Part shown: positions 1 to 64,000 of the stretch, piece by piece
Layout of the letters: each line of letters starts with the position of its first letter
Numbering within the stretch: position 1 is the first letter of the stretch
Origin: a virus
Taxonomy: Duplodnaviria > Caudoviricetes
Length of the DNA: 64,000 nt
IMG/VR virus record: IMGVR_UViG_3300023218_000062
Strand: one strand, 5' to 3'
Notes under the pieces: generated by a model
The model's database searches: none
Told to the model about the DNA's origin: nothing
Seen by the model: only the letters and a program-made list of their open reading frames with translations
Position numbers and translations under genes: made by a program

Positions 1-66
1 TCTGCTAGAACACCATCCATATCTATAGCTATGGTGTATTCACTATTTTTGCTTTCTAATAATGTG

Positions 67-1264
67 TTAAGTTCCATTTTTTAATAATTGTTTTTTTGTT
101 AGCTTGAAATCACTATTTATCCACTCTTGCTTCAACTGGTCAAGTGTTCTACCTATTGAAGGTCCGGGTTTCATACCATGTTGCATAAGATCGTTTCCGT
201 TTACGGGAAAGGCGGGAGCATTCATAGCTTGTCTCACATTCTGTTTTATGGATTCATTATCTAAAAATATAGATAATTCCAAAACATGTTCCGGTTTTGT
301 TTTTCCAATTATGATATCCTCGATATAACGACCTTTCCCCTTATCTCGTTCAGGCATCAAAAACAATCCGAGATTTTTATATTCATTTGGAATTTTTAAA
401 TGATTTGCAAATTTAACGAAATCATTTAAATTAGAGAGCATAGGCGCTAATATTGTTATTGGATTATTAGATTTTTTGATATTCGTTCACTCTCCTTCAT
501 ACTTTGACTATTACATACCATATTGAGCAATTTGTCAATACCTACTTCACATATTCCTTCTAATGCATTCGCCATATTAGGATATGTAATTATTTTTGAT
601 AACTCTATCCAAATACGTTCACCAGAAACATTTTCTAATACTTTTACGTTATTTTTTACGTTTTTGAGTATATCTTGATTAGCTTTTTGGCCGGGATGTT
701 TAGCTAAAAATCTGAAATATCTTAATATTCTAAGATAATCTTCTTGTATTCTTTGATTTGAGTCACCGACGAAACTAGTATTATTAGAGCGTAAATCTTT
801 TAACCTGCCAAAATAATCGTGAAGTTTACCATCCATATCTACAGACATAGCATTATAGGTAAGATCCCTTCGTTTAGCATCTTCTTTAAAGATTTTGTCC
901 AGTCTACACTAGCATGTCTTCCATCAGTATCAGTGTCTACTCGAAGTGTAGTTATCTCATAGGGTTCTCCGTTTATAACAAAAGTTACTGTACCATGTTG
1001 CAAACCGGTTTCAATAACACGTATATTGTTCTCATCAGCAATTTTCAACATTTTATCTGGAATAGCAGTAGTGGCAAGATCTATATCTTTAGGACTCTTT
1101 CCTAATAGGGCGTCGCGCACGGCTCCACCAACTATACGTATTTCTTCTTCATATGATTTAAATAGATTGCCCAGCTTTTTAATATCTGGAGTAATTAATC
1201 GACTAAGATCAGGAGAGGATTGCTGTGATATTTCTAAGAGTTTCAATTTTTGTATTTTCTTCAT
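67..1264 (-). CDS. cca: CCA-adding tRNA nucleotidyltransferase (class II), split into 3 ORFs by two apparent single-base indels
   Basis: Motifs IVGGAVRD, DIDLAT, EITTLRVD, RIQEDYLRILRYFRF, ERIWIEL and C-terminal GxDL..G..PGP.IG; restoring one A at ~890 gives SLKEDAKRRDLTYNAMS joining ORFs 839-1264 and 456-848. Confidence 0.9.
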
Positions 1265-1324
1265 GCAGTCGAATAAAGGATTTCTTTACCCTTTTCTTTA
1301 CCGTATTGATCTATAAATTTTTGT

Positions 1325-1516
1325 TTATTTTTTTTGTATCCAGTCTTCAATTTTAGGGTCAGGCGGCGCTTCCTCAGATAATTGTACTAATTCCATAGGC
1401 AATTCCTTATCCTTAGTGTTTACATTATAAACATTTATTATATTATCGAAAAAATAGTATACCATGAAAATACAAACAGTGTTGAATGAAGTTCCTATAG
1501 GGGGGACATAGAACAT
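1325..1516 (-). CDS. hypothetical protein
   Basis: ORF track only; the true start may be internal. Confidence 0.3.
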   Translation of the reverse strand: MFYVPPIGTSFNTVCIFMVYYFFDNIINVYNVNTKDKELPMELVQLSEEAPPDPKIEDWIQKK

Positions 1517-2316
1517 GCTGGAGATTTTTCAAAGAACTCGTCATTTCGTCTCATTCCAGAGATAGAGCTATCGTTACTCATCCTGCTTCGATTCAAAACA
1601 TACGAAAGAAATTTGGAAATGTTAAACAAGATATCAACTTAATATTTGTTAATACTCCAGCAGGAAATAGCTTCTGCACCAGACGTTGAGGCACATTTGG
1701 GTAAAGAGGTTAGCGAAAAATTAAATAGAATACATAAAGATAATACTATAACCGTAATATTCACTAACATAATAAAGGCGATCAGCATTTCTCTATGACG
1801 CCTTGGATAATAGCACATAGAATGATGCATGCATTTGCATTTGCAAGAAAAAATGGGGCACAGTATGATAATTCTATTTATCAAAAAGCTGCGGACGAAA
1901 TTACTCATTTTTTGTCTAATTTACTACAATATTATGGAGTACGTAACATGCCCTCAAAATATAGAGGAATGAGAATGAAACATTATTGTGATGATTCTAT
2001 GAGGCAGAATCAACTTATAATGAAAAATTTCTTTCAAGAAGTTGCGACTTTCAAATCAGCCAGAGACAAGAAGCTGAGAGACTGGTTTGAGGTGATAAAT
2101 GAATTAGGGGCGCAATATATTATCACCGGTAAAGTAGAATTCAAAGACCCCCCCCCTACTTCATTTAACGCCAATAAACAAACTTATAGCATGGATAGAA
2201 ATGATAGAATAGTTTATTCCGAATTAGAAGGATATCTAGATTCCATGGCTGGCTCTTTTGAAAGAAAAATGGAACAAATGCTAAATGGACACATTGGAAA
2301 GATTTATATAATGTAA
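1464..2316 (+). CDS. hypothetical protein with MKIQTVLNE leader, frameshifted in its 5' part
   Basis: ATG at 1464 (MKIQTVLNEVP), indels near the G-run at ~1500 and further on; the 173-aa ORF 1795-2316 is the C-terminal part. Confidence 0.55.
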
Positions 2317-2548
2317 ATCATTCTTCTATACTATTAAGATTGGATTTTAAATTTTCGAGTTCATACAAAATATCATCTAATGATATAAAGTCAATTTCAC
2401 CAGAATTTTTTAATTCTTCTAAACTTTCTACAAGATCGCCAATTTTAATTATTGTTTCTTCCATTTAAATATTACTCCGTTTTTAAAGGTTTACCTGAGT
2501 ATATATCACTCGATATAAATAGTTATAGAAAATGAAACTGGTACTAGC

Positions 2549-2884
2549 ATGTCATTAGTAAAATTTTTAGAAGAAAAGTCACTTGAAAATAAAAACTCGT
2601 TATTTGAAGCTGAGTATAAAGGTAACAAAGTAGAATTGAACCAACCATTCAGGACGCCAGATGGCCCTAAAAAGTTTTCTGTATATGTAAAGAATGATAA
2701 AGGAAATGTGGTAAAAGTTAATTTTGGATCACCTGATATGGATATCAAAAGGGATGATCCAGAAAGACGGAAATCTTTTAGAGCAAGACACAAATGTTCT
2801 GAACAAAAAGATAAAACCACTGCAGCATATTGGAGTTGCCGTATGTGGGAAAAAGATACAACTGTAAGTGAGGTTATTGATTAA
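2549..2884 (+). CDS. conserved T4-like phage protein (DUF6321-like)
   Basis: KKFSVYVKNDKGNVVKVNFG...RRKSFRARHKC...AAYWSCRMW signature; TATAAATA late promoter at 2514-2521. Confidence 0.75.
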   Translation: MSLVKFLEEKSLENKNSLFEAEYKGNKVELNQPFRTPDGPKKFSVYVKNDKGNVVKVNFGSPDMDIKRDDPERRKSFRARHKCSEQKDKTTAAYWSCRMWEKDTTVSEVID

Positions 2885-3147
2885 TGTTTACATTTAATTA
2901 TGATTTTGAACCCGGAGATACAGCATTTGCCGTCACTGAAGGAACATGCGTGGATGAAGTAAGAATATTACAACTTACGTTTGTTACTTTTCTAAATAAT
3001 GATGATGTTGTCCAAGAGAATGTACATTATATTGCTATGAAAAAAGTTGATGATACTACAGTTAGAGTGACACCAGAATATATATTTGAGACATTAGATT
3101 TAGCCCTAGACCATGTAAAGAGCGAAATACAGTCTCAGAGCGCATGA
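2884..3147 (+). CDS. hypothetical protein
   Basis: 87-aa ORF translationally coupled to the upstream gene (TAATG overlap). Confidence 0.65.
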   Translation: MFTFNYDFEPGDTAFAVTEGTCVDEVRILQLTFVTFLNNDDVVQENVHYIAMKKVDDTTVRVTPEYIFETLDLALDHVKSEIQSQSA

Positions 3148-3155
3148 GAAGCTCT

Positions 3156-3356
3156 CTAACCGAATAGAAGTTGTTTATTGTCTTCGGTTACGGGTATAAT
3201 GTTGCAGCCCTCTCTAAGGCTCTTAGGTAGAGAACTAACACGCATTTCAGCAAGGTGCTTCGACGTTTCTATCCCAATTTCATTTCCATCTTTATCCAAT
3301 ATTTTATATTTTACAGCACTTTCGGTATCTGTTATCATATTTTCATTATCAAACAT
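3156..3356 (-). CDS. hypothetical protein
   Basis: 66-aa ORF with phage-like composition. Confidence 0.55.
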   Translation of the reverse strand: MFDNENMITDTESAVKYKILDKDGNEIGIETSKHLAEMRVSSLPKSLREGCNIIPVTEDNKQLLFG

Positions 3357-3422
3357 TTTCTTAACCGTTCTGGTGTGTCGTATTTATCATTTCCTTTTGT
3401 GAGTGTTAAAAAAGATATAGTT

Positions 3423-3863
3423 TTAAATATAATAAACATCAATCTCAATACCTACATTTTTTTCTACTTCTGATACGATTTTGGATACTTGGGTCCACTC
3501 TAACCCACCCAATCCAACACCAATTTTAGGCATTTTTAATTTCATATTTTTATGTTTAGCCCATTTTGCAGCAAGAGTTAATGATTTTCGTATTGCGTTT
3601 AAATCAGCATAAGGTCCACCAGATCTACCGTAATATTCTTGTGTAAAACAGTTTCCAATAACAAATCCTTCTTCAATTGTAACTGGCTGAAATGTGCCTA
3701 AAAGGTGCTTACCCTTTCCCTTTTTTGCATACTCTTCAAATACTATAGGCCATTTGTCCCGTATTTTCTTTGCAATCCCAGATCCCATTTTTTTTTGACA
3801 GTTGACCCCATGTATAAGGAGTCCACTGGTATTTTTTAGTATATCCTCTTTTATCAGATTCAT
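3423..3863 (-). CDS. macrodomain protein (Poa1p/DarG-like ADP-ribose hydrolase)
   Basis: IHGVNCQKKMGSGIAKKIR, GNCFTQ..YG, MPKIGVGLGGLEW motifs. Confidence 0.9.
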   Translation of the reverse strand: MNLIKEDILKNTSGLLIHGVNCQKKMGSGIAKKIRDKWPIVFEEYAKKGKGKHLLGTFQPVTIEEGFVIGNCFTQEYYGRSGGPYADLNAIRKSLTLAAKWAKHKNMKLKMPKIGVGLGGLEWTQVSKIVSEVEKNVGIEIDVYYI

Positions 3864-4054
3864 TTGTTTTCTTTAAAGTCTTTCCCCATATGAATATCAG
3901 ATTATAACCTAATGCTCATATCAAGTCAACCCTGTTTATTGTTTCTGTATAAAGTTTACCGTCAACAAACATTCGGATTTCTTAAAACTTTAGTAATTAA
4001 CTCCTTATGTTTTTTAAAATATCTATCTGTTTAAATTATAAAACTATTAAATAT

Positions 4055-4086
4055 AAAAAATCCCCCAGTAAAGGGGGATTAATTTT
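4055..4086 (-). terminator. intrinsic terminator
   Basis: AATCCCCC-AGTAAA-GGGGGATT hairpin flanked by A/T runs. Confidence 0.75.
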
Positions 4087-4106
4087 TACTCGTAGTGTTT
4101 AATTTT

Positions 4107-4259
4107 TTAGTTTGGTCTGATGGGGCCGCCTCCGCCTCCGCCGCCGCCGGCACCGGGGCCTCCGTCATTATCATTCTTATTACTCCGAATTTTTCTAACA
4201 ATTACGAATCCTACTATTGAAACTACGACACCTATTGCTACTATTATTTCAACATTCAT
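4107..4259 (-). CDS. 50-aa single-pass membrane protein with a Gly-rich tail (missed by ORF track)
   Basis: MNVEIIVAIGVVVSIVGFVIVRKIRSNKNDNDGGPGAGGGGGGGGPIRPN; GGAG Shine-Dalgarno upstream. Confidence 0.7.
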   Translation of the reverse strand: MNVEIIVAIGVVVSIVGFVIVRKIRSNKNDNDGGPGAGGGGGGGGPIRPN

Positions 4260-4297
4260 ATCTATTCTCCTTTTATATAGATTTTTTAGTCTTTGTC

Positions 4298-4555
4298 TTA
4301 CACCCGTGTAAAGTATTTATTCAAATCAGTAAATCCACCAATATATTCTATCGTACCATCTGTTATAAAAAATATCTGAGGAACTGTTTTAATTTTAATA
4401 TCAAATCCAATTTTGTTTACCATTTGTTGGATATCTTCTTTTGTAACATCGACGCCAACTTCAGCTTCTTCGTATTCGATATTTTTGTTATTTAAAAGTT
4501 CCTTAGCTTTAACGCAATATGGACAATTCTTTTTAGAAAAAATACGCGCTTTCAT
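4298..4555 (-). CDS. glutaredoxin
   Basis: CPYC active site, TVPQIF and YIGGFTDL motifs. Confidence 0.92.
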   Translation of the reverse strand: MKARIFSKKNCPYCVKAKELLNNKNIEYEEAEVGVDVTKEDIQQMVNKIGFDIKIKTVPQIFFITDGTIEYIGGFTDLNKYFTRV

Positions 4556-4644
4556 TTATAGGTCTCCTTGTCTTGATTTTTTGATTTTCTTTGCTTTATT
4601 AATGAAAAGCATTTCAAATTACTCAAACCTTGCTAAATCTTAAT

Positions 4645-5265
4645 CTGACAACTCCCCTCGCTAAAGCAAGGGGATTCTTGTTTCACAGTCCTGTGCATTG
4701 ATGCTCGATACTGCAACATCTTTAGTCTTATCATGGACTCCACAAGCTAGCTCCGTGAGTCCTGCGGTTAATATATTTTTAGCTGCATTAATATCTCTAT
4801 CATGGGTTGCTCCGCAACCCTCACAGCTAAATTTACGTACATTCAATGGCATAGAGCCATGTAAGTGACCACAACTTGAACATGTTTTACTAGAAGGATA
4901 CCATCTATTTACTTGATGGAACATTCTTCCATACCATTCAGATTTATATTTCAACAGGTCTACAAATTTAGACCACGATACATCTGAAATGGCTTTGCTC
5001 AGTTTACGATTCTTGATCATGTTACTCACAGCTAGGTCTTCCATGATTATCACTTGGTTCTCGTTAACAATCTTGGTAGACAACTTGTGCAGAAAATCAT
5101 TTCTGCTGTCAACTATTTTCGCATGTGTACGTGCTACTTTTTGTTACAGGTTTTTATGTATTATACATCTATTTAGTAAATTTGACAAGTGGTACATATT
5201 TTTGTCATATTATATTCTTTTAGAGTCTATCCCCTCTCTGAAGGAAGGGGTCTGTTTGTTTTTTG
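4645..5265 (-). mobile_element. internally deleted IS200/IS605-family element retaining both end hairpins
   Basis: Left-end hairpin CCCCTTCCTTCAGAGAGGGG (~5231-5250) and right-end hairpin CCCCTTGCTTTAGCGAGGGG then AGTTGTCA (~4646-4673), enclosing a tnpB fragment; inserted after ATGAT; exact ends inferred. Confidence 0.75.
4661..5145 (-). pseudogene. tnpB: TnpB C-terminal fragment (RuvC-II, zinc finger, RuvC-III only)
   Basis: VARTHAKI..RNDFLHKLST, IMEDL, SSKTCSSCG, CEGCG..HDRDINAAKNIL; N-terminal half absent. Confidence 0.88.
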
Positions 5266-5565
5266 ATCATTAATATCTTTTTCTTCTGTATTTTTCGGTC
5301 TACCGCCTTTATCCTTATCTTTTGACTTATATGTTTCGATTTCAGCCTTTTTGAAAAAATGATCTCTTCGCCCCTCTTCTGGCTGATATGATTTTACCTC
5401 CCCATTTGCCACTAATTGGCGAACCCTAGACATTTCAACCCCCAATATTTTGGCAGCTTGGGCTGATGTTATTAAATCGCCCATCTTTCCCGGAGGAGGG
5501 GCGTTTCTAACAGTTTTGGATTCATCACCCTCATTAATTGCTTGTAACAGTTTATTTATTTTCAT
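5227..5565 (-). CDS. excisionase/MerR-like (HTH_17) DNA-binding protein
   Basis: LITSAQAAKILGVEMSRVRQLV..G pattern; its last codons come from the IS left end. Confidence 0.7.
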   Translation of the reverse strand: MKINKLLQAINEGDESKTVRNAPPPGKMGDLITSAQAAKILGVEMSRVRQLVANGEVKSYQPEEGRRDHFFKKAEIETYKSKDKDKGGRPKNTEEKDINDQKTNRPLPSERG

Positions 5566-5872
5566 TCTTATTTTCTTTATATATGCAACTATAATTATTC
5601 ATCTCATTTTCAGTAAGATATATTGTATTTTGTTGTAAACTTTCTATTTTTATGATTATAGGGCAGGTGTTTTGTTTGATAATATCTGAGCAATTATTAG
5701 CTTGTATATGTTTAATATCATGCACCGGAGATTCCACAATAAATGATCGTTTGTCATCATACTTATGTTGACAATCAAAAAATGTTTCAGGTAGGTCATT
5801 GTAAGCAGTTGCACAACTACATACAAGTATGCCCATTATTAAAGAGAGTATAACAGTTTTTGTAAAATCCAT
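5552..5872 (-). CDS. putative lipoprotein
   Basis: Hydrophobic N-terminus ending LVCSC (lipobox-like); TATAAATA on the minus strand at 5906-5913. Confidence 0.55.
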   Translation of the reverse strand: MDFTKTVILSLIMGILVCSCATAYNDLPETFFDCQHKYDDKRSFIVESPVHDIKHIQANNCSDIIKQNTCPIIIKIESLQQNTIYLTENEMNNYSCIYKENKNENK

Positions 5873-5951
5873 ATATATATATATATCATCATTTTTACCT
5901 TAGTATTATTTATAATCCATAACCAAAAATTATTATCAAAAATTGACATTG

Positions 5952-6218
5952 TCAATTTTTGATTTCTTTTACATAGAATTTTTTGCGTCGTCGTCGTTTT
6001 GGCTTCCATTTTTTTCTTCTAATTTTTGGCTTTTTCTTGAATGTGTAATGCTCTTTTAAATATTGTTCTAAAGAACACATACCAACATTAAGGCCATATT
6101 CAAAATATTTATTTTCGTGTATATAATTAGATAGATTATATTTATTGATTAATATAACTGTATTAAATTCTACTACGTCAATGAACTCTTGTTTTTTATT
6201 TTTCATTATTTTTCTCAA
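5952..6218 (-). CDS. hypothetical protein, basic C-terminus
   Basis: ORF in a co-oriented minus-strand run. Confidence 0.5.
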   Translation of the reverse strand: MRKIMKNKKQEFIDVVEFNTVILINKYNLSNYIHENKYFEYGLNVGMCSLEQYLKEHYTFKKKPKIRRKKWKPKRRRRKKFYVKEIKN

Positions 6219-6795
6219 AACAGTTTAGAATTTTATTTAATGACTCATATATTTTATTATTAAAAGGATATTCTACAACATTATTAATATTACAATAAAA
6301 AATAGTGTTATTATAAATGAAAAATAATCTTTCATATTGGTGTTGTTGATATTTTATTCCAAAAATAAAAGAACATATATTAGTCTGCTTTCCATTATTT
6401 TCATAAAAATATATTGCATTAGGGTTTTTTTCCATTTTAATTTTTATTTCTCTTAACATATTATGTATAATGTTAGGATCACTTATCACAAGCGTATTAT
6501 TTTTCCATGATAAAAATTTAATTAGGGGTGTAAGATTCTCACATGTTTCCGTTTGATAATATATTAAATTTTTATCATTTTTATCTGGAAATTTTATATG
6601 ATTATAAAGAAATATATCAGATAGATCTATAATAAAAATATTATTGCTATTAGTCTTTTTTAAAACTAAATTAAATCCATCAAGTTTTATAGTATCACAT
6701 TTTTTAATGACTGAATTAAAAATACTATTTTCTTGATTTAATGGAATAGATTTTATTTTATATAGATACTTAAATCTAGACATATGATTCTCCAA
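6196..6795 (-). CDS. hypothetical protein
   Basis: 199-aa ORF overlapping its neighbours. Confidence 0.6.
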   Translation of the reverse strand: MENHMSRFKYLYKIKSIPLNQENSIFNSVIKKCDTIKLDGFNLVLKKTNSNNIFIIDLSDIFLYNHIKFPDKNDKNLIYYQTETCENLTPLIKFLSWKNNTLVISDPNIIHNMLREIKIKMEKNPNAIYFYENNGKQTNICSFIFGIKYQQHQYERLFFIYNNTIFYCNINNVVEYPFNNKIYESLNKILNCFEKNNEK

Positions 6796-7198
6796 ATAAA
6801 TCTAACATCATTTGTTTAACTTTTTTATCATTCATTTTGTCTATTTTTTTCATTATAGAATTAAAATATGCACATTCTACAGAATTAAGGCTATCATATT
6901 TTTGTGATATATTCCGTTTAATAAAACTCCTAACGTCATCATCAAAATATTGTTTAGTTAATTTTTTTAACATAGAAACTGATTTGATCGTCCCCCGTTC
7001 AACTTCATTTTCTCTATCTGTTACTATTAAATATTTGTATGAATTTAATCCTAACCATATATTCATGTAAGTAGATATGAATGGTGTTATTTTCTCTCTT
7101 GAAAATGTTTCATTAAATAATGGGTTTAGAATAAACCCCTCTTTAAATATATCTTCATTTATCATGTGTTTAACAAACATTAAGTCTCTCCCCTTCAA
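6776..7198 (-). CDS. hypothetical protein
   Basis: 140-aa ORF in the run. Confidence 0.6.
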   Translation of the reverse strand: MKGRDLMFVKHMINEDIFKEGFILNPLFNETFSREKITPFISTYMNIWLGLNSYKYLIVTDRENEVERGTIKSVSMLKKLTKQYFDDDVRSFIKRNISQKYDSLNSVECAYFNSIMKKIDKMNDKKVKQMMLDLFGESYV

Positions 7199-7679
7199 TT
7201 ATAGTATGTGTATCTTCATCGTACTCTTGGTAAATAATCTCTGCCTCTCTAAACATGTCTAGAGAATGCTGAACAGATTCTTTCCATTTGTTATTAACGT
7301 GGACATAACTAGCTCCGTTAGATGTTCCATTTATACTATCTACTGTAACAGTTTTTATGCCACTTTGTATGATTCCTATAGCACAAGAAGAACAAGGTGC
7401 ATGTGTGATAAACATGCACCCATTCTCGACAGACGATCTACATAAATCTATAGCGTTTCGTTCAGCATGTGCCACATAATGATACTTCAACGGACGCTCA
7501 AGACGTTCAGGCGCGTCTAATACACCCATAGGATTTCCATTATAGCTCCATGAAAGGGGCAATCCTCTTTCATTTACTATAACACATCCCACTTTAGTGC
7601 TCTTATCTTTAGACCATGTGGATACTAGTTTAGTCAACTGAAGATGTCTTTTTATCCACTTGGGATCATTTATATTCAT
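7170..7679 (-). CDS. dCMP deaminase
   Basis: WSKD.STKVGCVIV, HAERNAI and PCSSCA zinc-binding motifs. Confidence 0.92.
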   Translation of the reverse strand: MNINDPKWIKRHLQLTKLVSTWSKDKSTKVGCVIVNERGLPLSWSYNGNPMGVLDAPERLERPLKYHYVAHAERNAIDLCRSSVENGCMFITHAPCSSCAIGIIQSGIKTVTVDSINGTSNGASYVHVNNKWKESVQHSLDMFREAEIIYQEYDEDTHTIIEGERLNVC

Positions 7680-7680
7680 A

Positions 7681-8007
7681 TTAAGAGAGCCTTCTAAAAA
7701 TCAACTGTAGTTCTTTAACCAAAAATTTTCTTTCTTTTTCGTTGATTTTATTAGGCCATTTTACTATTATTTTGTCACCTGTATAATAATATTTACCAAA
7801 AAAATGCCCATTTACTTCATAGGTGAATAGAGATTCTTCTGGTTTAAATAAAATTACTCTCTTCTCTGGTCCAGAAGTATCAGAAAAGAGGATAGAGTTT
7901 CCTACGTTACTAATTTGAAAACGGTTATCATATGACCGTTTGGGTGATGACAAAATACTTTCAATTGATCTGTCTATATAAAAAATATTATTCTTTGTTG
8001 TATTCAT
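7681..8007 (-). CDS. hypothetical protein
   Basis: 108-aa ORF between the ATPase and the deaminase. Confidence 0.6.
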   Translation of the reverse strand: MNTTKNNIFYIDRSIESILSSPKRSYDNRFQISNVGNSILFSDTSGPEKRVILFKPEESLFTYEVNGHFFGKYYYTGDKIIVKWPNKINEKERKFLVKELQLIFRRLS

Positions 8008-8009
8008 TA

Positions 8010-9989
8010 TTATTTCTCCCGTAGTTTTTTAATAAAATCTGACATTGATATATTATCAGACATATCATTTAGAGTAATCCTCAAAAGATTTAATAATATT
8101 TCCATTCTAGGATTGTGTCTAGCGTAACCGATAATTTTATAAGTGAAGTTTTCGTCAGCTAGTATGGTTATTAGATTTTTTACTATATTTGTTCGATCAT
8201 TCAAATTGTGATCCATAATAAAGGCTTCAACTCTAGGTTTGTTGCTTTTTCGTAGAAGTTTGTTGAATGCTACCCAAAATGTGTTTTTGAAACTATTATC
8301 TTGCGATAGGAAAACTCTACCTGCATCTTCATGTGAAAAAAATGTTGCCAATTCGTTAAATCGTTCGAGTCTTTCATGTGACGAATAAAGGCCCCCATTT
8401 GATTTTATCTTTATCATAAAGTTGTTCAAAATCTCCACCTCATCTCCAACTTTGACATCAATTTTTTCAATTTCGCCTTTTACTTCATAATTAGAGTTTA
8501 TCCATTCATCAATGGAGTTCTTTTTGGCATGGGTAAGACCGTTTCCTCTAGCATTTGTAGCTTCTTTAAGAACATTATACACTTTTTCGTTCTTACCCAT
8601 TTTATTTAAGCCGTTACGAATGTTGCTAGGAGACATTTTAGAGAATATCAATAACATTTTTTCATCTTCTAACATAGGAACCAGTTTTTCAAAAACATCT
8701 TCCTTACCAGAAAGAATTTTTTCCATCAATACCTTGAATAGACTTTCGTCAGCTAATTCTTTGGATATTTCATCATTTGTCATATCCCCCTTTAAGATAT
8801 TCTTGATTCTTTTATTATACGGGCCATCGTTTAATTGTTTCATAAGCTCCGTAGTAGGAACATTTTTTGGTAATATATCTTTCACATCCCCGCCCCTGCT
8901 CCATATATCCATGGCGTAATCTAACCGGCGGGGGGAAATCCTGCCTTTTAATCCATCACTAAGAGAATTCCACCAATCACATGCCGCGATACCATTATCA
9001 GTACCGTATTTCTTCTTAAAATAAGGTTTACTAACAGTATACGGTAGGTTCATAAAGATATGAAATCTGTCTAACTGCGCAGGATCAATTTTTTCTACAT
9101 CGTATACCATTCCATCATCATCTTCTTCGGGGGGATTGATAGCTGCCCATACCAGTTTTAGATTATTGAATTTATGTCCATTGATACTTTTGAATTGCAT
9201 CAGTTCCATAACAGCGTTTCTTACCTTCTTGGGGCTATTGTGAACGAACACTCCTGATCCTGTAGCAAAATTTTCATATGTATCTACTGTTATATCATAT
9301 ACATCTTCATAACCATCTTCTTCGATAGATATTATTCTAAGATTATAACGTACACGATGTGACATAAGAGGATCATTTACATGCAGATTACGAGCATCTT
9401 CATATTTTCCAGTTGTAAGTAAAAATGGATGATCTTCAGTACATCGTATTATTGAACCATTATCCAATGTTATCTTTAGTATATTTGCGTTATTTTCGGT
9501 TTTTCTGGCAGAGTGGCCTCGACCGATGGCCACTTTATTATTAGTAGTATCGTAACTATATACAAAAAATTCTTTCCTATTAACTAATTCTCTTATAGGA
9601 ACAGATTTCCCTTCGGCCAATTGAATTAATGTGTCACCAGTTAAACACCTATTAAATTCGTCAAAAAATATAGCCTTCACTTGATCTTTAGCCAATGCTT
9701 CAGGACGAACCAGAGTGAGAAAGGTATTTCCATTTTCATCAGTCTTTTCTTTAGGGACTCCGATGAAATCTACCCACGGGTCCATAGTAGCAGCAGAAAA
9801 GGATAACCAATCTTTACCGTACATTTCGTTGAACAGATTTTCTATAATAGAAGTCTTGCCAACACCATGCTTTCCGCTGAATATAACATTATATTCATTT
9901 TCAGCCCAAAATTTAAGTTTTTGGTTGCTTATTGCCATTAATTTGTCTCCTTTTTTATCATATGGGAAGCAGTATACCCGACTTGACAA
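8010..9989 (-). CDS. MoxR/dynein-like AAA+ ATPase containing a mini-intein
   Basis: Walker A GKHGVGKT, Walker B FFDEFNR, sensor AAINP, DPAQLDRF, SPRRL. Confidence 0.88.
   Translation of the reverse strand: MSSRVYCFPYDKKGDKLMAISNQKLKFWAENEYNVIFSGKHGVGKTSIIENLFNEMYGKDWLSFSAATMDPWVDFIGVPKEKTDENGNTFLTLVRPEALAKDQVKAIFFDEFNRCLTGDTLIQLAEGKSVPIRELVNRKEFFVYSYDTTNNKVAIGRGHSARKTENNANILKITLDNGSIIRCTEDHPFLLTTGKYEDARNLHVNDPLMSHRVRYNLRIISIEEDGYEDVYDITVDTYENFATGSGVFVHNSPKKVRNAVMELMQFKSINGHKFNNLKLVWAAINPPEEDDDGMVYDVEKIDPAQLDRFHIFMNLPYTVSKPYFKKKYGTDNGIAACDWWNSLSDGLKGRISPRRLDYAMDIWSRGGDVKDILPKNVPTTELMKQLNDGPYNKRIKNILKGDMTNDEISKELADESLFKVLMEKILSGKEDVFEKLVPMLEDEKMLLIFSKMSPSNIRNGLNKMGKNEKVYNVLKEATNARGNGLTHAKKNSIDEWINSNYEVKGEIEKIDVKVGDEVEILNNFMIKIKSNGGLYSSHERLERFNELATFFSHEDAGRVFLSQDNSFKNTFWVAFNKLLRKSNKPRVEAFIMDHNLNDRTNIVKNLITILADENFTYKIIGYARHNPRMEILLNLLRITLNDMSDNISMSDFIKKLREK
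9237..9647 (-). mobile_element. 137-aa mini-intein (Hint domain, no homing endonuclease)
   Basis: Begins CLTGDT, block B TEDHPFL, block F VYDITV, ends VHN followed by Ser (+1); inserted right after DEFNR. Confidence 0.93.
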
Positions 9990-10045
9990 ATGATGTCAAC
10001 AAGCGTAGAATATGTAAATTCAAATAACTACAATAGAGTAAAAAG

Positions 10046-10420
10046 ATGAATAAATTGACTGAAAAATTTTTAACTGAAAATAATGCAAGCTTAACTGCTA
10101 TTAAATTTGTAGAAAATAATAAATTAATAGGATTTCCATTTGATCTATTGGATAAAGTCAAGGGTGATCATAAAGGTTATGTCGAGTGGTTAAAGGATAA
10201 CAAAGATAACATTAGGGAATATGATTCCGATAATAATGTAATTCATCATAAAAATTCTAATGGATTTGAATATTGGAAAGAATATGATTCCAATAATAAT
10301 GTAATTTATCATAAAAATTTTAATGGATATGAATATTGGAATGAAATTGAATATTATAATGATGGACGGCTTAAGAGATTTAACGAATTAGAAATTCCAT
10401 GGTTTGAGAAAGCGAGGTAA
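10046..10420 (+). CDS. hypothetical protein with internal EYDSNNNVIxHKNxNGxEYW repeats
   Basis: Two tandem ~20-aa repeats; C-terminus shared with remnants at ~25.9 kb and ~32.6 kb. Confidence 0.65.
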   Translation: MNKLTEKFLTENNASLTAIKFVENNKLIGFPFDLLDKVKGDHKGYVEWLKDNKDNIREYDSDNNVIHHKNSNGFEYWKEYDSNNNVIYHKNFNGYEYWNEIEYYNDGRLKRFNELEIPWFEKAR

Positions 10421-10424
10421 CTAT

Positions 10425-11624
10425 ATGACAGATAGAAAAGCGACAATTGAAAGAATCGAAAGGATTCGTCCACATCCCAATGCAGATGCATTAGAGTTTG
10501 CTGATGTATTAGGGTATCAATGTATTGTAAGAAAAGGTCAATTTAGTGAAGGTGATCTTGTTGTATATATTCCTGAACAAACTCTTGTTCCTGAATATAT
10601 TTTAAAGAATATGAACTTATGGGATAGAGAAAAGGGTATTGGTAAATTGGCTGGTTCTAAAGGTAATCGTGTCAAGGCTGTTAAACTTCGTGGAGAAACT
10701 AGTTTAGGTTTATTATATCCTATTGTTGATGGTATTTTGTGTAATGAATATGGTATAGAAGAGGCCATGTCTGTAAGTGAAGAAGATATTGGGACAGATG
10801 TTTCTCAATTTTTATATATTGTCAAATGGGAACCTGAGATTCCCACACAGATGAGTGGTGAGGTTTGTAATCTTGCAGGTAAGACTTTGAAGTATGATAT
10901 TGAAAATATCAAGAATCATCCTCAATATGGACATGCATTAGAGGTTTTAGGTATTCAATGTGTTATTACAGAAAAGCTTCATGGCACATGGTGTTGTTTT
11001 GGTGTATGGCCTAATTATTATCATGTTAATGGAGAGCGAGTGCAAAGCCACCCTGTTCACGAAGAAATTCCGTATACTAATTGTATTGTAACTTCAAAGG
11101 GACTTTCTTCAAAGGGGTTAGCTTTCAAGGATAATGAAGCTAATACAAACAATTTGTATATGAAAGCCTTCAAGAAATTTCATGAGCGGTTTGATATTTA
11201 TGAAGTAGCGGAAAGTCTCAAAGAAGATGCGTCAGTAAATAAGCCGATATATATCATTGGCGAAATATATGGAAAAGCTGTTCAAGATTTAGATTATGGG
11301 TTGAATGAAACCAATTTCAGAGTATTTGATGTTTATATAGGCGAACCCGGAAAGGGTAAATATCTTCCATACAAAAACATGCTTAAAGTTATGGAAGGAT
11401 TTGGAATTGAAACTGTTCCAGAGCTTTATCGTGGGCCAATTTTTTATGGCACAATAGGGCAATATACTGATGGAAAGGATTCGATCACAGGAACTCACAT
11501 TCGGGAAGGTGCTGTAATTAAACCTCTTGAATATGAAATTCCTGATACTACTATTGGTCGATTGATTTTAAAATCTATTTCTGATGATTATTTGAACAGA
11601 AAAAATGCAACGGAATATAATTAA
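10425..11624 (+). CDS. RNA ligase, DRB0094 family
   Basis: N-terminal OB-like HPNADALE...GDLVVYIPE, motif I TEKLHGT, GEIYG, FRVFDV, REGAVIK, LKSISDDYL. Confidence 0.9.
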   Translation: MTDRKATIERIERIRPHPNADALEFADVLGYQCIVRKGQFSEGDLVVYIPEQTLVPEYILKNMNLWDREKGIGKLAGSKGNRVKAVKLRGETSLGLLYPIVDGILCNEYGIEEAMSVSEEDIGTDVSQFLYIVKWEPEIPTQMSGEVCNLAGKTLKYDIENIKNHPQYGHALEVLGIQCVITEKLHGTWCCFGVWPNYYHVNGERVQSHPVHEEIPYTNCIVTSKGLSSKGLAFKDNEANTNNLYMKAFKKFHERFDIYEVAESLKEDASVNKPIYIIGEIYGKAVQDLDYGLNETNFRVFDVYIGEPGKGKYLPYKNMLKVMEGFGIETVPELYRGPIFYGTIGQYTDGKDSITGTHIREGAVIKPLEYEIPDTTIGRLILKSISDDYLNRKNATEYN

Positions 11625-11799
11625 AATAATTCATATTCAAGGAAACTATATTAATCTTTGATTCTAAGAATGCAAAAGTCGGATTTCTATTGATTTATTA
11701 TTTTAACGAATTATTTAACTGTTAATGGCTTGAATTGTTTAATGATTTATGTTATTATTATTTAACGGAGAATTATTACAGATGGTTGATACTACACTT

Positions 11800-12377
11800 A
11801 CGGGAGACGTTTATTCGGGTAAATATCCATTTGCGAAGACTCATGGATGCAATGGACACGAGTGCTCTTATGGTTTCAAAACAAATGCAAGGTTTCAAGG
11901 CCGCATTTATTCAGTCGGATGAAGTCACATTTTTACTTACTGATTATGAAACGCATGAAACACAGGGGTGGTTTAATTACAATCATTCAAAACAGGTTTC
12001 ACTAAGTGCAGCATACATGACAGCATATTTCAATCAAATTCTTAAAGAAAGAGATATAGATGGCTGTATTTGACTCTAGGGCTTTCTCAGTTCCTCGTGA
12101 AGACGTTTGTAATGCTTTTCTATGGAGAGCTAGGGATTGGAAAAGAAACAGTCTACAAATGTTTGCTAGGAAGTTCTTTTTACACAAAGAATTACATAAT
12201 AAAAATACTGATGATATTCACGAAATGTTACATTCAATCGGTGAAAATTGGATGAATCTATCTAATCGTATAAAGAATGGATGTTTTATCATCAGAAATG
12301 ATGTTTATCATGATATTAAACCTACCTATGAAAACATTTCTAGGGTTGTTGGAGGTTTAATTTATGAAAACGATTAA
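11800..12377 (+). pseudogene. tRNA(His) guanylyltransferase Thg1-like, N-terminus missing and frameshifted
   Basis: LMDAM, AFIQSDEVTFLL, WFNY..SK.VSLSAA, AVFDSRAF.VP, FLWRARDWKRNSLQM; catalytic N-terminal DG..F motif not found. Confidence 0.75.
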
Positions 12378-12789
12378 TTTTAACAATGAAAGTTTTATTG
12401 TTTATGACGATGATGGACATATTGTTCCCGTAAATGCCAAAAAACTATACGCTAAACATTTCGTATGATTTAAAAGATCCAAATATTTCTAACCGTATAT
12501 CAAATAATGTATAAAGACGATTCACGAAAAGTAAGAATCCTTGAAAAAAAATCGAATACCTATTTGAATCGTATCATTCGAGAAATGAATAAACGTAGAA
12601 ACTTCATTAGACTTGTGTTATAATAGTCAAAATAAATTGAAGTGTATATAAATGATTAAAAATATTATAAAATTCTCCGTAGATCTAGATAACTCAGAAA
12701 TATCTGGCGTTAGGACTGGTATTCTTTTATTCATCATTTTAATTTATGTGTTTTTGCTATCATATTTTTTAATTCTTAGTATACTTTTA

Positions 12790-13345
12790 TTTTTAATATA
12801 TAGGTAAAATAAAAATGTATATTTTAAAATTATTTGTCTCATATGTAATAATAGTCCCCGCTTTAATATCGTTAGGAACAAATCTACAGTACGATCCATT
12901 AACTAAATTTTGGGAACTAGTCCACCCCCCGGTCAGTACTCATTCCAGCTATATCATACGGATGCCGGGATATTACCACCATAGTTTCATGTTTGGATGC
13001 TCGCCTTTTAGGATCATTAACAAATACTTGTTTTAGTTCATCAGGCAACACTTTTCCGATTTTCATGGTTCTACCATCTGATTTCTTTTTAACATAACCC
13101 TTAACATAATCTCCTATTTCAAAATCATTACTATCCAAATAATCTTTAATCCTAGGATTGGGCTCTATAACAATATTATCAGTAGCCGAAATAGGAATGT
13201 ATAACCTATAAGCATTCCTATCCTTCTTATGCGGAGAATTTTTAAATACCTTTTCCAAATATGTCTTATCCCAATTTTTTACAATATCTCTGTATTGAGA
13301 AGGTTTGAGGGCTTCATATAATGAAAGAATGGTTTGAATTCTCAT
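12790..13345 (-). CDS. conserved large-phage protein (ISRHPYDIAGMSTDRGW family), frameshifted at a G-run
   Basis: Motif recognition; MRIQTILSLYE leader; frame change at ~12925. Confidence 0.55.
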
Positions 13346-13434
13346 TAATTATGTATACAGTATTTTATATTTATTAGATACCTTCAAACCATTAAATATT
13401 TCGTTAAGCGTAACACTATCAGCATATATATCAT

Positions 13435-13460
13435 AACCCCTAACGCGTGCGTTAGGGGTT
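13435..13460. repeat. dispersed palindrome family CCCCTAACG-N-CGTTAGGGG, copy 1
   Basis: AACCCCTAACGCGTGCGTTAGGGGTT; sister copies at ~39402 and ~53261. Confidence 0.8.
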
Positions 13461-13876
13461 TTCAATATATTTCAATAACATATACTATTATGTGAACTGT
13501 AAAAATCATATTATATAAATATTATCGTGATATCATTATAATATCATTCTGAAAAACCTATAAACACTATATTATTAATTTTTAAAAACCCTGCATTAAA
13601 GTGTTGTTTTTACTCTATTTTTTATCTATATTAGGAGATCCTTGTAAAACTCTTTTTGGCATGGCCCCTATCGTCAAAAAATTTAAAAAAATTCACTGAG
13701 ACCCTTGTTACCATAACTAATTGTTTTTATTACACTTTTTTTGAAGGGTATTGATTTTGCCCTAGGGGACTAATCAATTTTATAGCTTGGCCCCCTATGT
13801 TTTTGGATGATGGATAGAGTATTTTATATTTTTCAAGTGTAGGAAAGGGTATTGAGGATGGTAATGAGGGTACAAA

Positions 13877-13921
13877 CGAGAATCATTCTCATCACGCTTG
13901 TGAGAATACGAACCATTCTCA
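13877..13921. promoter_or_regulatory. Fur-box-like sites
   Basis: GAGAATCATTCTCA (13878-13891) and TGAGAAT..ATTCTCA (13901-13921) resemble the 7-1-7 Fur consensus. Confidence 0.5.
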
Positions 13922-14033
13922 AGTAGGGTTGGAAATGATAATCGTTCGCATTCAGATTTTTTGCATATTACTTTCATCGTATCATAGTTTCAAAAAATTG
14001 TCAAACATTTTTATCATATACGAACGCTATTGC

Positions 14034-14054
14034 AAATGATAATGATTCTCATTT
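14034..14054. promoter_or_regulatory. Fur box
   Basis: AAATGATAATGATTCTCATTT, near-perfect inverted repeat between divergent promoters. Confidence 0.7.
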
Positions 14055-14115
14055 AGCGTATGGGATATGGTATTTGCTACCATAGCATAGCATACAAAAA
14101 GTGTTAGATCAAGGG

Positions 14116-14153
14116 TTGACAACATCATAAAAATATGATAAAGGTCTTAAGAT
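14116..14153 (+). promoter_or_regulatory. TTGACA-N17-TAAAGG element (plus-strand copy)
   Basis: TTGACA 14116-14121, TAAAGG 14139-14144, then TCT TAAGAT. Confidence 0.7.
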
Positions 14154-14294
14154 ATGGTTTTGTATTTTGTGCCGTTGTATGCTACAATTGGAATATTGGT
14201 AGTCATCGGATTGACTAAATTGTCCCGGTTCGCATTAGGAATCAAGGGTAAGCTCAAGAAGCATATTGATGATTCGCGAGCGCGTTCAAAATAG
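14154..14294 (+). CDS. 46-aa membrane peptide
   Basis: MVLYFVPLYATIGILVVIGLTKLSRFALG...; no SD, possibly leaderless. Confidence 0.45.
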   Translation: MVLYFVPLYATIGILVVIGLTKLSRFALGIKGKLKKHIDDSRARSK

Positions 14295-14303
14295 GGAATA
14301 GAG

Positions 14304-15083
14304 ATGAAAATAATTTCAAAATATTCAGATTATTATGATTCGGCGATGGGGTCAGGTTATGATCCCACGTTGATTTTCAAACGTGAAGGTGCTTTTGATA
14401 AATCTATTGTATCTACTGTAGATTTTGGTAATTCGTATATTACAGTAGAACGGGATGGAGAGTCTTTATTTTTTGAAAAAAAATTGAATCCTGAATATTT
14501 CGGATATGGTTATAGGCCTCGTAATAAAAATGCCAGAAATTTACATAATAACGGACGTATTTTAAAAAATATTTTTGAACAATATTCCAAGAGGAACGTT
14601 AATGTCATTTCTAGTGAAGTTGATGTAATCGGATTTTGTGGTAGATTTTTTGTAATGTATTCGATTAGTTATTTTATGGATTATAGAAGTGAAGTATTTC
14701 GGGTAATTGATAAGAAAAATAGTTTGTTTAAAAAAATGGATAAGAAAGAGCAGGATCGTATTGTGGTAGGTGAGGTAAAGGATTTAATAAGGGGAAATGC
14801 CAATGATATTTTTTTGCATCTTAATTGTCCTATTTTTCATTTGAGGCCAATCAGGTATAGTAATCGGGTAAGAATCACGAGGAATCCGGTCTTGCAAGAT
14901 TTTGGATTTGCTGCTATATTTGATCCATATACTGCTTATCAGGAATTGTCTATGTACATGGGATCGGTGTTTGCGCCGTCTGAGCCTGATATGGTAGATA
15001 TATCTGATAAAGACATGTCTAAGGCCAAGGGATTTGATGATTGGTCTTTCAGAAAATATCCGACAAAGAGGAAGAAGAAATGA
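14304..15083 (+). CDS. conserved phage hypothetical protein
   Basis: MKIIS..SDYYD start and FDPYTAYQELSMYMG...KGFD.WSFRK end, typical of a widespread phage family. Confidence 0.75.
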   Translation: MKIISKYSDYYDSAMGSGYDPTLIFKREGAFDKSIVSTVDFGNSYITVERDGESLFFEKKLNPEYFGYGYRPRNKNARNLHNNGRILKNIFEQYSKRNVNVISSEVDVIGFCGRFFVMYSISYFMDYRSEVFRVIDKKNSLFKKMDKKEQDRIVVGEVKDLIRGNANDIFLHLNCPIFHLRPIRYSNRVRITRNPVLQDFGFAAIFDPYTAYQELSMYMGSVFAPSEPDMVDISDKDMSKAKGFDDWSFRKYPTKRKKK

Positions 15084-15276
15084 TTTACATATTTGGATTT
15101 ATTGCGTTGTTATTGATTGCAGTTACTGTATGGAGTTATGTTAAAATAAGCAAGGATGATCGTTATTCTTATCGTGAAGTTGATGATACTTAGTGTTTAA
15201 CATATTTTTTTTAATTATATATAATAGACGTTTCCCATAGGGAATTATCAACACTTATAACTAAGGATTTTATGAC

Positions 15277-15555
15277 ATGGATATTGTAGGATATAATGTA
15301 TATGAAGCGCCAGATGGATGCTGCGAATCATTTCTTGGTGTCGTGTCTAATTTGAGTGAAGCGTATGATTTAGTTAACAGCGGTAAGGTCGGTCTTGAAG
15401 AAAGTTTATATGAGACTGCTAGGACTGCTGGACATTGTGGTGGTTTGTATGCTCCAGAGAAACAACATGAAGAAAATGAGCCAACAGAATGGTTTGGCCC
15501 TGATGGTTTTCACTGTGCTGTAGCTGTATTTAATGGAGAAATTAAACATGACTGA
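15277..15555 (+). CDS. hypothetical protein
   Basis: 92-aa ORF with AAGGA SD. Confidence 0.65.
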   Translation: MDIVGYNVYEAPDGCCESFLGVVSNLSEAYDLVNSGKVGLEESLYETARTAGHCGGLYAPEKQHEENEPTEWFGPDGFHCAVAVFNGEIKHD

Positions 15556-15805
15556 TATTATAAGTGGCGTAATTGAAGAACGTGGTAATGGCTTGCCTAG
15601 TGTTGATGATTATGCCTATGATAGCTTGACTAATACGGTTTACCGAATTGTCGACATTGGTCGTATTTTTACAGGGCGTGTTGGTCAGGGTAATTTGATG
15701 CATGTAAAGTTAGAAGAATATTATGGTGATCCGACTGATTTGACAGAAGAACAATTTGTTGATATTGTATGGGCTTTACATTTAGATGATGAAATACAAG
15801 AATAG
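15548..15805 (+). CDS. hypothetical protein
   Basis: ORF with GGAG SD before ATG 15548. Confidence 0.65.
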   Translation: MTDIISGVIEERGNGLPSVDDYAYDSLTNTVYRIVDIGRIFTGRVGQGNLMHVKLEEYYGDPTDLTEEQFVDIVWALHLDDEIQE

Positions 15806-15867
15806 TATGTATTGAGAGAAAAAATTGAAAAGAGTGTTGACAAAGAATAAATAAAGCGTTAGGATGG

Positions 15868-16060
15868 TTTCCAAGTTGGATAGTGAGTAATCGAATCAGT
15901 CATTTGCTCCAGAAGGTGAAAGCTTCCAACTTTACAAGATGGCACTGCTTGATCGATAGGTATTCGCAAGTGTTTTGCACTTGGTTTATCTGGATAAGGA
16001 GTTAACCATAATAGGAAAATTATGGGTACGGCGACGAAAGGCGATCAATTTGTAGCAATA
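15868..16060 (+). ncRNA. candidate structured ncRNA
   Basis: TTGACA-17-TAGGAT promoter at ~15837-15865; stems AAGTTGGA/TCCAACTT, CAAGTG/CACTTG, GAAA-capped hairpins; no coding ORF. Confidence 0.45.
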
Positions 16061-16065
16061 ATCTC

Positions 16066-16470
16066 ATGCTGTTATTTACTTTAACCTCAATCTATGGTAT
16101 TCTTACTATCATGAATAATACACACAGTAAACGAAAAACCGAACTTGCAAACGAAGTTAAAACATTCATTACAAATATCACAGGTATGGATGAAAGATTT
16201 GTTTCAAATTATACAAGCAATAATGAAAAATCCTATCCCGGTGATGGATTTTCATTTATAGAGTCAGACACTTATCTTTCCAACAATCGAACCATTAAGA
16301 ATTTAATTAAAAGATTGGATATCTTATTCAATGTATTATGTGAAAATGGATGGGAAGTAGATACCGAAGTAGAAATCTATGATCTTTCTATTCATTTGAC
16401 AAAAGAGCATTGTTTTATTGTATTATCTATTAACCGAAATGGATTGTATGTTTATTTTGAGGAGATTTGA
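16066..16470 (+). CDS. hypothetical protein
   Basis: 134-aa ORF (start may be ATG 16111). Confidence 0.6.
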   Translation: MLLFTLTSIYGILTIMNNTHSKRKTELANEVKTFITNITGMDERFVSNYTSNNEKSYPGDGFSFIESDTYLSNNRTIKNLIKRLDILFNVLCENGWEVDTEVEIYDLSIHLTKEHCFIVLSINRNGLYVYFEEI

Positions 16471-16793
16471 TAGAGTTTTTGTGTATAATAATGATGTTTA
16501 TGAACAGATCCTTGTGCATATTTTTGTTGTTTGGGTGTTTTGAAAGATACACAGGATAAGCCTCAATATAAACCTGAGTGGGGTGAACAACAAGAGATTC
16601 TTAGTTATGATGTACTATCCGAAAATACAAAAATTACGCTGATAAAGATGAATGACGGTGGAATGTCATTTTCAGAAATCGCAGATCATATCGAAAAAAG
16701 AATTTTGCCGCGTCTAAAGTAAAATTAAAGAATCTATTGACAGTTAAGCAAACATCAGATATACTTTATTTCCAACAAATTAGGAGAATTTAA

Positions 16794-17569
16794 TTGCATA
16801 CTGGTTACAAGTCGAAAAACCTGTTGAGCGTAGGTGCAGATGCCAAAACGATCAAAAGTCTTAAAAAGGGTATATTGACTGGTATCTTGTATCTCGCCCC
16901 GAATGACATTAGTGGTTATAATACATGCGCAAATGCTACGGAAGGTTGTAAGAAAGCATGTTTGTATACTTCCGGGCATGGTCGCTTTAATGATGTACAA
17001 AAGGCACGTATTCGTAAGACCAAGTGGTTTTTTGAAGAGCGTGACAGCTTCATGGTACAATTGGTACAGAACGCTGAATCATTGGAGCGTAAAGCCCACC
17101 GTGAAAAATGATACCGGCAATTCGTCTCAACGGCACCAGTGATATTCCGTTTGAAAAAATCCGTGTTGTTCGTCAGGGTGTTAATTATCGTAATATCATG
17201 CGGGCATTTCCGGGAATCCAGTTTTATGATTATACAAAAATTCTGAATAGAAAGATGGCATTGGCTATGCCTAATTATCATTTAACGTATAGCTTGGCCG
17301 AAGATAATGATGCTCAAGCTATCGAAGCCTTGAAGCAAGGTTACAATCTTGCTGTAGTCATGCGACTAAAGCGTAATGATCCGAAGCCTAAAACATGGGG
17401 TGGGTATCCTGTCATTGACGGTGATGAATTTGACGCACGGTTTCTTGATCCTGATGGTGGGCACATTGTAGCGTTGTCCGCAAAGGCTGACGCTATACAA
17501 GATACGTCAGGATTTGTTCGTGACCCTAATACAGGGTTTAATATTTCTATGAATGTAAAGGTAGCTTAA
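16794..17569 (+). CDS. GP88-like phage protein, one homopolymer frameshift at ~17107
   Basis: GILYLAP...C..AT.GCKKACLYTSGHG, IRLNGTSDI, QFYDYTK, NYHLTYS, DGDEFDARFLD. Confidence 0.8.
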
Positions 17570-17734
17570 ACATGATATTTTGAGTAATATCAAATATATG
17601 GTTAAAGAGGATCTCGATATGTTTTCTACTGGTGGTTACACATTGAATCGTTTTGATAGCTACTATGAAGAAATAACAGTGTCTCCAAGTTTCGGGGATG
17701 TCATTTTGGAAACAATGGAAGTAGGTGTTGAACA

Positions 17735-18097
17735 ATGAATATTGTTAAATATAAGGTCACTAGTGAATTCGGAGTACGTGACATCGGTGAAATAATAGAG
17801 GCCATTATGCTTATTGAAGATGAGGATAGCGGAATGGTTTTGTTATACCATCCACGGTCATCAAATGGAGATTGTGCGAGTTTGGAATATGCACGCTATG
17901 ACACAAAAGAAAATTTTTATGTGTCTGTCGATATCGTTAATCCATATATCAATATTGTTTCAGGAAAATCATTGAATAAATTAAAGGCACAATTAGATGA
18001 AATAAACTATAAAAATGTGTATGTAGATAAGAATAACAAAATAAAAAGTACCCGTAATCTTAGTGTTAAGTATTGGCATGGGTTGACTCTTGACTAG
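17735..18097 (+). CDS. hypothetical protein
   Basis: 120-aa ORF. Confidence 0.6.
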   Translation: MNIVKYKVTSEFGVRDIGEIIEAIMLIEDEDSGMVLLYHPRSSNGDCASLEYARYDTKENFYVSVDIVNPYINIVSGKSLNKLKAQLDEINYKNVYVDKNNKIKSTRNLSVKYWHGLTLD

Positions 18098-18216
18098 AAT
18101 GGGGTTCCATGGTACGATGGCGGTTCGTGAATAAGGAAATGAATTAAAAATTTCTATTGCAAATCACTAAATTTTTTGGTAGACTGTTCACTTAACAAAC
18201 ATAGGAGATTTAACAA

Positions 18217-20670
18217 GTGAAGCTCAATATCAGTACCCATAAGGCTACAGGCGTAGGATTTAAAGAAGTTGCAAAATTCAAGATGGATATGAACGCTAAG
18301 GTGGCTCGTGTCTTGTCTGATACTCTTTATAAGGATAAGATTGGTTCTATCATTCGTGAGATTAGCTGCAATGCTTTTGATGCTCACGTTGAAGCCGGGT
18401 GTCCTGAAAAGCCTTTTAAGGTTAAGCTTCCGGATGCTTTTGATCCTACCTTTTCGGTTCGTGATTTTGGTCCGGGGTTAAGCCATGAGGATGTTGAAGG
18501 TATCTATACCACGTACTTTGGTTCTACTAAGGATCAGGCCAATGATGCTGTAGGCGCATTCGGTCTCGGTTCTAAGACTCCGTTTTCATACACTGATTCA
18601 TTCATGGTGACTTCTATTCATAAGGGTGTGAAGCGTGTATATAATGCTTATCTTGAAGAGGGATTACCACAGATTAGCATGTTCAATGAAGGTGAAGAAA
18701 CTGATGAACCTAACGGTCTTGAAGTAACAGTAACTATTGATCCAAAGGATTTCCATGAATTTAAAAATTCTTTGGTAAAGCAGCTTCGTTTCTTTCCGGT
18801 AAAGCCGGAAGCTAACGTAGAATGGCCGACGATTGAAAAGGAAATTGCTAAGATTGATGAGTTCGTGTACTTTCAATCAAATGATGATGTTATGCATGGA
18901 TTCTTTATCAAGCAGGGTCCGGTAGCATATCCAGTAGACTTTGATTTAATACGTGACTATTACACTACTCATATTAGTAAAACCGGAAGTTCTAAGAATC
19001 TGCCATATTATGCTCGAAACCCACAACATGAGGGCGAGCGTTTCATTCAGTTTCTTGAATCGTTCAACCGTAGAACATGCGGTAGGTTTAATATTTATGG
19101 TGCATATATGGATATGCCTATTGGTACCGTAGAAGTTACGGCCAGTCGTGAAGGTATCTCGTACACTCAAGAAACGATGCATAATATTTGCGTTGCACTA
19201 GATAATGTTAGGAATAAAATGTTTGGTTCTATCAAGCATAAACTCGATGATGCTTTTGCTACTTCAAAAGGTGAGTTTTACAATTTGTATAATGATTTGC
19301 CGGAGTTCATGGTATCGCTTCTGCCGAGGGAACGATTCAATCAAAAGTACAATCCGTTTTATATTAATAGGAACAATTTGTTAAATTTGAAACTTCCTAG
19401 AAAATTTAAGGAATTGGAAGTATCTGATTATTCTTGTATCAATGGTAAGCCTAAGAAAGAATCACACTATTCATGGTCTAATTCAAATAGGGCCAATGGC
19501 ACTCCTGACTATGAAAATTCCCCATTTGCGTTTAATGTGTTGAATCGCATTCTCGGGAATAATCCTGTTTATTACAAGGATGAAAATTATGCGTATGTTA
19601 CAAGAACGTTCAATGATGTCGAGTCTGGTAGAAAATTTGTAATTATTGATTTGCCGAAGGATAAGTATAATAGCTTCATTAAGTTTCTAGATGGTGCTGC
19701 GGGAGATATTACAAAAATATCTAGCCTTCCTATGCCGTCACGTAATACCAAGTCTACTGGTCATAGTATTACTGGTGGTAAGAGGCGTTCTTGGTTCTGG
19801 CTGAACAGTCAAATTTTTAATAATAGTAGTAATACATTGTATAGTTACGGTTGCGATCAAGAATTTGAAGAAACCGTCGAAGATTATAATGGTAAGACTC
19901 TTGTATGTTTCAATACGTACAACAATAAGATTGGTGATACTGGATTGCCATTTGAAATTCTACATTTGATATTTAATTATGTTGCAATTAAAAAGTCTGA
20001 TGATTATGCATGTATCGGTATTTCAGAAAAAGATATGAAACGTGCATTGAAAAAGAATCCAAACAATTTTGTATCTGTTAAGGATTACTTTGAAACTCAC
20101 AAGGATGAAATCATTAAGACCGCCCGAAGCAGTATTAATGATGCTATTGTTGAAGCGTATGAAAATAGAATACATATGCACTTCAACATGAACAGAATGA
20201 TGTTTAACATTCTTGAAAGTATCAAGATTGAACGGGACATTACACTGGTTGGGTTGGATGATGTTTTTGTATCGAAAGCTGAATATGAAAAAAATAATTC
20301 AGGTAAAGAAAAGTCAAATTTTCTAGGCTCGATGCACCCGGAAAGGTTTAAGAATGTAATGGCATATTTGGGTACGCATGATGTTTTGAATCTTCAACAG
20401 AATGTTCAAAACATCCTAAATTCTGCCACTTCAATGGAACAGCTTGAAAAGGAATTAAAGGGTTTGAATATCCCTATTCTTTCTATGGTGGAGAATCATA
20501 AGATAATTGTAAAAATGCTCAAGAATCCAGCTAATAGAAAGACTTTTCTAAATCTGTTTGTTGAAGGTAGAATTGGGAATCATTGCAAAATTATTGATTG
20601 TTTCAATTCTGATACTATTCTGATTGATCCGGTCAGGATTGCAAAGGAAATTATTGATGAAATTGCTTGA
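18217..20670 (+). CDS. rIIA: rIIA lysis inhibition/membrane integrity protein
   Basis: GHKL-type N-terminus: LSDTLYKDKIGSIIREISCNAFDAH, VRDFGPGLS, YFGSTK, GAFGLGSK.PFSYTDSF; followed by rIIB. Confidence 0.93.
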   Translation: MKLNISTHKATGVGFKEVAKFKMDMNAKVARVLSDTLYKDKIGSIIREISCNAFDAHVEAGCPEKPFKVKLPDAFDPTFSVRDFGPGLSHEDVEGIYTTYFGSTKDQANDAVGAFGLGSKTPFSYTDSFMVTSIHKGVKRVYNAYLEEGLPQISMFNEGEETDEPNGLEVTVTIDPKDFHEFKNSLVKQLRFFPVKPEANVEWPTIEKEIAKIDEFVYFQSNDDVMHGFFIKQGPVAYPVDFDLIRDYYTTHISKTGSSKNLPYYARNPQHEGERFIQFLESFNRRTCGRFNIYGAYMDMPIGTVEVTASREGISYTQETMHNICVALDNVRNKMFGSIKHKLDDAFATSKGEFYNLYNDLPEFMVSLLPRERFNQKYNPFYINRNNLLNLKLPRKFKELEVSDYSCINGKPKKESHYSWSNSNRANGTPDYENSPFAFNVLNRILGNNPVYYKDENYAYVTRTFNDVESGRKFVIIDLPKDKYNSFIKFLDGAAGDITKISSLPMPSRNTKSTGHSITGGKRRSWFWLNSQIFNNSSNTLYSYGCDQEFEETVEDYNGKTLVCFNTYNNKIGDTGLPFEILHLIFNYVAIKKSDDYACIGISEKDMKRALKKNPNNFVSVKDYFETHKDEIIKTARSSINDAIVEAYENRIHMHFNMNRMMFNILESIKIERDITLVGLDDVFVSKAEYEKNNSGKEKSNFLGSMHPERFKNVMAYLGTHDVLNLQQNVQNILNSATSMEQLEKELKGLNIPILSMVENHKIIVKMLKNPANRKTFLNLFVEGRIGNHCKIIDCFNSDTILIDPVRIAKEIIDEIA

Positions 20671-22231
20671 CAATTCCTTAAATTATAGGTTATACTATAT
20701 ACTCGTTAAATAAATAGGAGATTTATAAAATGTTAGCTTGGAATTTGACGGAACAAAATTTGTGTGTAGTTTTGAATGGTAAGGCTCACACAATTCCGCG
20801 TTCAACCGATCAGTTTGATGCAGTGATGGATGCGATCACTAATGGTGATGAATATAGTCTTGACCGTTTGCTGAATGCAAAGGCAAACATTGAAAGTGAA
20901 TCCGCTGGACGTATTACTTTTGATGGTTACAATCTGTATTTCAATGGTGATGAAATCTATAATGTAATTGTTAATAGATTGCATTTTCTGTGGGCTAATG
21001 GGTATCCCTACAAGCCGTTGCTTCGGGTCATGGATAATCTAATGGACAACAGTTATCGTGTTGTTAATGAATTGTATAGGCAATTTTTGGAAGCATGTGA
21101 TTTGCCTTTTACTAACGATGGACATTTCCTTGCATACAAGAAAGTTCGTAATGACTTTACCGATATTCATAGCGGTACTATTAGTAATGTAGTAGGAACT
21201 AAGGTTGAAATTCCACGTAACAAGGTAGACGAAGATTCTGAACGTACCTGTTCCTATGGATTGCATGTATGTTCCCGTAGTTATCTTCCTTGTTTCGGTA
21301 GTGGACCGGGGAACAAAGTTCTCCTTGTCAAGGTTCATCCAAAGGATGTAGTAGCGGTTCCCAAAGATTATAATAATGCCAAGATGCGTGTTTGCGCTTA
21401 TGAAGTTGTAGATGATATTTCAGATCAGTTCTATAACAAGGAAATTATTGATGAAATTGCTTGACAATTCCTTAAATTATAGGTTATACTATATACTCGT
21501 TAAATAAATAGGAGATTTATAAAATGTTAGCTTGGAATTTGACGGAACAAAATTTGTGTGTAGTTTTGAATGGTAAGGCTCACACAATTCCGCGTTCAAC
21601 CGATCAGTTTGATGCAGTGATGGATGCGATCACTAATGGTGATGAATATAGTCTTGACCGTTTGCTGAATGCAAAGGCAAACATTGAAAGTGAATCCGCT
21701 GGACGTATTACTTTTGATGGTTACAATCTGTATTTCAATGGTGATGAAATCTATAATGTAATTGTTAATAGATTGCATTTTCTGTGGGCTAATGGGTATC
21801 CCTACAAGCCGTTGCTTCGGGTCATGGATAATCTAATGGACAACAGTTATCGTGTTGTTAATGAATTGTATAGGCAATTTTTGGAAGCATGTGATTTGCC
21901 TTTTACTAACGATGGACATTTCCTTGCATACAAGAAAGTTCGTAATGACTTTACCGATATTCATAGCGGTACTATTAGTAATGTAGTAGGAACTAAGGTT
22001 GAAATTCCACGTAACAAGGTAGACGAAGATTCTGAACGTACCTGTTCCTATGGATTGCATGTATGTTCCCGTAGTTATCTTCCTTGTTTCGGTAGTGGAC
22101 CGGGGAACAAAGTTCTCCTTGTCAAGGTTCATCCAAAGGATGTAGTAGCGGTTCCCAAAGATTATAATAATGCCAAGATGCGTGTTTGCGCTTATGAAGT
22201 TGTAGATGATATTTCAGATCAGTTCTATAAC
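20644..22231 (+). repeat. tandem duplication, 2 x 794 bp (20644-21437 and 21438-22231)
   Basis: Junction sequences and translated ORFs identical at offset 794. Confidence 0.95.
20730..21464 (+). CDS. rIIB: rIIB, truncated copy ending in the rIIA C-terminal KEIIDEIA
   Basis: FLAYKKVRNDFTDIHSG, CSYGLHVCS..Y, VKVHPKDVVAVPKDYN..KMRVC. Confidence 0.85.
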   Translation: MLAWNLTEQNLCVVLNGKAHTIPRSTDQFDAVMDAITNGDEYSLDRLLNAKANIESESAGRITFDGYNLYFNGDEIYNVIVNRLHFLWANGYPYKPLLRVMDNLMDNSYRVVNELYRQFLEACDLPFTNDGHFLAYKKVRNDFTDIHSGTISNVVGTKVEIPRNKVDEDSERTCSYGLHVCSRSYLPCFGSGPGNKVLLVKVHPKDVVAVPKDYNNAKMRVCAYEVVDDISDQFYNKEIIDEIA

Positions 22232-22528
22232 GATGAAACGCTGACACCTTCGTTTTATACTGACGAATATGGTGATGTTGATGGTGATTTGGATGATGAC
22301 GATCAATTTACAGACTTGGAGGGCGCAGAGGGTGAACCAAAGCCCAACGTTGAAACCCCAAACTCTCGTGTAACTCGAAGTAAACTGAACGAACATAAGG
22401 TTAGGGGGATTAGACAGTTGCTGGCAGAGGGTATATGGCCGATTGTACGAATTGCAGATGTGTATAATGTAGATGAAGCTACAATTCGTAAGATTCGCAA
22501 CGGTGATACATGGGCTTGGGTTAAGTAA
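21524..22528 (+). CDS. rIIB: rIIB, full-length with acidic linker and C-terminal HTH
   Basis: Same core motifs plus KLNEHKVRGIR...IADVYNVDEATIRKIRNG.TW HTH. Confidence 0.92.
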   Translation: MLAWNLTEQNLCVVLNGKAHTIPRSTDQFDAVMDAITNGDEYSLDRLLNAKANIESESAGRITFDGYNLYFNGDEIYNVIVNRLHFLWANGYPYKPLLRVMDNLMDNSYRVVNELYRQFLEACDLPFTNDGHFLAYKKVRNDFTDIHSGTISNVVGTKVEIPRNKVDEDSERTCSYGLHVCSRSYLPCFGSGPGNKVLLVKVHPKDVVAVPKDYNNAKMRVCAYEVVDDISDQFYNDETLTPSFYTDEYGDVDGDLDDDDQFTDLEGAEGEPKPNVETPNSRVTRSKLNEHKVRGIRQLLAEGIWPIVRIADVYNVDEATIRKIRNGDTWAWVK

Positions 22529-22633
22529 GGTAACCAAAACAGTGGACAGTATGTAGTGTATGCCTTCTTTTGGCTTATACCATACTGTCCATTTTTTGAC
22601 ATATTTAACAATAAGGAATTATTAAATAGCATT

Positions 22634-22801
22634 ATGAACAAACTTGAACAACGTCTTGTCGAATTAACTAAGCAGTTAGCTAATGCACGTAGAGATAACG
22701 ACGAAGAATCTATTGAAGAATTAGAAGATAAGATTGAAGAGTTAGAATATGAAATTGAAGAAGAGTATAATCGACGTTATGAAACAGATTGGGATGATTG
22801 A
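22634..22801 (+). CDS. small acidic coiled-coil protein
   Basis: MNKLEQRLVELTKQL...; Glu-rich. Confidence 0.55.
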   Translation: MNKLEQRLVELTKQLANARRDNDEESIEELEDKIEELEYEIEEEYNRRYETDWDD

Positions 22802-22973
22802 CAAATCGGTAAAACTGTAGTATTCTTTATACACACTTAACAAATATGCTACCTAGAGTGGTTAATGTTGTTAGTTGGTCGAGTATCAAACACGGTATAT
22901 GCGAACATACTCGTGCTATGGTCATAAACCGTCTAGAAGACAAAGATATACAGAGTTAATAAATAAGGGATAT

Positions 22974-23051
22974 GCCGATGTAGCTCAGTTTGGCCAGAGC
23001 AGTCGCCTTGTAAGCGAAAGCGCGGGAGTTCGAATCTCTCCATCGGCACCA
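22974..23051 (+). tRNA. tRNA-Thr(UGU)
   Basis: Cloverleaf GCCGATG/CATCGGC, loop CTTGTAA, TTCGAAT, encoded CCA. Confidence 0.93.
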
Positions 23052-23073
23052 GATTAGAAATTCGCTTGTAACG

Positions 23074-23147
23074 GTCTCCTTGGTGAAATGGAATCATGGC
23101 ATCCTTACAAGTTGTAGTAGGCGGATCGTAACCGTCAGGAGACACCA
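23074..23147 (+). tRNA. tRNA-Val(UAC), atypical T-loop
   Basis: GTCTCCT/AGGAGAC acceptor, loop CTTACAA, T-loop ATCGTAA, CCA. Confidence 0.8.
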
Positions 23148-23452
23148 TTTCATCATTTGACATCATTAAAGAGTTGTGGTATGATTACCCCATAATGAAT
23201 AGACGAGATTTTAAAATGAAATATCTTAAACAAGTATCTTTCACAGATGCTGAATTGAATTATAATATATACAATTACATGGACATTCTCCAAAGAATGG
23301 TTAAACGCCTAGGTCCTGAATATAATGCACTCTGGAGAACTATTTTTTCTGACACGAGAACTTTTGAGGAAATGTTTATTCAGCGTAATAACAGAATCTC
23401 AGATCTCAGATCTCAGAAGTCCAATTGAAAAAAAAATCCTAAAGGAATTAAT

Positions 23453-23638
23453 ATGTCTAACGTGGATTTCATGTTTAATATAGACACAAATGAAAATATT
23501 ACACCCGGCGATGTTCGGAACCAATTGATTAGACATATATTTAATTTGACTGATAAAGAAATTAAACAAAAAATTAATAGTACCAAAGCAGAGGAGCCTA
23601 ATGAGGATATTTTGAATGTTTTCCAAGATAATTTGTAA
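23453..23638 (+). CDS. hypothetical protein
   Basis: 61-aa ORF with AAGGA SD. Confidence 0.5.
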   Translation: MSNVDFMFNIDTNENITPGDVRNQLIRHIFNLTDKEIKQKINSTKAEEPNEDILNVFQDNL

Positions 23639-23818
23639 ATTGTTTGGCCATAGCAACAATGTTTATAGTCAATTAATTGCAACGTATGATGGAGATATTT
23701 GCAGGGTGTCTTGCCAGAGATGCAACCAGATTCTTTTTGAAGAAGAAGTGCAAATGTAAAAACTTGACAAATTGGTATTATCATAGTATTGTACAAGTTA
23801 GAATACATATGATAGAAT

Positions 23819-24337
23819 ATGCATAAAAATTTGGTTGCAGCATTTAATGCTCCATTAAAACATTTGAAAGCAAACAAAGATTGGCAAGTAGCTAAAGTCA
23901 ATAATTTCGAAGGAGGCTGGTTTAATAAAGAGAAAACCATCAATGTTTCTGAGGCGTTATGTATAATAAGATGTCTCGAACAACATTGGGGTATATATAT
24001 TACACCTATATTTCCAGAATATGAATGGGATAATCTAGGTGAAGCTTGGTCAATAAGCCATAAATGTGCTGCAATAAATGTTTCGGCCAAGCATATTTAC
24101 CCTTCGACTATCATTCATGAGATTTCACATGGTATAGTAGAATGTGCTAAGCAGTTCCATTATAATGGAAATAAAATAAAGGATCCCGGACATGGGCCAT
24201 TGTGGACCGGGGTATACGCATATAATATTATGAAGATTTTAAAAAAAGATATCACTGGTCCCATGGGACTGTATAAAATTAAACAAGTGCCTCAAGATCA
24301 TATTATTGAATTCAGAGAATATTTTAAAAAAGCATAA
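23819..24337 (+). CDS. SprT-like zinc metallopeptidase
   Basis: IIHEISHG (HExxH) and downstream GHGPLW. Confidence 0.65.
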   Translation: MHKNLVAAFNAPLKHLKANKDWQVAKVNNFEGGWFNKEKTINVSEALCIIRCLEQHWGIYITPIFPEYEWDNLGEAWSISHKCAAINVSAKHIYPSTIIHEISHGIVECAKQFHYNGNKIKDPGHGPLWTGVYAYNIMKILKKDITGPMGLYKIKQVPQDHIIEFREYFKKA

Positions 24338-24375
24338 TCTCTGATATAATACATCACCACAAAGGAGTTCACACT

Positions 24376-24636
24376 ATGAAAGCAAAAAAAATGGATTATA
24401 GCATTGAGAAGAAGACAACTCAGATAGGTAAACTGGGTATGCTAACTACTAGCATTATCAAATATAACGATGGTGTTTCTGAATTATCTCAGGCGTTGAC
24501 TTTTATTGGCCAGAACGGTAATATTCATGAAATTACGTCTGCATCCGGTAACATGTTGTTTGGTACATCCAATGATTTGGTGGAACTTGAAACTCTTGTA
24601 GAGTGGATCGCCGAACATTCTATTAGAAATAATTGA
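24376..24636 (+). CDS. hypothetical protein
   Basis: AAGGAG SD, promoter upstream. Confidence 0.65.
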   Translation: MKAKKMDYSIEKKTTQIGKLGMLTTSIIKYNDGVSELSQALTFIGQNGNIHEITSASGNMLFGTSNDLVELETLVEWIAEHSIRNN

Positions 24637-24654
24637 CAATGATATTATACGATT

Positions 24655-24930
24655 ATGGTACAACTAATATACGATATAGCAAATAATCCGTATTCACCCT
24701 TCGTATTGGTATTTGGGTTAATTTTTGTAATACCTTCGATATTGAAAATAGCGATTAGTACGATACCAGAGTTGATTATGGATTATACTGGTATATTTAC
24801 ATTAATATTATTGCCATCATATATGATAGTATCATTTATATTTATTTCCCTTGCAATTATCGTAGGGCTCATGAATGCAATCATTATTATGTTTTCGTTT
24901 ATGGAAATTATGTTTAAAATTTTCGGATGA
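24655..24930 (+). CDS. membrane protein
   Basis: 2-3 hydrophobic segments. Confidence 0.55.
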   Translation: MVQLIYDIANNPYSPFVLVFGLIFVIPSILKIAISTIPELIMDYTGIFTLILLPSYMIVSFIFISLAIIVGLMNAIIIMFSFMEIMFKIFG

Positions 24931-25547
24931 TTAACTTACTTGGGAAAGTTCCTCAGAAAATTGGAGTGGCTGTATCAGGTGGAATCGATTCTATGGTTGC
25001 TCTAGATTTCTTGCTCAAGGGAAAAAGAGATATTATTGTGGTGCATGTGAATCATGGTACTGAACATTCTCCCTATGCATTAGAATTCGTAAAAGAACAA
25101 TCTATGTATAGAGGATTAGAGTTTTGTACAAATGTAGATGGTAAATATGATTTTCATGTATCGAATAATAAAGAAGAGACATGGAGAAATTTACGTTATA
25201 CATTTTTGGAAAGCTTCAATATTCCGATTGTTACTGCTCATCATTTAGATGATTGTTTGGAAACATGGTTATTTTCTACATTTAACGGAAAGCCTAAAAC
25301 AATTCAATATAACCGAGCAAATGTGATTCGGCCATTTTTGTTAACTAAAAAGCAAGCAATCGTTGACTATGCTAATACACATGAGGTAGAATATATTAAT
25401 GATCCATCGAATAATGATTGTAATTATATGCGTAATCAAATACGACACAGCATCGTCCCGGAGGTATTGAAAGTGAATCCGGGTATTCATAAAATGATAT
25501 ACAGAATGGTAAAGGATCGTTATGATAGAATTCATCGGACAGCATAG
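24927..25547 (+). CDS. tilS: TilS-like PP-loop ATPase (catalytic N-terminal domain only)
   Basis: AVSGGIDSM, VHVNHG, WRNLRYTFL, TAHHLDDCLET, IRPFL, DPSN...YMRNQIRH. Confidence 0.85.
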   Translation: MINLLGKVPQKIGVAVSGGIDSMVALDFLLKGKRDIIVVHVNHGTEHSPYALEFVKEQSMYRGLEFCTNVDGKYDFHVSNNKEETWRNLRYTFLESFNIPIVTAHHLDDCLETWLFSTFNGKPKTIQYNRANVIRPFLLTKKQAIVDYANTHEVEYINDPSNNDCNYMRNQIRHSIVPEVLKVNPGIHKMIYRMVKDRYDRIHRTA

Positions 25548-25797
25548 CATTATAGCAATAATAGGAATGTCGGTGCTAGGGTTCTTGTTGTATGTTGTAT
25601 CGGCGGCATTTGAAAAAACCGCATCCAGCGGGGCTTTAGTAATATATTTCTATGTATTGTTTCTGATAGGCATCGGTTTGGGTGTTAATTTTTATCTAGG
25701 AGAAGAATATGTAAAACTAACTGCAACCGGATTTATTACAGCTATCATGTTTTACCGTATGTTATTTAACATAAGAGAAGTGGTGGATAGTAATTGA
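25522..25797 (+). CDS. membrane protein
   Basis: Three hydrophobic segments. Confidence 0.55.
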   Translation: MIEFIGQHSIIAIIGMSVLGFLLYVVSAAFEKTASSGALVIYFYVLFLIGIGLGVNFYLGEEYVKLTATGFITAIMFYRMLFNIREVVDSN

Positions 25798-25990
25798 CAT
25801 CAGTAACTAATTTTGATAATATCTGCTGAACACACAAAAGGAACGATCAAATGACCGAATTACCTGAAAATTCTTAATTGACAATAATGAAATTGAATAT
25901 TATAATGATGGCCAGCTTAAGAAATTGGATGGGTTAGAACTGCAATGGTTTGAAAAAGTTTGACATCAGTAACTAATTTTGATAATATCT
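25794..25990 (+). repeat. 31-bp promoter duplicated (25794-25824, 25960-25990) around a gene remnant
   Basis: TTGACATCAGTAACTAATTTTGATAATATCT identical in both copies. Confidence 0.85.
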
Positions 25991-26015
25991 ATTGAACATA
26001 CAAAGGAGTGAACAA

Positions 26016-26393
26016 ATGAACAAGATTGAAAATCCTAGACGTCTAACTCGCGACGGAAAGCGAATTCATATTATTCATGATCGTAGTGATTGTGTCAGTT
26101 ATGGATATGTAGTAGACCCTGACGAAACCGGCCGCAATCTCCATGTTCGTGTGGCCCGCGCAATCTGTTCGAATCAAGATAATTTTAACAAGAAAGTCGC
26201 CAATAGTATTCTCAGAACTCGTCTCAATACTGGCATTAAAGGCTCTAACGAGCATCGTATGTTTGAGGCTACGATTGCCATGCCTCAGCCGTCCGATTCT
26301 AGAGAATGGAGAGAATTGGATCAGACGGTTGTAAATCTTGCTGATCTCAGGCTTACTGCGCCTGATGAGATTAGATGGGCACACGAAGCTTGA
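26016..26393 (+). CDS. hypothetical protein
   Basis: AAGGAG SD; ARAICSNQDNFNKKVA motif. Confidence 0.7.
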   Translation: MNKIENPRRLTRDGKRIHIIHDRSDCVSYGYVVDPDETGRNLHVRVARAICSNQDNFNKKVANSILRTRLNTGIKGSNEHRMFEATIAMPQPSDSREWRELDQTVVNLADLRLTAPDEIRWAHEA

Positions 26394-26800
26394 CAAAATT
26401 TCAAAAAGATGGTGAAACCCTAGTAGCAATATACAGGCAGTATGATGGATACCCGGAAGTTGTTGGTAAAGAAATTTTTAATTTTTTGAATAGCATTACT
26501 ATGGTAAATGGTATTCCCTGTAATGGTAATGATGGAGTACGATATGCTAATGGTGTTGGATGTCTAGCTGCACAGTTCATTGCAGATAATAAGTATGGTG
26601 CTGGTGGATTGTATATAACTGGCCCAGAGGATAGTCAGGAATTTAATTATACCATTAATTATCCTATTAAAGGTATGGGGTATGGTGATCCTATCATTAC
26701 AGTTGATGGGGAATATGAAGATTTGTTTTTCTCTGGTTCAATAGAAGAGTTCAAGAATTTTATTGATTCTTTTTCAAACGAAGAGAATGAAGTAGCATAG
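26375..26800 (+). CDS. conserved phage hypothetical protein (MGTRS...YRQYDGYP family)
   Basis: Motif recognition. Confidence 0.75.
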   Translation: MGTRSLTKFQKDGETLVAIYRQYDGYPEVVGKEIFNFLNSITMVNGIPCNGNDGVRYANGVGCLAAQFIADNKYGAGGLYITGPEDSQEFNYTINYPIKGMGYGDPIITVDGEYEDLFFSGSIEEFKNFIDSFSNEENEVA

Positions 26801-26984
26801 ATGGTTTTATCAGAAACAAAGGTTCTCCTGTAATGAATCGAGAACCATTAGAAAAATGCTTCAATAAAATTCGGGAAAAGTAGAAAAGTATTGGTATGAT
26901 AGTAATTAATATATGTTAAGAAAATGTAATTATGAAAATCGAGAATAATATCTTGACAAAGTTTCTAAATGGTGTAGAATGATT

Positions 26985-27170
26985 ATAAGTTCAATAGAGG
27001 TTTGTAAAGAAGGAACGCCAATGTCTGCTACAAACTGAAATTAAACGAAAAATGTACCTAGCGTAAAAATACGTGAAAATGGATAGCGGTCTAGGACCAC
27101 GGTACTAGTTTACAAGAAAGGATTTGGTTGTCTGAGTATTAAACGAAATCTTATAAACACTAGGTCACCA
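26985..27170 (+). ncRNA. candidate structured RNA ending in a tRNA-like acceptor stem with ACCA
   Basis: TTGACA-17-TAGAAT promoter ~26954-26980; stems TTTGTA/TACAAA, CCTAG/CTAGG; GATTTGG(27121)/CTAGGTC-ACCA(27170). Confidence 0.4.
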
Positions 27171-27175
27171 ATTTG

Positions 27176-27254
27176 GGGTCCGTAGTTTAATCAGGTCAAA
27201 ACACATCCCTCATAAGGATCGAGACTGTTGGTTCAAATCCAACCGGACCCACCA
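27176..27254 (+). tRNA. tRNA with CAU anticodon (Met or Ile2 unresolved)
   Basis: GGGTCCG/CGGACCC, loop CTCATAA, TTCAAAT, CCA; G1-C72 pair argues against fMet. Confidence 0.88.
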
Positions 27255-27633
27255 ATTAAAGACACTTGTTCAATTTGATAATACTCAATGTATATTAAGG
27301 TGACAGACCTTGAAGTATTTGTTAATATAAACATGTAGGCAATTCCGCTTACTTTACCTTAAACTTTTTTTAATGGAGCATGAATGTTTTACAATTTTGG
27401 AAAACCCCGATGATCTTGGGGGTGGATAATTTCTATTGGAATTGGTGTTGCTGCCGTACAGAAACACAATGATAGTATAAAAATATTTTTAGAAAATATT
27501 AATAAAGAAAGGGCTTGACACTTTTTCCGATATAGGATATACTCTTTCACATGGTAGATATGTGTTACGGATGGCCTGTTCTTGGGTACAAAGTTTTCAT
27601 AGAAGAATAAACTATATTTAACACTTATTAAAA

Positions 27634-28056
27634 ATGAGTAAAAAAATGAGTAAAAAAATGGTAAGTCGTATTTTCAAATTTCCATATAACGAAAAAGAGT
27701 TACATCAAATAACCCTTGAATCTATGGAAAATGACATAACTGCCTTTATTAATGAAATTATGTATGCTTTCGGTATACCAGTGACATGTCAATGGGATCA
27801 CGAGGATAATGCAATTCTATATGATTTGAATACCGAAGCAAAATCATACCTGCATATCAAATATTACTTTTCATCTAATCATTGGGAAGGGCTTGGAAGA
27901 TATAATAAAGTTTTTGAATTATATTCTTTGATGGATGTTCTTGTGGCAGTATCAGAGTGGTTGCATGGAAGAGAATTCATCAATCAACAATGGCGTAATG
28001 CTTTAATTTATTATGGAATTCGTATGAAATTCGTTGACAATCTCATAAATTTTTGA
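27634..28056 (+). CDS. hypothetical protein
   Basis: 140-aa ORF, 12-bp duplication at start. Confidence 0.65.
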   Translation: MSKKMSKKMVSRIFKFPYNEKELHQITLESMENDITAFINEIMYAFGIPVTCQWDHEDNAILYDLNTEAKSYLHIKYYFSSNHWEGLGRYNKVFELYSLMDVLVAVSEWLHGREFINQQWRNALIYYGIRMKFVDNLINF

Positions 28057-28118
28057 TATATTATTTTAATCTGGAAATTGTCTTGACAAGTCAGAGAAAC
28101 ATTGTATAATGTAATTGA

Positions 28119-28407
28119 GAATATTTTGAGAAGGTGGGCTTAGAAGCAGCCATCCTTTAAAGAGTGGGACCGATGCCCCTTGCTGACGTAATGTAAATGC
28201 GTAAACGGTACCATCAATAGCGCATTGAAACCGAAACAACTTCTGAAGACCGATCATCTTCATGTTGTGTAGGGAGTTGGGTGGGGGAGGTACCGAGTTG
28301 GGACAGTAAGAACCTTGGAATTGACCGAGGCATGTCATGAGTAGGATTGGTAAAAGTCATACCCTACCATTACCATCCCTTTGGCGTGATAGCACACTCA
28401 AATATTT
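28119..28407 (+). ncRNA. 23S rRNA H43-H44 (uL11-binding domain) mimic split by a 218-nt insert
   Basis: Own TTGACA-16-TATAAT promoter (28083-28110); 41/49 identity to E. coli 23S nt 1056-1104 (recalled sequence) after removing 28166-28383; closing stem TTGAG/CTCAA. Confidence 0.8.
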
Positions 28408-28418
28408 ATTTTAGATAA

Positions 28419-28817
28419 ATGGTGAGAATATTGAAAAATATTGTATACAATGCAATTCAAACACCTGATGGGACCATTCTTGAGTCTCGTCATCGCCATG
28501 ATTATGTAGCATATACTGACCAAAATGGTTATGAATATATGGTGGATGGTGGAACAGCTTATCTTCGTAGAGGATGGACACCTGATGCTCCTGATTATAA
28601 CGAATTGTCGTTAACCATTGATGATCCTCATGGGAAAGTTCGTGAACATGTTAAATGGGGAACATATGGTCCTAATGGAGATCAACCATTAAAATTTGTG
28701 ACGATTAAAGACATGTCAACGGATCATATCAACGCATGTTTGGAGAATGTTCCTAGTATGTCTGATAAAATTCGTACTGTGATGGAAAATGAATTGGAGT
28801 ACAGAAATGAAATCTGA
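28419..28817 (+). CDS. conserved phage hypothetical protein
   Basis: NAIQTPDGTILESRHRHDY...MVDGG..YLRR motif. Confidence 0.75.
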   Translation: MVRILKNIVYNAIQTPDGTILESRHRHDYVAYTDQNGYEYMVDGGTAYLRRGWTPDAPDYNELSLTIDDPHGKVREHVKWGTYGPNGDQPLKFVTIKDMSTDHINACLENVPSMSDKIRTVMENELEYRNEI

Positions 28818-29028
28818 AAAGAAAAAAATGCGTATGTTACCTAATGGTAAGTTAACTGATGATATATATGAATATCTAGATAGTTGGCAAGAGCTTTGCT
28901 CTGCTGTAGAGAATAAAGGATTTAATGTAATTAGTTTCGATCCGGGGATGACAATCGGAGACAAGGATAATCCTCACGTAACATGCAGTATACCTCTTTC
29001 TATTGTGGAAAAGTTTCTTGACAATTGA
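28807..29028 (+). CDS. hypothetical protein
   Basis: GGAG SD, coupled to the upstream gene. Confidence 0.6.
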   Translation: MKSEKKKMRMLPNGKLTDDIYEYLDSWQELCSAVENKGFNVISFDPGMTIGDKDNPHVTCSIPLSIVEKFLDN

Positions 29029-29472
29029 CAGGATACTTTCTTAAAGATTAATATACAGGAGAAAGCACAATGAAAATAGTTGGAACCATACCAACGGAAT
29101 TAGAAATAACTGATCGTGAGGTAGAGCCTCTTATGGTTAATATTGCCACAGAATATTATTAAATACTTTTATGGGCTAGCGAGTCTATTCCAAAGTTAGT
29201 GATAAAGTTGGCAAAATGTGAACTTGAACTAGCTAATAAAAACCGTATTGAAAATGAATGACCAGCAGGTCAGAGTTGGAAAGATTTAGGAAATTCAAGT
29301 AAACAAATATTCGTGCGCAGAGCATGTGAAACGGTTGAAATTGATCCAGAAAAATATATTAAGTTACTAACTAATCATACACCAGATCGCATTCTGGAAG
29401 AGCTTCATTGGTGAATTGTACGTTAGAGTATTGACACTTTTACTAAATAGTGGTATCATTATTTTATTAATT

Positions 29473-29549
29473 ACCCGGATAGCCCAATTGGCAGAGGCGT
29501 TTGACTTAGAATCAAAATGTTGGGGGTTCGACTCCCTCTCCGGGTACCA
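29473..29549 (+). tRNA. tRNA-Leu(UAG), short variable loop
   Basis: ACCCGGA/TCCGGGT, TTTGA-CTTAGAA-TCAAA, CCA. Confidence 0.9.
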
Positions 29550-29556
29550 GATTTTT

Positions 29557-29633
29557 GCGGATGTGACGGAATTGGCATACGTGTCAGATTCAAAATCTGA
29601 ATTTTGTGGGTTCGAGTCCCACCCTCCGCACCA
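29557..29633 (+). tRNA. tRNA-Leu(CAA), short variable loop
   Basis: TCAGA-TTCAAAA-TCTGA, TTCGAGT, CCA; one acceptor-stem mismatch. Confidence 0.85.
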
Positions 29634-29641
29634 ACATCAAC

Positions 29642-29719
29642 GGACAGGTAGAGAATTGGCATATCGGCTGGACTTAAAATCCGGTGTCATTGTGGGTTCG
29701 AGTCCCACCCTGCCCACCA
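29642..29719 (+). tRNA. tRNA-Leu(UAA)
   Basis: CTGGA-CTTAAAA-TCCGG, TTCGAGT, CCA. Confidence 0.88.
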
Positions 29720-30048
29720 TTTCTTAATATATGGAATTTAAATATGTTAACTTTAACTCAAAATACTCATAGAAAAATTGAAACGTGCATGGACGAAGCT
29801 TATACCAAGGTTATTGAGCTTCTTGCAGAAGAAGCGTAAGACTCTTAAATGGTATATCAGTAATACTGGGCGAGAGAGGTGAGTATTACATAGATTCTAT
29901 TGTAGATTATATTCCAAGTGATAACTCTGTTTATGTGGGTGTCTGTTCTGATATTTACCTGGAATTTTTCAATGAATTTGACCTAGTAGATGGACCATAA
30001 TTAATATGGGACTTTTGCTATAAATATCATTTAAATAAAGGCGCTCTT

Positions 30049-31067
30049 ATGAAATTATTTGAATTGAAAATGAATCCAATTAATTTAGGTTTGTGGATCA
30101 GTCCGCAAGGTAATATAATCAAGACAACAACGCACCATGCCGCCGATATCATCGAGAATCCTGAAAAGTTTGGAGTAACATTCGATTTATTAAAACCCTG
30201 TATGATAAACATGGTGAGAATTTCCAACAAGAAGGTAACGCTCGTGAAGAATTAATTAAACTGGTCCTTCAACGTGGTTGGATTAGAGTTCGTAATTATC
30301 GTAATTATTGGTCTGTCACGGTATACTCTCTGACCCCCCAAACTCGTGAAATTATCGAGAGTTGGGTTAATACTTTTGTTGAGAGTGAGATGATGGGAAA
30401 ATTTGCTGACATAAAAATCCTAGAAATTAAGTCAGATCGTTTGAAAGCAGTTGAAGCTAATGGTATACTCAAGGGCGTCTTAGAAGAAGGTGTGAATATT
30501 GATATGAGAAAATTAAATGAAGGTAAGTTCTCGGATGAACCGGACTTGGAATTGTTGAATGAAGTAAAACTATCCCGAGTATACAATCATTTTACTGGTA
30601 AACGACCAGTGGGTATCATCACTGCATTCCGGGGTGAGCGTACTGCGGAAGAAAATCTTAGAGCCAATAGAGCATTAGCATCAGAGTTAAAGAATGCTGG
30701 ATTTGGGTTCGTATGGGTTGATGGTGCTTGGGTAGAAAATACAAATACTCCCGAAGAAACACATGAGAAAGAAATTTCGATGCTGGTAATTGCTGATAAA
30801 GGCGAAGATCAAAAATTATTTGATGCCTTAAAAGACGGTGCTAGAAAATATGAACAAGAAGGTTTTGTATTCAAGGGTGTAGATGGTAAAGTCGGAGTGT
30901 ATAATGCACAAGGAAAGGAAGATATTTATTTTAATTACATTAACATGGACAAACTTTCTGACATTTATACAAAACTTCGACATGGTTCGCATAAAGGCCG
31001 AGCATTTTTCTTTGAAGGCGTCCGTGATTCAAAAGGGTTCATTGGAAAACTCTTAGAAAAGGGTTGA
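30049..31067 (+). CDS. hypothetical protein with DUF3293-like C-terminal domain, frameshift at ~30195
   Basis: TATAAATA at 30019-30026; MKLFELK leader; GIITAFRG...EENLRANRAL..ELK..G.G.V.VDG.W.E...KYEQEG. Confidence 0.7.
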
Positions 31068-31117
31068 TATTAAATCTTGACAAAACTGCTAAATAGTGTA
31101 TACTAGTAATTGAATAT

Positions 31118-31203
31118 GGGTGAGATAGGAGAATTGGTACTCCTGCCGGGCTGTAACCCCGGTGCCTTAGTGTATGTTGGTTCGAATCCAGCCTCACCCA
31201 CCA
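31118..31203 (+). tRNA. tRNA-Tyr(GUA)
   Basis: GGGTGAG/CTCACCC, CCGGG-CTGTAAC-CCCGG, long variable arm, CCA. Confidence 0.9.
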
Positions 31204-31262
31204 AATGAAGAAATACTTGACAAAAGTTTTCAAAAGATGTAATATTAGATAAATAGAATCAT

Positions 31263-31339
31263 CGGAATATGGCGCAGTCTGGTAGCGCATCTGCTTTGGG
31301 AGCAGGGGGTCGTAGGTTCAAATCCTACTATTCCGACCA
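31263..31339 (+). tRNA. tRNA-Pro(UGG)
   Basis: CGGAATA/TATTCCG, loop TTTGGGA, CCA. Confidence 0.93.
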
Positions 31340-31345
31340 ATTTAC

Positions 31346-31421
31346 ACCCTTGTAGCTCAACTGGAAGAGCAAGAGATTTCTACTCTCTAGGTTGTGGGTT
31401 CGAGTCCTGCCAAGGGTGCCA
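31346..31421 (+). tRNA. tRNA-Arg(UCU)
   Basis: ACCCTTG/CAAGGGT, AGAGA-TTTCTAC-TCTCT, CCA. Confidence 0.92.
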
Positions 31422-31433
31422 GAATTTTAAAAT

Positions 31434-31503
31434 GGGTAGGCTGGTATGGGTGAACCAAGCTGACTGTAAATCAGTGTCCTTTGGACTTGGGCGTTCGATT
31501 CGC
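31434..31503 (+). pseudogene. 3'-truncated tRNA-Tyr(GUA)
   Basis: D arm, GCTGA-CTGTAAA-TCAGT, variable arm and GGGCG-TTCGATT-CGC present; the rest of the T stem and the acceptor 3' strand replaced by AT-rich DNA. Confidence 0.75.
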
Positions 31504-31660
31504 AATTATTTTATAAATAATGAATATATGTTACTATAATAATGGATAATAGGTATCAATATAAAGCGAACTATTCTAATAGAGTTTTACGATGGTTAAG
31601 AAATACTCCACGTAAAGAAATCTATAAATGGATTGAAAAGCAGAAGAGTAAGAAGTATAA

Positions 31661-31735
31661 GGGTGGTTAGCTGAGATGGATTAGCGCGGGGCTGTTAACT
31701 CCGATAGGTTGGATCGTTACCAACACCGCCCGCCA
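31661..31735 (+). tRNA. tRNA-Asn(GUU)
   Basis: GGGTGGT/ACCGCCC, CGGGG-CTGTTAA-CTCCG, G73, CCA; atypical T-loop. Confidence 0.85.
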
Positions 31736-31737
31736 AA

Positions 31738-31808
31738 GACAGGATGCCAGAGTGGTAATGGGCGTGGTTGCAACCCACGAGTCGGGGGTTCGATTCCCTC
31801 TCTTGGCT
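31738..31808 (+). tRNA. tRNA-Cys(GCA), no encoded CCA
   Basis: CGTGG-TTGCAAC-CCACG, TTCGATT, U73; one acceptor mismatch. Confidence 0.8.
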
Positions 31809-31833
31809 TAACGATAAAAACTTGGAACGTCCC

Positions 31834-32232
31834 ATGGGAAGGATTCTGATTAAACCTTATATTAATGATGAAGAACAAATAGCACATGGTATGGTTGACA
31901 AAGAATACGGATCTGTTAGTAAAAAATTTAAAAGTGTTGTTGAGCAATTATTTGTTGAATATTTAAATAAGGGTGAAGGTGGGGGTTTATATTATAGGCA
32001 TGGTGCGGTGTATGGAGAGGGCAAGCGTAAAATACTCCTTATTAATAAGAACACACCAGATAGAATTTTAATTAAAAATCTTGAACAGGATATAATTTCG
32101 TTAAAGGATATTATTGATAAAGGTATTGAACCATCAGAACAAGTTCAATTGGCAGCAGTTAAAACTAATGGACGTGCTATTAAATGGATTGAAAATCCAT
32201 CCGAACAAGTTCAATTATTATCAATTGAATAA
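31834..32232 (+). CDS. hypothetical protein with PSEQVQL repeats (DUF4116-like)
   Basis: EPSEQVQLAAVKTNGRAIKWIENPSEQVQL. Confidence 0.6.
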   Translation: MGRILIKPYINDEEQIAHGMVDKEYGSVSKKFKSVVEQLFVEYLNKGEGGGLYYRHGAVYGEGKRKILLINKNTPDRILIKNLEQDIISLKDIIDKGIEPSEQVQLAAVKTNGRAIKWIENPSEQVQLLSIE

Positions 32233-32263
32233 TTATTTTAAGAGTGGTACTTATTATATTTAA

Positions 32264-32288
32264 AAACCGCCTTTCATGGGCGGTTTTT
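32264..32288 (+). terminator. intrinsic terminator
   Basis: AAAACCGCC-TTTCATG-GGCGGTTTTTT. Confidence 0.8.
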
Positions 32289-32666
32289 TGCTATAGTTTA
32301 TATTGTTTAACGAATTATTTGTTATATACTGTCACATTTTTTAAAATTAGATAATTTAGGAATTGACTTGACATCGATTCTCATTCTGTAGTATATTGAC
32401 GGGTAGAAATCAGGAATAAAAGGAATTAAAAGATGATTATGGTATAAGTAATTTACTTATTACGTCTCCCGAGATGTTTAAAATTGAGGATGGATATATA
32501 GTGATTGCTATTACAGATGCTTTGAGAGAAAATTATTTATTTTTTACAAGAATTTGATTCCAATAATAATGTAATTGATTTTAATGGACTCGAATATTAT
32601 AGTGATGGACAGCTTAAGAGATTTAACGAATTAGAAATTCCATGGTTTGAAAAGGGTGGGTTAAAA

Positions 32667-33962
32667 ATGAATTCTACAGAATATTTCGAAATACTTCGTG
32701 AACTAGATACTCGGCATGGTGTTTTTTATCATTTGTGGGATATGGGAAATCCTGTATTTACAGATTCAATTCCTAGCGCAGGTGTTGGATTAAATGGCGA
32801 TGGTGAATGCCTAGAGTTTCTTCTTAACAAAGAATTTTGGGATAGCCAAAATTTTGAACAAAAGATTTTCATACTATGCCATGAATGCATGCACGTTGCA
32901 CTTAACCATGGCTATAGACTATTTAAAAATGCGAAAAACCAAAGAGACTTTATCAAAATGAATCTGGCTACTGATGTGGTTATCAATCATACATTAGTAA
33001 ACAAATTTAACATGGATAGAAGTATTATTGACCCTGAAAACAAATATTGTTGGTTGGATACTGTATTTTTGGAAGAAGATAATATCGAACCGGACAAGAG
33101 TTCTGACTACTATTACAATAGAATGACAAATAAAAAAGCGGATGAGGCTTCTGCTTCAACTGTAGATGATCATAGTTGTATGGGAAATAGCGACTCTGAC
33201 TCAGAAGACGGGGAAAATCATTTTTCTAATATGGAAGATATACTTAAAGAGTTAAATGAACGTTTAGGCGATGAAGAAAAAGAATTTTTGAAAGACGCTA
33301 TTAAAGAGAATGAAGCTTTGGATAGTAAGAAAGGAGAAGGGAGATCTAAAGAAGCTGGAAGTTCTCCCGGTAATATTTTCCATCAAGTAGATACTAGAAA
33401 AGTAAAAAAGAAAAGAAAATGGGAAAGTGTTATAAAAAAATGGGCTAACCAGTTTCTAGTTGAAAAGGACAAGGATGATCTACAGTGGGCTAGAACCAGC
33501 CGTAGAATGCAATTGATATCCCCTGACTTATTCCTTCCAAGTGAAATGGAAGTAGAAGAAATAGAAACCGAAAAAAAGAGAATAGAGGTGTGGTTTTTTC
33601 AGGATACATCTCGGTCTTGTTCGGGTTATCGTCAAAGATTTTTTGATGCGGCCAAATCTTTGCCAGAAGATAAGTTTGACGTTAAGATGCATTGTTTTGA
33701 TACTAGGGTATATGAGACTACTACAGAATCAGGTAAATTATATGGGTTTGGTGGCACCACCTTTGATTGTATAGAAAAGTATATATCGAAACATACGAAA
33801 GATGGTGAATATCCGAAGGCAGTATTTGTGATTACAGATGGATATGGTAATACTGTGCTACCCAAAGTACCTCAAAATTGGTACTGGTTTATAACTCCGG
33901 GTGGAAGTACCTCATACGTACACGAGAAGTCTCATAGCTTTGATCTAGTCAAATTCGAATAA
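32667..33962 (+). CDS. HEXXH metallopeptidase-like plus vWA domain protein (DUF2201-like, MoxR partner)
   Basis: LCHECMHV..NH.YR, N.A.D.VIN, MIDAS-like FQDTSRSC, HCFDT.VY, GGGT.F-like GFGGTTF, VITDGYG. Confidence 0.88.
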   Translation: MNSTEYFEILRELDTRHGVFYHLWDMGNPVFTDSIPSAGVGLNGDGECLEFLLNKEFWDSQNFEQKIFILCHECMHVALNHGYRLFKNAKNQRDFIKMNLATDVVINHTLVNKFNMDRSIIDPENKYCWLDTVFLEEDNIEPDKSSDYYYNRMTNKKADEASASTVDDHSCMGNSDSDSEDGENHFSNMEDILKELNERLGDEEKEFLKDAIKENEALDSKKGEGRSKEAGSSPGNIFHQVDTRKVKKKRKWESVIKKWANQFLVEKDKDDLQWARTSRRMQLISPDLFLPSEMEVEEIETEKKRIEVWFFQDTSRSCSGYRQRFFDAAKSLPEDKFDVKMHCFDTRVYETTTESGKLYGFGGTTFDCIEKYISKHTKDGEYPKAVFVITDGYGNTVLPKVPQNWYWFITPGGSTSYVHEKSHSFDLVKFE

Positions 33963-34305
33963 AAGTCAGTCTTCTACGTAATCATGGGGATTAAATTTTC
34001 CAGTAGTCAAAATATTATCTATTGCACTCGAAACCTTATCGATGGTCATAGGAGAACATCTTATATTAAAATGTTCTCCTTGTGCTGTTGCTATTTGATT
34101 TTTTACATACACTTACATATGACATTTTTATTTCTCCTTGTGATTATCAATTGTTGAATGCTTTATTTGGTTGTGGTTTAACATTCATTTCTTCGGATCA
34201 TTTAAACTTGATCCGGGACGGCGTACCATACCCATCCCAATGAATATGCCAACCTTACTCCCTCCAACGCCTAGGATATCTAAGTAAAACCTTTAACTAT
34301 TTGTT

Positions 34306-34710
34306 TCATTTTTGGTTATTAATCCATAAATCAAAACTTCCAAAATTTCCATCAGAATCAGAAAGAATTTTTATTTCTTCTCCCTTGTTACGATGACTAA
34401 CCATAGTTTTAAAAGCATCATCATCGGAAACAACAAAATTGTATTTTGTAATTGATATATCACATATATCACCGCTGGGAGTAAACTCTATTTCTATGTC
34501 AAAATTGTTAGAGTGAAATTCTAGTTGTACTCCGCCATCTACAGTGGGCACCACTGACATAGAACTTAGAAATTCCGCGAGGGACTCTACGGATTCTTCG
34601 GTTACTGATGCACTACCGTAAAACTCTGGACTCCTATTGAGATCCAAAAGATACGAAAGTATATCTTTATACTGATTTGTATCTATTGTTAGCTTTCCAT
34701 TTGCGTACAT
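34306..34710 (-). CDS. hypothetical protein
   Basis: VVPTVDGGVQLEFH...DIEIEF motif. Confidence 0.65.
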   Translation of the reverse strand: MYANGKLTIDTNQYKDILSYLLDLNRSPEFYGSASVTEESVESLAEFLSSMSVVPTVDGGVQLEFHSNNFDIEIEFTPSGDICDISITKYNFVVSDDDAFKTMVSHRNKGEEIKILSDSDGNFGSFDLWINNQK

Positions 34711-34747
34711 AATATGTTAATCCTTTATTTTTAAGGGCGCAGATGTA

Positions 34748-35920
34748 CTACACCTCTATGTCCTCAACTACATCTAAAGTTGTTTCATATTCTTCCAAAT
34801 ACTTTTTAGCATTTTTCATGATAAAATTCTTGTAATCTATTTCCTTACCAGAATATAATCCCATAGCAATATTGAATTGATCCCGCTCCAGTTTTTGTTG
34901 TCCTTTTATAGCATAATCTTTACGCGCTAAGCTCTTGTGAGCTTCGTAAAAGCTATTAGATGCTTTCAAGAGCCGATTCATCATATGGGATACAAAAATC
35001 TCCATGTTTTCAATCTCACGGAGAGCTTGTTCGTCATCTTCGAACATTTGACGTAAATCATCAGACGCTTCTTCTAATACAACTGCCATCAATCTCTTAG
35101 GACTGGTTACAGAATCTTTGGCATGATGCAACGAAACATATTCATTAGTTTTTATCTTAACCATGGTTCCATCTTTTAAACGAATGACATATCCTTCAAT
35201 ACCTTTCATATCGGGAATTGAATTTACAAAATTTTCTACGGTAGAAAAATTTAACACTTCATCTAAATGATTTTTTACTAAAAAGGGGCTCAACCCATAT
35301 TCTTTCATCTCATCAAAAGTCATAAAAGAAAAATCTTCTCTGGATCTAACACCTAGAACAACTAAAGAACAATTTGTATATGGTAAAACTATACGATTTT
35401 TTGCAGAACAATATTCCATGTTCACAGTATAATTTTTGTTTTCCAGGATATTAATATGTTCATGTAAAGTTTTTCCAGTATCGGGATTTTTCATTTCACT
35501 GGCCAAACGATATGCTTCTTCGGCCATCATTGAAGTCAATGAGGTTTTAGATTTATATCTAACATTCATTCCATAATCTAGATAAGAAGATATCAAAGAA
35601 CCATCTTCCTTAGTAGCAATGTAATCAACGTTATCATTTGAAAAATCTAGATCCATGGTAAATGGGTTTTCGCCAAGATTGAAAAATTTGGGAAAAGGAA
35701 GTGAAACCAATTCGGGTTCCTTACCCAAAAGGAACATATGCCCTCGACATTCTAACGCATTTTCTCGTAAAAAATCGGTATATGAACCCAAACGATAAGA
35801 GAACACACGATAGGTTTTCCCGTCATGTGGGCATAATTGATCAACGTGGTAGAACGGAGATTCCTCGTCAGAAGACAATTCCATCAAGTTGTTATATAAG
35901 TTTTGTGTGATATTATTCAT
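34748..35920 (-). CDS. rnlA: T4 Rnl1-like RNA ligase
   Basis: LRENALECRG.MF, PFPKFFNLGE, motif I KEDGSLI, EYCS..NRIV, IEGYVI, KIKT..Y..LH. Confidence 0.92.
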   Translation of the reverse strand: MNNITQNLYNNLMELSSDEESPFYHVDQLCPHDGKTYRVFSYRLGSYTDFLRENALECRGHMFLLGKEPELVSLPFPKFFNLGENPFTMDLDFSNDNVDYIATKEDGSLISSYLDYGMNVRYKSKTSLTSMMAEEAYRLASEMKNPDTGKTLHEHINILENKNYTVNMEYCSAKNRIVLPYTNCSLVVLGVRSREDFSFMTFDEMKEYGLSPFLVKNHLDEVLNFSTVENFVNSIPDMKGIEGYVIRLKDGTMVKIKTNEYVSLHHAKDSVTSPKRLMAVVLEEASDDLRQMFEDDEQALREIENMEIFVSHMMNRLLKASNSFYEAHKSLARKDYAIKGQQKLERDQFNIAMGLYSGKEIDYKNFIMKNAKKYLEEYETTLDVVEDIEV

Positions 35921-35973
35921 AGAATGTAAACTATATCATGATTTTAGAAGATAATCAAGCATTTTTTTATATT

Positions 35974-36216
35974 TTATGATTCTCGTACAAATTGAATTAT
36001 TGACCTGTTCGACCCGTTTTCAGTTTCTAGAATTTTATATAAAGTCAATTCGGGAAACTTTCTTGCGAACTCTAGTGCATGTTCTTTCTCATGCCATTTA
36101 CTACAGTCAAAAAAATCCTTACCAGAAGAATAGCCTCCTGAAGGGTTAACTCTTACAAAATTGTCGTCTCCACCTAGAACCCATATAGGGTTTTTATTGA
36201 TTACTTTGAGCTTCAT
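35974..36216 (-). CDS. hypothetical protein
   Basis: ORF coupled in the minus-strand run. Confidence 0.55.
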   Translation of the reverse strand: MKLKVINKNPIWVLGGDDNFVRVNPSGGYSSGKDFFDCSKWHEKEHALEFARKFPELTLYKILETENGSNRSIIQFVRES

Positions 36217-36406
36217 CTAGATCTTCACTCTCATCATCCAGTCGAATACCTTCTAACTCTTCAAGTTCTTCGATGATACTTCCGATATAAAATAATATTC
36301 TTTTTTGTTCCTTTATTTCATTTTTTAATGCTTCGTTTTCTTGTTCTAGGCATTCATAATCATTTTTTAGATCATTATATTTTTGCTCAAGTTCGTTGTA
36401 ATCCAT
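36194..36406 (-). CDS. acidic coiled-coil protein
   Basis: GGAG SD; heptad-rich. Confidence 0.6.
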   Translation of the reverse strand: MDYNELEQKYNDLKNDYECLEQENEALKNEIKEQKRILFYIGSIIEELEELEGIRLDDESEDLDEAQSNQ

Positions 36407-36437
36407 AATAGGTCTCCGATATTGTGGTAATTATAGT

Positions 36438-36635
36438 CTAGCTTAGCTTAGCTCTAATCTCAAGCATACGTCGTTTTAATATTTTATTTTGTTCTTTTAA
36501 TGTTTTATTTTCATTTTCCAAATTCAATATTCTATCAGTACTAGCAGTACTAGAGGTGAAGTTATTGATGCTGCCTGTTGATTTCCCTAAAATTCGTGAT
36601 AACTTTTCATCTATACAGCTTTCATACTTATTCAT
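36438..36635 (-). CDS. hypothetical coiled-coil protein
   Basis: 65-aa ORF. Confidence 0.5.
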   Translation of the reverse strand: MNKYESCIDEKLSRILGKSTGSINNFTSSTASTDRILNLENENKTLKEQNKILKRRMLEIRAKLS

Positions 36636-36883
36636 AATAGAATAATAATCGTAGTCATTGATGATAGTTTTTTTCGTATGGTCGGGTCATCTATGTCATC
36701 TCTCCAAAGTAAATGATTTTTTTATTTTTTAATATAGTTGTTCTTTAATTGCTATTAGGGCATCTTTTAGTAATTTATTTTTTCTCTCTCGATCATTACT
36801 TTCATTTTCATCATTTTCATCATTCATGCTCCTGTGGGGGTATTCTTTAATCGTCTCTTCTTTTGAATCATAATACACCTCTG

Positions 36884-37273
36884 TCATTTTGATACCTCTC
36901 GTTTAATACATTTCAGTGCCCTGATCTTTTTATCTCTCTCAGATTGTAATAACCCTATTTTATTTTCTAAAGAATTTATTATAGTGTGCTGTAACTGTAT
37001 AATATTCTTATTTGATGCAAACTCTTTTTCGTGTGTATATCGATCTATGTTTTTAAAAAATTGTAGTAATGGCAAAATTAATTTATTTTTAACATTTGTA
37101 TCACATAAAAAATGAGTTTTATCAGGAGACTCAAATAATGAATTTATTTTATAGTTATTAATATACGGTTTAATAATATTAATATATTCTGGAGAATTCA
37201 ATCTATTATTTAAAGAATAAAATGGGGTATTAAGTGTGTCAATAACTGTCTCCATAGAAGGGGGGTCATCCAT
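36884..37273 (-). CDS. hypothetical protein (start probably MDDPPSME, downstream of the tRNA-like element)
   Basis: ORF track extends it across an antisense tRNA-like sequence; start approximate. Confidence 0.5.
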   Translation of the reverse strand: MDDPPSMETVIDTLNTPFYSLNNRLNSPEYINIIKPYINNYKINSLFESPDKTHFLCDTNVKNKLILPLLQFFKNIDRYTHEKEFASNKNIIQLQHTIINSLENKIGLLQSERDKKIRALKCIKREVSK

Positions 37274-37332
37274 AGAATACTGTGATACATTAAGAAACGG
37301 ACTTTTTACTTCTTCTCTCCAAAGTTTCAAGG

Positions 37333-37412
37333 GTGGGTGTGGCGGAACTGGTAGACGCGCGTGACTCCAAAACAGACACGTATTATGGGTTCGAGTCCCA
37401 TCATTCACCCCA
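37333..37412 (+). pseudogene. degenerate tRNA (Trp CCA-like) with an expanded anticodon arm
   Basis: GTGGGTG/CATTCAC acceptor, GCGGAACTGGTAGACGC D arm, ATGGG-TTCGAGT-CCCAT, CCA; anticodon stem disrupted by ACAGA. Confidence 0.65.
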
Positions 37413-37659
37413 TAAAACAAGACTGGTCCTCTCCTTTATAGTACTCTATTGGCGGCGCTTTTACACTGAAATCTGGTTCTTCTTCTATTTGTTGATTTTC
37501 TGCACATTCTTTAAACATATGAATATACTCTAATGCAGCGTTTAGCATATCTTCTGTCAAAGGTTCATCATTAGAAGTACTTTCACGAACAGTAGTGGCC
37601 ATAGCCATCCAGTAATGTGCATAGAGTTCATGCATTTTCTTTTGATCTTCAATTTTCAT
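37405..37659 (-). CDS. hypothetical protein
   Basis: GAGG SD; 84 aa. Confidence 0.6.
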   Translation of the reverse strand: MKIEDQKKMHELYAHYWMAMATTVRESTSNDEPLTEDMLNAALEYIHMFKECAENQQIEEEPDFSVKAPPIEYYKGEDQSCFMG

Positions 37660-37992
37660 TAGTGTATCCTCTCATCCATTTTACGATACCTACAATCCAT
37701 TTCCTACCATAATCAATATGCCCATATACATTACTCTCATACCATTCAATTATATCTAGGGTAGGTTTTTTATTTTTAGGTTTTCTCTTTTTTATGCAAC
37801 TCGCCTGTAGGAATACAGGACATTTAGGTTGGGGACAAGAATAGTGTATTATTTTATATATTCTTAGTCACACTGCCCATAAACAGCTACCGCTTCATCT
37901 GGCGCTTTCTTAGGATGCTCAGGATATCTTGATTCGATTATAGGCACCTCGTCTTCTGTATATTTTCTATTTTTATTAATCATATTTACCTC

Positions 37993-38178
37993 TTAATGGC
38001 ATACATGATGCGTAGACCCACCTTCACAAACAAGGAAGGTCACAAACACCACCGTGATTGCAATAGGAAGTAATAGAAAGAAAATCGCTGTAAGGCATCC
38101 TAATCCGCTCATTGCACTTCCAACAATCCCATCAAAAAAACTACCAATCTCTTTGATATTTTTGAAATTATCAGACAT
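37993..38178 (-). CDS. small membrane protein
   Basis: Hydrophobic segment GLGCLTAIFFLLLPIAITVVFVTFLV. Confidence 0.6.
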   Translation of the reverse strand: MSDNFKNIKEIGSFFDGIVGSAMSGLGCLTAIFFLLLPIAITVVFVTFLVCEGGSTHHVCH

Positions 38179-38238
38179 TTTTGAATCTTCTCTATGTTGA
38201 GTATGGGTATAATATCATATTTTAAAATAAATTACAAG

Positions 38239-38315
38239 TGGTACGGGAGGTGGGATTCGAACCCACACTTTACGGATTTTAAGTCCGTTCCCTCTGCCTA
38301 TTGGGGTACTCCCGC
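38239..38315 (-). tRNA. tRNA-Leu(UAA), second copy, short variable loop
   Basis: GCGGGAG/CTCCCGT, ACGGA-CTTAAAA-TCCGT, TTCGAAT, CCA. Confidence 0.92.
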
Positions 38316-38320
38316 AAAAG

Positions 38321-38893
38321 TTATTGATCTTTATCCATATTTTTGAGGTCTGGATATTTTTCTTCAAGTTCATTTCGCATTCTTACACCAAGATCATTGA
38401 TAAAGTGATCTTGTTCTTCTTTATATAATTCTCTCATTCTATCATTAGTTTCTTCTTGAAACAAGATAATTTCATCAATAGTGTTTAAAGCATTTACATG
38501 AAGTGATTTCTCAAATATGATTCTATCATATAATTTATCCATTATTGTACTAGAGTATTCATATTTTCTGAATAGTGAAATGAGTTGAAAAAATAAGAAA
38601 CCAGATAGCCCCACAAGAAAAATTTGCATAAGATCACTGGTAGAATTAATTGCAAGAAACATAAGATATCCACCACCTGCGAGATAAAATATTTCTTTCA
38701 TTCTATAGATAATCTTATGTTTGAAAATAAAATCAAATTGATTCTTATGTAAAACAGTTTGAGCAGTAACCTGTGACCATAAACTTGTTTTAACTTCGGT
38801 CAGCGTCTTAACATTAGCAACGGCTTCTCTTTTCTCATTATTGTCAAGATTTTTTCTAATTATTTCTATTAGATTCTGAACCTTATTGTCCAT
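38321..38893 (-). CDS. membrane protein (2 TM)
   Basis: 190-aa ORF with a central hydrophobic hairpin. Confidence 0.65.
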   Translation of the reverse strand: MDNKVQNLIEIIRKNLDNNEKREAVANVKTLTEVKTSLWSQVTAQTVLHKNQFDFIFKHKIIYRMKEIFYLAGGGYLMFLAINSTSDLMQIFLVGLSGFLFFQLISLFRKYEYSSTIMDKLYDRIIFEKSLHVNALNTIDEIILFQEETNDRMRELYKEEQDHFINDLGVRMRNELEEKYPDLKNMDKDQ

Positions 38894-39071
38894 ATATCAC
38901 CTTTTATTAAAATATATTATATAAACTATACCATAATACGCCAAAAATTGCAACTGTAGTCAAAATTAAACAAAATTCGGGTATGTATTTTTTCATTAGG
39001 GTATCCTTTGGCTGTAGGCTCTAATTATAATTTATCATCTACAGTTAGAGCCTACAACCTAATTAAAGATA

Positions 39072-39305
39072 CTACGGCGAGATTTCATTTCCCATATAAT
39101 CCAGAATGTATACATGAGGAGAATTCGCCATTTTTACTTCTTGTTTGTAAAAATCTAACATTTGAACAGATTCAAACATCTTGGCTTCATTAATAATTCG
39201 ATCATCCGAAATAATTCTACATGGATCAAAAGAAAAATGCGTTCCATATGAATGAAACGTGTACTTTTTAGTAGTGTTTTGTCTCTTGCGTACAATTCTT
39301 TTCAT
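39072..39305 (-). CDS. hypothetical protein
   Basis: AAGGA SD; 77 aa. Confidence 0.5.
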   Translation of the reverse strand: MKRIVRKRQNTTKKYTFHSYGTHFSFDPCRIISDDRIINEAKMFESVQMLDFYKQEVKMANSPHVYILDYMGNEISP

Positions 39306-39401
39306 ATTTAAAATCCTTTTATTTTACGATTTATATATTTAGGGTTTATATTACTCTTAAATATTGATTAAGTGTACAAGCATGGGGTGAGGCTGTCAAT
39401 T

Positions 39402-39424
39402 CCCTAACGTATGCGTTAGGGGTT
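39402..39424. repeat. palindrome family copy 2
   Basis: CCCTAACGTATGCGTTAGGGG, inside a larger imperfect inverted repeat (~39373-39453). Confidence 0.75.
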
Positions 39425-39540
39425 TTCATATTCTATCCATGCAAACCCATCTTGCTTGATACATATTACGATATCATTAAACAAATTTAAAATTAGGATT
39501 CCTTTTTCATAATCTCTAAAAATAACTTCACTAGCTGGTA

Positions 39541-39816
39541 TTACAAGAAAAAATTTTCAACCTCGTTTAATGCTTTATCTTTCATAAACGCTGGTGTAAG
39601 AGTTTTGATCATTTCCTTCAATGCTTTATCTGCATCGGGTCTTGGGAGAATTATGCCATATCCTGTTCCGATACATTCGGAGCATTCCCACACATTGTAA
39701 AACATATCTTTGGGGTCTATGTCATCAATGTAGCCTGCACCATTACATTTGGCGCATTCTTTTGTTTTTAATTTATCCAGCGCTTTACTGTACTGGCATT
39801 GTTCTCTGCTAACCAT
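39541..39816 (-). CDS. DnaJ-type zinc-finger protein
   Basis: CAKCNGAG and CSECIGTG (CxxCxGxG x2). Confidence 0.6.
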   Translation of the reverse strand: MVSREQCQYSKALDKLKTKECAKCNGAGYIDDIDPKDMFYNVWECSECIGTGYGIILPRPDADKALKEMIKTLTPAFMKDKALNEVENFFL

Positions 39817-39955
39817 GTATTTTCCGTTTCTAAAATGATAATCACTCGCATTTGTTAAAAACTAAAATTTAATTTACGAATACGACTAATTCGCATTAAC
39901 TCAATCGTACATTTCACCCTATAGTGTAACAGGAAAAAAAATTTATGCAAGGGGG

Positions 39956-39997
39956 TTGACATTGATTTGAATATATGATAAAGGTCCTAGGATAGGG
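39956..39997 (+). promoter_or_regulatory. TTGACA-N17-TAAAGG element (plus-strand copy)
   Basis: TTGACA 39956-39961, TAAAGG 39979-39984, TCC TAGGAT AGG. Confidence 0.7.
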
Positions 39998-40200
39998 ATT
40001 AAAAACTTTTACATTTCATTAACCTTTATGCTACACTATGTGTCCCGGCTAACCAAGGAAACATACCCTAAGTGGTATGAAATCCCGTAGGGCATAGAGT
40101 TGTTTCAAAAAAATTCGGAAGCATATTTTTAATAATTCATTGACATAACGAATTTCGTAGATTATACTATTTATCATAAACCGTAAAATAGGAGCTAAGC

Positions 40201-40947
40201 ATGAAATTTGTCGTATATGAATCTGAGTCTGGTTGTAAGTTTCGTTGCACTGAAGCACAACAGGAGACATTGAGAAAGCTGGAAACCATTGTTAAAGGTG
40301 GTATTGGCACCGTTCATGGTTACACAATGAAATCGGGCCGTGTAAAGCCTGAAACGGCTGATATTCAGTTTCTTACTGCATTCTCTACTGAACGTCTTTA
40401 TAGGCGTCGGATTGCGGCATTGGAATCTATCAGCTATGACGATATTGCTGATAATCTTCCAGACAATCCGAAGCTGACGAAACTGACAGAAGATGAGCGC
40501 AGGGAATTGTTCAACACTCGCCGTCAAAAGGAAATTGCCAGTTATCAGAAGTCTCTTGATGGTGACCGTAGTGACGCACATCGACAAGCACATGATCGTT
40601 GCTACTGCAACATCGGTCAAGGTGTGAAGGTTCATTATCGCACCGAAAAGGATGATGATGGCATTCGCCAGCCGATTATGATTAACGGTTTGCCTGTTGT
40701 AGAATCTATCATGCTGACGATTCTCGAAATCAGGCGTAAGGTAATCGAACCGGGCGAGTACAAGACGGTCAATTCTGGCGCTCCAGTGCTTATTTCTAAT
40801 GCGATCAAGTCTACTATGAATCTTCGGTCAGTTGGTCTCAAAACCCTTTCACTGAAAGAAGATAACTTCGACAGGCTTGTACTGGACAAGACGGAGTTCC
40901 TGCCTGAACAGGTTGAAAGTATCCCGGCAGACTTGTTCATTCGGTAA
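40201..40947 (+). CDS. conserved phage hypothetical protein
   Basis: 248-aa ORF, AGGAG SD, higher GC than its flanks. Confidence 0.8.
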   Translation: MKFVVYESESGCKFRCTEAQQETLRKLETIVKGGIGTVHGYTMKSGRVKPETADIQFLTAFSTERLYRRRIAALESISYDDIADNLPDNPKLTKLTEDERRELFNTRRQKEIASYQKSLDGDRSDAHRQAHDRCYCNIGQGVKVHYRTEKDDDGIRQPIMINGLPVVESIMLTILEIRRKVIEPGEYKTVNSGAPVLISNAIKSTMNLRSVGLKTLSLKEDNFDRLVLDKTEFLPEQVESIPADLFIR

Positions 40948-41595
40948 AAGTCTGCCGGGATACTCTAAGAGTCAGTCGTTAATCGGCTGACTCATTTCTG
41001 AACACTTAGACTGACGGCACTCCAAAAACTTTGTATAGGACGTTGTAAATCTTATCAATGCATTGGTAAATAGCTTTCTTTAATTATAGAACATGAGGAT
41101 TAACAAATGAATGAGCGAAATACATACTCTTTGATGCATGGGCTGGAAAAACTATGATACTAGAACTCTTAAACGTACTCTCGGCAATTGCAGTAATCTT
41201 TGTTACAGGGATGATTGCAGGTGCTAAACTCATACTCAAAGTAAGGGAGAAATAAATAAAATTGAATCAATGTCAATACGGTATTTTGGTTGAAAGTGAT
41301 TATGGTGGAGTAGGTATGGTTGTTGGAATCACGAATAATGCAAGAGGCGTAGAGCTTTCTGTATGCAAGAAAAAATTCATACAATTCCAATAGTTCAATG
41401 GTCTTGTGGAGAAACTTCCAGTATTCATCGCGAAAAAATAAAGAAACTCTAATATTCTCTCGAAAAAAGGGATAAGATAATTCTTATCCCTACCGTAGAG
41501 CCTTTATCATGTATTTTAAATAATGTCAAGAGTTTTTTTAATTGGTTTGTTGAGTATCCTATGGTAATATGTCAAGAGTTTTAATAAAGAAATCA

Positions 41596-41766
41596 ATGAT
41601 GAAAAAGATTTTTGTACTAGTGTGTGTTCTACTTATTGCCGGATGCGTTGAAGATTCCGGTCCAGAAGCATACGATGCCGTTGTGTGTAGCTGTATAAAA
41701 CAAGGCAAAGTCATGTACGTACATAAAACGTTTAGTTTTGTTACCGTTGAATGTGTGGACCCATAA
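41596..41766 (+). CDS. small lipoprotein
   Basis: MKKIFVLVCVLLIAGC lipobox. Confidence 0.65.
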   Translation: MMKKIFVLVCVLLIAGCVEDSGPEAYDAVVCSCIKQGKVMYVHKTFSFVTVECVDP

Positions 41767-41808
41767 AAAACAGTTGACAATTGTTTTCTCATATGCGATA
41801 CTACCACT

Positions 41809-43191
41809 ATGAATGATACTATCCTAATAGGAAAAGGCGACGAATCCCAAGTACATTTGCTTGGCAAGTATGCTAATCGTCATGGTCTAGTTGCTGGCGC
41901 TACAGGTACTGGCAAGACGGTAACCCTGATGATGTTGGCCGAAGGTTTTTCCCGTATGGGAGTACCGGTATTCATGGCTGACGTTAAGGGTGATATGGCA
42001 GGTTTGGCAATGCAAGGTGAGGATAATCAAAAGATTCGTGGCCGTGCTGAAAAAATTGGTCTTGATGCTTTTGACTTTTCAAGTAATCCGGTATCCTTTT
42101 GGGATTTATGGGATAAGATTGGTAATCCTATCCGAACAAGCGTAGAAAGCATCGGTGCGACATTGATGGCAAGAATGCTTGATGTTAGTGATGCTCAAGA
42201 GGGTGTACTTGATGTTGTATATCATTATGCAAGAGAACGTGGTATGCCCTTTGAGACTCTCACAGATTTTCGTAAACTGTTGAGTCATATGGCGCAGAAT
42301 CGTGAGTCTATCAGTACCGAATATGGACTAATAAGCGCCAATAGTATCGGAGTCATCCAGCGTCGATTACTCACACTGGAAAATGATGGCATTGATAATT
42401 TCTTTGGTACTCCTGCATTAGAGTTGTCTGATTTCATGCGTGAACAAAATGGCAAGGGTGTTATCAATATTCTTTCTGCTGAAAGTCTTATACTTCGGCC
42501 TAGAATGTATTCCACCTTTTTGCTTTGGTTATTGTCAGAGTTATTCGATAAGATGCCAGAAATTGGTGATGTTGACAAGCCTAGGTTGGTATTCTTTTTT
42601 GATGAAGCTCACTTGTTGTTCGATGATTGCTCGGGTGCATTGCTTCGCAGAGTTGAACAGGTAGTAAGATTGATCCGTTCCAAGGGTGTAGGCGTATACT
42701 TTTGTTCGCAGAACCCTGACGATATACCTGAGACTGTCTTAGGACAGCTTGGCAACCGTGTTCAACATGCACTAAGGGCATTCACTCCAAGAGATCAAAA
42801 AGCCGTTAGAGCGGCTGCTGAGACGTTTGTGGATAATCCTAATATCAATGTTAGTGATATTATTACTCGTTTGGGTGTAGGTGAAGCATTAACATCGATG
42901 TTGGATGACAAGGGTATTCCGCAACCAGTCCAGCGTACAATTATTTCACCGCCACAATGCCGTATCGGTTCTATCACTGATGACGAAAGGATGACTATCG
43001 TTAATAATGATTCATTACAGGAAAAATATGCAAAGTCTGAACCTGAACCGGAGCCAATAATTGAACGTGATACAAATGATTATGTGGAACCCGAACCCGA
43101 ACCCGACCCCGAACCCGAACCTGAACCTGAAAGTTTCGGTACAAGGTTCAAGAGAGAATTTTTGAATATACTCTTGTTTCGCAGAACATAA
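41809..43191 (+). CDS. YjgR/DUF853 HerA-like ATPase
   Basis: ANRHGLVAGATGTGKTVTL, VFMADVKGD, FFFDEAHLLF, VRLIRSKGVGVYFCSQNP.D, QLGNRVQHALRAFTP; (EP)n tail. Confidence 0.92.
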   Translation: MNDTILIGKGDESQVHLLGKYANRHGLVAGATGTGKTVTLMMLAEGFSRMGVPVFMADVKGDMAGLAMQGEDNQKIRGRAEKIGLDAFDFSSNPVSFWDLWDKIGNPIRTSVESIGATLMARMLDVSDAQEGVLDVVYHYARERGMPFETLTDFRKLLSHMAQNRESISTEYGLISANSIGVIQRRLLTLENDGIDNFFGTPALELSDFMREQNGKGVINILSAESLILRPRMYSTFLLWLLSELFDKMPEIGDVDKPRLVFFFDEAHLLFDDCSGALLRRVEQVVRLIRSKGVGVYFCSQNPDDIPETVLGQLGNRVQHALRAFTPRDQKAVRAAAETFVDNPNINVSDIITRLGVGEALTSMLDDKGIPQPVQRTIISPPQCRIGSITDDERMTIVNNDSLQEKYAKSEPEPEPIIERDTNDYVEPEPEPDPEPEPEPESFGTRFKREFLNILLFRRT

Positions 43192-43564
43192 TAGCGCACA
43201 ATATCATTTATGGACAAACATACAGAACAATTATTGGATGAACTCGATTCTGCTGTATTTTCTAGTGATACGTTCCTTGATAAGGAATCATTAGAAAGGT
43301 TGCAGTATTATGTAAATCGCTGGCAGCGGGAAAGTCAAAACATTCAAACTTTCTTAGAACAATGGGATGAGGAGGAATAACACAATGATAGATACACTTG
43401 AATTCTTGGCACTGACAATTGAACAGGAAGCAATTAATGCAACACCGTCTATCGCTAATGAAGATTATGATTCTCGTATTGAGAGAATAGAAAGACGTAA
43501 GGAACAAATGATTAGAAATATTGTCTAAAAAAGTCTTGACAATCCTTGATAAATAGTTTAGACT

Positions 43565-43812
43565 GTAGTTGTGATGATAAATCACGTTTGCAAATACCGA
43601 TGACAAAAACGGTGGACAAGAGTACATCGTGGGGCAACCCTACAGTATCGGCCATGCTGATCCGGTGATGGTGACAAAGATATTGTGAGTCGGACGCCAA
43701 GCGACCGGCCCAAAAAAATTCTCGTTAATAGACTACAAGACTGGTCCTCGCATGACCGTCCCGATGAGTAAGAGCAAAGGTCGTTAATTGATTTGCCACC
43801 AGTCTTGTTTTT
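43565..43812 (+). ncRNA. candidate ncRNA A
   Basis: Promoter TTGACA-17-TAGACT plus GATAAATA; ACGGTG/CATCGT stem plus GGG-GCAA-CCC hairpin; ends in ACAAGACTGGT/ACCAGTCTTGT-T run. Confidence 0.55.
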
Positions 43813-44076
43813 TAAACATATAAAGAAGAAAAAATGGGCGGTATATCAGCACCTATAAAAAGCTGGGGATGGACAGCCCCTTAAATGATATATTAACCCT
43901 TTTTTCTTTTCACCTATAGGAGAAAAGGTCCGGTTATTCGGGACTTTTATTTTTCCTACTCTAGAGCCTTTACCATAGATTGAACCTATTGTCAAGAAAA
44001 TTAATTATAAAATTTTTCTTGATTTCTAAATAGAAGTTCGGTAGAATGCACTAAATCGAATAAGAATGGAAATCAA

Positions 44077-44244
44077 ATGAACACGTACAAGAAGATTTCT
44101 CTTTATGGTCCGGGTGGTCGTAACTGTACTTGCTGTGGTCCTGCCCCTAAGCATCGGAAGAAGCATGATCGTATGATTAAGCGTCGTGAGCAGCAGAACG
44201 CTAAGAAGAAGATTGAACGAGAAGTGATGGATGTAAATCTCTAA
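44077..44244 (+). CDS. 55-aa basic Cys-containing protein (missed by ORF track)
   Basis: MNTYKKISLYGPGGRNCTCCGPAPKHRKKHDR... Confidence 0.65.
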   Translation: MNTYKKISLYGPGGRNCTCCGPAPKHRKKHDRMIKRREQQNAKKKIEREVMDVNL

Positions 44245-44295
44245 AAACCGCTTGACATATATGTTTTTTCAGATATAATACTAAGTATAAATAAA

Positions 44296-44522
44296 GTAGT
44301 TCCTGAGCGTCAGAGGGAAAACGGTGTATGAGATCATCGTGGGGAAAACCCTATAGGCCAAATTTGGAAGACTTAAAATAAAACTCATGAAGAACAAATT
44401 AGACGCAGAATTAGAAACTCTGCAACGATACAGGGTCCGGAGGTAATGCCGGTTAGAATGATAGGATAGCGCCTATCACGTTGCCCCGCTAGGTAATTGT
44501 CAATCCCTAGCCTAGTTTGTTC
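44296..44522 (+). ncRNA. candidate ncRNA B (paralogous 5' domain to ncRNA A)
   Basis: TATAAATA at 44286-44293; ACGGTG/CATCGT plus GGG-GAAA-CCC; multibranch 3' domain closed by GAACAAATTAG/CTAGTTTGTTC. Confidence 0.6.
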
Positions 44523-44535
44523 AATTTTAATCTCT

Positions 44536-44612
44536 GGGTCTGTGGCGCAATTGGTTAGCGCAGTGGACTTTTAATCCATTGGTTGTGAGTTCGAGTCTCA
44601 CCAGACCCACCA
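44536..44612 (+). tRNA. tRNA-Lys(UUU)
   Basis: GGGTCTG/CAGACCC, GTGGA-CTTTTAA-TCCAT, CCA. Confidence 0.95.
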
Positions 44613-44752
44613 ATTTTAATACATAGAAAGTTCATTGGAGGAAAAAATGGACAACCGAGAAGGGGGTGATGAACTTCATGTATATAATGTAAAAGCGGTG
44701 GATGCAATTAAACCGAATTAACGCTTGACAAATGGAATGAGATATGTATAAT

Positions 44753-45422
44753 AGGTTGCAAGTGGTCGTTTCAGAGTGAAGGTTCGACACCCTAACCGAA
44801 TAGTTAATCGGCACCTGTTTAACGATTACTTCATGTTTCCAGCCCGATCTAAATATCGGATATGAAACATAAAGAGGCCCAAAGCTGAAAAGGCAACACA
44901 CCTAGAGTGTGCGGTAGAGCCTAAGCTACCTCCGAGGCGGGAATTTTTTAATATTTGGTTGGTTCATCAAGAACACCTTATAATTCGTTACACCGACCAA
45001 AGTTTTTGACTGTAAGTAGTGATGAAATCTTATAGTCTTATCTTCAACAAGCCGTAATTCAATCGGGCTTTGTACTTGAGATTGAACGAGATATTGCTGG
45101 CTGTAGGGTAATATCATCACGTATCTACAGGGCGAGGCTGCCGTCTTAGCAGTCAACATATAGTCTCAGTCTCGCAGAGACTTTATAAAACACAGTGAGC
45201 GCGAGATTAACTGGAAAACGATAACTGGCAGGTTGGGAGAGCGACCCAATGCCCTTGGCGACAAGGCAGCGTAGTGTGACCGGTTTTTGTAGATAACGTG
45301 CAAACCTTGTTCTAGACGAGTTAGGCTAGGAGACGAGAAACTCCGAAAAATCAAATTCAGGGCACATAGCAAGGGCGCTTGTAGCAGTCTGTGAAGCGCG
45401 GCCCGCGTGGAGACTGCTATTT
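44753..45422 (+). ncRNA. large ornate ncRNA, GOLLD-like candidate
   Basis: Promoter at 44725-44752; ~670 nt without a plus-strand ORF, GC-richer, many helices, T-loop-like GGTTCGACACC, TGTAGGGT...CAGGGCGAGG segment, adjacent to a tRNA. Confidence 0.6.
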
Positions 45423-45462
45423 CAATTTCAATGATACTGTATTTTAAGAGGGTGGTGGAATA

Positions 45463-46056
45463 TGAAATCAATTGAAGAATGGAGCGCAACACGTTGGATT
45501 TTTACCGCAATGGCATCTATCATCTGCCGGATTGATCGGTGAAAAGGTGGTGGAGAGAGAAGTATTTGAAAATAGTTTTCAATATAATGAAGCACGAAAG
45601 ACCGCCATCGCTACATATGAAGCACAGTTGACTGAAATTAATTCCCAACTTCGAAACAACAATCTTTCAGAACGTGAAAGAAGCAATCTACGCTACTCAT
45701 AGTGTATGGCGCAGTAATCATGGAATGGTTGAAGGTGATTGTCCGTCTATTGGATATGGCATTCTGTATGATACTTCTTTGACCAATCCACAGCGAGCTA
45801 CGGCTCAAGCGGCTGACAAACGATACCTTCTGAATCTCTAGCCACAATTGAACAAGCTGAACCTAATGGTATCTTCGCCAGTAAGAATACGGCAGCTACG
45901 TGGGTATTCTGTGTGGGTAGCGCGGGATCGTTAAATCCAGTATACGTTGAAACCAAGGTTACTGCATATCCGTATTATCCAGTTAATGTTGATTATGAGA
46001 CCAACAGGGTTACTCAAGCTGGTGAATCGAATGTTAATGTGACGGTTAACCGCTAG
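45463..46056 (+). pseudogene. fused and frameshifted fragments of two phage genes (membrane protein plus lipoprotein-family C-terminus)
   Basis: VEREVFENSFQY fragment, then C.SIGYG...TNPQ...QAEPNGIF...ATWVFC...PVYVE fragment across frames. Confidence 0.45.
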
Positions 46057-46087
46057 ATCAATTGAACGGTAGTCAATATAATAATGA

Positions 46088-46116
46088 AACAGGGGGCTAG
46101 CCCCCTGTTTCTTTTT
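46088..46116 (+). terminator. intrinsic terminator
   Basis: AAACAGGGGG-CTAG-CCCCCTGTTT followed by T run. Confidence 0.8.
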
Positions 46117-46170
46117 CGACATAATGTAAGTTTTTCTTGACATTTACGAAAATGATGGTATATTGAAACC

Positions 46171-46974
46171 ATGATGACACTAATCAAAAACCGAGAAATG
46201 TACGATACTTTCGTTAAATTCCTTCCAGAGTTGGAGCGTGACGAAGTATATTTTCTTTCATTGTCAGCACGTAATAAGTATCTGACCGAAGATGAACGTG
46301 AAGCCTATTCTCTCAGCAGAACTGAAATGTTTTCCCGCCATATTGCACATGATAAGGAAGGCATCGAATACGCTATCAAGAAGATGGAAGCCGAACTAGA
46401 AGTAAAGACTACTCGTAGTGGTCATCGTATTCCAGAGAAAGCATTGGTAGTATACTTTAATATTCATCCTTCTTCAATGACCAGAGCGTATACTTCATTC
46501 AAAGATCAAATGAACGCACATTACGATGAAATCGTTAAATCATTGATGAAGGGCTCGAATCCACATTACCATCCATTCTTAGGAATGCGTACTAAGTTGA
46601 TGAATCATATACAAAAATCCTCTTCAAGAAAGGAATGGGTGGATATAGATATTGATATTGATGCACTTGATGAAGAAACCGCATTGCGATATTCTGCATC
46701 GATAGCTAATCCTTTATTCATGCATTCTATCAATAATGTAAGAATCAAGACTCAGGGTGGTGTTCATCTTTTAGTGAAACGGAGCGATCTTAACACGAAA
46801 CCGATGAATATTCCATTGCATAAACTGATAGGAAACATTCATAAAGAACTCAAAGGGCTTGGCGGGGAATGTAAATTTAACAACAACGCCATGGTACCAT
46901 TACCGGGAACTAATCAAGCTGGTAAATTGGTAGTTATTCATGATACAACTCTTGACAATTTAGTTTTAATTTGA
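46171..46974 (+). CDS. hypothetical protein with AEP (primase-polymerase)-like motifs
   Basis: WVDIDID (DxD), KTQGGVHL (GxH), MVPLPGT. Confidence 0.5.
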   Translation: MMTLIKNREMYDTFVKFLPELERDEVYFLSLSARNKYLTEDEREAYSLSRTEMFSRHIAHDKEGIEYAIKKMEAELEVKTTRSGHRIPEKALVVYFNIHPSSMTRAYTSFKDQMNAHYDEIVKSLMKGSNPHYHPFLGMRTKLMNHIQKSSSRKEWVDIDIDIDALDEETALRYSASIANPLFMHSINNVRIKTQGGVHLLVKRSDLNTKPMNIPLHKLIGNIHKELKGLGGECKFNNNAMVPLPGTNQAGKLVVIHDTTLDNLVLI

Positions 46975-47011
46975 TATGATTTGGTTTTACAATATACAAA
47001 CAGGAAAGTAA

Positions 47012-47493
47012 ATGAGTGCTGGAACACACTATTCACTAGCATTTGATTTAAATAAAATGCAAGCGCTATGTAAAGAAGCAGCGTATAAATTAAATACATA
47101 TCAAAAAGAAAATAAGTGTGATATTGTTTTCATTTATTCTGGAATGTCCGGGATAGCTACAGCAACAGCATTAGCTCATTATTTATATTGCGATTATGAT
47201 ATTGTTGCGCATATGATCTATGTACGTAAAGAAAATGATAACAATCATAACGACTCAATAGTTGAATGGAGCGAGAATAGCCAAAGATATAATAAAGCTG
47301 CTATTTTTTTATTGATGACCTTATTGAAAGTGGAAATACATTTAATCGTACACGAAATTATGCAAGCAGGGCACAATTTATAAAAGCGAAAAAACTTACT
47401 AATAAACATATTGGAACAATTCTTATTGAATTTGATTTAATGTTTAAAATTCCTCAAAAACATGTAATACTTGATAATTATAACCGAGGATAG
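47012..47493 (+). CDS. type I phosphoribosyltransferase-like protein, frameshift in T-run at ~47305
   Basis: SGMSGIATATALA, IYVRKE, and after the frame change the PRPP loop FFIDDLIESGNT. Confidence 0.7.
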
Positions 47494-47497
47494 ATAG

Positions 47498-47707
47498 ATG
47501 TTTGACGAAAGAACTTTTTATGGTAATATTGTTACAGTGCATGTTAGAATTAACAATATCGTGAATGTTAAACATAACATATATGATTATGAGCACGAAA
47601 TCTCGTTAAATGATGCTATCAAAGAGGGTAAAATTTGCAGTGAGGATAATACAAAACAATATTATTTTTCCTCACCTATAATAGAATGGCTGAAAACTTT
47701 TAAATAA
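47498..47707 (+). CDS. hypothetical protein
   Basis: GAGG SD. Confidence 0.55.
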   Translation: MFDERTFYGNIVTVHVRINNIVNVKHNIYDYEHEISLNDAIKEGKICSEDNTKQYYFSSPIIEWLKTFK

Positions 47708-47718
47708 CGGAAAAGCTT

Positions 47719-47916
47719 ATGAAAGAATATGGATATACACTGTATACAAATACAGGTGAAAAAATTAGAGGAACAGTGTCATGCAAAAACGAACAAATTG
47801 CAAATGGTACTGTAAAGAGTATCAAGAATGCTCGCCAAGATGTTGAATTTGCTACCATTGATAGTCTTGATGTACCTTGTGATTATGATTGGGATGAAGA
47901 TTGTAAGGCATGGTAG
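47719..47916 (+). CDS. hypothetical protein
   Basis: 65-aa ORF. Confidence 0.55.
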   Translation: MKEYGYTLYTNTGEKIRGTVSCKNEQIANGTVKSIKNARQDVEFATIDSLDVPCDYDWDEDCKAW

Positions 47917-47997
47917 TCAAGAATATTTTAATAACTACTTGACAAAACTCAAATTTAAAGGTATAGTTAAAAAATCACATAATACAACATAGGAGTG

Positions 47998-48708
47998 ATG
48001 AAAATGCAAACACAAACACTAGAAACACTAAAAAATCATGGTTTAACTATCAACGAAAATGAACTGGATTCCGAGGATTTGGTTTCTCAGTTGGGTAGTA
48101 TGGATGTAGGTGATCTGTGGACTATTGTAGAAGAACTTAGCGGTGATGAAGCCATCAGAATTGATGATAATGAACAAGTGCAAAGTTTGGCACTAAGTTA
48201 TGCTCTAGTTGATGCCTTTGAAAATGATCTTGATCAAATCAGTCAGGCTGAAATTGATGCTGCGATACAGAAGGCTACAGAATCTACTAATAAGCTAACA
48301 GATAATATGCCCGAAAAAGAAGATGAAGCTGAAACTGAACCCAACGAAACCCAAGTTGGGGTCAAGACTAATCGAAAGACTCTTGTCAAAAGTTTGGTAG
48401 AAGAAAACCCTGATGCATTAGCGGATGAAATTGTGGACATGGCAGCGGAAGCTGATCCTGATATGAATACAACAACCGCCAAACAGTATTACTATAACGC
48501 CCGAAAGGAACTAGGATTGAAAGCTGTTGGAAAATGTGGTCGTAAGCCGTCCGATACTATGGACCGCATTAAGGCCATACTGGATGGCAACCTTGATGTT
48601 CCCAAATCTGAAATGGTTGAAAAAATTGTATCAGAAATTGGCGTCAAGGAAGGTACAGCATCTACGTATTATTCCAAGGCTAAAAAGCAGTTGAAACAAA
48701 ACGCATAA
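47998..48708 (+). CDS. putative DNA-binding protein with two C-terminal HTH-like repeats (paralog of 55119-55853)
   Basis: TAKQYYYNARKELGL..VG..GRKPS and GTASTYYSKAKKQL repeats. Confidence 0.7.
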   Translation: MKMQTQTLETLKNHGLTINENELDSEDLVSQLGSMDVGDLWTIVEELSGDEAIRIDDNEQVQSLALSYALVDAFENDLDQISQAEIDAAIQKATESTNKLTDNMPEKEDEAETEPNETQVGVKTNRKTLVKSLVEENPDALADEIVDMAAEADPDMNTTTAKQYYYNARKELGLKAVGKCGRKPSDTMDRIKAILDGNLDVPKSEMVEKIVSEIGVKEGTASTYYSKAKKQLKQNA

Positions 48709-48726
48709 AACCAAAAGGATAATTAA

Positions 48727-48921
48727 ATGAGAAAGAATTTTCCGGAACGTAAAAAAGCTCGTCGCCGTCAGGCTCTTGAACAAGTAAATGCACGCATCAA
48801 GCGTGGCGGAAAGGCTGCTAACCCTGATGAACGTGAAAGTAAGGGCATCACGGGGAACAAGGAAGCGCAACGTCTTGAACAGGCTAAGTATGAAAAAGCT
48901 CTACTAGAAAAAAGAGTTTAA
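48727..48921 (+). CDS. small basic protein
   Basis: AAGGA SD; Arg/Lys-rich. Confidence 0.65.
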   Translation: MRKNFPERKKARRRQALEQVNARIKRGGKAANPDERESKGITGNKEAQRLEQAKYEKALLEKRV

Positions 48922-49741
48922 TGGAATCATACTTAATAGCATTATGGAAGGAACTTGACCCATTGCGCAATATTTGACTTTCAAGCTCTGGTTGGGTATA
49001 ATTATCCTAATGGGAGCAATTTCTGCCTACCGTTGAAGATAGCGTTCTTGTAGGTAGTGCATGGAATATTATATGTATTGCGGGGAATATGTCTTATGAA
49101 GAACAGAATAACACATTGAAATTAATTAAGGGGTTTTCGATCAAGGATGGTGCGGATTATATCCTCCAACATATCATTCCAATGATCGAAAAGAAAATGA
49201 AAAGATAATGACAACATGATATAGATTATCATGTTGATAAGCCTAAAACTGATTATATACATGTTTTTGATGAGTATCGTGGTACGGGTCTTGCTGAACA
49301 ATTGCATTATCGTGCTGCAAAATGGATGCAATGTTTTATTGATGATGATTTGGTAAGAACTAAAAAACTCAACGGGCACACTTTTAATTATCTTGATGTG
49401 TCCAAGAACTTACGGCTTGACAGCGTAGCTTAATGACATTAAACTGCTGGAACTCTTTTAAGGAATCTCTCATGAACGAAATGCGAAAGATTGAAGTGTC
49501 CAAGGGAAAATACATTCTTTACAATGATACTTTTTTTGTTAAATCATGCGGCAAACATATTGTATGGACTTCTGCAAGACAGAATGCATATATGTTCGAT
49601 TCAAACATTCAAGTAGAAGATTGCCTTGAAAAAATAAACAAATTTCTTCGTAATAGCACTTGACAGACATGAATTTTTCTGTATAATGGTTCACATGGTC
49701 ATCGGGACCAGACATTAACCCTTCAATCAGGAGAACATAAA

Positions 49742-49918
49742 GTGAGTAATCGTACTCGGGAATACACTCTGGAAGTCTATCGCAACAAGCGCTATCGTAC
49801 CGTTCATGCTTCTCGCAAGATTTCACAATGTCTCAAGCGAGTGTGGAGCATGTATGACCGTTGCCGTATTCGCCTGAATGGTGAACAGGTGGTTCATCAG
49901 TTTCCTGCCTGTCAGTAA
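49742..49918 (+). CDS. 58-aa hypothetical protein (GTG start; missed by ORF track)
   Basis: AGGAG SD, TTGACA-TATAAT promoter at ~49661-49688. Confidence 0.6.
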   Translation: MSNRTREYTLEVYRNKRYRTVHASRKISQCLKRVWSMYDRCRIRLNGEQVVHQFPACQ

Positions 49919-49985
49919 ACATCAACTCAAAATTGTGGGGAAGGAACTTCCTTCCCCACACTAATCAATTAAAGGTTGTAAGTAT

Positions 49986-50186
49986 ATGAATCTCCACGAA
50001 AAAATCACACATATAAATAAATTGGCAGAAGATTTTGGGCTGACAGTCAAATTCGATTCGGAATTCAAGAAACTGTTCATCTATAATCCTACTCCGGGTC
50101 GCCAGCGTATCAAGGCTATCACAGATTTGTCGTTGGAATCTGTTAAAGAATCTCTCTTTTGGGTTGCATCATCATCCAAGGCATGA
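49986..50186 (+). CDS. hypothetical protein
   Basis: 66-aa ORF after a terminator-like hairpin. Confidence 0.55.
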   Translation: MNLHEKITHINKLAEDFGLTVKFDSEFKKLFIYNPTPGRQRIKAITDLSLESVKESLFWVASSSKA

Positions 50187-50801
50187 TATACTAATGTTTT
50201 CATTCCATAAAGGTTCTAACACAATGCAGACAAGTTTTGATGTTTACCAAAACGGAAAACTGATTCACGTTCTACAATTTAACTACGATGTGAGTCCACA
50301 AAAAATCAAACAGGATATGGGAGAACGCGATGGATTTCAAGGACCATTGTTAGTCGTAAAAAAGCCAATGCTTAAAGTGAAATAACACTTGTCAAGCTAC
50401 TTTGAAACTTCTCAGTATGGAGAATGTTCTTAATTTCAAAACATAGGAATATACCGCATGATTACTAAGCAACAGAATGAAATGATTAGAGAGTTACGTG
50501 ACAGTGGATGCGCGGTCATTATTTTTCCGCTAGAAGACCTGAAGGGTGTTGACCCTGAATTAATTGAAGAAGCGCTAATAGTTGAAGGTAACATTATTAT
50601 TGAGAAATTGTCTCAAGAATGATAGGTAACTACTTGTCTAAAAAGGAAAAATGGACTCTCGCAATTCTTTATATGATAGTAATTATAGAGTTTACAGTTG
50701 TCATATACATGGCATCCAATCAATAATAATTTAAATAGTGGTTGCATTATTTGAATTTTTCTATATAATAGATTTCACATTCATTGATAGGAGAGTATTT
50801 G

Positions 50802-51308
50802 ATGCATACCATTTATGAAGCACGGCAAGAAGTTGAAAAGTGTCTTGAACGTGCAAAGGAACTCTTTGGTTTCAACGCGGATGTTGACATTTCTTTTGAC
50901 AAACGTGGTCGTATTGCTGGAATGGCACATAACTCGCCTAATGGATATGCTTTGAAATTCAATCATCAATTGCTCGAAAACGAACATTGGGGAGAATTGA
51001 TTGATGAAACGATTCCCCATGAGGTAGCGCATATTGTATGCTACTTTAATCCTACTCTTGGTAAGAATCATGACCAAGGCTGGCGTAGAGTATGCAGAAT
51101 GTTGGGTGGTCGTGGTGATCGTACTCATAATATGCCGCTCAAACGTGCTCGGGTGACTCGTAAGGCACTCTATGAGATCAATGGCAAGACTGTTCATGTT
51201 GGTCTTACTGTGCATCGTAGAATCCAACAGGGAAGGGCTTACAATATGCGTAGTGCTGGCAGAATACATCCTACTGACTTCACTGGACAGATTATAAAAA
51301 TGAAATAA
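50802..51308 (+). CDS. SprT-like zinc metalloprotease
   Basis: RGRIAGMA, LKFN..LL, ETIPHEVAHIV, HDQGWRRVCRMLGG. Confidence 0.88.
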   Translation: MHTIYEARQEVEKCLERAKELFGFNADVDISFDKRGRIAGMAHNSPNGYALKFNHQLLENEHWGELIDETIPHEVAHIVCYFNPTLGKNHDQGWRRVCRMLGGRGDRTHNMPLKRARVTRKALYEINGKTVHVGLTVHRRIQQGRAYNMRSAGRIHPTDFTGQIIKMK

Positions 51309-51356
51309 GACTTGACAAAACCCTCGATAGTTGATACTATTATAACTATCGAGGGT

Positions 51357-51523
51357 GTTTTAAGAGTGACTTTAACACTGGCCTTTCATTTTAGCTTTCG
51401 CTCACATTTTAGATTGTTGCCGGTCACACTTTCCTCGGGGGATATTGGATGAATTGATGAATGGTGCGGGTCAATAACCCAATCCTGAAATCACGAAGAT
51501 CAAGTTAGAGTCACTCTTAAAAC
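51357..51523. ncRNA. candidate ncRNA closed by an 18-bp stem
   Basis: TTTAAGAGTGACTTTAAC (51358-51375) pairs with GTTAGAGTCACTCTTAAA (51504-51521); no ORF inside. Confidence 0.5.
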
Positions 51524-52061
51524 ATTTTTAAACATCGGAGCTATGTAATGTCTAAACGACTCGAAGCATTAAGCGAAAAGGTTCGAAAAGGTATTCCCAT
51601 CAACTTTGCAGAAGGCATCGAAGTTATTGAATATCAGGAGCGGTTGCAGGCAGACCGAGAGCGAAAACGTAACAAGACTGTAATAGGCAGACTAATAAAC
51701 TGGATTCAACATAGATACGGGATATAAAAATGAGAACTCTAGAACAAATCGAACAGGAATATCGGAGAGTTAGTGATATTCTTTCATGGGAACCTGTTAC
51801 GGAAGAAGGTTTGTTAGAACTTCCCTTTCCAGACGTCGTATGAATAACAGATTTGTGCGAGGTCGCCTTACTCGGGATCGTTCCGGTACTGTTAGTGTCA
51901 ACATCGATCATACCATGTTGGCATGTAATTTAAATGATGCAATCAGAGCACTACACACCGAAGCAGGTGAAGTGTATTTGAACAATGTTTGACAAATCTG
52001 ACAAAATGAGGTTGAAGATGAATTTGAATGGGATGATTTTATTGAAAGTATTCGTATTAGT

Positions 52062-52373
52062 TTGATAGATAAATTCTCTTCTTTTCGTGTAACTGATAAG
52101 TGGTTGGATCGTGAATCACATGCAATTCTTGAAAACGATTTCGGAACCGTAACGGTTAATGAATATTGCGGCATGGCTGCTATTAGTTTTGTTCCTGTTG
52201 ATTATTCTACCGTTGCACCATATCGGTATGAAACACTTCGTCAAGAAAATTTGTGCTTCGGTTGGATGCGTCAAATTGAACATACATGGAGAAAAATTAT
52301 TGGTCAACATGGAACTTCATTTAATTTACATGGATTTATGTCGAATGGTGTGGGAGTATTTGTAAGAGAATAA
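52062..52373 (+). CDS. hypothetical protein (3' part of a frameshifted gene starting near 51838)
   Basis: FMSNGVGVF end motif; upstream ORF 51786-51992 joins by a frame change. Confidence 0.55.
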   Translation: MIDKFSSFRVTDKWLDRESHAILENDFGTVTVNEYCGMAAISFVPVDYSTVAPYRYETLRQENLCFGWMRQIEHTWRKIIGQHGTSFNLHGFMSNGVGVFVRE

Positions 52374-52537
52374 TTTAACAAATACCCCTTGACAAATCTG
52401 AAATCTATTGTATAATTGTTTCATCATTTTTATAAAGGAACCATAATGTCACCTGATGCAGAATATGTTTTTCATCATATTGACTAATTCAATCGTATGT
52501 GGCATACTATTAAAAATCTATCTAATGGAGATATTAA

Positions 52538-52948
52538 ATGTTTACACTTCAAGATTGCTTCAATGCTGCATGGCACCATTTTATCGAAAATCAAAATCCT
52601 CCATCGGTCTCGTTAGGGGTATGGAGCGATGGTAAATACAAACCAGTGTATAATAATGGCACAAATAAATGTGCAATCGGTCTATTGACTGATGATCTTA
52701 AATATTGGGATGGTAGCATTCAAGAGTTATTTACGGAACAGAAAAAGGAATTCAAGGATCTCATACAACAGTTTAATGTTAATTCAGTCATAGAGGGTAT
52801 TGAAGCATGGCAGGAAGCGCAAAATAGGCTCCATGATGATCTTATTAACTACACAACTGGTGAATGGGCTTGTTCATTTCAAGAGCGTAAAGATAGCTAT
52901 ATTCAGTTTGCGCAGGAATTTGCTTTGAAAATCCCGAATGAACATTAA
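52538..52948 (+). CDS. hypothetical protein
   Basis: GGAG SD; KCAIGLL motif. Confidence 0.65.
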   Translation: MFTLQDCFNAAWHHFIENQNPPSVSLGVWSDGKYKPVYNNGTNKCAIGLLTDDLKYWDGSIQELFTEQKKEFKDLIQQFNVNSVIEGIEAWQEAQNRLHDDLINYTTGEWACSFQERKDSYIQFAQEFALKIPNEH

Positions 52949-52950
52949 CC

Positions 52951-53145
52951 ATGAACATTAATGAAGTTTACGAAAATTTGTGCATTAGGGATTCCAGAAA
53001 TCCGATGTATGATGCATTGAAGGGTCCATATGATACCATGCCTGACCCTAGAATCAATTGTGCGTGCGACAATTGTTTCTATGGTAGAGACAGATTAGCT
53101 CTTGAAATTATTCGATTGCGTATGAAATTGAATTTATATCATTAG
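52951..53145 (+). CDS. Cys-rich hypothetical protein
   Basis: LCIRDSRNP...CACDNCFYGRDRLA. Confidence 0.65.
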   Translation: MNINEVYENLCIRDSRNPMYDALKGPYDTMPDPRINCACDNCFYGRDRLALEIIRLRMKLNLYH

Positions 53146-53260
53146 CGGTCAACAAACTTTTCGATACCTGATATAAATATATCATCATACATGAGGACTT
53201 TCTGGAAACTGGTGTGATACTGGCATTATATTATTAGTTAAGCGCCCTTATACCCCCTCA

Positions 53261-53287
53261 AACCCCCTAACGTATCGTTAGGGGTTT
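53261..53287. repeat. palindrome family copy 3
   Basis: AACCCCCTAACGTATCGTTAGGGGTTT. Confidence 0.75.
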
Positions 53288-53420
53288 AATGTATCTCATT
53301 CTTAACAGTATCCCGTTTAATGTACAGAATGAGATATATTATTATATTTTCAAATTTTTATTGCATTGTTTGGCTAGCCATGATACAATATACTCACATT
53401 CACTAATCAGAGAAACTTAA

Positions 53421-53699
53421 ATGTCTGCCGAAGTTGTCAACGGACGTTTCATGGTTTGTGTTGATTGCGCTATGTTCATCGCTAATGATGATCTTAGCAG
53501 ACTTGATTACCATTTTCTTCCTGATGAAGCGGAACAGCGTGAAATCGCTATCCGTAATAGTGTTCAACATCAAATCAATCAGGGAAATCATATTGTTATG
53601 AGAAATTCTGATGATGATATTGAATTTTCCAAAAGTCCTTGTGATTGTTGTGCCGATCATTTACATGGATATCGTCACCATGCGGTTTTACTTAAATGA
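53421..53699 (+). CDS. zinc-binding hypothetical protein
   Basis: CVDC and FSKSPCDCC...G.RH motifs. Confidence 0.7.
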   Translation: MSAEVVNGRFMVCVDCAMFIANDDLSRLDYHFLPDEAEQREIAIRNSVQHQINQGNHIVMRNSDDDIEFSKSPCDCCADHLHGYRHHAVLLK

Positions 53700-53783
53700 G
53701 AACCATTCTCATTTGACAATAAGAACCATTCTCATTTGACAATAAGAACCATTCTCATTTGACAATAAGAACCATTCTCATTT
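53694..53783. repeat. 23-bp tandem repeat x3.7 of Fur-box-like sites
   Basis: Unit AGAACCATTCTCATTTGACAATA; first unit reads AAATGAGAACCATTCTCATTT. Confidence 0.9.
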
Positions 53784-53984
53784 AACCTTATCTCGATTCA
53801 ACCCTAGATAGTAACATGTAACATCCTGTAAATGCAAGACTTTTTTCATCCTATCCTAGGGCCTTTATCATATCCTGATACCGTTGTCAAGTAATTTTTA
53901 AAAAATTAATTTTTAAATTTCTATTGACAACGCTTTATATCTAAGCGATAATATTTGCACATTCACTGATAAAGGTAACTCGTT

Positions 53985-54293
53985 ATGCGAAAGATTGAAC
54001 AACAAATGATTGAAGCCATTCAAAACAAGCGCAATTGGAAGTCTGGCAATACTTCGGTCGAATACTTACCAGAAATTGAAACAGTTACGCGGGCACGTAT
54101 TGAAATGGCAAAAGTTTATCTTTTCGGTAACTGTATTGCTACCTATTCTTATTATAATAATACGGCTTATATCGTTGCCAGTACGCTTGTAAAATGGCCT
54201 ACTGTTACAACCTTTTCTCGCCTTCGTGCTCTTGGGTTTGATCCTAAATCGGAACTCAAGAGAATTGCAAATAACATACAGGATGCAGCATGA
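53985..54293 (+). CDS. early hypothetical protein (MRKIE...VYLFGN.IA family)
   Basis: Own promoter 53924-53952 and terminator ~54447-54470. Confidence 0.75.
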   Translation: MRKIEQQMIEAIQNKRNWKSGNTSVEYLPEIETVTRARIEMAKVYLFGNCIATYSYYNNTAYIVASTLVKWPTVTTFSRLRALGFDPKSELKRIANNIQDAA

Positions 54294-54606
54294 AAAACAA
54301 TTATCGCAAACTAACCAAGAAACAATGGTATGACCTTGGCGGCTTTGCCACTCCATCATTGTTTCGTCGTGACCGTGGCAAGGGATGGGAATACTATCAG
54401 GATACAGACCACCCTGCTAGTGATTATAACTATAGTGAATAAAGAATCGGGGCTTCGGCCCCTTTTCTTTTATCCTACTCTAGAGCCTTTATCATACAAT
54501 CAAAACAATTGCAACCCATAAATGAAATAATTTATTTTAAATAAGTATTGACTCTTCTGAAAATATCAGTATAATTGTTTACATCATTTCAATAAGGGAA
54601 ATAGTT

Positions 54607-54846
54607 ATGGAAAATGTAAATTTTGCTGGTTTTGAGTCCACCGTTGAATTTGCCACGTATTCGAATGGGCGCACCGCTATTCAGCTTTGTGATGCAAACG
54701 ATGGCCAGCCAATTGCTACGGCAACAGTCAACCTTCCCGATGAACCGATGGCTGAGGATGAGGCTGATATCAAGAACTATAGCGAAAACTCTGGCATATT
54801 AGATGCTTTAATAGACGCTGGGGGTGATTGCCCGCCCGCATCGTGA
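54607..54846 (+). CDS. early hypothetical protein (YSNGRTAIQL...PIATATVNL...IKNYSEN family)
   Basis: Own promoter 54548-54575; C-terminus possibly frameshifted. Confidence 0.7.
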   Translation: MENVNFAGFESTVEFATYSNGRTAIQLCDANDGQPIATATVNLPDEPMAEDEADIKNYSENSGILDALIDAGGDCPPAS

Positions 54847-55118
54847 AATCCCTAGGGGCTTCGTCACCATACCAGTCTGCACCCTTCTGGTCAATCCAAC
54901 TCAATCCTAGTCAGTGAATGGTCTAGGTGGGCACGGTTTTCCGTGCCCTTTTTTAATCCTACTCTAAAGCCTTTATCATATCCTATCCCATGGGGCAACA
55001 ACGTTCGACGGAACTATGTCACAAAAAATTTTACCAATAATTACTAAACCCCTTGCAATCTCTCGAAAAATAATTATAATAGATTCTAACATTCACTAAA
55101 CAAAGGATAGTAGATATT

Positions 55119-55853
55119 ATGCCAAGTCAAGAAATCGTTGAAATTTTCCGGAATCATGGCGTGAACATCACTGCCAACGACAAGAGTACGAAACTGGTCA
55201 GGGTGCTCAAAGAAGAAAACCCTGCATCACTATGGCCCATACTTGAAGAGTTTACTAACAACAAGCCAATCGGCCTTGATGGCTGCAATGAAAGGATGCA
55301 TCATTACACGCTGCAATATGCACTGGTAAGGGCGTTTGAGCAGGACCGTACCAGTATCACTCAAGAAGATATTGACGCTGCCCGTCAAGACGCTGCAAAA
55401 CTCGCTGAATCTCTTTCTACAGGTTCATCTACTCGCGCTGATACAGTAGTCGAAAACGATGATATTGATGATACAGAAAATACCACCAAGGTCGCCAAAA
55501 CTCGAAAACGTGATGCTAGCTTGTATCCATTGATTCTTTCACTTGTCGAAAGCAACATGAAGGCAACACCTAACGAAATTCTCGATATGGTGAAAAAATC
55601 AAAGCCCGACGTTAACGAGTCCACTGCTAAAGTGTACTACAGCAAGGCACGCAATGAACTCAACCTCCCGAAGATCGGTAGGCGTGGCCGTAAGAATTCA
55701 GGTATCTATGACAAGATCAAGGCATTGATTGAAACTAACCCGGCCGCTTATCGTGCTGAAATGATCGAACGCATCGTTAATGAACTTGGAGCCAAGACAG
55801 GCACCGCTCAAGCCTACTACAGCAAGGCAATGAGAGAATTGAGCCTAACCTAG
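55119..55853 (+). CDS. putative DNA-binding protein, paralog of 47998-48708
   Basis: STAKVYYSKARNELNL..IGRRGRK.S and GTAQAYYSKAMREL. Confidence 0.75.
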   Translation: MPSQEIVEIFRNHGVNITANDKSTKLVRVLKEENPASLWPILEEFTNNKPIGLDGCNERMHHYTLQYALVRAFEQDRTSITQEDIDAARQDAAKLAESLSTGSSTRADTVVENDDIDDTENTTKVAKTRKRDASLYPLILSLVESNMKATPNEILDMVKKSKPDVNESTAKVYYSKARNELNLPKIGRRGRKNSGIYDKIKALIETNPAAYRAEMIERIVNELGAKTGTAQAYYSKAMRELSLT

Positions 55854-56061
55854 CTTAAGATCAAAAACTATTCAGGGGGCATCCTATGCCCCCCTGAATT
55901 TTATCCTATTCTAATGCCTTTAACTCATCAATATAATCAACATCTATCAATCAATCAGAATTCATGCACAAATCGGATTTACAATTATTTTCAGAAATCG
56001 GTTGACGATCCTGAAAATATCTGTATAATCCTTAATTACATTCACTGATAGGAGATTACTT

Positions 56062-56337
56062 ATGTATGACCAAGATAACTTGATCGAGATTGGAAACGAA
56101 GCCGTCAAGGCAATCGAAGCGAGCATCGAAGATATGTATCGTGCCATGGAAGACATTAACACGCATTTACTCGGAATGTATGATGCGTTACCTGATTCAA
56201 CCATCAACCATAACGTGAAGGCACTGGACGGCCTTATACCAGCACTGGACGGCCTTATTATTAAAAACGTAAGACCCGGAGTTCTGGAACTTGAACACGA
56301 AATTCATAAACTCAAGCTCAAATTAAGCAAATTGTGA
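56062..56337 (+). CDS. early hypothetical protein with a 21-bp internal duplication
   Basis: AGGAG SD; ALDGLIP-ALDGLI. Confidence 0.7.
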   Translation: MYDQDNLIEIGNEAVKAIEASIEDMYRAMEDINTHLLGMYDALPDSTINHNVKALDGLIPALDGLIIKNVRPGVLELEHEIHKLKLKLSKL

Positions 56338-56588
56338 ATGAATGAATAGGGTTCCGGCCCTTAGCTCACTTTGCCCCGCTGTCAAGCGGGGCTTTTTTTA
56401 TCCTATTCTAATGCCTTTAACTCATCGTCATCCATTTGTCAATACCCTAAGCAAAAATATAATCAACATCTATCAATCAATCAGAATTCATGCACAAATC
56501 GGATTTACAATTATTTTCAGAAATCGGTTGACGATCCTGAAAATATCTGTATAATCCTTAATTACATTCACTGATAGGAGAAAACAAG

Positions 56589-56843
56589 ATGCAGGAACGA
56601 TTCGACAAGATCATGGAAGCCGGAAACAACGGTCGGTTTTTTTCTGTTCGCTTCATCAAGCGGTCCAATGGTGCGGAACGTTTCATGAACTGCCGTCTTG
56701 GAGTCACGAAACACCTCAAGGGCGGTAACAAGGCATACGATGATAAGGCTCACAATCTTGTCACCGTTTACGATCTTCAAGCCGAAGGGTATCGCTGCAT
56801 TCCATTGGAAAGCATCTTTGAACTTAACGGTGAACCTATCTGA
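56589..56843 (+). CDS. small SH3/WYL-like fold phage protein
   Basis: FFSVRFIKR.NG.ER.MNCRLGV..HLKGG...LVTVYDL...GYRCI. Confidence 0.7.
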   Translation: MQERFDKIMEAGNNGRFFSVRFIKRSNGAERFMNCRLGVTKHLKGGNKAYDDKAHNLVTVYDLQAEGYRCIPLESIFELNGEPI

Positions 56844-57050
56844 TAGGTTCAATCGTATCATCAGGAGGATGCGAATCATTCGCATCCTCTTTTTTATCCT
56901 AGGGCCTTTAACTCATCATCAACCATTTGTCAAGAACTTTCGACGGAACTGCATTACATAAAAAAATTTACAATTATTTTCAGAAATCGGTTGACGATCC
57001 TGAAAATATCTGTATAATCCTTAATTACATTCACTGATAAGGGTAACACG

Positions 57051-57938
57051 ATGAACGGAAATCAAAAGATTCACAAGATTGTAGCGCAAGCTTTTATAGA
57101 CCAAATCGAAGCAGGCATGGCGGATGGTAAATGGACTGCTCCATGGGCGAAGTTTGCCACAGACTTTCCGACCAATGCAGTGACAAAAAAGACATACCGT
57201 GGTTTCAATATCTTCTCATTGTGGAGCGCTGGATTCTCATCTCCGTATTGGGCTACCTTTAAGCAATGGAAGTCGATTGATGCCACGGTCAAGAAAGGAT
57301 CAAAAGGTTCATTGGTTGTTTTCTGGAAAATCATCGATTCCAAGACTCGATTCGACGCTAACGGCAATCCTGAAAAGGTTCCCTTCCTGCGATTCTCGAA
57401 CGTATTCAATGCCGATCAAGTTGACGGCTGGACCGCTCCGACACTGGAAGATCGTCCTACCCTTTCAACAAATGAAATTCACGCTGAATGCGACGCAATG
57501 ATCGCAGCAACAGGCGCTGAAATCCAGCATGGCGGCAATATGGCCTGTTACATTCCAAGCCATGACCGCATCCTGCTTCCTGAATTCAACGCCTTCCATG
57601 ATGCGGATTCATACTATCAGACCGCATTCCATGAACTGGCGCATTGGACGGGTCATGCTTCACGACTGGACCGCAATCTTTCAACCCGGTTCGGAAGCAA
57701 TGCATATGCTTTGGAAGAACTGCTAGCAGAACTTACAGCAGCCATTGTGGGCGTTCGTATGGGCATTGATGTCACTACCCGCATGGACCATGCAAAGTAT
57801 GTGAAGAGCTGGCTCACAGCGCTTCGTGAACAGCCTGAATGCCTGATGCATATCGCCAGCAAGGCAAGCAAGGTAGCGGATTACCTGATCGAAGGCGAAG
57901 CAGGTGAAACCGAACAGTATCAAGCGCAAGCCGCTTGA
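57051..57938 (+). CDS. ardC: ArdC-family antirestriction ssDNA-binding protein with zincin-like C-terminus
   Basis: W..PW, P.N..T...YRGFN, WATFKQW, VKKGSKG, VFNADQ, ACY.PS.DRI..P..F, FHELAHWTGH.SRLDR, YA.EEL.AE. Confidence 0.93.
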   Translation: MNGNQKIHKIVAQAFIDQIEAGMADGKWTAPWAKFATDFPTNAVTKKTYRGFNIFSLWSAGFSSPYWATFKQWKSIDATVKKGSKGSLVVFWKIIDSKTRFDANGNPEKVPFLRFSNVFNADQVDGWTAPTLEDRPTLSTNEIHAECDAMIAATGAEIQHGGNMACYIPSHDRILLPEFNAFHDADSYYQTAFHELAHWTGHASRLDRNLSTRFGSNAYALEELLAELTAAIVGVRMGIDVTTRMDHAKYVKSWLTALREQPECLMHIASKASKVADYLIEGEAGETEQYQAQAA

Positions 57939-59028
57939 TTAATCATTAGGTACCATTGAGGATGCGAATCATTCGCATCCTCTTTTTTTATCCTACTTTA
58001 GACCCTTTAACTCATCATCAACCATTTGTCAAGAATTTTCAATTACAACTTTATTCTATATCCGCTTGACTAAACGCTATGGTGCATGGTACTATATACT
58101 CGCATTCACTGAAACATTAGAAATCAAATACAATTCCGATATCATTCAGAGCGAAACCGATTTGGTAGACTCTCTTATCAGCGATACCACGTTCGCTTCA
58201 AAACTGCAACGCAAACCAAACTAGCATATCATATTCATTACAATGACCAATGCGACAAAGTGGTTCGATCTGCTATGTTATGGCGCTATAGATCACTTGG
58301 AAAGTAATTGACAATCCGAAAAGTGTCTGTATAATATAGACTACAGCCTAAGCAAACTAAACAGGTATGAAGATGAATGATTCATTGCAACATCAACAAA
58401 TGGAATGGAATGATCTTGAAGAGAGAGTTACTCATCATGATACCATGAAAGAACTCTCACCGTTAGAGTATCAATGGTTGAAAGATTATCGAATGCACTT
58501 CAATAAGATGTGATGTATAACTATACAGTGGAGATATATACAGTACCATAAACACCATATAGAAAAACTGAAAACAAGTTTGGGATTTTTTTTCTTCTGT
58601 ATATTCATACAGTTGACAGGGGCGTACGGGCCGTGCTAAGCAATTGAGCAAATATTGACCACTTTTTTATATAGAAAGTGTCTCGAAAATTTTGATTAGT
58701 CCTACAGGAGAATATTAGACCCTTTTTTATTTTTTATTATTATTTTTTATCATTTGGTAGGATTTTTCACGATTTATAATAATTTGTGATCGTTTTTCAT
58801 AAGTTGTGGCTGTTTTTCATGAATATTGATAGACACAATTTTATTGTATAAACACAATACAATGTTTTGGCATTGATTCTGCTACACAGAATACAAGTTT
58901 CGGTTTTGTATATATGAAAGGGGGGGGTCTTTTATATAAGGGTTTACATATTATCGAAATTTTTTTCTCAGAGTTTTTATCTGGTATGACTTATACTATA
59001 AAAATATTGAAAGATGTTAAAAATCAGT

Positions 59029-59445
59029 CTATAAATTTGTATAATTATTATATGAAAGTTTTATTTGATGTGATAAACCAGCCGAGGATATTAGTGGTTT
59101 AGATAATAAGTTATCTGCTAAATCTTCTAACAGTGATTCTAAGAAAGCTTCTGATAATGATCCTAAGAAGGAGTCTTCCAATTTGATAGATCGTATTAGT
59201 ACTACACTTAAAAACAATACGTTTTCAGTTAATTTATATGATATGGTAGATTGGTCTGAGCTAGAGGATGGAAGAAACTGAGATGCAATAGAGGGACTAT
59301 CATCAAGAGGGGTCGGAAAATCTGAGAACAGCGAATATGCTTGAAGCTTATATAGAAGGATTGCGTTTAAATAATGCCCTACGAAAAAAGGTATAACATC
59401 TGAGCACATATCTGCAGCAACTACATATTTAAAAGAGCATTTCAA
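59029..59445 (-). CDS. hypothetical protein
   Basis: 138-aa ORF. Confidence 0.5.
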   Translation of the reverse strand: MKCSFKYVVAADMCSDVIPFFVGHYLNAILLYKLQAYSLFSDFPTPLDDSPSIASQFLPSSSSDQSTISYKLTENVLFLSVVLIRSIKLEDSFLGSLSEAFLESLLEDLADNLLSKPLISSAGLSHQIKLSYNNYTNL

Positions 59446-59464
59446 TAGTCTGTGGAATTAAGTT

Positions 59465-59680
59465 TCACCAGACACATTTTTCGTTATACCACTTTGCTAC
59501 TACTGTAGCTACTATAATTTTTGAATTATTTTTTACTTTACAGATAAAGAAACATGGTCCATTATTCGCTACAACGAATTTACCGTAACGTGTAAAGTTT
59601 CTATTCACACAGAACGGTGATTGTTCCCATTTGTCACAAATTCTTCCTTCTTTAACTTTTCTGAAATGATTGAATTCCAC
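59465..59680 (-). CDS. hypothetical protein
   Basis: 71-aa ORF. Confidence 0.45.
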   Translation of the reverse strand: MEFNHFRKVKEGRICDKWEQSPFCVNRNFTRYGKFVVANNGPCFFICKVKNNSKIIVATVVAKWYNEKCVW

Positions 59681-60571
59681 ATATATTTGGAAGATGCTTT
59701 ACTACTAAGCGTTCCAAGAATCTATTGTATGCGTGATGTGTAACACGAATATTTTTTATTTTAGCGTTTAGCACACAGTTTTTAAGAGAGGTAGTGTTTA
59801 TTATATTTTTCTTTATTTTAAAAATTATTAGTTATATAATTTACGATTAGTATTACAGCAATTGTTGAAGGGGATTGTCAAGCTTCTTAAATGATAATGA
59901 TTGTAATTTGGTACTTATTGTGATATACTCATTTGAGATTTGCTGGAAGAAATTGATGGATAAGATAGACAATAGTTACCTATAATTGGAGATGGTTTTT
60001 CGGATAATGATTTTGATAGAATATGTAAAGAGTTATATTTATTTTTAGATGAAGAAAGTCGTGCTATATCGGATGGTATCGGAACTGATATTGAAAAATT
60101 TAATGCATTTTTGTCACAACTTCATCATTCTTATGGTCGTTTTTTAAGGGATGAATTTCATTTATGGAATTCGGACAATCCGATTGTATTGTGGAGCAGG
60201 GAAAAATACGGAATTGATCATGGTGATGATATTTCCAGTATTATTGCTGGGATAGTATTTAATAAAGATCATAAATTCAGAGATTTGGTAATTGATACAT
60301 TAGTTAAGTGATTTCATAAGCATTGGAGGATGTATGGAAACTAAAGACTTGAAGACTATAAGCGCTCTTCAGAAGGCGATTCAATTAGCTCGTATTGCTA
60401 GTGATTGGAATCTTGGTGAAGTTGAGATAGACGAGGAGATGGTTAGTATTCATGAACTAATTGAAGAATTTGAAATGGTTATTAAAGAACTTGATTGAAA
60501 AGCATAGTAGGTAGTAAAACCAGAATGGTTATTGGGATAAATAATATTGACAGAGTTTTCCCGTAAGATAT

Positions 60572-61792
60572 ATGAATATATTAAAGATATTAAAAGAGAT
60601 TGATGGTTTCACTTATAATGAACTATTTAATATTTTAAATGAGAATTACAAGATTGCGTTAGACAAGTTTTCATCTGAAGCAAATACTGATACTATCAAG
60701 GATTATTTTTCCAAGTTTAAGGAACTAGGGAAGAAAAATTTGATTAACAAGGACATATCTTATTGGATTCCCAAGGGTTGGGAAAAATTTAAAGCGGCGG
60801 TAGATGATGCAGAAGGATATGGTAAGTCTAGGACTGAGCATAAGCGTAGTAGAAATGCAGGTAAATCTATTACTATACATGAAGATAATAGATGGCTGAT
60901 TGTTATTCCGTTAGATAAAGATGCAAGTTGTTTTCATGGTCGAAATACTGATTGGTGTACTGCCAAACCCACTGAACCGCATTTTATCAAATATTTTAAT
61001 GAAAACAATATAATACTAATTTATTTTATAGAAAAATTTTCTAATGAAAAATACGCAATTTCATTTAATGAAGATAATAATCAGGTAGAATTGTTTGATA
61101 AGAATGACAATAGCATTAGTAGAGAAGATTTTAAATCAGGCACTGGACGGGATCCTTTAGATATTGTTAATTTGGTTGAGGAAGAGTATTTAGAAAAAAT
61201 AAAATCTTGGAAACAAAATCAGAAACAAGAGCAAAAAGAGGTTAAAGCGGATATTATTAAATACCGGGATGGTAATTATTTTAAAAAGGATGCCCCCAAG
61301 AATAAAATTGAACACTATTTGAGAAATTCTCGTGATGTTGATAACTTGGCGGCTTATATACGAACTTTTGGTTCAGATAATCCAGAAGAATATATATTGA
61401 TGATAGATTCAGGACTATCTACACAAATACTTGGTGATAAGGCACCTGAAAAGGTAAAAAAGGCGGCTATTAATTTATCTCCCCTGAATATTATGCATTT
61501 GGATAATCCATCTGAAGAGCTTCAATTGGTTGCCGTAAAAAGTTTATCAGGTATTCGTTCTGTTTTTAGTGATCACAAAAAAGAAATTTCTGATAAAGTG
61601 GCGTTGGCTGCCATAGATAGATTGCAAGGATCATATAATGGAATATATCTTAGAGATATATTTACTCCTTATCGAAATTATTCTGAGGATGTTCAGATTG
61701 CAGCGGCGAAGAAATATCCGGAAGAAGCATTAAAGTATATCAGGAATCCAACAGATAAAGTTAAACGGATGTTACAACATAAAACACAATAA
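60572..61792 (+). CDS. large-phage protein with WLIVIPL..ASCFHG..TDWCTA domain and C-terminal PSE.LQL repeats
   Basis: 406-aa ORF, MNILKILKE leader, TAAATA upstream. Confidence 0.75.
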   Translation: MNILKILKEIDGFTYNELFNILNENYKIALDKFSSEANTDTIKDYFSKFKELGKKNLINKDISYWIPKGWEKFKAAVDDAEGYGKSRTEHKRSRNAGKSITIHEDNRWLIVIPLDKDASCFHGRNTDWCTAKPTEPHFIKYFNENNIILIYFIEKFSNEKYAISFNEDNNQVELFDKNDNSISREDFKSGTGRDPLDIVNLVEEEYLEKIKSWKQNQKQEQKEVKADIIKYRDGNYFKKDAPKNKIEHYLRNSRDVDNLAAYIRTFGSDNPEEYILMIDSGLSTQILGDKAPEKVKKAAINLSPLNIMHLDNPSEELQLVAVKSLSGIRSVFSDHKKEISDKVALAAIDRLQGSYNGIYLRDIFTPYRNYSEDVQIAAAKKYPEEALKYIRNPTDKVKRMLQHKTQ

Positions 61793-61940
61793 AAATATTA
61801 TCGCCACATGCATATTTTAAACCAAATAAACATTATTAATACGGAAAAGGTTGATAGCTAACAAATGTCCTGATTTATGGTATTGTGACGACTATAGCTT
61901 TTTTGATGGCCTATAAATAAGTTTAACATTTATATTAACG

Positions 61941-62276
61941 ATGAGAATTGGTATTGTATTAGAAAGAGTTAATGCTGAATTAGAGATATTAACTGAAATG
62001 CCTGAAAAGGATTTGCATGTTGTTATAAATGCTCTTGAAAAAGAATTCAAGAAATATGGATTGCGTTTACATTTAACAAAACATTTCATTAATTATGCAT
62101 TATATTCATACGCTCAAGAGCGTAAAACGATATCTGCTGCAGATTTATATAGGACCATAATGGAATTTTTGAATAAGCATAGCACACGGTTTAATGAATT
62201 TAAAAAAAGCAGGAAAAATTTCAAGATTGCTATAACCAACAAGAAAACTAATTTTGACGATAAACTTAGTTATTAA
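61941..62276 (+). CDS. hypothetical protein with MRIGIVLE leader
   Basis: TATAAATA at 61912-61919. Confidence 0.65.
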   Translation: MRIGIVLERVNAELEILTEMPEKDLHVVINALEKEFKKYGLRLHLTKHFINYALYSYAQERKTISAADLYRTIMEFLNKHSTRFNEFKKSRKNFKIAITNKKTNFDDKLSY

Positions 62277-62564
62277 TTATAATAAGCTGCCCATAGATTC
62301 AACTGTTCCATATGATATAGCGTTACAATCTATTATACAGAAAGATGATTATCGTGCAGATAATAATCCGGTAGATTTTTGGTCTAAGGTAAACATTTAA
62401 CCCGAAACAATTGATGAAGTTATTAATTTTGTTTTATTGATTAACAAATAATTTGAAATATTGCGGATTTATTTTATATTATTATAGGATGGTGAAGGTT
62501 TTTTCTAAATACTATTATTAATAATTTCCTTCTATAAAAGGGAGATCTTTTTAAAGGACGTTTT

Positions 62565-63170
62565 ATGAAGATATTAAAGATTTTAGAAGACGTAAAATAT
62601 CGTGGAGAGCACACTGCTCCTGATAGAAATAGCGGCGACCCATTACATAATGTAACCCAAAGCGTATATCCAGAAAACATTTATTCATCTAACGCGGCTC
62701 GATATTACGGTGATGGTAGAAGTGATGATTCTTATGTTATTGGGATAATTCAAGGTTATAGAAATACGCCTAATAAAAAAATAAAAATATATCGATCTGT
62801 TCCTAGGCAGATTAATGAACATCGAGTTAGTGAGCTAAAGAAGCTATATAATTATTATAATAAGTTTGGTTTTTTTCCTGTCGGGAATAAAATTGTTCAT
62901 TCATATGAAGACAAATATGATCATTTGGGATGGGATGAAAAGCAAGAAAGCGTGTATGACGCAATAGTATCAGATATTAAGGAATTGTCTTCTAAAAATA
63001 AGATCAAAATTAATTCTGGGGATTGGGTAACAATTAACAAACAATATGCATTGGAACATGGACATAGAGCGTTAAACAATAATTTTCGTATTATAGAAAA
63101 AACTGTTAAGGCAAAAGATTTATATACTAACGGAGACAGTATTCATGAATGGGGATATGATCCGTCATGA
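62565..63170 (+). CDS. ADP-ribosyltransferase-like (polyvalent-protein type) domain protein
   Basis: KIYRSVP, INSGDWVT...YALEHG, V.AKDL...GDSIHEWGY; MKILKILED leader. Confidence 0.5.
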   Translation: MKILKILEDVKYRGEHTAPDRNSGDPLHNVTQSVYPENIYSSNAARYYGDGRSDDSYVIGIIQGYRNTPNKKIKIYRSVPRQINEHRVSELKKLYNYYNKFGFFPVGNKIVHSYEDKYDHLGWDEKQESVYDAIVSDIKELSSKNKIKINSGDWVTINKQYALEHGHRALNNNFRIIEKTVKAKDLYTNGDSIHEWGYDPS

Positions 63171-63923
63171 ATATACAGAATATTTTGTTAGAAGGTATTT
63201 CTCCAATAGTATTTCATTATACAAATCTGAAAAATTTATATAATATATTGAATAGTAACAAATTAGAACTATCGCCCGGTGGTTTACAAAAAAAATGTAG
63301 AAGTTCAGAAAGGTAAGGGTGGATATTTTTTATCTACTTCCAGAACTAGAACTGGAGGGTTCCATGTTACAAAACTCACTGGTGCGTTAATAAAGTTAGA
63401 TGGTAAAAAGCTATCGAATAATCTCGCTGGTAAAGCCATGGACTATTATCCTGATCATATACGCCAATATGATCCTAGAGGTTTTGAGCAAGAAGATCGT
63501 ATATTTTCTCATAAACCTGTAATAGAAAACATTCAAAAATATATATTAAGGATTGACATTCTTATTTCCGATAATGTTGGGAGTGATATGTTTAAAAAGT
63601 ATATCAATCAATTAGCATACATGGCGTATTCATTTGGAAAGAAGAATAACATTGATGTAAACATTTATGATAATAAAAAGAGTTTTATTAGTGGGTCAAA
63701 TAATACGTTATCTTTTGAAGATATAAAGAAATTAAATACTAAAGACAAGACTGCCACGGAAGATCATAGGCGAAGTATTAGTAAAAATGCGTTAGATGAA
63801 TTACGATTCATATATAAAGCACTCGCTTTTAATGATTTTAATAAGTTGTCATCTAAAGAACAAGATACTATGACAAAATTTTTAAGATATTTTGAAGCTG
63901 AAAAAATAATCCGTCTGGTTTAA
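63167..63923 (+). CDS. ART-fold-like protein, frameshift in A-run at ~63290
   Basis: MNIQNILLEGISPIVFHYTNL..L.NILNSN.L then YFLSTSR (H-x-T / S-T-S pattern). Confidence 0.5.
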
Positions 63924-64000
63924 TTAGCACGCTTCATAACGTCACAAATACACCAAAAGCTAGAAACATATTACATAAAATATATGAAAAAATGAGAGAA

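Follow-up and report, generated by a model that had tools for sequence, protein, structure and literature searches.

TAAAGG elements resembling -35/TGn promoters at early-gene cassette boundaries of a giant T4-like phage

The Early Region and the TAAAGG Element

The window, by which we mean the whole stretch of 64,000 nucleotides that was analysed (IMGVR_UViG_3300023218_000062), corresponds to the early region of a giant, uncultured rIIA/rIIB, tRNA-rich, T4-like phage. A search of Rfam returned tRNAs only, and the public sequencing runs found to contain this stretch are all DNA runs. Between 53.8 and 58.1 kb lie seven PeSL-like units composed of a hairpin with a T-run, a promoter of the form TTGACn-16/17-TATAAT and a small plus-strand ORF. 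The window also contains a promoter-like motif, TTGACA-N17-TAAAGG, with eight exact matches vs 0.01 expected from shuffles. Three non-exact copies were recruited via a common downstream box, giving a window total of 11; their -35 hexamers read TTGCAA (54491), TTGCCC (54975) and AGATGT, i.e., no -35 (55922). TAAAGG is found at 14139 and 39979 on the plus strand (two copies) and at 41506, 43972, 53867, 54491, 54975, 55922, 56419, 56910, and 58009 on the minus strand (nine copies). The elements are as follows:

14116..14158, plus strand, TAAAGG element at the head of a rightward gene block (TTGACA 14116-14121, TG 14136-14137, TAAAGG 14139-14144, box tcTTAAGATATGG)
39956..39998, plus strand, TAAAGG element at a divergent junction; ~5 bp separate its -35 from that of a leftward promoter (TTGCAT), and a TTTACA-N18-TACACT promoter lies 23 nt downstream
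41487..41529, minus strand, TAAAGG element directly followed by an own-strand hairpin with T6 (41491-41468)
43953..43995, minus strand, TAAAGG element adjoining a plus-strand terminator (43929-43942); partner plus promoter 44019-44047
53848..53890, minus strand, TAAAGG element with a weak hairpin only; partner plus promoter 53924-53952
54472..54514, minus strand, TAAAGG element with -35 TTGCAA, adjoining a terminator (54449-54462); partner promoter 54548-54575
54956..54998, minus strand, TAAAGG element with -35 TTGCCC, adjoining a terminator (54929-54948); partner promoter 55053-55080
55903..55945, minus strand, degenerate TAAAGG element with no -35 (AGATGT), adjoining a terminator (55875-55893)
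56400..56442, minus strand, TAAAGG element adjoining a terminator (56373-56392); partner promoter 56528-56555
56891..56933, minus strand, TAAAGG element adjoining a terminator (56863-56891); partner promoter 56991-57018
57990..58032, minus strand, TAAAGG element adjoining a terminator (57958-57982); partner TTGACT-N18-TACTAT ~33 bp off

A sequence-only reading of this DNA had placed eleven copies at these sites and counted ten with a TTG-type -35 exactly 17 nt from TAAAGG, eight of them with TTGACA, and the analysis reproduced both the copies and the counts (10/11 and 8/11). TAAAGG is invariant across the 11 aligned copies and, as that reading had described, keeps -12T and -11A and lacks -7T in all of them; with -9A, three of six positions match TATAAT. 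The TAnnnT hexamer, said to follow usually 3 nt after TAAAGG, is present in 11/11 copies, and all copies have in common the box CyCTAGrrTAGGAT and a purine at the seventh base past TAAAGG. The G at -14 is invariant as well (11/11) and TG is present in 7/11; the sequence-only reading mentioned neither.

The motif is discrete: the recurrent hexamers following TTGAC-N17 are all TAnnnT with one exception, TAAAGG, and this one is more frequent than any other. TG accompanies 19 of 23 TAAAGG sites (83%) vs 35 of 165 canonical-like sites (21%; p = 1e-8), G-14 accompanies 22/23 vs 53/165 (p = 3e-9), and a perfect TTGACA is found at 18/23 vs 81/165. This enrichment of TG, G-14, and TTGACA at TAAAGG is the compensation which defines the -35/TGn promoters, a class in which TGn and a consensus -35 at a distance of 17 bp accompany a -10 of very poor match (PMC2613000; PMC2988021). 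Judged from the sequence, the elements are supported as real and selected sites at which a sigma70-type holoenzyme would dock.

Conservation in Related Phages

The element occurs at matching sites in five related contigs with different spacers. The orthologues in L030 to L033 preserve TAAAGG and TG together with the -35 and its spacing, and their spacers differ. The copy at 14116 has orthologues in L030 (+5018) and L031 (+2658), which differ in spacer and box, the copy at 39956 in L033 (+2985) and L034 (+8521), the copy at 41487 in L032 (-1926) and L033 (-5045), and the copy at 43953 in L033 (-7521) and L032 (-3988), the latter with an 18-nt spacer as the only exception in spacing. L031 carries an extra copy within a swapped cassette that is absent from the window. 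A distant relative, the HerA of which is 59% identical, contains 11 copies in 36.5 kb of a 242-kb contig, with TTGACA in 10/11 and TTGACC in 1/11, a spacing of 17 in all, TG in 11/11, and G(G/T/C)TAAAGG as the sequence leading into the hexamer. Its downstream box is a different one, GCTGAAwAT, in which an nAnnnT hexamer lies 3 nt past TAAAGG in 8/11 copies and which is otherwise unrelated to the box of the window. Overall, at least 22 copies are distributed over two phage lineages, and the spacing, by the conservation of which in related phages the sequence-only reading had proposed to be judged, is conserved in L030 to L033 and in the distant relative.

No copy was found in XacN1, T4, RB49, KVP40, and DSS3_MAL1, and a megablast of 53-58.5 kb against a phage collection gave no match. 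Motif scans of IMG/VR yielded only an unrelated family of sequences with a single copy each and one further isolated copy (L036/L037), a motif scan of metagenome contigs gave no match, a locus search in IMG/VR by rIIA returned nothing, and loci retrieved via ArdC were unrelated. Papers combining TAAAGG and TTGACA were sought in the literature, with no relevant result.

AAGG is kept in two lineages with diverged boxes, although a merely poor -10 may vary, and this points to sequence-specific recognition beyond the canonical sigma70 contacts. A modified or phage-encoded sigma factor or an activator could recognise TAAAGG together with the lineage box (~-6 to +8), replace -7T, and define a temporal class of its own. 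The invariant non-consensus AAGG, which canonical sigma70 contacts do not explain, the uniformity of the box within and its difference between lineages, as for a co-evolving protein, and the tandem arrangement of block-head copies with canonical promoters, which recalls the early and middle tandems of T4 (PMC2988021), speak for such a factor. However, the reliance on a host -35 and TGn favours ordinary sigma70, and tblastn revealed no relative of a sigma factor, AsiA or MotA (AsiA/MotA: none below E = 0.1), an objection of little weight with about 64 of roughly 270 kb covered. Taken together, we judge a dependence on a phage factor to be decidedly unlikely.

Strain Variants and Recombination Joints

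The elements are recombination junctions, as strain variants break exactly there. Contigs from four metagenome runs show variant joints at 53840/56394, 56419, 55928, and 58009 and at the promoters 56007/53958. The joint 53840->56394 begins at the edge of the copy at 53848 and removes 2.5 kb between two terminator/element junctions; the copy at 56400 has strain joints at 56394 and 56419. One strain carries a 535-nt insert just past TAAAGG at 55922. The box varies at the copy at 54956 in strains that keep TAAAGG (loose end 54955), and the copy at 55903 has a 1-nt insertion in the box in L028. At 58009 the sequence past the hexamer is replaced in a strain variant and TTGACA-N17-TGG-TAAAGG is rebuilt with new letters, which indicates selection on a promoter-like geometry.

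One alternative is that the elements have no role in transcription at all and serve only as cassette-end homology for PeSL-type shuffling, or that each is the decayed remnant of a cassette promoter copied in inverted orientation. The strain joints exactly at elements (53840->56394, the insert at 55922, the replacement at 58009) and the extra copy of L031 in a cassette absent from the window fit this view. However, homology for recombination needs no consensus -35, no exact 17-bp spacing, and no G-14 next to a free spacer, a decayed promoter would not hold one invariant hexamer in two lineages, and the variant at 58009 rebuilds the complete motif, so that we consider this very unlikely and the least probable of the alternatives.

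Placement Relative to Terminators and Partner Promoters

A divergent canonical promoter lies upstream of 9/11 window copies, in line with the back-to-back arrangement with canonical sigma70 promoters that had been described before. Most minus-strand copies also face the terminator of the preceding gene, as had been proposed: seven of nine directly adjoin a plus-strand hairpin with a T-run, and the exceptions are the copy with TAAAGG at 41506, which has an own-strand terminator, and that at 53867 with a weak hairpin only. Nine of the eleven copies are directed away from any gene and the block-head copies are directed at genes. Most hairpins lack a U-run on the strand that would be read from the element. 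The gaps between the -35 of the element and that of the divergent partner amount to 2, 11, 12, 22, 23, 33, 33, 33, 46, and 53-57 bp and cluster at multiples of ~11 bp (R = 0.67, empirical p ~0.001 with paralogues collapsed), in a test for which partner choice and period were picked after the data had been seen. This ~11-bp phasing suggests a fixed rotational relation between element and partner promoter.

Such a relation would suit sites at which the holoenzyme docks non-productively, bound tightly to the -35, TGn, and -12T/-11A with melting incomplete or held by the second hexamer. Polymerase parked in this way might form a head-on roadblock or an insulator behind the terminator, provide a local store of polymerase, or be an architectural partner of the forward promoter. 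Besides the phasing with the partner -35, this is favoured by the absence of -7T from all copies, by the second nAnnnT hexamer in 11/11 window and 8/11 distant copies despite unrelated boxes, and by the position of the element, which would be the first docking site met by polymerase released at the terminator; polymerase that is being recycled is able to start anew at promoters close by, whichever way these are oriented (PMC7957599; PMC6978380; PMC10372574). However, -35/TGn promoters with an even worse -10 are productive (PMC2613000), the block-head copies face genes, where no transcription arrives that could be blocked, a trap would withhold needed polymerase from the phage, and the phasing, with its post hoc choice of partner and period, may only mirror the phased A-tracts of two UP regions. 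We regard non-productive docking as rather unlikely. A dedicated regulatory device of the clade in a broader sense, in place of ordinary weak promoters and comprising either promoters read only by a phage-modified sigma70 or activator (TAAAGG plus lineage box) or sites of poised polymerase which are rotationally phased with the cassette promoter and insulate cassettes or feed neighbours, is conceivable but clearly less likely than not.

The Elements as Candidate -35/TGn Promoters

The explanation we prefer, with a probability of roughly one half, is that the elements are a discrete and conserved set of genuine sigma70 promoters of the -35/TGn type, kinetically limited and giving short or antisense RNAs, which form part of the module that bounds early-gene cassettes in one clade of uncultured T4-like jumbo phages. 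The host holoenzyme would dock via duplex contacts, with sigma region 4 contacting the consensus TTGACA, region 3 TGn, and region 2.4 -12T/-11A over a spacer of 17 bp. With the non-consensus AAGG (-10 to -7) and without -7T, open-complex formation or escape would be slow or conditional, and the transcript would start ~7 nt past TAAAGG at the conserved purine. The backward placement between a terminator and the next forward promoter would therefore give any transcript an antisense course; RNA from these copies is predicted to run through the terminator hairpin and enter the preceding early gene from its 3' end, or to end after ~40 nt where the hairpin is bidirectional. The block-head copies, in tandem with a canonical promoter, would yield sense RNA. 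That polymerase binds, that the elements act as promoters, and that antisense RNA arises is what the motif and its placement lead us to infer.

Against this reading stands that -7T, one of the two most important bases of the -10, is absent and that TAAAGG has only 3/6 consensus positions. The invariance of AAGG in two lineages with diverged boxes also counts against it. Moreover, 9/11 copies directed off genes and a lack of the U-run in most hairpins would imply long antisense RNA with no obvious use. Calling the elements pseudo-promoters, as the sequence-only reading did, was premature, because known -35/TGn members with a poor -10 are active with the unmodified host polymerase. Elements that fire would constitute an inbuilt supply of RNA antisense to early genes; elements that only hold polymerase would act as a natural insulator of transcription or as an antenna for polymerase.

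Comparison With Known Systems

Several assignments were examined by eye and rejected. Sigma28 promoters (TAAA-N15-GCCGATAA) fail in spacing and -10, and sigma32, sigmaE, sigma54, and ECF/FecI boxes were rejected, as were other registers of the -10 hexamer and plus-strand readings of the motif. A T7-like single-subunit polymerase promoter fits neither the conserved -35 nor the excessive variation in the upstream part. The second hexamer lacks both a -35 and a TG of its own and was rejected as an independent promoter, a role as small ORF or SD was dismissed for want of a start codon, and an inverted repeat of the forward promoter is not compatible with the unrelated spacers. T4 middle promoters (MotA/AsiA) have a MotA box TGCTT centred at -30 in place of the -35 and a good TAnnnT, whereas the elements combine a consensus -35 with a hexamer other than TAnnnT. 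Late promoters of the T4 type (TATAAATA at -10) have no -35, which is conserved in the elements; GATAAAGG matches TATAAATA at 5/8 positions (6/8 for the variant GATAAATA) in only six window copies.

The second hexamer may bear a relation to the sigma70-dependent promoter-proximal pause of the lambda PR' type, in which a -10-like hexamer in the initially transcribed non-template strand, just past the promoter's own -10 at +1 to +6, binds sigma region 2 once more. In the elements the hexamer follows 3 nt after the first at ~-3 to +3, nearer than described for such pauses; a Q-like antiterminator or its binding site was not seen.

The Pr promoter of Pseudomonas putida is a "-10-less" sigma70 promoter that needs a -15 element and preserved non-consensus -10 bases and in which the region from -6 to +6 matters; its activity is limited kinetically and depends on ppGpp/DksA (PMC3526299). 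However, Pr is one regulatory promoter, belonging to a catabolic operon, with a -35 that deviates from the consensus, and not a dispersed phage element.

The PeSL of T4-type phages consists of a stem-loop terminator, an AT-rich stretch, a strong sigma70-like promoter, an SD, and a small ORF and is repeated in the hyperplastic early region, and the modules are where the indels and replacements that distinguish close relatives have their breakpoints (PMC2839356; PMC4122927), with mini-circles formed between neighbouring modules (PMC2839356). Both the terminator/promoter cassettes and the breakpoints in modules are found in the window; in contrast, T4, RB49, and KVP40 lack any TTGACA-N17-TAAAGG. 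The element, in its fixed and inverted position between terminator and promoter of mobile early cassettes, would be a third component of the PeSL, to which gene shuffling in T4-type phages has been attributed.

The elements look most like the rare -35/TGn type, with promoter activity as a prediction, and the claim that no element of such architecture had been described is not supported in view of this class (PMC2613000; PMC2988021). Neither the -35 nor TGn is dispensable in E. coli gapA P1 and T4 Pminor, where together they offset the poor -10, and Pminor forms a normal open complex with GAAAAC as -10, which lacks -7T (PMC2613000); host holoenzyme transcribes from both promoters, and AsiA inhibits them strongly (PMC2613000; PMC2988021). 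The elements share with them the near-consensus -35 at 17 +/- 1 bp, TGn/G-14, and a poor -10. However, the known members are a handful of single examples with unrelated -10s (AATTTT, GAAAAC), whereas the elements, mostly directed off genes, add a conserved downstream box. New are the invariant hexamer, the inverted placement between terminator and forward promoter, the ~11-bp phasing with the partner promoter, and the second -10-like hexamer 3 nt downstream. With one hexamer in at least 22 copies and two lineages, the elements would be the first use of the -35/TGn architecture as a standardised, dispersed phage part.

Copies and Consensus of the TAAAGG Element

The window contains eight exact copies of the promoter-like sequence TTGACA-N17-TAAAGG (the TAAAGG element), while 0.01 are expected from dinucleotide-preserving shuffles of the window, and all eight fall on positions at which an earlier sequence-only reading had placed them. 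Listing every TAAAGG with its context and the common downstream box yields three further copies, whose -35 is TTGCAA, TTGCCC, or missing. Named by the position of TAAAGG, the copies lie at 14139 and 39979 on the plus strand and at 41506, 43972, 53867, 54491, 54975, 55922, 56419, 56910, and 58009 on the minus strand. They align as TTGACA-N6-T.A..ATrTG.-TAAAGG-CyCTAGrrTAGGAT-A-run with an invariant TAAAGG hexamer, and the TAnnnT hexamer that had been described as usually following 3 nt later is present in all eleven. A feature missed in that reading is the G at -14, which is invariant across the eleven copies and is part of a TG in seven of them. Two further sites were seen:

Window 40270-40298, plus strand: TTGAGA-N17(TG)-TAAAGG within the ORF 40201-40947 and without the downstream box, probably a chance match

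L037 (IMG/VR contig), G001:C1:22025-22053: one TTGACA-N17-TGATAAAGGGCTGAA in an otherwise motif-free viral contig of 43.9 kb, perhaps a chance match, perhaps a lone relative

Following TTGAC-N17, TAAAGG is the commonest TA-hexamer, and all other recurrent ones fit TAnnnT. TAAAGG and canonical-like sites were compared after pooling those of the window and of a distant relative.

Promoter features of TAAAGG sites (n = 23) and canonical-like sites (n = 165)
TG at -15/-14: 19/23 versus 35/165, p = 1e-8
G at -14: 22/23 versus 53/165, p = 3e-9
Perfect TTGACA: 18/23 versus 81/165, p = 0.013

The elements would thus maximise the sigma70 duplex contacts (regions 4 and 3, and -12T) at just those sites whose -10 is defective in its single-strand part.

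Cassette Modules and Gene Context

The window stems from an uncultured T4-like jumbo phage and encodes rIIA, rIIB, Rnl1-type and Rnl2-type RNA ligases, and 15 tRNAs at a GC content of about 33%. A close relative was not found in the phage collection; rIIA has its nearest matches, at about 40% identity, in Xanthomonas jumbo phages, and window proteins and those of a relative lie on contigs up to 270 kb long. Two genes were observed in addition:

8010-9989, minus strand: AAA-ATPase/clamp-loader-like ORF split by an intein splicing domain (Pfam PF14890, E = 7e-16)

41809-43191, plus strand: HerA-like (DUF853) ATPase gene with a TAAAGG element on either side; its closest cellular homologues (64-68% identical; the gammaproteobacteria Wenzhouxiangella and Arenimonas) may be a host clue or reflect recent gene capture

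The 40-64 kb region consists of small plus-strand ORFs separated by repeated modules, in which a GC hairpin with T-run is followed by the inverted TAAAGG element, an AT-rich stretch, a TTGACn-16/17-TATAAT promoter, a CATTCACTGA leader with SD, and the next ORF. The earlier observation that minus-strand copies face the terminator of the preceding gene holds for seven of nine, which adjoin a plus-strand hairpin and T-run, but not for copy 41506, where a hairpin and T6 on its own strand come next instead. The two plus-strand copies mark the two strand-switch points of the window, each with the -35 of a leftward promoter only ~5 bp away and another rightward promoter-like site just downstream. Three neighbouring cassettes share forward promoter/leader sequence without a mismatch over 126 bp (55930-56055 = 56456-56581) and 74 bp (55977-56050 = 56966-57039), and one terminator is present twice (56863 and 57958), a sign of recent module duplication or gene conversion. 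The leaders show the following conserved strings:

53950-53975, 56030-56060, 57020-57045, and 58095-58110, forward: CATTCACTGA between cassette promoter and SD

53962-53975, forward: stop-codons-plus-SD string TGATAAAGG, a repeat of the TAAAGG element's TGATAAAGG

Conservation in Related Phages

Relatives were found via rIIA and HerA homologues and subsequently their contigs. Contig L028 represents the same phage, with 99.75% identity. In contigs L030 to L033, whose rIIA or HerA proteins are 78-88% identical, the element recurs at orthologous sites; its geometry is kept and the spacers differ, one being 18 nt long. L031 contains one copy more, within a cassette absent from the window. A distant relative (HerA 59% identical), of which 36.5 kb of a 242-kb contig were assembled from the pieces L039, L034, and L038, contains eleven TTGACA-N17-TGn-TAAAGG copies, nine of them on the minus strand within a plus-strand block and six followed by an A-run and hairpin. 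Loss of the spacing among relatives, named beforehand as counter-evidence, occurred neither in L030-L033 nor in the distant relative. An nAnnnT follows again 3 nt past the hexamer in 8/11 copies, and the downstream box, GCTGAAwAT, is unrelated to the CyCTAGrrTAGGAT of the window. In these sequences, the promoter-like core is deeply conserved and the downstream box lineage-specific. No copy of the element was present in T4, RB49, KVP40, XacN1, or DSS3_MAL1.

The invariant AAGG at -10 to -7 is shared by both lineages and is not demanded by canonical sigma70 contacts, and the box at about -6 to +8 exists in each lineage in its own version. Both observations favour a promoter class dependent on a phage factor, an explanation that we regard as unlikely overall.

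Further sites were observed in the distant relative:

L034:180-225 and L034:1333-1378, minus strand: a pair of paralogous TTGACY-N17-TAAAGC sites without TG that run into plus-strand tRNA genes at their 3' end; their layout resembles that of the element, as putative antisense promoter-like sites facing a gene end, with a hexamer different by one base

L038:12080-12130, 15490-15540, 16430-16480, and 19440-19500, minus-strand reading: ACCTCCrrGGAAT (plus-strand reading, anti-SD-like), conserved ahead of several cassette terminator hairpins

Strain Variation and Recombination

Contigs from four metagenome runs of one study were aligned to 52-59.5 kb of the window. Joints of structural variants coincide with the modules: a 2,553-bp skip (53840 to 56394) joins the terminator/element junctions of two cassettes, the degenerate copy 55922 has a 535-nt insert right after TAAAGG, and in copy 58009 everything beyond TAAAGG is swapped for 35 new letters, which spell TTGACA once more, with a 17-nt spacer whose last letters are TGG. 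Another joint falls between two forward promoters, and assemblies, too, break at module repeats. The same breakpoint behaviour is known from promoter-early stem-loops (PeSLs), the terminator/promoter cassettes of T4-type phages, in which crossovers are located in or beside the stem-loop (PMC2839356) and which are concentrated where close relatives differ by insertions and deletions (PMC4122927). A purely recombinational role is nevertheless very improbable, because the geometry of the element is preserved while its spacers are free.

Proposed Mode of Action

The elements may be genuine -35/TGn promoters that depend on sigma70 and initiate slowly or conditionally, a reading to which we assign a probability of about 0.5 and for which polymerase binding is inferred. 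Most elements would then give rise to short or antisense RNAs across the terminator and 3' end of the preceding cassette, and those at block heads to sense transcripts. Should the phage possess an AsiA-like factor, the strict -35 dependence would turn them into an early class open to ready shut-off.

The main rival, distinctly less probable, is a non-productive dock, at which a parked polymerase would act as a cassette insulator or aid the adjacent promoter. The absent -7T and the conserved second -10-like hexamer fit such parking. Moreover, polymerase freed at intrinsic terminators stays on DNA and starts again at promoters close by, whichever way they point (PMC6978380, PMC7957599, PMC10372574), and the element is the first such site past each terminator. 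Phasing would fit as well: in window 41500-58100 and the merged L039/L034/L038 sequence, gaps between the -35 of the element and that of its divergent canonical partner cluster at roughly 11-bp multiples (for period 11, the top of a 7 to 15.5 bp scan, R = 0.67; empirical p about 0.001 with paralogues collapsed), which is suggestive only, because both the partners and the period were chosen post hoc.

Comparison With Known Systems

The sequence-only reading knew of no described element with such an architecture; reviews of sigma70 promoters, however, define a -35/TGn class (PMC2613000; PMC2988021). In gapA P1 (-10 AATTTT) and phage T4 Pminor (-10 GAAAAC), -35 and TGn are both required and make up for the -10, and Pminor opens a normal bubble from -11 to +3, while AsiA inhibits it strongly (PMC2613000; PMC2988021). 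Pr of P. putida, a '-10-less' sigma70 promoter under ppGpp/DksA tuning, needs a -15 element and preserved non-consensus bases (PMC3526299). The TAAAGG elements carry all three sequence features that define the -35/TGn class. They have no MotA box, which rules out T4 middle promoters, and fall outside the definition of T4-type late promoters; no AsiA or MotA relative was found in the window's ~64 kb and the fragments of relatives. The observation of the sequence-only reading, which had proposed a polymerase trap or decoy, a modified-sigma promoter class, or antisense shut-off, is confirmed and extended, and its interpretation is borne out in part. The whole module matches PeSLs, although those described lack an inverted promoter-like element. 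By its sequence, the TAAAGG element is best classified as a putative -35/TGn promoter variant within a PeSL-like cassette, both of which are kinds already known.

Follow-up and report, generated by a model that had tools for sequence, protein, structure and literature searches.

A phage-borne RNA family that reproduces the fold of the ribosomal GTPase-associated centre and may target host uL11

An RNA element that imitates the GTPase-associated centre (GAC) of 23S rRNA was identified in the window, a stretch of tRNA-rich phage DNA of 64 kb. The element occupies positions 28119-28407 within a gap of 362 nt (28057-28418) that is free of open reading frames (ORFs), and it belongs to a large phage-borne RNA family with at least 100 distinct members. 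Comparison of these members predicts that the ends of the element form a genuine GAC fold consisting of H43, the 1082-1086 hairpin, H44, U1060-A1088 and 1072·(1092-1099), with positions given in 23S numbering. That it is a real RNA with a GAC fold is considered very likely. The complete reading, according to which 28119-28407 encodes a stable and structured non-coding RNA that serves as a decoy for host uL11, is proposed tentatively and with somewhat less than even confidence; for the uL11-decoy mechanism alone confidence is much lower than for an RNA with the GAC fold.

An earlier sequence-only reading had described the locus as two rRNA-like halves, AAGGTGGGCTTAGAAGCAGCCATCCTTTAAAGAGT (28131-28165) and GCGTGATAGCACAC (28384-28397), joined across an insert of 218 nt (28166-28383). 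Coordinates and letters of both halves and of the insert proved exact when checked against the window sequence. The promoter that had been claimed upstream was also found, at 28083-28110, and its position places the predicted transcription start at ~28117, at the start of the closing stem. The element and its promoter are organized as follows:

28083-28110, + strand: sigma-70 promoter (TTGACA, 16 nt, TATAAT), 12/12 match to the consensus
28119-28130, + strand: 5' strand of the closing stem that stands in for H42, corresponding to 23S 1047-1055; the window copy has an additional bulged U
28131-28156, + strand: A1056 followed by the H43 mimic (1057-1081), whose 1067 loop has A1067 at 28142
28157-28165, + strand: junction hairpin U1082-A1086, with covariation at 1082-1086, followed by G1087, A1088, G1089 and U1090 (5' strand of H44)
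28166-28379, + strand: inserted structured domain with the base stem GGGA (28166-28169)/UCCC (28376-28379)
28380-28383, + strand: unpaired linker UUUG that separates the insert stem from G1091, conserved in the family
28384-28396, + strand: H44 hairpin and 3' strand (1091-1103); G1095 is at 28388, and A1101 at 28394 pairs with U1090
28397-28407, + strand: 3' strand of the closing stem (equivalent to 1104-1112), followed by a U-rich tract

The closing stem, noticed previously as a stem of ~10 bp in place of H42, comprises 9-10 bp in the window copy and a covarying stem of 9 bp across the family. The GC content of the element is 45.6% compared with 35% for the window, which places it in the top 3.3% among stretches of equal length. 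Two minus-strand ORFs (28066-28338 and 28214-28360) overlap the RNA and are unlikely to be genes. The ORF at 28419-28817, which lies 12 nt past the element and shows a weak match to DUF7695, lacks an evident promoter and ribosome-binding site, and its transcription may be read-through that starts at the promoter of the GAC-mimic RNA.

A search for homologs of both halves in phage genomes, as proposed along with the sequence-only reading, yielded abundant homologs with variable inserts. In total ~100 distinct elements with the same split architecture were collected from viral contigs, cultured phages and bacterial or MAG contigs. Comparison of the ORF-free gap with cultured phages by blastn gave matches that cover only the 5' half, in the Pseudomonas phages UNO-G1W1 and pf16 and in Aeromonas phage 4_4572. 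These matches are located in unannotated spacers within tRNA arrays, and all three phages share a common layout of stem, 5' half, insert GGGAC...UCCC, UUUG, 3' half and stem complement. Xanthomonas phage XacN1 and Cronobacter phage GAP32 were confirmed as further cultured carriers by inspection, and phages XaC1, Pectobacterium CBB and Pseudomonas Milchi gave a blastn match only. An exact-pattern scan of the viral contigs with the 5' half found 82 loci, one of which is true 23S, while all others have the split layout. The family-specific 3' half TTTGGCGTARYAGCACAC was found at 69 loci, when one genome per prokaryotic species was scanned; at least 34 of them have the full layout and come from Clostridia, Bacteroidota, Chloroflexota, Nitrospirota, Bdellovibrionota, CPR groups and further lineages. 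Several elements on bacterial contigs adjoin phage genes, for example those for portal or Rad52, and the bacterial carrier contigs are (pro)phage-like and belong to many bacterial phyla; the phage carriers are large and rich in tRNAs. The copy number is 1-2 in all 28 records searched, and complete carrier genomes measure 80-440 kb. A close relative of the window was not present in the phage collection.

Membership of the window copy was assessed with a covariance model (R1) that was built from 24 other members and excluded the window. The model matched 28121-28407 over its full length (1-160/160) with 85.4 bits and an E value of 8e-21, and this was the only significant match in the 64 kb. The match of the window to the family is far above chance. 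The model matched 88 of 90 loci and separates family members (83-130 bits) from true 23S (51-59 bits). The true 23S fragments available for contrast were L070, a contig of the viral collection, and L086, a record of Paenibacillus phage Pd_22F. The latter (record 83276-84708) was rejected as a member, as it is a contiguous 23S fragment at the record end, which is host DNA or contamination. Several short records labelled as phage that matched were likewise true 23S fragments and not family members. In Pseudomonas phage Astolliot (L089) two tandem copies occur, at 354-680 and 690-871. The upstream copy is divergent (27.5 bits): its junction is shortened, its triple is U1072/U1092/A1099 and its insert is of class B. 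The downstream copy is canonical except for a changed 1067 loop, GGCCUAAAAGCAGCC. Annotated coding sequences overlap the element in UNO-G1W1 (CDS0126, 'hypothetical protein', 1571-1678 on the minus strand of L001) and likewise at the match in Milchi (H21); these are probably spurious ORF calls.

The fold of the GAC part is supported by covariation. In 88 aligned members, 93.3% of the cells at consensus pairs are paired, compared with 69.8% after shuffling, and the covariation score is 0.564 versus 0.163 for shuffled alignments, with none of 500 shuffles reaching it and slid controls at 0.124 or below. The closing stem shows up to six pair types per position, and pairing stops abruptly beyond it. 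Among 53 distinct cores, the 1058-1080 pair occurs in all four Watson-Crick types and is paired in every core, and the residues U1090 (52/53), A1095 (52/53) and A1098 (53/53) are nearly or fully constant. In an unbiased sample of 33 members, which were ascertained only by the 3' half, the pairs 1057-1081, 1064-1074 and 1062-1076 covary, as does 1082-1086 (U-A in 14, C-G in 14 and A-U in three members), and U1060 and A1088 are invariant. G1056·A1103 and G1093·A1098 are preserved as mismatches. Additional pairs predicted by RNAalifold between the UG of UUUG and C1102/A1103 were discarded, as they do not covary and the G-C pair is broken in 10 sequences.

The most specific signal lies in positions 1072/1092/1099. 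Here C, C and G were found in 83 and U, U and A in 16 of 100 members, C, U and A in a single one, and no other combination. According to crystal structures of the L11-RNA complex and to work on this base triple, C1072·(C1092-G1099) is a tertiary contact within the GAC, for which U·(U-A) is the isosteric alternative found in nature. The covariation of the triple between C·C-G and U·U-A shows that selection acts on the three-dimensional rRNA fold and not on the hairpins alone. When the 5' half was scanned for the U1072 variant with the 3' half left unconstrained, every member with a recognisable 3' half was found to have U1092 and A1099. The state of the triple switches within three separate clusters of similar inserts and has therefore arisen more than once. 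Covariation of all helices together with the base triple thus upholds the original description of a phage RNA that mimics H43-H44, with a stem in place of H42 and a structured insert. The sole member with C1072 and U1092-A1099 (L034, 1102-1376) is a possible intermediate of the switch.

The resemblance to 23S rRNA was quantified against L070, which Rfam confirms as bacterial LSU rRNA of the E. coli type. Both the 41/49 identity and the exact run of 18 nt that had been reported against 23S nucleotides 1056-1104 were reproduced with this reference, the mismatches of the joined halves being located at 1056, 1058, 1061, 1080, 1089, 1090, 1095 and 1101. Identity rises to 45 of 49 positions when the Rfam consensus of bacterial LSU rRNA is used. 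The argument that compensatory changes reveal selection on the fold was weak in its first form because E. coli served as the reference: G1058-C1080 and G1089/U1090 are the ordinary bacterial consensus, from which the E. coli type deviates. Selection on the fold itself stands, and it now rests on the much stronger evidence of the family-wide covariation. The copies of gammaproteobacterial phages carry G1058-C1080 and G1089/U1090 whereas E. coli-type 23S (L070) has U-A and AA, and by this comparison the phage copies do not match the 23S of their hosts. The G at position 1095, which had also been pointed out, is real and unique to the window copy (1/53 distinct cores); it is the sole deviation of the window 3' half, GCGUGAUAGCACAC, from the family pattern GCGURRYAGCACAC with A1101.

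The element thus shares with the 23S GAC (H42-H44; the 58-nt uL11/thiostrepton domain, E. coli 1051-1108) the 45/49 identity over H43, the 1082-1086 hairpin and H44, the same secondary pairs, G1056·A1103 and G1093·A1098, U1060/A1088 and a triple with the same C·C-G and U·U-A alternatives. In contrast to the 23S GAC, it is located outside an rRNA gene, behind its own promoter or in a tRNA array, a generic 9-bp stem takes the place of H42, H44 is split after U1090 by a domain of 45-355 nt plus UUUG, and constraint on the 1067 loop is weaker. Three features are specific to the family, namely the insert, the linker UUUG and the exchange U1101A, by which A1101 pairs with U1090. A genuine 23S gene or fragment was rejected as an explanation: no LSU rRNA match occurs in the window, the flanks are a promoter and ORFs and not the adjoining 23S sequence (H41/H42, H45 onwards), H44 is interrupted, and an A is found at 1101 where 23S has U. 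Rfam searches at the gathering threshold and with E values up to 10, the latter covering 27950-28550, gave no match to any RNA family at the element.

Among known systems, the leaders of ribosomal-protein mRNAs (the L10 leader and the L1 and S15 sites) are likewise extra-ribosomal RNAs that imitate the site of a ribosomal protein. Such leaders, however, regulate in cis from positions ahead of ribosomal-protein genes, and their likeness to rRNA is only loose, whereas the element is trans-encoded, is a near-exact copy and is found in the tRNA arrays of phages, where ribosomal-protein genes are absent from its surroundings. A ribosomal-protein leader was discarded as an identity for the element, which does not lie in the 5' UTR of a ribosomal-protein operon. 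The phage tRNA arrays with RNA-repair enzymes and the pseudo-ToxI mimics are more similar in setting: the element is phage-borne, co-oriented with tRNAs and near Rnl1/Pnkp-type genes, and it plausibly follows the same logic of supplying or imitating host RNA that underlies these phage RNA counter-measures. Unlike them, it copies a domain of rRNA rather than a tRNA or an antitoxin, and a cognate defence system is not known. ROOL, GOLLD and tRNA-like Y RNAs are also structured, have unknown or chaperone-like functions and are often found in phages or prophages beside tRNA genes, but the element has no Rfam match to them, their folds are unrelated, and the present family is defined by rRNA mimicry.

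A description of the family was found neither in Rfam 15 nor in the full-text literature, and we know of no free-standing near-exact copy of an rRNA functional domain that has been described. We regard the GAC mimic as a new kind of phage RNA, the structural identity of which is firmly established. It extends what phages are known to bring along, namely tRNAs, a few ribosomal proteins and RNA-repair enzymes. The family is widespread and strongly conserved, and it is easy to test because cultured carriers exist, among them phages of Pseudomonas, Aeromonas, Xanthomonas, Cronobacter and Pectobacterium. It would also serve as a naturally occurring scaffold that presents a classic RNA tertiary fold independently of protein and tolerates an insertion in H44. 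Once the family is recognised, phage annotations that miss the element or place spurious ORFs over it would be corrected.

The genomic context of the elements was analyzed for clues to their function. ARAGORN predicted 15 tRNAs in the window, four of which lie within 2 kb of the element, all on the + strand, the nearest tRNA genes being 863 and 1064 nt away. Among 58 viral loci, 46 have tRNAs within 2 kb, and all 220 of these tRNAs are on the strand of the element; 38 of the 58 elements directly abut a tRNA. The genes of the window further include a T4 Rnl1-type RNA ligase (34751-35920, - strand), a TilS-like PP-loop ATPase (24927-25544, +), a weakly SAM-lyase-like protein (30390-31064, +) and a HerA-like ATPase (41809-43188, +). 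Together with the tRNAs, these four genes surround the GAC-mimic RNA as an island for translation maintenance or counter-defence. In other carriers a Pnkp-Rnl1 fusion (L141, 2522-4303), a CCA-adding enzyme with an HD domain (L153, 3-1097), an annotated 2'-5' RNA ligase (Xanthomonas phage XacN1; L088, 26-676) and a DUF2828/DUF7788 protein (L147, 2070-3590) are found nearby. RNA-repair and tRNA-modification neighbours are a loose and recurring, not a constant, theme. When the 1982 ORFs located up to 3 kb from 92 elements were clustered, no conserved protein partner emerged, as nothing was common to more than five loci; the two top clusters were a DNA methylase and an HNH endonuclease. No ribosomal-protein gene was found near the element, the downstream ORF encoding the protein with the weak DUF7695 match, and L11 (PF00298) was absent from 45 carrier records, 22 of which are at least 90% complete, whereas all 14 control genomes were positive.

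The sequence-only reading had proposed a decoy for uL11 or defence factors, or damping of the stringent response. If the RNA is a decoy of the ribosomal site, its partner would be provided by the host and be conserved across bacterial phyla. Host uL11 is the candidate of first choice, as for no other partner are the sequence requirements of the binding domain retained. The nucleotides and tertiary pairs that build the fold of the 58-nt uL11-binding domain are conserved in the family. L11 contacts H43, and the L10 site is helix 42 (PMC1635324). In the family, H42 as the uL10 site is replaced by a stem of variable sequence. Retention of the uL11-domain requirements, loss of the uL10 site and the lack of a phage L11 point to host uL11 as the most likely partner. 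The window copy has its own promoter, and its RNA would be transcribed early by host RNA polymerase and build up as a free-standing copy of the uL11 site of the ribosome. In most relatives, adjacency to tRNAs on the same strand suggests that the RNA would instead be released from tRNA-array transcripts by tRNA processing. It could then titrate free or exchangeable uL11 and give rise to uL11-poor ribosomes unable to activate RelA; mutants in relC (rplK) are relaxed. Alternatively, it might compete for any reader of the uL11-GAC surface. In both cases translation would be sustained while infection proceeds, in concert with the phage tRNAs and RNA-repair enzymes.

Variation in the loops bears on this proposal. 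A1067 is replaced by G in five of the 33 unbiased members, and G1068, A1069 and A1070 vary too. Together with G1095 of the window copy this suggests that the 1067 and 1095 loops, which contact factors and thiostrepton, are less constrained than in ribosomes, which would be compatible with binding of uL11 and argues against faithful binding of factors. Against the uL11 decoy stand the interruption of the 5' strand of H44 by the insert and the very high RNA levels that would be required to titrate an abundant ribosomal protein stoichiometrically. Moreover, any partner that recognises the GAC fold would account equally well for its conservation. In a broader formulation, the phages would use a dedicated RNA gene to rebuild the uL11/GAC domain as a free particle and thereby manipulate host translation, either by trapping uL11 against the RelA-dependent stringent response or by disarming an immune effector that reads or attacks the domain; to this we give slightly better than even chances. 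If uL11 or a factor that reads the GAC is bound, the RNA would represent a new viral control of translation or of the stringent response. Trapping of uL11 or disarming of an effector would, if true, constitute a new class of viral counter-measures based on rRNA mimicry.

A close rival to the uL11 decoy is protection against an enzyme that attacks the GAC. The RNA would then be a substrate-mimic decoy or inhibitor for an effector of the host or of a competitor, such as an ADP-ribosyltransferase, a nuclease or a methyltransferase, and would spare the ribosomes. Enzymes that target exactly the GAC exist: Tre23 ADP-ribosylates H44 at nucleotides 1095-1098 (PMC8661411). This is consistent with the high conservation of the H44 loop in the family (A1095 in 52/53, A1098 in 53/53 distinct cores), as well as with the position of the element among tRNAs, with RNA-repair genes near in several genomes (Rnl1 in the window, L141, L153 and XacN1), and with its resemblance to phage tRNAs and pseudo-ToxI RNAs, which blunt RNA-directed defences. 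The G1095 of the window copy, however, falls within the stretch targeted by Tre23, which is an interbacterial toxin, and a stoichiometric substrate counters a catalytic enzyme poorly unless binding inhibits it. Furthermore, no anti-phage system that targets the GAC is known to us. Protection by such a mimic is rated as rather unlikely. The family could also point to host defences aimed at the GTPase centre.

The insert suggests a different role, in which the GAC fold, perhaps bound by uL11, is a nuclease-resistant, recognisable handle and the fast-evolving insert is the functional part, be it an aptamer, a module for antisense pairing or protein binding, or another mimic of the ribosome. An insert was seen in all of the ~100 members recovered, always after U1090 and with a length of 45-355 nt, and a scan of the viral contigs for the insert-free form with A1101, using one pattern, gave no match. 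The insertion point is fixed, and so is the linker, with U in 52, U in 52, U in 50 and G in 47 of 53 distinct cores at its four positions. The base stem of 4 bp covaries, with 4, 3, 6 and 6 pair types in the same 53 cores; together with the small size of other inserts (45-85 nt), this favours the view, raised in the sequence-only reading, of an appended domain closed by GGGA...TCCC. Inserts are structured and fall into classes with conserved motifs. In the largest class (A) this is a 3' hairpin, G[G/U]C-ACC-CCG-GNRA-CGG-UAAG; the insert of the window shares a multi-helix fold with L067 and L034, in which 23 of 78 predicted pairs show compensatory change; and a sarcin-ricin-type hairpin is found in L025. 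Yet half of the inserts (50/100) are singletons by sequence, and over their range of lengths no common cargo is visible. Conservation of the GAC part almost to the letter across phyla points instead to the GAC as the business end of the molecule, and a scaffold role is regarded as unlikely. Likeness to rRNA was not detected in the inserts, as comparison of all of them with two 23S sequences by blastn-short returned only matches of 10-17 nt at chance level. A recurrent internal-loop motif, 5' GYGC(R)AAAUGC ... GUGAUGUGC 3', was observed in the inserts of L012, L036, L043, L138, L151 and others; it crosses insert classes and may be a kink-turn-like or protein-binding module.

It was further considered that the RNA is a sink for factors and directly binds a translational GTPase, RelA or the tRNA elbow. 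In 'ribosome-in-pieces' work, isolated GAC oligonucleotides can reportedly bind EF-G in vitro, and the 1067 and 1095 loops, which touch the factors, are largely conserved in the family. Factors bind naked GAC RNA with low affinity, however, and the substitutions at A1067 (G in 5/33) and at G1068, A1069 and A1070 are not expected of a faithful factor site. Rare members add a hairpin that resembles the sarcin-ricin loop. A loose pattern for such hairpins was matched by four of 100 inserts (0.77 expected) and a strict structural pattern by one, so that 1-4 of 100 inserts carry the hairpin, and the window has none. Direct factor binding is considered improbable. The sole canonical hairpin of the sarcin-ricin type, GCAU-AGUACGGGAGGAA-AUGC, lies at about nt 223 of 313 in the insert of L025, and the loose pattern adds L108, L123 and L127. 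Some family members may imitate both halves of the factor-binding site.

The close placement of elements beside co-oriented tRNAs and the U-rich tract after the closing stem of the window copy could also be explained by a cis-acting module that processes, stabilises or terminates tRNA-array transcripts and has no target in trans. Such a module would not require a near-perfect rRNA tertiary fold including the base triple. In addition, 12 of the 58 loci have no tRNA within 2 kb, and the window copy has its own promoter and lies 863 and 1064 nt from the nearest tRNA genes. We consider a cis-acting role highly improbable.

The insert had also been suggested to be group I-like, on the grounds that it follows U1090 and ends in G; both features hold (U1090 in 52/53, last base G in 47/53) and are not diagnostic alone. 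A spliced, contiguous GAC as the working molecule, or a captured rRNA fragment with its intron, can nevertheless be dismissed almost completely, since neither Intron_gpI (E values up to 10, 27950-28550) nor another ribozyme was matched, inserts of 45, 62, 76, 81 and 85 nt are well under the ~200 nt of the smallest self-splicing group I introns, the insert ends form a covarying stem with no P1 or internal guide pairing with the exon, the flanks are not rRNA, U1101A and the closing stem show that the family has long evolved independently, and the copies differ from the 23S of the hosts (G1058-C1080, G1089/U1090).

The window sequence is present only in DNA metagenome runs. Wastewater runs labelled as RNA are dominated by true 23S rRNA, which accounts for the depth of the 5' half, and contain relatives at low depth, for which these runs are probably DNA. 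A single joint 28165>28380, seen in one contig per run and with a side of 22 nt, is not taken as evidence of splicing. In L189, a long perfect hairpin (1935-1982) carries the 1067 loop of H43, of the U1072 type, as its loop and upper stem and has no H44 part; it represents either a stand-alone H43 mimic or chance.

Follow-up and report, generated by a model that had tools for sequence, protein, structure and literature searches.

A probable modular noncoding RNA beside a tRNA-Lys gene of a giant uncultured phage

The stretch between positions 44753 and 45422 of the phage DNA analyzed here raises the question of whether it encodes an RNA and, if so, whether that RNA belongs to a described family. 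The DNA (the window, 64 kb in length) is part of a ~270-kb contig from a giant uncultured phage, which contains many tRNA genes and has relatives from salt or soda lakes. ARAGORN identifies 15 tRNA genes in the window, and the tRNA-Lys gene at 44536-44612 adjoins the studied stretch. The window also encodes two RNA ligases, one of which is of the T4 Rnl1 type, and the neighbours are phage-type. Few classes of large structured phage RNAs beside tRNA genes are known, GOLLD and ROOL being examples, and they rank among the least understood RNAs. A sequence-only reading had proposed that the stretch encodes an ornate, GOLLD-like RNA of ~670 nt with at least ten helices. In the present analysis, the stretch probably represents a real modular phage ncRNA of a new family that is encoded on the plus strand and composed of shuffled modules. 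None of the described RNA families, among them GOLLD and ROOL, matches it.

Promoter, coding potential and known RNA families

The studied stretch is immediately preceded by a predicted promoter of the plus strand.

44725-44730 and 44747-44752, plus strand: sigma-70-type promoter, TTGACA and TATAAT with a 16-nt spacer (12 of 12 consensus matches)
Near 44759, plus strand: predicted transcription start (sequence prediction from the promoter)

Other promoters near the stretch in the same phage match the consensus at 11-12 of 12 positions. In the soda-lake relative L026, the homologous 5' domain is likewise located directly 3' of a TTGACA/TATAAT promoter. The plus strand of 44753-45422 contains no ORF of at least 30 amino acids, and its longest stop-to-stop frame spans 47 codons. 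The dedicated promoter, the lack of a sense ORF and the location beside tRNA-Lys, all claimed in the sequence-only reading, are thus borne out. The RNA would be made by host RNA polymerase early in infection.

Three minus-strand ORFs (89, 77 and 108 amino acids) tile the stretch, and one of them might be a real gene with incidental RNA structure. This explanation is hardly credible. A search of 5.8 billion proteins gave no homologue of the 108- and 77-residue ORFs, gene calling on the contig of the window omits both, and none of the three ORFs has a PHROG or Pfam match. The region of the 108-residue ORF, which overlaps the conserved 3' domain described below, differs from the related locus L028 by 10-nt and 1-nt indels, which rule out that the 3' domain is coding. 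In the region of the 89-residue ORF, a 57-nt identical block is flanked by unalignable sequence, and this is not the pattern of a coding region. Moreover, the observed substitutions keep base pairs. A conserved minus-strand ORF, named in the sequence-only reading as a finding that would speak against an RNA gene, was not found.

GOLLD and ROOL are phage or prophage RNAs near tRNA islands and form RNA-only nanocages, as the sequence-only reading correctly states, and the GOLLD nanocage is a homo-14-mer (PMC12286853). The studied RNA resembles GOLLD (RF01998) in its large size and its phage or prophage setting close to tRNA genes. A combination of a conserved 3' region and a variable 5' region has also been described for GOLLD (PMC12286853). 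Likewise, ROOL (RF03087) is a phage or prophage RNA of ~600 nt near tRNA islands with unknown function (PMC12286853). However, GOLLD comprises at least 800 nt, compared with ~670 nt here, and shares no sequence motif with the studied RNA, whose 3' domain is only ~130 nt long and is also found on a 250-nt RNA in L028. [quoted passage not shown] A search of a 1.4-kb slice with relaxed filters yielded no match to RF01998, RF03087 or other large-RNA models at E<=10. The claim of a GOLLD-like identity is not upheld by this search, and a divergent GOLLD or ROOL RNA is an extremely improbable explanation.

The search of all 4227 Rfam families with cmscan at gathering scores also gave no match in the stretch, and none to GOLLD anywhere in the window. 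A permissive cmscan (E<=10) of 44300-45700 gave a sole match in the stretch, a 23-nt Cyano-2 hairpin, whose E value of 1.5 is at chance level.

Conserved 5' and 3' domains

Comparison with related loci reveals a conserved domain at each end of the stretch. The 5' domain consists of a closing stem and a core that forms a closed junction of two hairpins.

44760-44831, plus strand: 5' domain, an 11-bp closing stem (44760-44770/44821-44831, including G.U pairs) around a 46-nt core (44772-44817)
44780-44793, plus strand: core hairpin 1, T-arm-like, AGG-UUCGACAC-CCU
44796-44811, plus strand: core hairpin 2, CCGA-AUAGUUAA-UCGG, with a 4-bp stem and an 8-nt loop

The 46-nt core is identical between the window and L026. 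The neighbouring protein of L026 is only 54% identical, so that the identity of the core indicates strong purifying selection. The inner 37 nt of the core differ by 1 nt in L043, a phage with 31% G+C and no protein similarity to the window or L026, and the core is thus conserved or transferred across unrelated phages. The enclosing helix has four of six pairs changed on both sides in L043, and L026 shows compensation in the outer stem (GTCGTT/AACGAT to GTGGTT/AACCAC). In the core alignment, 100% of cells are paired, compared with 23-42% in slid controls. The alignment contains three sequences that represent two effective lineages, so that its covariation statistics are thin, and 26 of 500 shuffles reach the observed values. 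The inner hairpins are invariant across the three loci, so covariation neither supports nor refutes them.

The T-loop-like GGTTCGAC noted in the sequence-only reading is present at 44781-44788. The T-loop motif is a five-nucleotide U...A motif in a 7-nt loop with a G-C closing pair and a C3 residue available for a tertiary pair (PMC4810234). In core hairpin 1, the G(44782)-C(44790) pair closes the 7-nt loop UUCGACA, which contains U1, U2, C3, G4 and A5 and is invariant in the three loci; the T-loop is assigned at the level of sequence. Weak secondary matches of the 5' model (R1) fall on tRNA T-arms. A true D-loop contains GG, which is missing from the second core hairpin, and tRNA-elbow mimicry is therefore a model, not a result.

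Several other structured RNAs were considered. Neither ARAGORN nor Rfam RF00005 calls a tRNA cloverleaf in 44753-45425. A copied host tRNA, tmRNA, tRNA fragment or attachment site was rejected, as the core is absent from the 185,579 prokaryote species genomes scanned and no tRNA is called. A hammerhead-like three-way junction was also rejected, with core residues that misfit by eye and no Rfam match. YrlA RNAs (bacterial Y RNAs) are modular ncRNAs that are also found in phages; the T stem-loop of their tRNA-like domain precedes the D stem-loop (PMC4201824). The 5' domain is similar to YrlA in that its T-arm-like hairpin precedes a second hairpin with a 4-bp stem and an 8-nt loop, and a long stem closes the core. 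It differs in that no acceptor-like stem-loop is located between the two core hairpins and the second loop lacks GG. YrlA was rejected, with no Rfam match and the pattern GNCGAAN0-1G absent from 44753-45430. A YrlA gene would be expected to have a Ro60 (TROVE) gene within a few kb; the window's eight ORFs of at least 300 amino acids (64 kb of the ~270-kb contig) include none.

The 3' domain contains four elements in a conserved order and is followed by a U-rich tail.

45296-45423, plus strand: 3' domain, four elements in order, with homologues in L027 and L028
45306-45320, plus strand: element 1, a hairpin with the conserved palindrome UCUAGA (45311-45316) at its tip
45329-45344, plus strand: element 2, the hairpin GGAG-ACGAGAAA-CUCC
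45345-45363, plus strand: element 3, the conserved single strand GAAAAAUCAAAUUCAGGGC
45382-45390 and 45411-45419, plus strand: element 4, a terminal bipartite hairpin of TAGCAGTCT and AGACTGCTA with GGCC (45400-45403) in its inner loop
45420-45429, plus strand: U-rich tail UUUCAAUUUC after the terminal hairpin, with five T residues in the first 8 nt after a 9- to 10-bp stem

The homologues of the 3' domain are found at 1677-1795 in L027 and 287-405 in L028 (125-147 bits). L026, L027 and L028 come from the soda- or salt-lake samples SL_*KL and Ga0102925/Ga0102931. In the 3' domain, 98.8% of cells are paired and six pairs are changed on both sides, compared with 32-51% and zero to one double change in slid controls. 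The three sequences amount to two effective lineages, as L027 and L028 hardly differ, so that the statistics are thin here too; 3 of 500 shuffles reach the observed values. Several G.U pairs in the domain assign the RNA to the plus strand. Among the helices quoted in the sequence-only reading, TAGCAGTCT/AGACTGCTA alone is backed by covariation, and the others are located in the part of the stretch without homologues.

The terminal hairpin (45382-45419; -21 kcal/mol) is followed by UUUCAAUU, in which five of eight residues are U, and the L028 hairpin is arranged likewise. The hairpin and the U-rich tail constitute a probable non-canonical intrinsic terminator and the probable 3' end of the RNA. 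A simple terminator scan is silent at this hairpin because its stem is bipartite.

Exact and relaxed DNA patterns of both domains matched only L043 in IMG/VR, and the 5' core pattern is absent from 185,579 prokaryote species genomes; these collection scans relied on exact patterns, which limits the meaning of an absence. Searches of GenBank phages with blastn gave no match for the whole stretch or for the 3' domain, and all that the 5' domain gave were 21-nt matches of chance level, located within a protein gene of a Gordonia phage. No RNA similarity to the stretch is found in 24 IMG/VR loci identified by protein alignment. Nothing convincing was found in ten whole contigs of these loci searched with model R1 or in five of these ten searched with model R2. 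The anchor protein and the HerA protein, each searched alone against IMG/VR, returned nothing. Three MAG contigs that bear the anchor gene contain neither module, and their sole DNA match is tRNA-Lys. The stretch has no paralogue within the window. A match of L010 to R1 (E=0.004) is apparent coding sequence with missing loops and was set aside as chance, and a match of L034 to R2 (E=2.2) was likewise rejected.

Module exchange, the middle region and the downstream gene

In the relatives compared (L026, L043, L027 and L028), the 5' and 3' modules never occur together; closer still, with 86-89% identity of the anchor protein, are the contigs that encode P0002-P0004. In L026, a unit of ~190 nt starts with the 5' core and ends before a fresh consensus promoter, and a duplicated promoter block of ~45 nt precedes different RNA units. 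In L043, the 5' core occurs alone within a tRNA cluster, 5 nt upstream of tRNA-Tyr. In L027 and L028, another 5' domain precedes the 3' domain and is fused to it. This other 5' domain is the copy-A core, which in the phage studied here belongs to an RNA upstream of the stretch. The 3' domain of L028 is followed by a strong terminator and then by a new promoter, and the RNA has a length of 250 nt. Both modules are complete in the window, with full-length matches to R1 and R2 and intact closing stems.

The undescribed copy A and copy B RNAs (43565-44530) are encoded by the same phage in the same tRNA-Lys neighbourhood and have their own consensus promoters. The copy-A core has no sequence similarity to any part of 44753-45422, and the 5' domain of the studied RNA is thus a different module. 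The fusion of the copy-A core to the 3' domain in L027 and L028 indicates that copy A and the studied RNA draw on one module pool. The copy-A core pattern gave six matches in IMG/VR, which are unrelated high-G+C chance matches. PeSL-type early-gene cassettes of T4-type phages have their own promoter and terminator, carry small protein genes and are exchanged between relatives. In contrast to these cassettes, the units exchanged here are pieces of RNA genes that are joined within a transcript.

The middle (44832-45295; ~465 nt) accounts for ~70% of the length and has no homologue in any collection reached. Its features are predicted from the sequence of the window.

44833-44870, plus strand: predicted long hairpin, AUGUUUC...GAAACAU with inner CCGAU/AUCGG (MFE only)
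44871-44949, plus strand: predicted small three-way junction with a U6 run (44944-44949) at its end (MFE)
44950-45100, plus strand: A+T-richer linker (G+C ~0.35-0.40) with the TTGGTTGGT/ACCGACCAA helix (sequence reading)
45101-45295, plus strand: G+C-rich part (~0.48-0.50) with predicted hairpins CUGUAGGGU.., GUCUC-GCA-GAGAC, GGUUGGG-AGAGCGA-CCCAA and GCCCUUG-GCGA-CAAGGC (MFE and composition)

The L026 counterpart of 44833-44870 has a different sequence. The elements named in the sequence-only reading are all present, including TTGGTTGGT at 44955-44963 and its complement ACCGACCAA at 44992-45000, GTCTC-GCA-GAGAC at ~45169-45181, GCCCTTG/CAAGGC at 45251-45267 and the TGTAGGGT...CAGGGCGA segment at ~45102-45135. 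Computation lends no support to the likeness of this last segment to GOLLD.

The folding z score of the whole RNA is -1.95 on the plus strand and -1.76 on the minus strand (60 shuffles), and a second run gave -2.17 and -1.67, respectively. The middle alone has z scores of -2.25 (plus) and -0.91 (minus), and folding in 150-nt windows is mostly unremarkable. Thermodynamics alone is only suggestive of RNA structure beyond chance. The strong evidence for the predicted structure is comparative, derived from aligned sequences, and is confined to the two ends (~200 of 670 nt). The earlier proposal of an ornate RNA thus stands for the conserved structure at the ends; a single RNA with ten real helices would go beyond this evidence, and the ends separate in relatives.

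This separation bears on whether the stretch yields one RNA. It is possible, though not likely, that two or more small RNAs are encoded end to end, one of ~190 nt (44759-44949) and another of ~380-470 nt that ends in the 3' domain and arises from a weak internal promoter or processing. The conserved modules do not co-occur in relatives, and the L026 unit with the same 5' domain stops after ~190 nt before its fresh promoter. In the window, the U6 run, whose end is 191 nt from the predicted start, may be a weak internal terminator. It is followed by the A+T-richer linker with the promoter-like sites TTGGTT-18-TATAAT, which ends at 44984, and TTGACT-19-TATAGT at 45006-45036. However, no stem of at least 5 bp lies directly 5' of the U6 run, and the terminator scan made no call there. 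The internal sites are off-consensus, with three of six matches in the -35 box or a 19-nt spacer, compared with 11-12 of 12 matches in nearby promoters. Furthermore, the TTGGTTGGT/ACCGACCAA helix would bury the internal TATAAT in the RNA, which is uninformative on the DNA. The balance tilts slightly towards a single transcript of ~670 nt.

The stretch could also be non-functional mosaic DNA, a recombination scar of RNA-module fragments and decayed filler that is transcribed via a chance promoter cassette. Module and promoter shuffling is demonstrable in the phage group, and the middle lacks a homologue and has weak folding statistics. Moreover, the adjacent gene is frameshifted, and the region may be decaying. 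Nonetheless, mosaic DNA is unlikely given the completeness of both modules with their closing stems and the identity of the 5' core in L026 beside the 54%-identical protein. The filler shows no detectable coding remnants: ten frames in the middle lack a PHROG or Pfam signal, and tblastx of the middle against related loci gave no match. The G+C content is raised by 10 points throughout the stretch (0.45, against a window value of 0.35) and reaches the 96.5th percentile in the middle, a level that conserved protein genes also attain. In addition, phage genomes seldom retain 0.5 kb of junk.

The frameshifted gene is located immediately downstream of the stretch.

45462-46056, plus strand: phrog_24725-type gene of ~198 codons, frameshifted; full-length relatives of ~190-205 amino acids map to two frames
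46086-46111, plus strand: strong canonical terminator 3' of the phrog_24725-type gene (terminator scan)

Residues 49-109 of the relative P0123 map to 45641-45802 and residues 124-193 map to 45835-46053, in two frames of the gene. From its sequence, the gene would be either a pseudogene or the product of an assembly error. The stretch might serve this gene as a long structured 5' leader (cis-regulator), since no promoter is located between 45425 and the ATG at 45462, and the first strong canonical terminator is that at 46086-46111, so that read-through of the 3' hairpin would place the gene on the same transcript. Such a leader is quite improbable. The gene is broken but both RNA modules are intact. 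In L028, a strong terminator and then a new promoter come after the 3' domain, and no protein gene follows the core in L026 or L043. The modules precede different things in different loci and thus travel independently of any particular gene.

Proposed function and significance

The modular RNA would interact with a host partner through its terminal domains. The stem-closed 5' domain and the 3' hairpin would protect the ends of the RNA, and the invariant loops and single strands would be contact sites for the partner. Because core hairpin 1 carries all sequence marks of a T-arm and is followed by the hairpin with a 4-bp stem and an 8-nt loop, the 5' domain is proposed to present a tRNA-elbow-like surface. 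The RNA would thereby bind or titrate a host factor that handles tRNA or translation, and the ~465-nt middle would serve as a spacer or scaffold specific to the lineage. That the stretch is a real modular ncRNA gene of a new family is considered reasonably likely. A narrower proposal, that the RNA is a decoy for a tRNA-elbow-binding factor, is tentative and rather doubtful.

The locus adds a candidate that is unrelated to GOLLD and ROOL by sequence and by model to the large structured RNAs of phages. The evidence for it comes from a handful of sequences and leaves the middle two-thirds of the RNA unsupported. Unusually, the conserved parts of the candidate behave like domains that can be exchanged. 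The 46-nt T-loop-bearing core is retained near letter-for-letter in two phages that share nothing else detectable, and this extreme constraint points to a conserved host partner, plausibly in the tRNA or translation apparatus. Being so small, the core lends itself to probing, pull-downs and structure work. If the domain shuffling is real, the function of a large phage RNA could be dissected piece by piece.

A broader scenario is speculative and has a low probability. The phage group may keep a pool of folded RNA domains that are recombined into ncRNAs of 190-670 nt in the manner of protein domain shuffling, with each domain acting on its own host factor as a decoy or handle. The 670-nt version could form homo-oligomers via kissing loops that involve two conserved, self-complementary sequences of the 3' domain, UCUAGA at a hairpin tip and GGCC in the terminal loop. 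These oligomers would be comparable to the ROOL and GOLLD cages but would have an unrelated fold. At least four kinds of domains are observed: the T-loop core, the 3' domain, the copy-A core and the copy-A tail.

Genomic setting and relation to known phage RNAs

The locus at 44753–45422 is a modular phage non-coding RNA that is real and was not previously described. It lies in a large uncultured phage; the window carries 15 tRNA genes and encodes a HerA-type ATPase, and the longest contig in the database entry for the anchor protein (the 267-aa protein encoded downstream, 46171–46974) is 270,653 bp. The RNA and its neighbors are arranged as follows.

44536–44612: tRNA-Lys(UUU)
44725–44730 and 44747–44752: promoter, TTGACA and TATAAT with a 16-nt spacer
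44760–44831: 5′ domain of the RNA (core, 44772–44817)
44832–45295: middle of the RNA
45296–45423: 3′ domain of the RNA
45462–46056 (+): downstream gene of the phrog_24725 type, ~198 codons, split over at least two, probably four, frames
46086–46111: strong terminator after the phrog_24725-type gene

The promoter, located 3′ of tRNA-Lys, matches the consensus at 12 of 12 positions, and no plus-strand ORF of at least 30 aa occurs from it to 45422 (longest stop-to-stop frame, 47 codons). The sequence-only reading, which described a promoter without a sense ORF, is borne out in this respect, and the helices and motifs that it quoted were all located in the sequence at their positions. A 24-codon ORF (44648–44722, +) with a strong GGAGG ribosome-binding site is found between tRNA-Lys and the promoter and stops 3 nt short of the −35 box.

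The same reading likened the RNA to GOLLD. GOLLD and ROOL are phage or prophage RNAs close to tRNA islands that assemble from RNA only, into 14-mer and 8-mer cages, respectively; in GOLLD, the 3′ region is conserved and the 5′ region varies (PMC12286853). The background given in that reading is correct, but the likeness to GOLLD did not hold. An Rfam cmscan of the whole window with all 4227 families returned only tRNAs at gathering scores. A relaxed-filter cmscan of a 1.4-kb slice (E ≤ 10) added only two matches, both at chance level (one over the tRNA on the reverse strand, and one between a 23-nt hairpin and Cyano-2, E = 1.5), and neither GOLLD nor ROOL was matched. The RNA is a member of neither family.

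Elsewhere in the window, a T4 Rnl1-type RNA ligase (RNA_lig_T4_1 and T4_Rnl1_C) and a second RNA ligase (RNA_ligase and a PHA02142 OB-fold domain) are encoded at 34748–35920 (−) and 10404–11624 (+), within the same tRNA-rich region; the phage thus has tRNA-repair enzymes beside its own tRNA-Lys. A 659-aa AAA-type ATPase ORF (8010–9989, −) contains an intein splicing domain (PF14890, E = 7e-16). ARAGORN calls a tRNA-Phe at 37333–37412 (+) whose anticodon, AAA, is unusual and whose Rfam tRNA score is low (41.8 bits); on the other strand there is a second tRNA-Leu(UAA) at 38239–38315.

Conserved, folded end domains

The RNA stretch has no match in GenBank phages. The anchor protein has 126 homologues (identity 89% and lower), and relatives' loci were collected via protein alignments from IMG/VR (24), JGI metagenomes (18, many from salt- or soda-lake sediments) and MAGs (3). 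Only three of these loci show nhmmer similarity to the RNA, and only at its ends.

The 5′ domain shares a 57-nt identical block with the metagenomic locus L026, with diverged flanks on both sides, and its closing stem is compensated (GTCGTT/AACGAT to GTGGTT/AACCAC). One further copy was found by an exact-pattern scan of IMG/VR in L043, a contig of 31% G+C without detectable protein similarity to the window or L026. The L043 element (1020–1073, −) is a compact, stem-closed, stand-alone unit of ~50 nt in a tRNA cluster ordered tRNA-Lys, tRNA-Leu, small ORF, element and tRNA-Tyr. tRNA-Tyr begins 5 nt downstream on the same strand, and the arrangement suggests that the element is freed by tRNA processing. 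One base differs in the 37-nt center, and the enclosing helix is wholly different in sequence with pairing kept. Both distinct sequences of the 46-nt alignment form standard pairs at all 13 paired sites, and in the enclosing helix four of six pairs have both bases changed, against 23–42% paired and 0–1 double changes in slid controls.

The 5′ core consists of a closing helix, A, the hairpin AGG-UUCGACAC-CCU, AA and the hairpin CCGA-AUAGUUAA-UCGG. An alternative drawing of the first hairpin has a G-C-closed 7-nt loop, UUCGACA, which carries, at the sequence level, all the T-loop marks defined in PMC4810234, and weak secondary matches of the 5′ covariance model are tRNA T-arms. With stems left free, the core pattern occurs in none of 185,579 prokaryote species genomes, which rules out a copied host tRNA, tmRNA or attachment site.

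The 3′ domain recurs in L027 and L028, two near-identical metagenomic loci whose anchor protein is 49% identical to that of the window, at ~80% identity with indels of 10 nt and 1 nt. RNAalifold and pair counting yield 28 pairs with 98.8% of cells paired. Six pairs, four of them in the terminal hairpin, are changed on both sides (for example, GGAG/CUCC to GCAG/CUGC); slid controls give 32–51% and 0–1 double changes. Several conserved G·U pairs would be A·C mismatches on the opposite strand, and this pairing pattern identifies plus as the functional strand. Conservation outside the helices covers GCAAAC, GUUAGGCUAG, AAUCAAAUU-AGGGC, the palindrome UCUAGA at the first-hairpin tip and GGCC in the terminal loop. 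In both lineages, a U-rich tail comes after the terminal hairpin (−21 kcal/mol), which is plausibly a non-canonical terminator. In L028, the RNA that joins the copy A core (described below) to the 3′ domain is followed by a long near-perfect hairpin (417–505; outer stem of 13 bp with a U6 run behind it), a far stronger terminator than the conserved one.

Middle region, transcript extent and coding potential

The middle has no homologue in any collected locus, ten whole viral contigs or MAG genomes. Folding z values against shuffled sequence are −1.95 (plus) and −1.76 (minus) for the whole RNA, −2.25 and −0.91 for the middle, and about 0 on both strands for the second half (45085–45425); 150-nt windows are mostly unremarkable. 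These folding statistics are weak, and the helices proposed within the middle therefore remain predictions. The G+C content of the middle (0.44) is at the 96.5th percentile, and conserved protein genes are equally high. Comparative support covers the two ends only (~200 nt, two lineages each), and one ornate 670-nt RNA is unproven.

A single primary transcript is marginally favored. Division into two separate units is a distinctly weaker candidate: the last base of a U6 run is 44949, 191 nt past the predicted start, which equals the length of the L026 unit, but no proper hairpin accompanies the run, which is instead predicted to pair back and close a three-way junction. The only internal promoter-like sites, TTGGTT-18-TATAAT and TTGACT-19-TATAGT, are off-consensus, whereas nearby promoters of the phage match at 11–12 of 12 positions.

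A protein-coding reading was rejected. The sequence-only reading had allowed for a conserved, translated minus-strand ORF, but a search of 5.8 billion proteins gave no homologue of the 108-aa or the 77-aa ORF; as even a self-hit is absent, no gene is called there. Ten stop-to-stop frames have no PHROGs or Pfam match at E ≤ 0.01; PHROGs gave just two matches with E < 1 (0.059 and 0.16), as expected by chance. The conservation pattern is also unlike that of protein: the flanks of an identical block cannot be aligned, indels are not in triplets and changes preserve pairing.

The phrog_24725-type gene is broken beside two intact RNA modules, and in relatives these modules stand ahead of different features; a leader specific to this gene is therefore unlikely. 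Intact full-length relatives (190–205 aa) map to two frames of 45462–46056; the split reflects either an assembly error or a pseudogene, which a phage would not usually carry.

Possible role and exchange of RNA domains

Host polymerase would transcribe the RNA early, terminal stems would shield both ends and invariant loops would serve as contact sites. In a tentative model, the 5′ domain might offer a tRNA-elbow-like surface, through which the RNA would titrate or recruit a host factor handling tRNA or translation; the tRNA-Lys and RNA-ligase setting fits this model. Homo-oligomerization via the UCUAGA and GGCC palindromes is more speculative and improbable. YrlA Y RNAs, also found in phages, contain a permuted tRNA-like domain (PMC4201824). 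The 5′ domain resembles it in that a T-arm-like hairpin precedes a second hairpin of 4 bp and an 8-nt loop, but the RNA lacks the YrlA motif and any Rfam match, and no Ro60 gene is present among the window's ORFs of at least 300 aa.

The phage group swaps RNA domains among promoter-driven units, as seen from the differing combinations in the window and its relatives. In L027 and L028, the 3′ domain is fused straight behind the core of copy A, an upstream RNA of the same phage (core at 43606–43727, 1.1 kb upstream), rather than behind the window's 5′ domain, forming a ~250-nt RNA. In L026, the 5′ domain leads a ~190-nt unit; the tail of the preceding unit matches window 43736–43829, and after the 5′-domain unit come a promoter block that is duplicated and a third, unrelated unit. 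The interval from tRNA-Lys to the anchor gene contains the RNA in the window and four protein genes in L028. This exchange and the near-invariant 46-nt core common to unrelated phages are the parts worth following.

The duplicated L026 block (3352–3395 and 3576–3632; ~45 nt, including the first 9 transcribed bases) heads two unrelated small RNA units. The L026 5′-domain unit contains a candidate pseudoknot between CCUAAC in a hairpin loop and a downstream GUUAGG. A 55-aa basic CxxC protein (phrog_25404, E = 2e-12; window 44077–44244, +; L028 573–738) is kept between RNA units in the window and L027/L028 (53% identity).

What the first reader, a model, noticed from the sequence alone, without database searches (positions are those of the whole stretch)
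53340..58530. Array of self-contained single-gene cassettes with interchangeable ends
Seen: at least seven consecutive units of [sigma70 promoter]-[leader ACATTCACT(G/A)A plus SD]-[one ORF]-[GC hairpin terminator in most]-[inverted TAAAGG element]. Promoter blocks are identical over 126 bp and 73 bp, and the terminator AGGATGCGAATCATTCGCATCCT is duplicated (~56866, ~57958). Cargo is GC-richer than the genome and includes ArdC; the same leader precedes the SprT gene (~50777). Established: comparable to T4-type PeSL elements and host-takeover modules. Inference: a recombination-driven, integron-like platform for swapping anti-defence genes, so the uncharacterised cargo genes are prime anti-defence candidates.
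Basis: partly seen in the sequence, partly recalled or inferred. Interest (0 to 1): 0.8.

Follow-up and report, generated by a model that had tools for sequence, protein, structure and literature searches.

The report
Swappable early-gene cassettes with antisense promoter
This stretch of an uncultured T4-like giant phage is a string of small early genes, each with its own promoter and terminator, that related phages have reshuffled at shared linker sequences; this kind of element (PeSL) is already known, but here every linker also carries a conserved backward-facing promoter-like site that is not mentioned in the two PeSL papers I read.

Summary
Positions 53340-58530 hold nine promoter units. 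Seven are complete: near-consensus sigma70 promoter, leader CATTCACTRA plus SD, ORF, T-run with (in six of seven) a GC hairpin terminator, conserved box.

Three co-occurring lineages of this phage carry different cassette sets and orders. The breakpoints lie in the shared intergenic modules, and two cassettes are flanked by direct repeats of a module (126 bp and 112 bp). This matches PeSL-type modular shuffling of T4-type phages (Arbiol 2010; Comeau 2014), a known kind that this scan has met often on other DNA. It is not an integron: no recombinase was found in the ORFs tested and every cassette has its own promoter. Only ArdC is a recognisable anti-defence gene. One conserved cargo looks like a tandem-HTH DNA binder, and one is frameshifted.

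The new part is the "inverted TAAAGG" box. On the strand opposite the gene it reads TTGACA-17 nt-(TGn)TAAAGG, directly after the terminator. It is kept with exact spacing in at least six lineages and flips with gene orientation. The whole module is about 80% identical between phages whose proteins are only 47-63% identical. Its function is inferred only: antisense off-switch, RNAP roadblock or RNAP recycling site.

The parts
53361..53890 (+). Unit 1. Promoter TTGCAT-17-TACAAT (53361-53389), leader 53396-53406, ORF 53421-53699 (92 aa, Cys-rich, phrog_8253). Four 23-bp Fur-box-like tandem repeats at 53695-53786, box 53848-53869. Antisense promoter-like element (PAS) 53862-53890 on the - strand.
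53924..54514 (+). Unit 2. Promoter 53924-53952, leader 53959-53969, ORFs 53985-54293 (102 aa, Pfam Kyano_Gp96) and 54290-54442 (50 aa). Terminator 54449-54462, box 54472-54493, PAS 54486-54514 (-). The unit is absent from lineage B.
54548..54998 (+). Unit 3. Promoter 54548-54575 and ORF 54607-54846 (79 aa). The ORF is truncated by a +1 frameshift in a G-run; the homolog in L030 is 100 aa and aligns in two frames up to 54907. Terminator 54929-54948, box 54956-54977, PAS with a degenerate -35 at 54970-54998 (-). Absent from lineage B.
55053..55929 (+). Unit 4. Promoter 55053-55080, leader 55089-55099, ORF 55119-55853 (244 aa). The protein is conserved in all relatives at 44-98% identity; its paralog at 47995-48708 is 40-41% identical. 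Its predicted C-terminal half is a tandem three-helix HTH. Terminator 55875-55893, box 55903-55924. The PAS -35 has been lost through a 29-nt deletion relative to L007.
55930..56455 (+). Unit 5, a 526-bp cassette flanked by perfect 126-bp direct repeats (55930-56055 and 56456-56581). Promoter 56002-56029, leader 56038-56048, ORF 56062-56337 (91 aa). Terminator 56373-56392, box 56400-56421, PAS 56414-56442 (-). In lineage B the same gene sits between the 92-aa and 147-aa genes and has a different promoter core.
56456..56933 (+). Unit 6. Promoter 56528-56555, leader 56564-56574, ORF 56589-56843 (84 aa; weak WYL_2 match, phrog_2267). Terminator 56863-56891, box shortened by 3 nt, PAS 56905-56933 (-).
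56966..58032 (+). Unit 7. Promoter 56991-57018, leader 57027-57037, ArdC 57051-57938 (295 aa). Terminator 57958-57982, box 57990-58011, PAS 58004-58032 (-).
58067..58300 (+). Unit 8. Promoter TTGACT-18-TACTAT and leader GCATTCACTGA (58102-58112), but no ATG-initiated ORF. It is either a gene remnant or a short RNA.
58308..58513 (+). Unit 9. Promoter TTGACA-16-TATAAT (58308-58335) and ORF 58367-58513 (48 aa). It has no terminator and no box. An AT-rich stretch without a convincing gene follows, up to about 60500.
50736..51308 (+). SprT-like gene (50802-51308, 168 aa), preceded by the same type of leader: ACATTCATTGATAGGAG at 50777.
39956..44000 (.). Further copies of the TTGACA-17-TAAAGG element outside the array. 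They lie at 39956-39984 (+, at the head of the + strand early block), 41501-41529 (-, after a hairpin) and 43967-43995 (-, after the terminator of a structured RNA). One more lies at 14116-14144 (+).

Best explanation
The array is the hyperplastic early region of an uncultured T4-like jumbo phage, built from autonomous single-gene transcription units.

The units are joined by one conserved intergenic module of about 170-215 bp. In order, the module holds:
- a GC hairpin with T-run (intrinsic terminator);
- the box, which is an inverted sigma70-type promoter-like element;
- an A/T-rich stretch;
- a near-consensus sigma70 promoter;
- a fixed leader (CATTCACTGA) with SD.

Because the same module recurs many times in one genome and in co-infecting relatives, the phage's general homologous recombination system probably crosses over within modules. 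That would delete, insert, replace or move whole expression-ready cassettes, possibly through excised circles. This is the PeSL mechanism of T4-type phages, and no dedicated recombinase is needed.

Shown here: the parts, their repetition, cassette polymorphism among three lineages, breakpoints inside modules, and direct module repeats flanking two lineage-specific cassettes.

Inferred: that recombination is homologous, that circles form, that the genes are early, and that the cargo (apart from ArdC) deals with host defence.

The inverted element TTGACA-17-(TGn)TAAAGG most likely binds host sigma70 RNA polymerase head-on against the terminator. My preferred reading is a built-in convergent promoter that makes antisense RNA or blocks read-through, and so limits each early cassette.
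For: Phage identity and layout:
- rIIA, Rnl1-type and Rnl2-type RNA ligases and 15 tRNA genes are present.
- About 20 near-consensus + strand promoters lie between 40 and 58.6 kb.

Cassette orders in the three lineages:
- A (window, L005): 136|64|92|102+50|79|244|91|84|ArdC.
- B (L007, L024): 169|173|100|136|64|92|91|147|244|84|ArdC.
- C (L030, from the same sample as L005): 169'|166|173'|88|149|106|110|100'|136'|64'|92|102+50|100|78|244.
- Sources.

Breakpoints between A and B:
- Homology switches inside the box or PAS: L007 9232-9259 matches both window 56392-56419 and window 53840-53867.
- It also switches in a promoter spacer (window 53940) and just before a terminator (window 54909).
- The promoter core of the 91-aa gene is swapped (differences cluster at 56008-56037) while its ORF differs at a single base.
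- Divergence is mosaic: 99.8% identity across 84|ArdC against 93-96% elsewhere, with the change falling in a module.

Insertion signatures:
- The 91-aa cassette in A is flanked by perfect 126-bp repeats, giving a 526-bp unit.
- The 78-aa cassette in C is flanked by 112-bp repeats at 91% identity, giving a 435-bp unit.

Module conservation:
- Modules are 76-87% identical between the window and L009, although ArdC, SprT and the 244-aa protein are only 48, 47 and 63% identical.

Absence of a recombinase:
- No recombinase family was found in the ORFs tested.

The inverted element (PAS):
- The window has 9 exact matches to TTG[AC][CA]A-16 to 18 nt-TAAAGG (eight TTGACA, one TTGCAA, all with 17-nt spacing), against 0.19 expected.
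- L030 has 7 copies, L009 8 to 10, L019 3 and L020 1.
- Apart from two copies in the window (14116, 39956), they are always opposite to the adjacent gene and next to its terminator, on either strand.
- A TG lies one base upstream of TAAAGG in most copies. The search pattern did not impose this.
Against: - Nothing was observed in action.
- Only three close lineages and a few fragments were available. The 270,653-bp relative and the rest of the phage's own genome could not be fetched.
- Some junctions show only short homology, for example within a promoter spacer, so illegitimate or microhomology events also contribute.
- Lineages A and L005 (99.7% identical) have the same order, so rearrangement is not frequent on short time scales.
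- TAAAGG lacks the -7 T that sigma70 needs for efficient opening, so the inverted element may not fire at all with host polymerase.
- Two copies (14116 and 39956) do not face a gene's terminator.
Confidence: 0.8

Rival explanations
1. Integron-like site-specific platform. On this reading the box, or the hairpin plus box, is an attC-like site cut and joined by a dedicated recombinase that captures and excises cassettes.
For: - A conserved ~22-nt box adjoins each terminator, which is a hairpin in all units but unit 1.
- Some crossovers map within the box.
- Arbiol et al. left open the possibility of a helper recombinase.
Against: - No integrase, resolvase or other recombinase family was found in the ORFs tested between 46 and 64 kb.
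- Every cassette has its own promoter, and there is no common Pc or attI.
- Crossovers also fall in promoter spacers, in promoter blocks (the 126-bp repeats) and upstream of terminators, so there is no single site.
- In distant relatives only the promoter-like core of the box is conserved, not a palindromic recombination site.
Confidence: 0.06
2. The inverted element is not an antisense promoter. It would instead be a parking site for RNA polymerase: strong -35, 17-nt spacer and TG, but a poor -10. A bound polymerase would cover the T-run and hairpin and act as a head-on roadblock that makes termination tight and insulates cassettes. Alternatively the site would capture polymerases sliding off the terminator for re-use.
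For: - The element starts 8-14 nt from the T-run, so a polymerase footprint (about -55 to +20) would cover the terminator.
- The -7 position is G in all copies, which should slow opening (established sigma70 knowledge).
- E. coli RNAP can slide after termination and re-initiate at promoters of either orientation (PMC11364550).
Against: - There is no direct evidence.
- A site made only for binding would not obviously need an exact 17-nt spacer together with conserved T-12 and A-11.
- Two copies are not next to a terminator (14116, 39956).
Confidence: 0.25
3. The inverted element is the promoter class of a later phase, recognised by polymerase carrying a phage-encoded or phage-modified specificity factor. 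Turning on the next phase would then silence each early cassette by antisense transcription.
For: - The non-canonical but invariant TAAAGG contrasts with the TATAAT of all sense promoters.
- Two copies face forward, at the head of gene blocks (14116 before the ORF at 14304, and 39956).
- Other phages appear to use cis-antisense RNAs for temporal control (PMC5563952).
Against: - TAAAGG is not enriched overall in the window. I counted 56 copies on both strands, against roughly 44 that I estimate from base composition alone.
- It does not precede other genes.
- No sigma-like or MotA/AsiA-like gene was identified in the window.
- The conserved TTGACA argues for unmodified sigma70 region 4.
Confidence: 0.2
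4. The array is a static product of local tandem duplication of a regulatory region. On this reading, differences among relatives reflect only deletions, and the modules have no role in mobility.
For: - Promoter blocks are identical within the genome.
- Lineage A and L005 share one order.
Against: - The 91-aa cassette occupies different positions in A and B, with a different promoter core.
- Lineage C combines B-type upstream genes with A-type cassettes and also has five cassettes of its own.
- Unrelated ORFs occupy the same slot between conserved leader and terminator sequences.
Confidence: 0.07

Closest known systems
PeSL (promoter-early stem-loop) cassettes of T4-type phages: RB49/phi1, PST/T4, nt-1/KVP40 (Arbiol et al. 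2010, PMC2839356; Comeau et al. 2014, PMC4122927)
   Same: - The host genome is a T4-like phage and the region is hyperplastic, made of small ORFans.
- The composite intergenic motif holds a strong sigma70-like promoter, a stem-loop terminator just upstream, an A/T-rich stretch and an SD.
- Copies are conserved over at least 100 bp.
- Indels, replacements and displacements between close relatives sit at the motifs.
- Cassettes are flanked by module repeats, as the mini-circle model predicts.
   Different: - The module here is longer, about 170-215 bp.
- It contains a fixed 5' leader (CATTCACTGA).
- It contains an inverted TTGACA-17-TAAAGG promoter-like element between the terminator and the promoter. 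Neither PeSL paper mentions any antisense, convergent or bidirectional element.
- The module is kept at about 80% identity between phages whose proteins are only about 50-60% identical.
- Circles were not tested.
Integrons (IntI, attI, attC cassettes, Pc promoter)
   Same: It is an array of single-gene cassettes whose content varies between relatives, and excised circles are a plausible intermediate. Arbiol et al. drew the same analogy.
   Different: No integrase was found, there is no attI or attC, each cassette has its own promoter and terminator, and crossovers are not confined to one site.
Morons of lambdoid phages (promoter-gene-terminator units)
   Same: They are autonomous transcription units that carry accessory genes.
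   Different: Morons lack conserved flanking linkers and are thought to insert by illegitimate recombination (discussion in PMC2839356). Here the linkers are the conserved, repeated part.
Convergent-promoter transcriptional interference and cis-antisense control in phages (for example PAK_P3/PAK_P4 asRNAs, PMC5563952), and post-termination RNAP recycling (PMC11364550)
   Same: A promoter faces an upstream transcription unit, and a promoter of opposite orientation lies within sliding distance of a terminator.
   Different: Here the element is a standard part of a repeated, mobile linker: one per cassette, with a non-canonical -10 and a fixed position beside the terminator. No expression data exist for it.

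Membership tests
PeSL cassettes of T4-type phages | Host genome is a T4-type phage | tested here: inconclusive
   rIIA (tblastn best hits at 32-42% identity to Xanthomonas jumbo phages and T4-like Aeromonas phages), T4 Rnl1-type ligase and 15 tRNA genes are present. Core structural genes lie outside the window and no whole genome was available.
PeSL cassettes of T4-type phages | Composite intergenic motif with a strong sigma70-like promoter, a stem-loop acting as terminator and an SD, repeated many times | tested here: met
   Nine promoter units were found, six of them with GC hairpins followed by T-runs. Promoters match the consensus at 10-12 of 12 positions. Function is predicted from sequence only.
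PeSL cassettes of T4-type phages | Sequence conservation between copies over about 100 bp, enough for homologous recombination | tested here: met
   Promoter blocks are identical over 126 bp and 74 bp, the terminator is identical over 31 nt, and the box family has 7 copies.
PeSL cassettes of T4-type phages | Location in a hyperplastic region of small ORFans | tested here: met
   The ORFs are 48-295 aa long. Of the nine cargo ORFs tested, six matched no family above its curated cut-off or only a family of unknown function, and three matched nothing.
PeSL cassettes of T4-type phages | Insertions, deletions, replacements and displacements between close relatives coincide with the motifs | tested here: met
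   Lineages A, B and C were compared. Breakpoints lie in the box or PAS, in promoter blocks and at terminator edges, and direct module repeats flank the 91-aa and 78-aa cassettes.
PeSL cassettes of T4-type phages | Formation of excised mini-circles during infection | not testable with these tools
Integron | Adjacent IntI tyrosine recombinase gene | tested here: not met
   Pfam scans found no recombinase family in any ORF of at least 100 aa between 46 and 64 kb, in the array ORFs, or in several larger ORFs elsewhere. The rest of the genome was not available.
Integron | Promoterless cassettes expressed from a common Pc | tested here: not met
   Each cassette has its own near-consensus promoter and, in all but units 1, 8 and 9, its own hairpin terminator.
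Integron | attC recombination sites (structured imperfect palindromes with R and L boxes) | not tested
   No attC model was available. By eye the box lacks the RYYYAAC/GTTRRRY cores. Its conserved part in distant relatives is TTGACA-17-TAAAGG.
ArdC anti-restriction proteins | N-terminal ArdcN ssDNA-binding domain plus C-terminal zincin metalloprotease domain | tested here: met
   PF08401 at 1e-28 (residues 6-119) and PF18818 at 1e-45 (residues 146-270), phrog_7245 at 8e-82, and PDB 6I89/6SNA at 7e-47.

The most novel reading that the evidence does not exclude
Each early cassette of this phage clade carries, as a fixed part of its mobile linker, a convergent sigma70-type promoter with an unusual -10 (TTGACA-17-TGnTAAAGG) set hard against its terminator. 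This would be a portable per-gene off-switch, insulator or polymerase-recycling site that travels with the cassette. It would add a regulatory layer to PeSL elements that neither PeSL paper read here mentions, and it would explain why the linker is far better conserved than the genes it joins.
Probability: 0.4. Interest if true: 0.65.

Novelty: new variant of a known kind. Interest (0 to 1): 0.45.

Why it matters
- It extends PeSL-type modular gene shuffling to an uncultured lineage of T4-like jumbo phages, apparently from saline or soda lakes. The evidence comes from co-occurring natural variants in the same samples rather than from cultured pairs.
- It shows a linker under strong conservation: about 80% nucleotide identity where proteins have drifted to about 50-60%.
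- It also offers a concrete, testable element, the inverted TTGACA-17-TAAAGG site beside every terminator. This could show how phages insulate or time many independent early genes.
- For anti-defence discovery the array gives a short list of lineage-variable early genes next to ArdC, but their role is unproven.

Tried and rejected
Searches that gave nothing useful:
- Megablast of the array against 50,697 phage records found no match. tblastn of the 244-aa protein found none.
- IMG/VR scans with the promoter, the box, an L009-type PAS and two proteins found nothing or single chance hits in coding DNA.
- The one metagenome scan with the box gave 3 chance hits.
- No whole genome is held for this window.
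- The 270,653-bp relative (P0001, P0096) could not be fetched.
- Rfam had no family match in 50000-60600.
- PDB sequence searches were uninformative for four cargo proteins.
- A PHROG scan of the 31-aa out-of-frame tail of unit 3 found nothing. The frameshift was shown instead by the two-frame alignment to L030.

Readings considered and rejected:
- Stop-codon recoding as the cause of the many short ORFs: no code improved coverage convincingly.
- The box as a + strand MotA-type middle promoter (GCCTTTA against TGCTTTA): no -10 lies at a consistent distance.
- The box as a + strand sigma70 promoter (TTTTCA-17-TATCAT): this is present only in a subset of copies.
- TTGTCA as a + strand -35: it works in only one or two copies (56436; L007 8750 and 10820).
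- A minus-strand ORF behind the inverted element: only chance ORFs are there.

Full report
**What the window is**

The window comes from an AT-rich phage (35% GC). It encodes rIIA (18217-20670), T4 Rnl1-type and Rnl2-type RNA ligases, an intein-bearing AAA protein, a HerA-like ATPase and 15 tRNA genes. No near DNA match exists among 50,697 deposited phage genomes. Earlier notes of this scan call it an uncultured T4-like jumbo phage. The collection lists a 246,638-bp contig for its proteins, but no whole genome was available to me. Stop-codon recoding does not explain the many short ORFs. From about 39.9 to 58.5 kb all genes are on the + strand. This block is richer in GC (0.39) and holds about 20 near-consensus sigma70 promoters. 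That is the layout of an early region.

**The observation**

Between 53361 and 58513 there are nine promoter units. Seven are complete. A complete unit holds:
- a promoter TTGACx-16/17-TATAAT, matching the consensus at 10-12 of 12 positions;
- a leader beginning about 7 nt after the -10 with (A)CATTCACTRA, followed by GGAG or AAGG;
- one ORF (two overlapping ORFs in unit 2);
- a GC hairpin with a T-run, which is missing in unit 1;
- directly after the T-run, the box ATCCTAYTCTARNGCCTTTAWC.

- 126-bp blocks are identical at 55930 and 56456, and 74 bp recur at 56966.
- A 31-nt terminator is identical at 56865 and 57958.
- The box gives 7 matches against 0.02 expected.
- All six exact leader matches in the window lie in the array, and a one-mismatch copy precedes SprT.

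ArdC is secure. The GC content of the cargo is 0.38-0.49. Three corrections apply. Unit 8 has no credible ORF. Unit 3's ORF carries a +1 frameshift in a G-run, while its homolog in L030 is an intact 100 aa and aligns to the window in two frames. Unit 4's box has lost 29 nt.

**Do relatives differ?**

Exact-protein look-ups recovered three lineages from the same set of samples.
- Lineage A is the window and L005. L005 is 99.7% identical to the window and has the same order.
- Lineage B is L007, L024 and L025.
- Lineage C is L030, which comes from the same JGI sample as L005.

The cassette orders are:
- A: 136|64|92|102+50|79|244|91|84|ArdC
- B: 169|173|100|136|64|92|91|147|244|84|ArdC
- C: 169'|166|173'|88|149|106|110|100'|136'|64'|92|102+50|100|78|244

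So units 2 and 3 are missing from B, which has an unrelated 147-aa gene in their place. The 91-aa cassette sits at a different position in A and B. Lineage C combines B-type and A-type parts and adds cassettes of its own. More distant relatives place the 244-aa homolog among quite different neighbours (L019 83%, L009 63%, L020 59%, L017 48%). Order and content are therefore not invariant.

**Where the breaks are**

Between A and B, homology switches in three kinds of place:
- inside the box (L007 9232-9259 aligns both to window 56392-56419 and to window 53840-53867);
- inside a promoter spacer (window 53940);
- just upstream of a terminator (window 54909).

The 147-aa ORF thus sits exactly between a conserved promoter region and a conserved terminator. 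The 91-aa gene keeps its ORF (one difference), its leader and its upstream block, but has a different promoter core (differences cluster at 56008-56037). In the window three successive cassettes share one identical promoter, which points to gene conversion. Divergence is mosaic: 99.8% identity across 84|ArdC against 93-96% to the left, and the change lies in a module.

Two lineage-specific cassettes are flanked by direct repeats of the module:
- The 91-aa cassette in A has perfect 126-bp repeats and a 526-bp unit.
- The 78-aa cassette in C has 112-bp repeats at 91% identity and a 435-bp unit.

That is the footprint expected if a circle carrying one module integrates by homologous recombination, or equally the substrate for excision. 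No recombinase family was found in any ORF tested around the array.

**Comparison with the known**

This is the PeSL concept. Arbiol et al. (PMC2839356) described composite motifs of strong sigma70-like promoters and stem-loop terminators in hyperplastic regions of T4-type phages. They showed that differences between RB49 and phi1 sit at these motifs, and they detected excised mini-circles. They themselves compared the cassettes with integrons. Comeau et al. (PMC4122927) extended the concept to T4/PST and to the 245-kb KVP40/nt-1 pair, where the stem-loop lies just upstream of the promoter as it does here. The features that can be tested from sequence are met; circles cannot be tested. The integron features that I tested are not met. 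This scan has reported PeSL-like arrays on other genomes many times. The core of the finding is therefore a new member of a known kind.

**What is new: the box is an inverted promoter-like element**

Read on the strand opposite to the gene, the box and the 23 nt after it are TTGACA, exactly 17 nt, TAAAGG. About 14 nt, the A-run and the hairpin follow.
- The window has 9 exact matches to TTG[AC][CA]A-16 to 18 nt-TAAAGG (eight TTGACA and one TTGCAA, all with a 17-nt spacer) against 0.19 expected. It also has two decayed copies.
- L030 has 7 copies, L019 has 3 and L020 has 1. L009 has 8, plus two variants with an 18-nt spacer or a weaker -35.
- In L009, where one gene block is inverted, the element flips with the genes. 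In the relatives it always points back into the adjacent gene's terminator, and most strong terminators there have one.
- Across lineages the 17-nt spacer sequence and the stretch after TAAAGG diverge freely. The hexamers, the spacing and a TG one base before TAAAGG persist, and the search did not impose the TG.

This is the conservation pattern of a sigma70 extended -10 promoter, except that positions -8 and -7 are GG instead of AT. Readings on the + strand (MotA box, weak sigma70 promoter) are not consistent between copies. Neither PeSL paper mentions an antisense, convergent or bidirectional element.

**The module as a whole**

An alignment of terminator-to-start-codon regions shows that hairpin, box, inverted element, a conserved spacer (GAACTTTCGACGGAACTGCA...), an A/T-rich stretch, promoter and leader (TCACTGA) are shared between the window and L009. 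Their identity is 76-87%. Yet ArdC, SprT and the 244-aa protein of the two phages are only 48, 47 and 63% identical. Apart from two gene fragments, these modules are the only blastn matches between the two sequences. The linker is therefore under strong constraint, or spreads horizontally, or both.

**How it probably works**

*Shown.* The parts and their order, cassette polymorphism, breakpoints in modules, and flanking repeats.

*Inferred with good support (0.8).* General homologous recombination between modules reshuffles expression-ready cassettes among co-infecting relatives.

*Inferred with weak support.* The role of the inverted element. A polymerase bound there would cover the T-run and part of the hairpin, and so would meet the sense polymerase head-on at the termination point. 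It could act in three ways:
- It could fire and give antisense RNA over the 3' part of the gene, reducing or ending early expression.
- It could sit as a roadblock that tightens termination and insulates cassettes.
- It could catch polymerases that slide off the terminator. E. coli RNAP is known to do this and to re-initiate in either orientation (PMC11364550).

Antisense RNAs are thought to take part in temporal control in other phages (PMC5563952). The GG at -8/-7 suggests slow opening, or dependence on a phage factor. No transcript data could be obtained.

**Cargo**

- Only ArdC has a known anti-defence role.
- The 244-aa protein is present in every relative found and has a paralog at 47995-48708. 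Its model (pLDDT 78) has an N-terminal helical domain, a disordered acidic and basic linker and two C-terminal three-helix bundles. These resemble bipartite HTH DNA-binding domains (paired, mariner, double homeodomain), but Foldseek E-values are weak at 0.08-0.3. It looks like a conserved early DNA-binding protein.
- The 102-aa protein belongs to Pfam Kyano_Gp96. The 84-aa protein matches WYL_2 weakly. The 92-aa protein is Cys-rich.
- The 91-, 50- and 48-aa proteins match nothing.

The claim that these genes are anti-defence genes remains untested.

**Verdict**

This is a PeSL-type shuffling platform, not an integron. It carries an additional conserved inverted promoter-like element whose function is open.

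Noticed in passing
window 53695-53786; L007 8610-8655; L030 8741-8903; also window 13880-14055: A 23-bp tandem repeat holding the palindrome AATGAGAACCATTCTCATT (Fur-box-like) follows the Cys-rich 92-aa gene in all three lineages. The copy number differs: 4 in A, 2 in B and 5 in C. Similar Fur-box-like sites (for example AAATGATAATGATTCTCATTT) cluster just upstream of the forward-facing TTGACA-17-TAAAGG element at 14116.
   Followed up: partly
window 54820-54910: The ORF of unit 3 carries an extra G in a G-run, which truncates it to 79 aa. The L030 homolog is an intact 100 aa. L005 is identical to the window across this stretch, so it carries the same extra G and this is probably not a read error.
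   Followed up: yes
window 54908-54921; L007 6297-6310 and 9797-9810; L019 606-620: One terminator subfamily is preceded by TCAGTGAATGG, the reverse complement of the 5' leader CCATTCACTGA. A transcript from the inverted element would therefore carry the standard leader motif after its 5' hairpin. Alternatively the 5' and 3' ends of the sense mRNA could pair.
   Followed up: no
window 58530-60500: An AT-rich stretch (about 0.30 GC) with no convincing ORF follows the array. It contains homopolymer runs, short repeats and one GC hairpin (58617-58640). It may be a regulatory region, a replication region or a genome end.
   Followed up: no
L024 about 8200 (JGI Ga0248485_1003233): This lineage B variant has a 20-bp deletion that breaks the otherwise conserved 244-aa gene into pieces.
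   Followed up: partly
window 47995-48708 and 55119-55853: The 244-aa cargo has a paralog of 237 aa, 40-41% identical, 6.4 kb upstream in the same early block. Both have the tandem YYSKA-containing helical repeats.
   Followed up: partly
window 49033-49034 versus L007 2461-2762: Lineage B has 302 bp more here, which gives an intact 227-aa ORF. In the window the region is split into short ORFs, so this is probably a deletion remnant.
   Followed up: no
P0107 and P0108: The collection lists 270,653 bp as the longest contig both for a 102-aa protein 100% identical to unit 2's and for the 84% version (P0108, also on L030). The other genes known from that contig are 80-95% identical to the window's. 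This could mean two copies, or a very recent transfer of that cassette. I could not fetch the contig.
   Followed up: no
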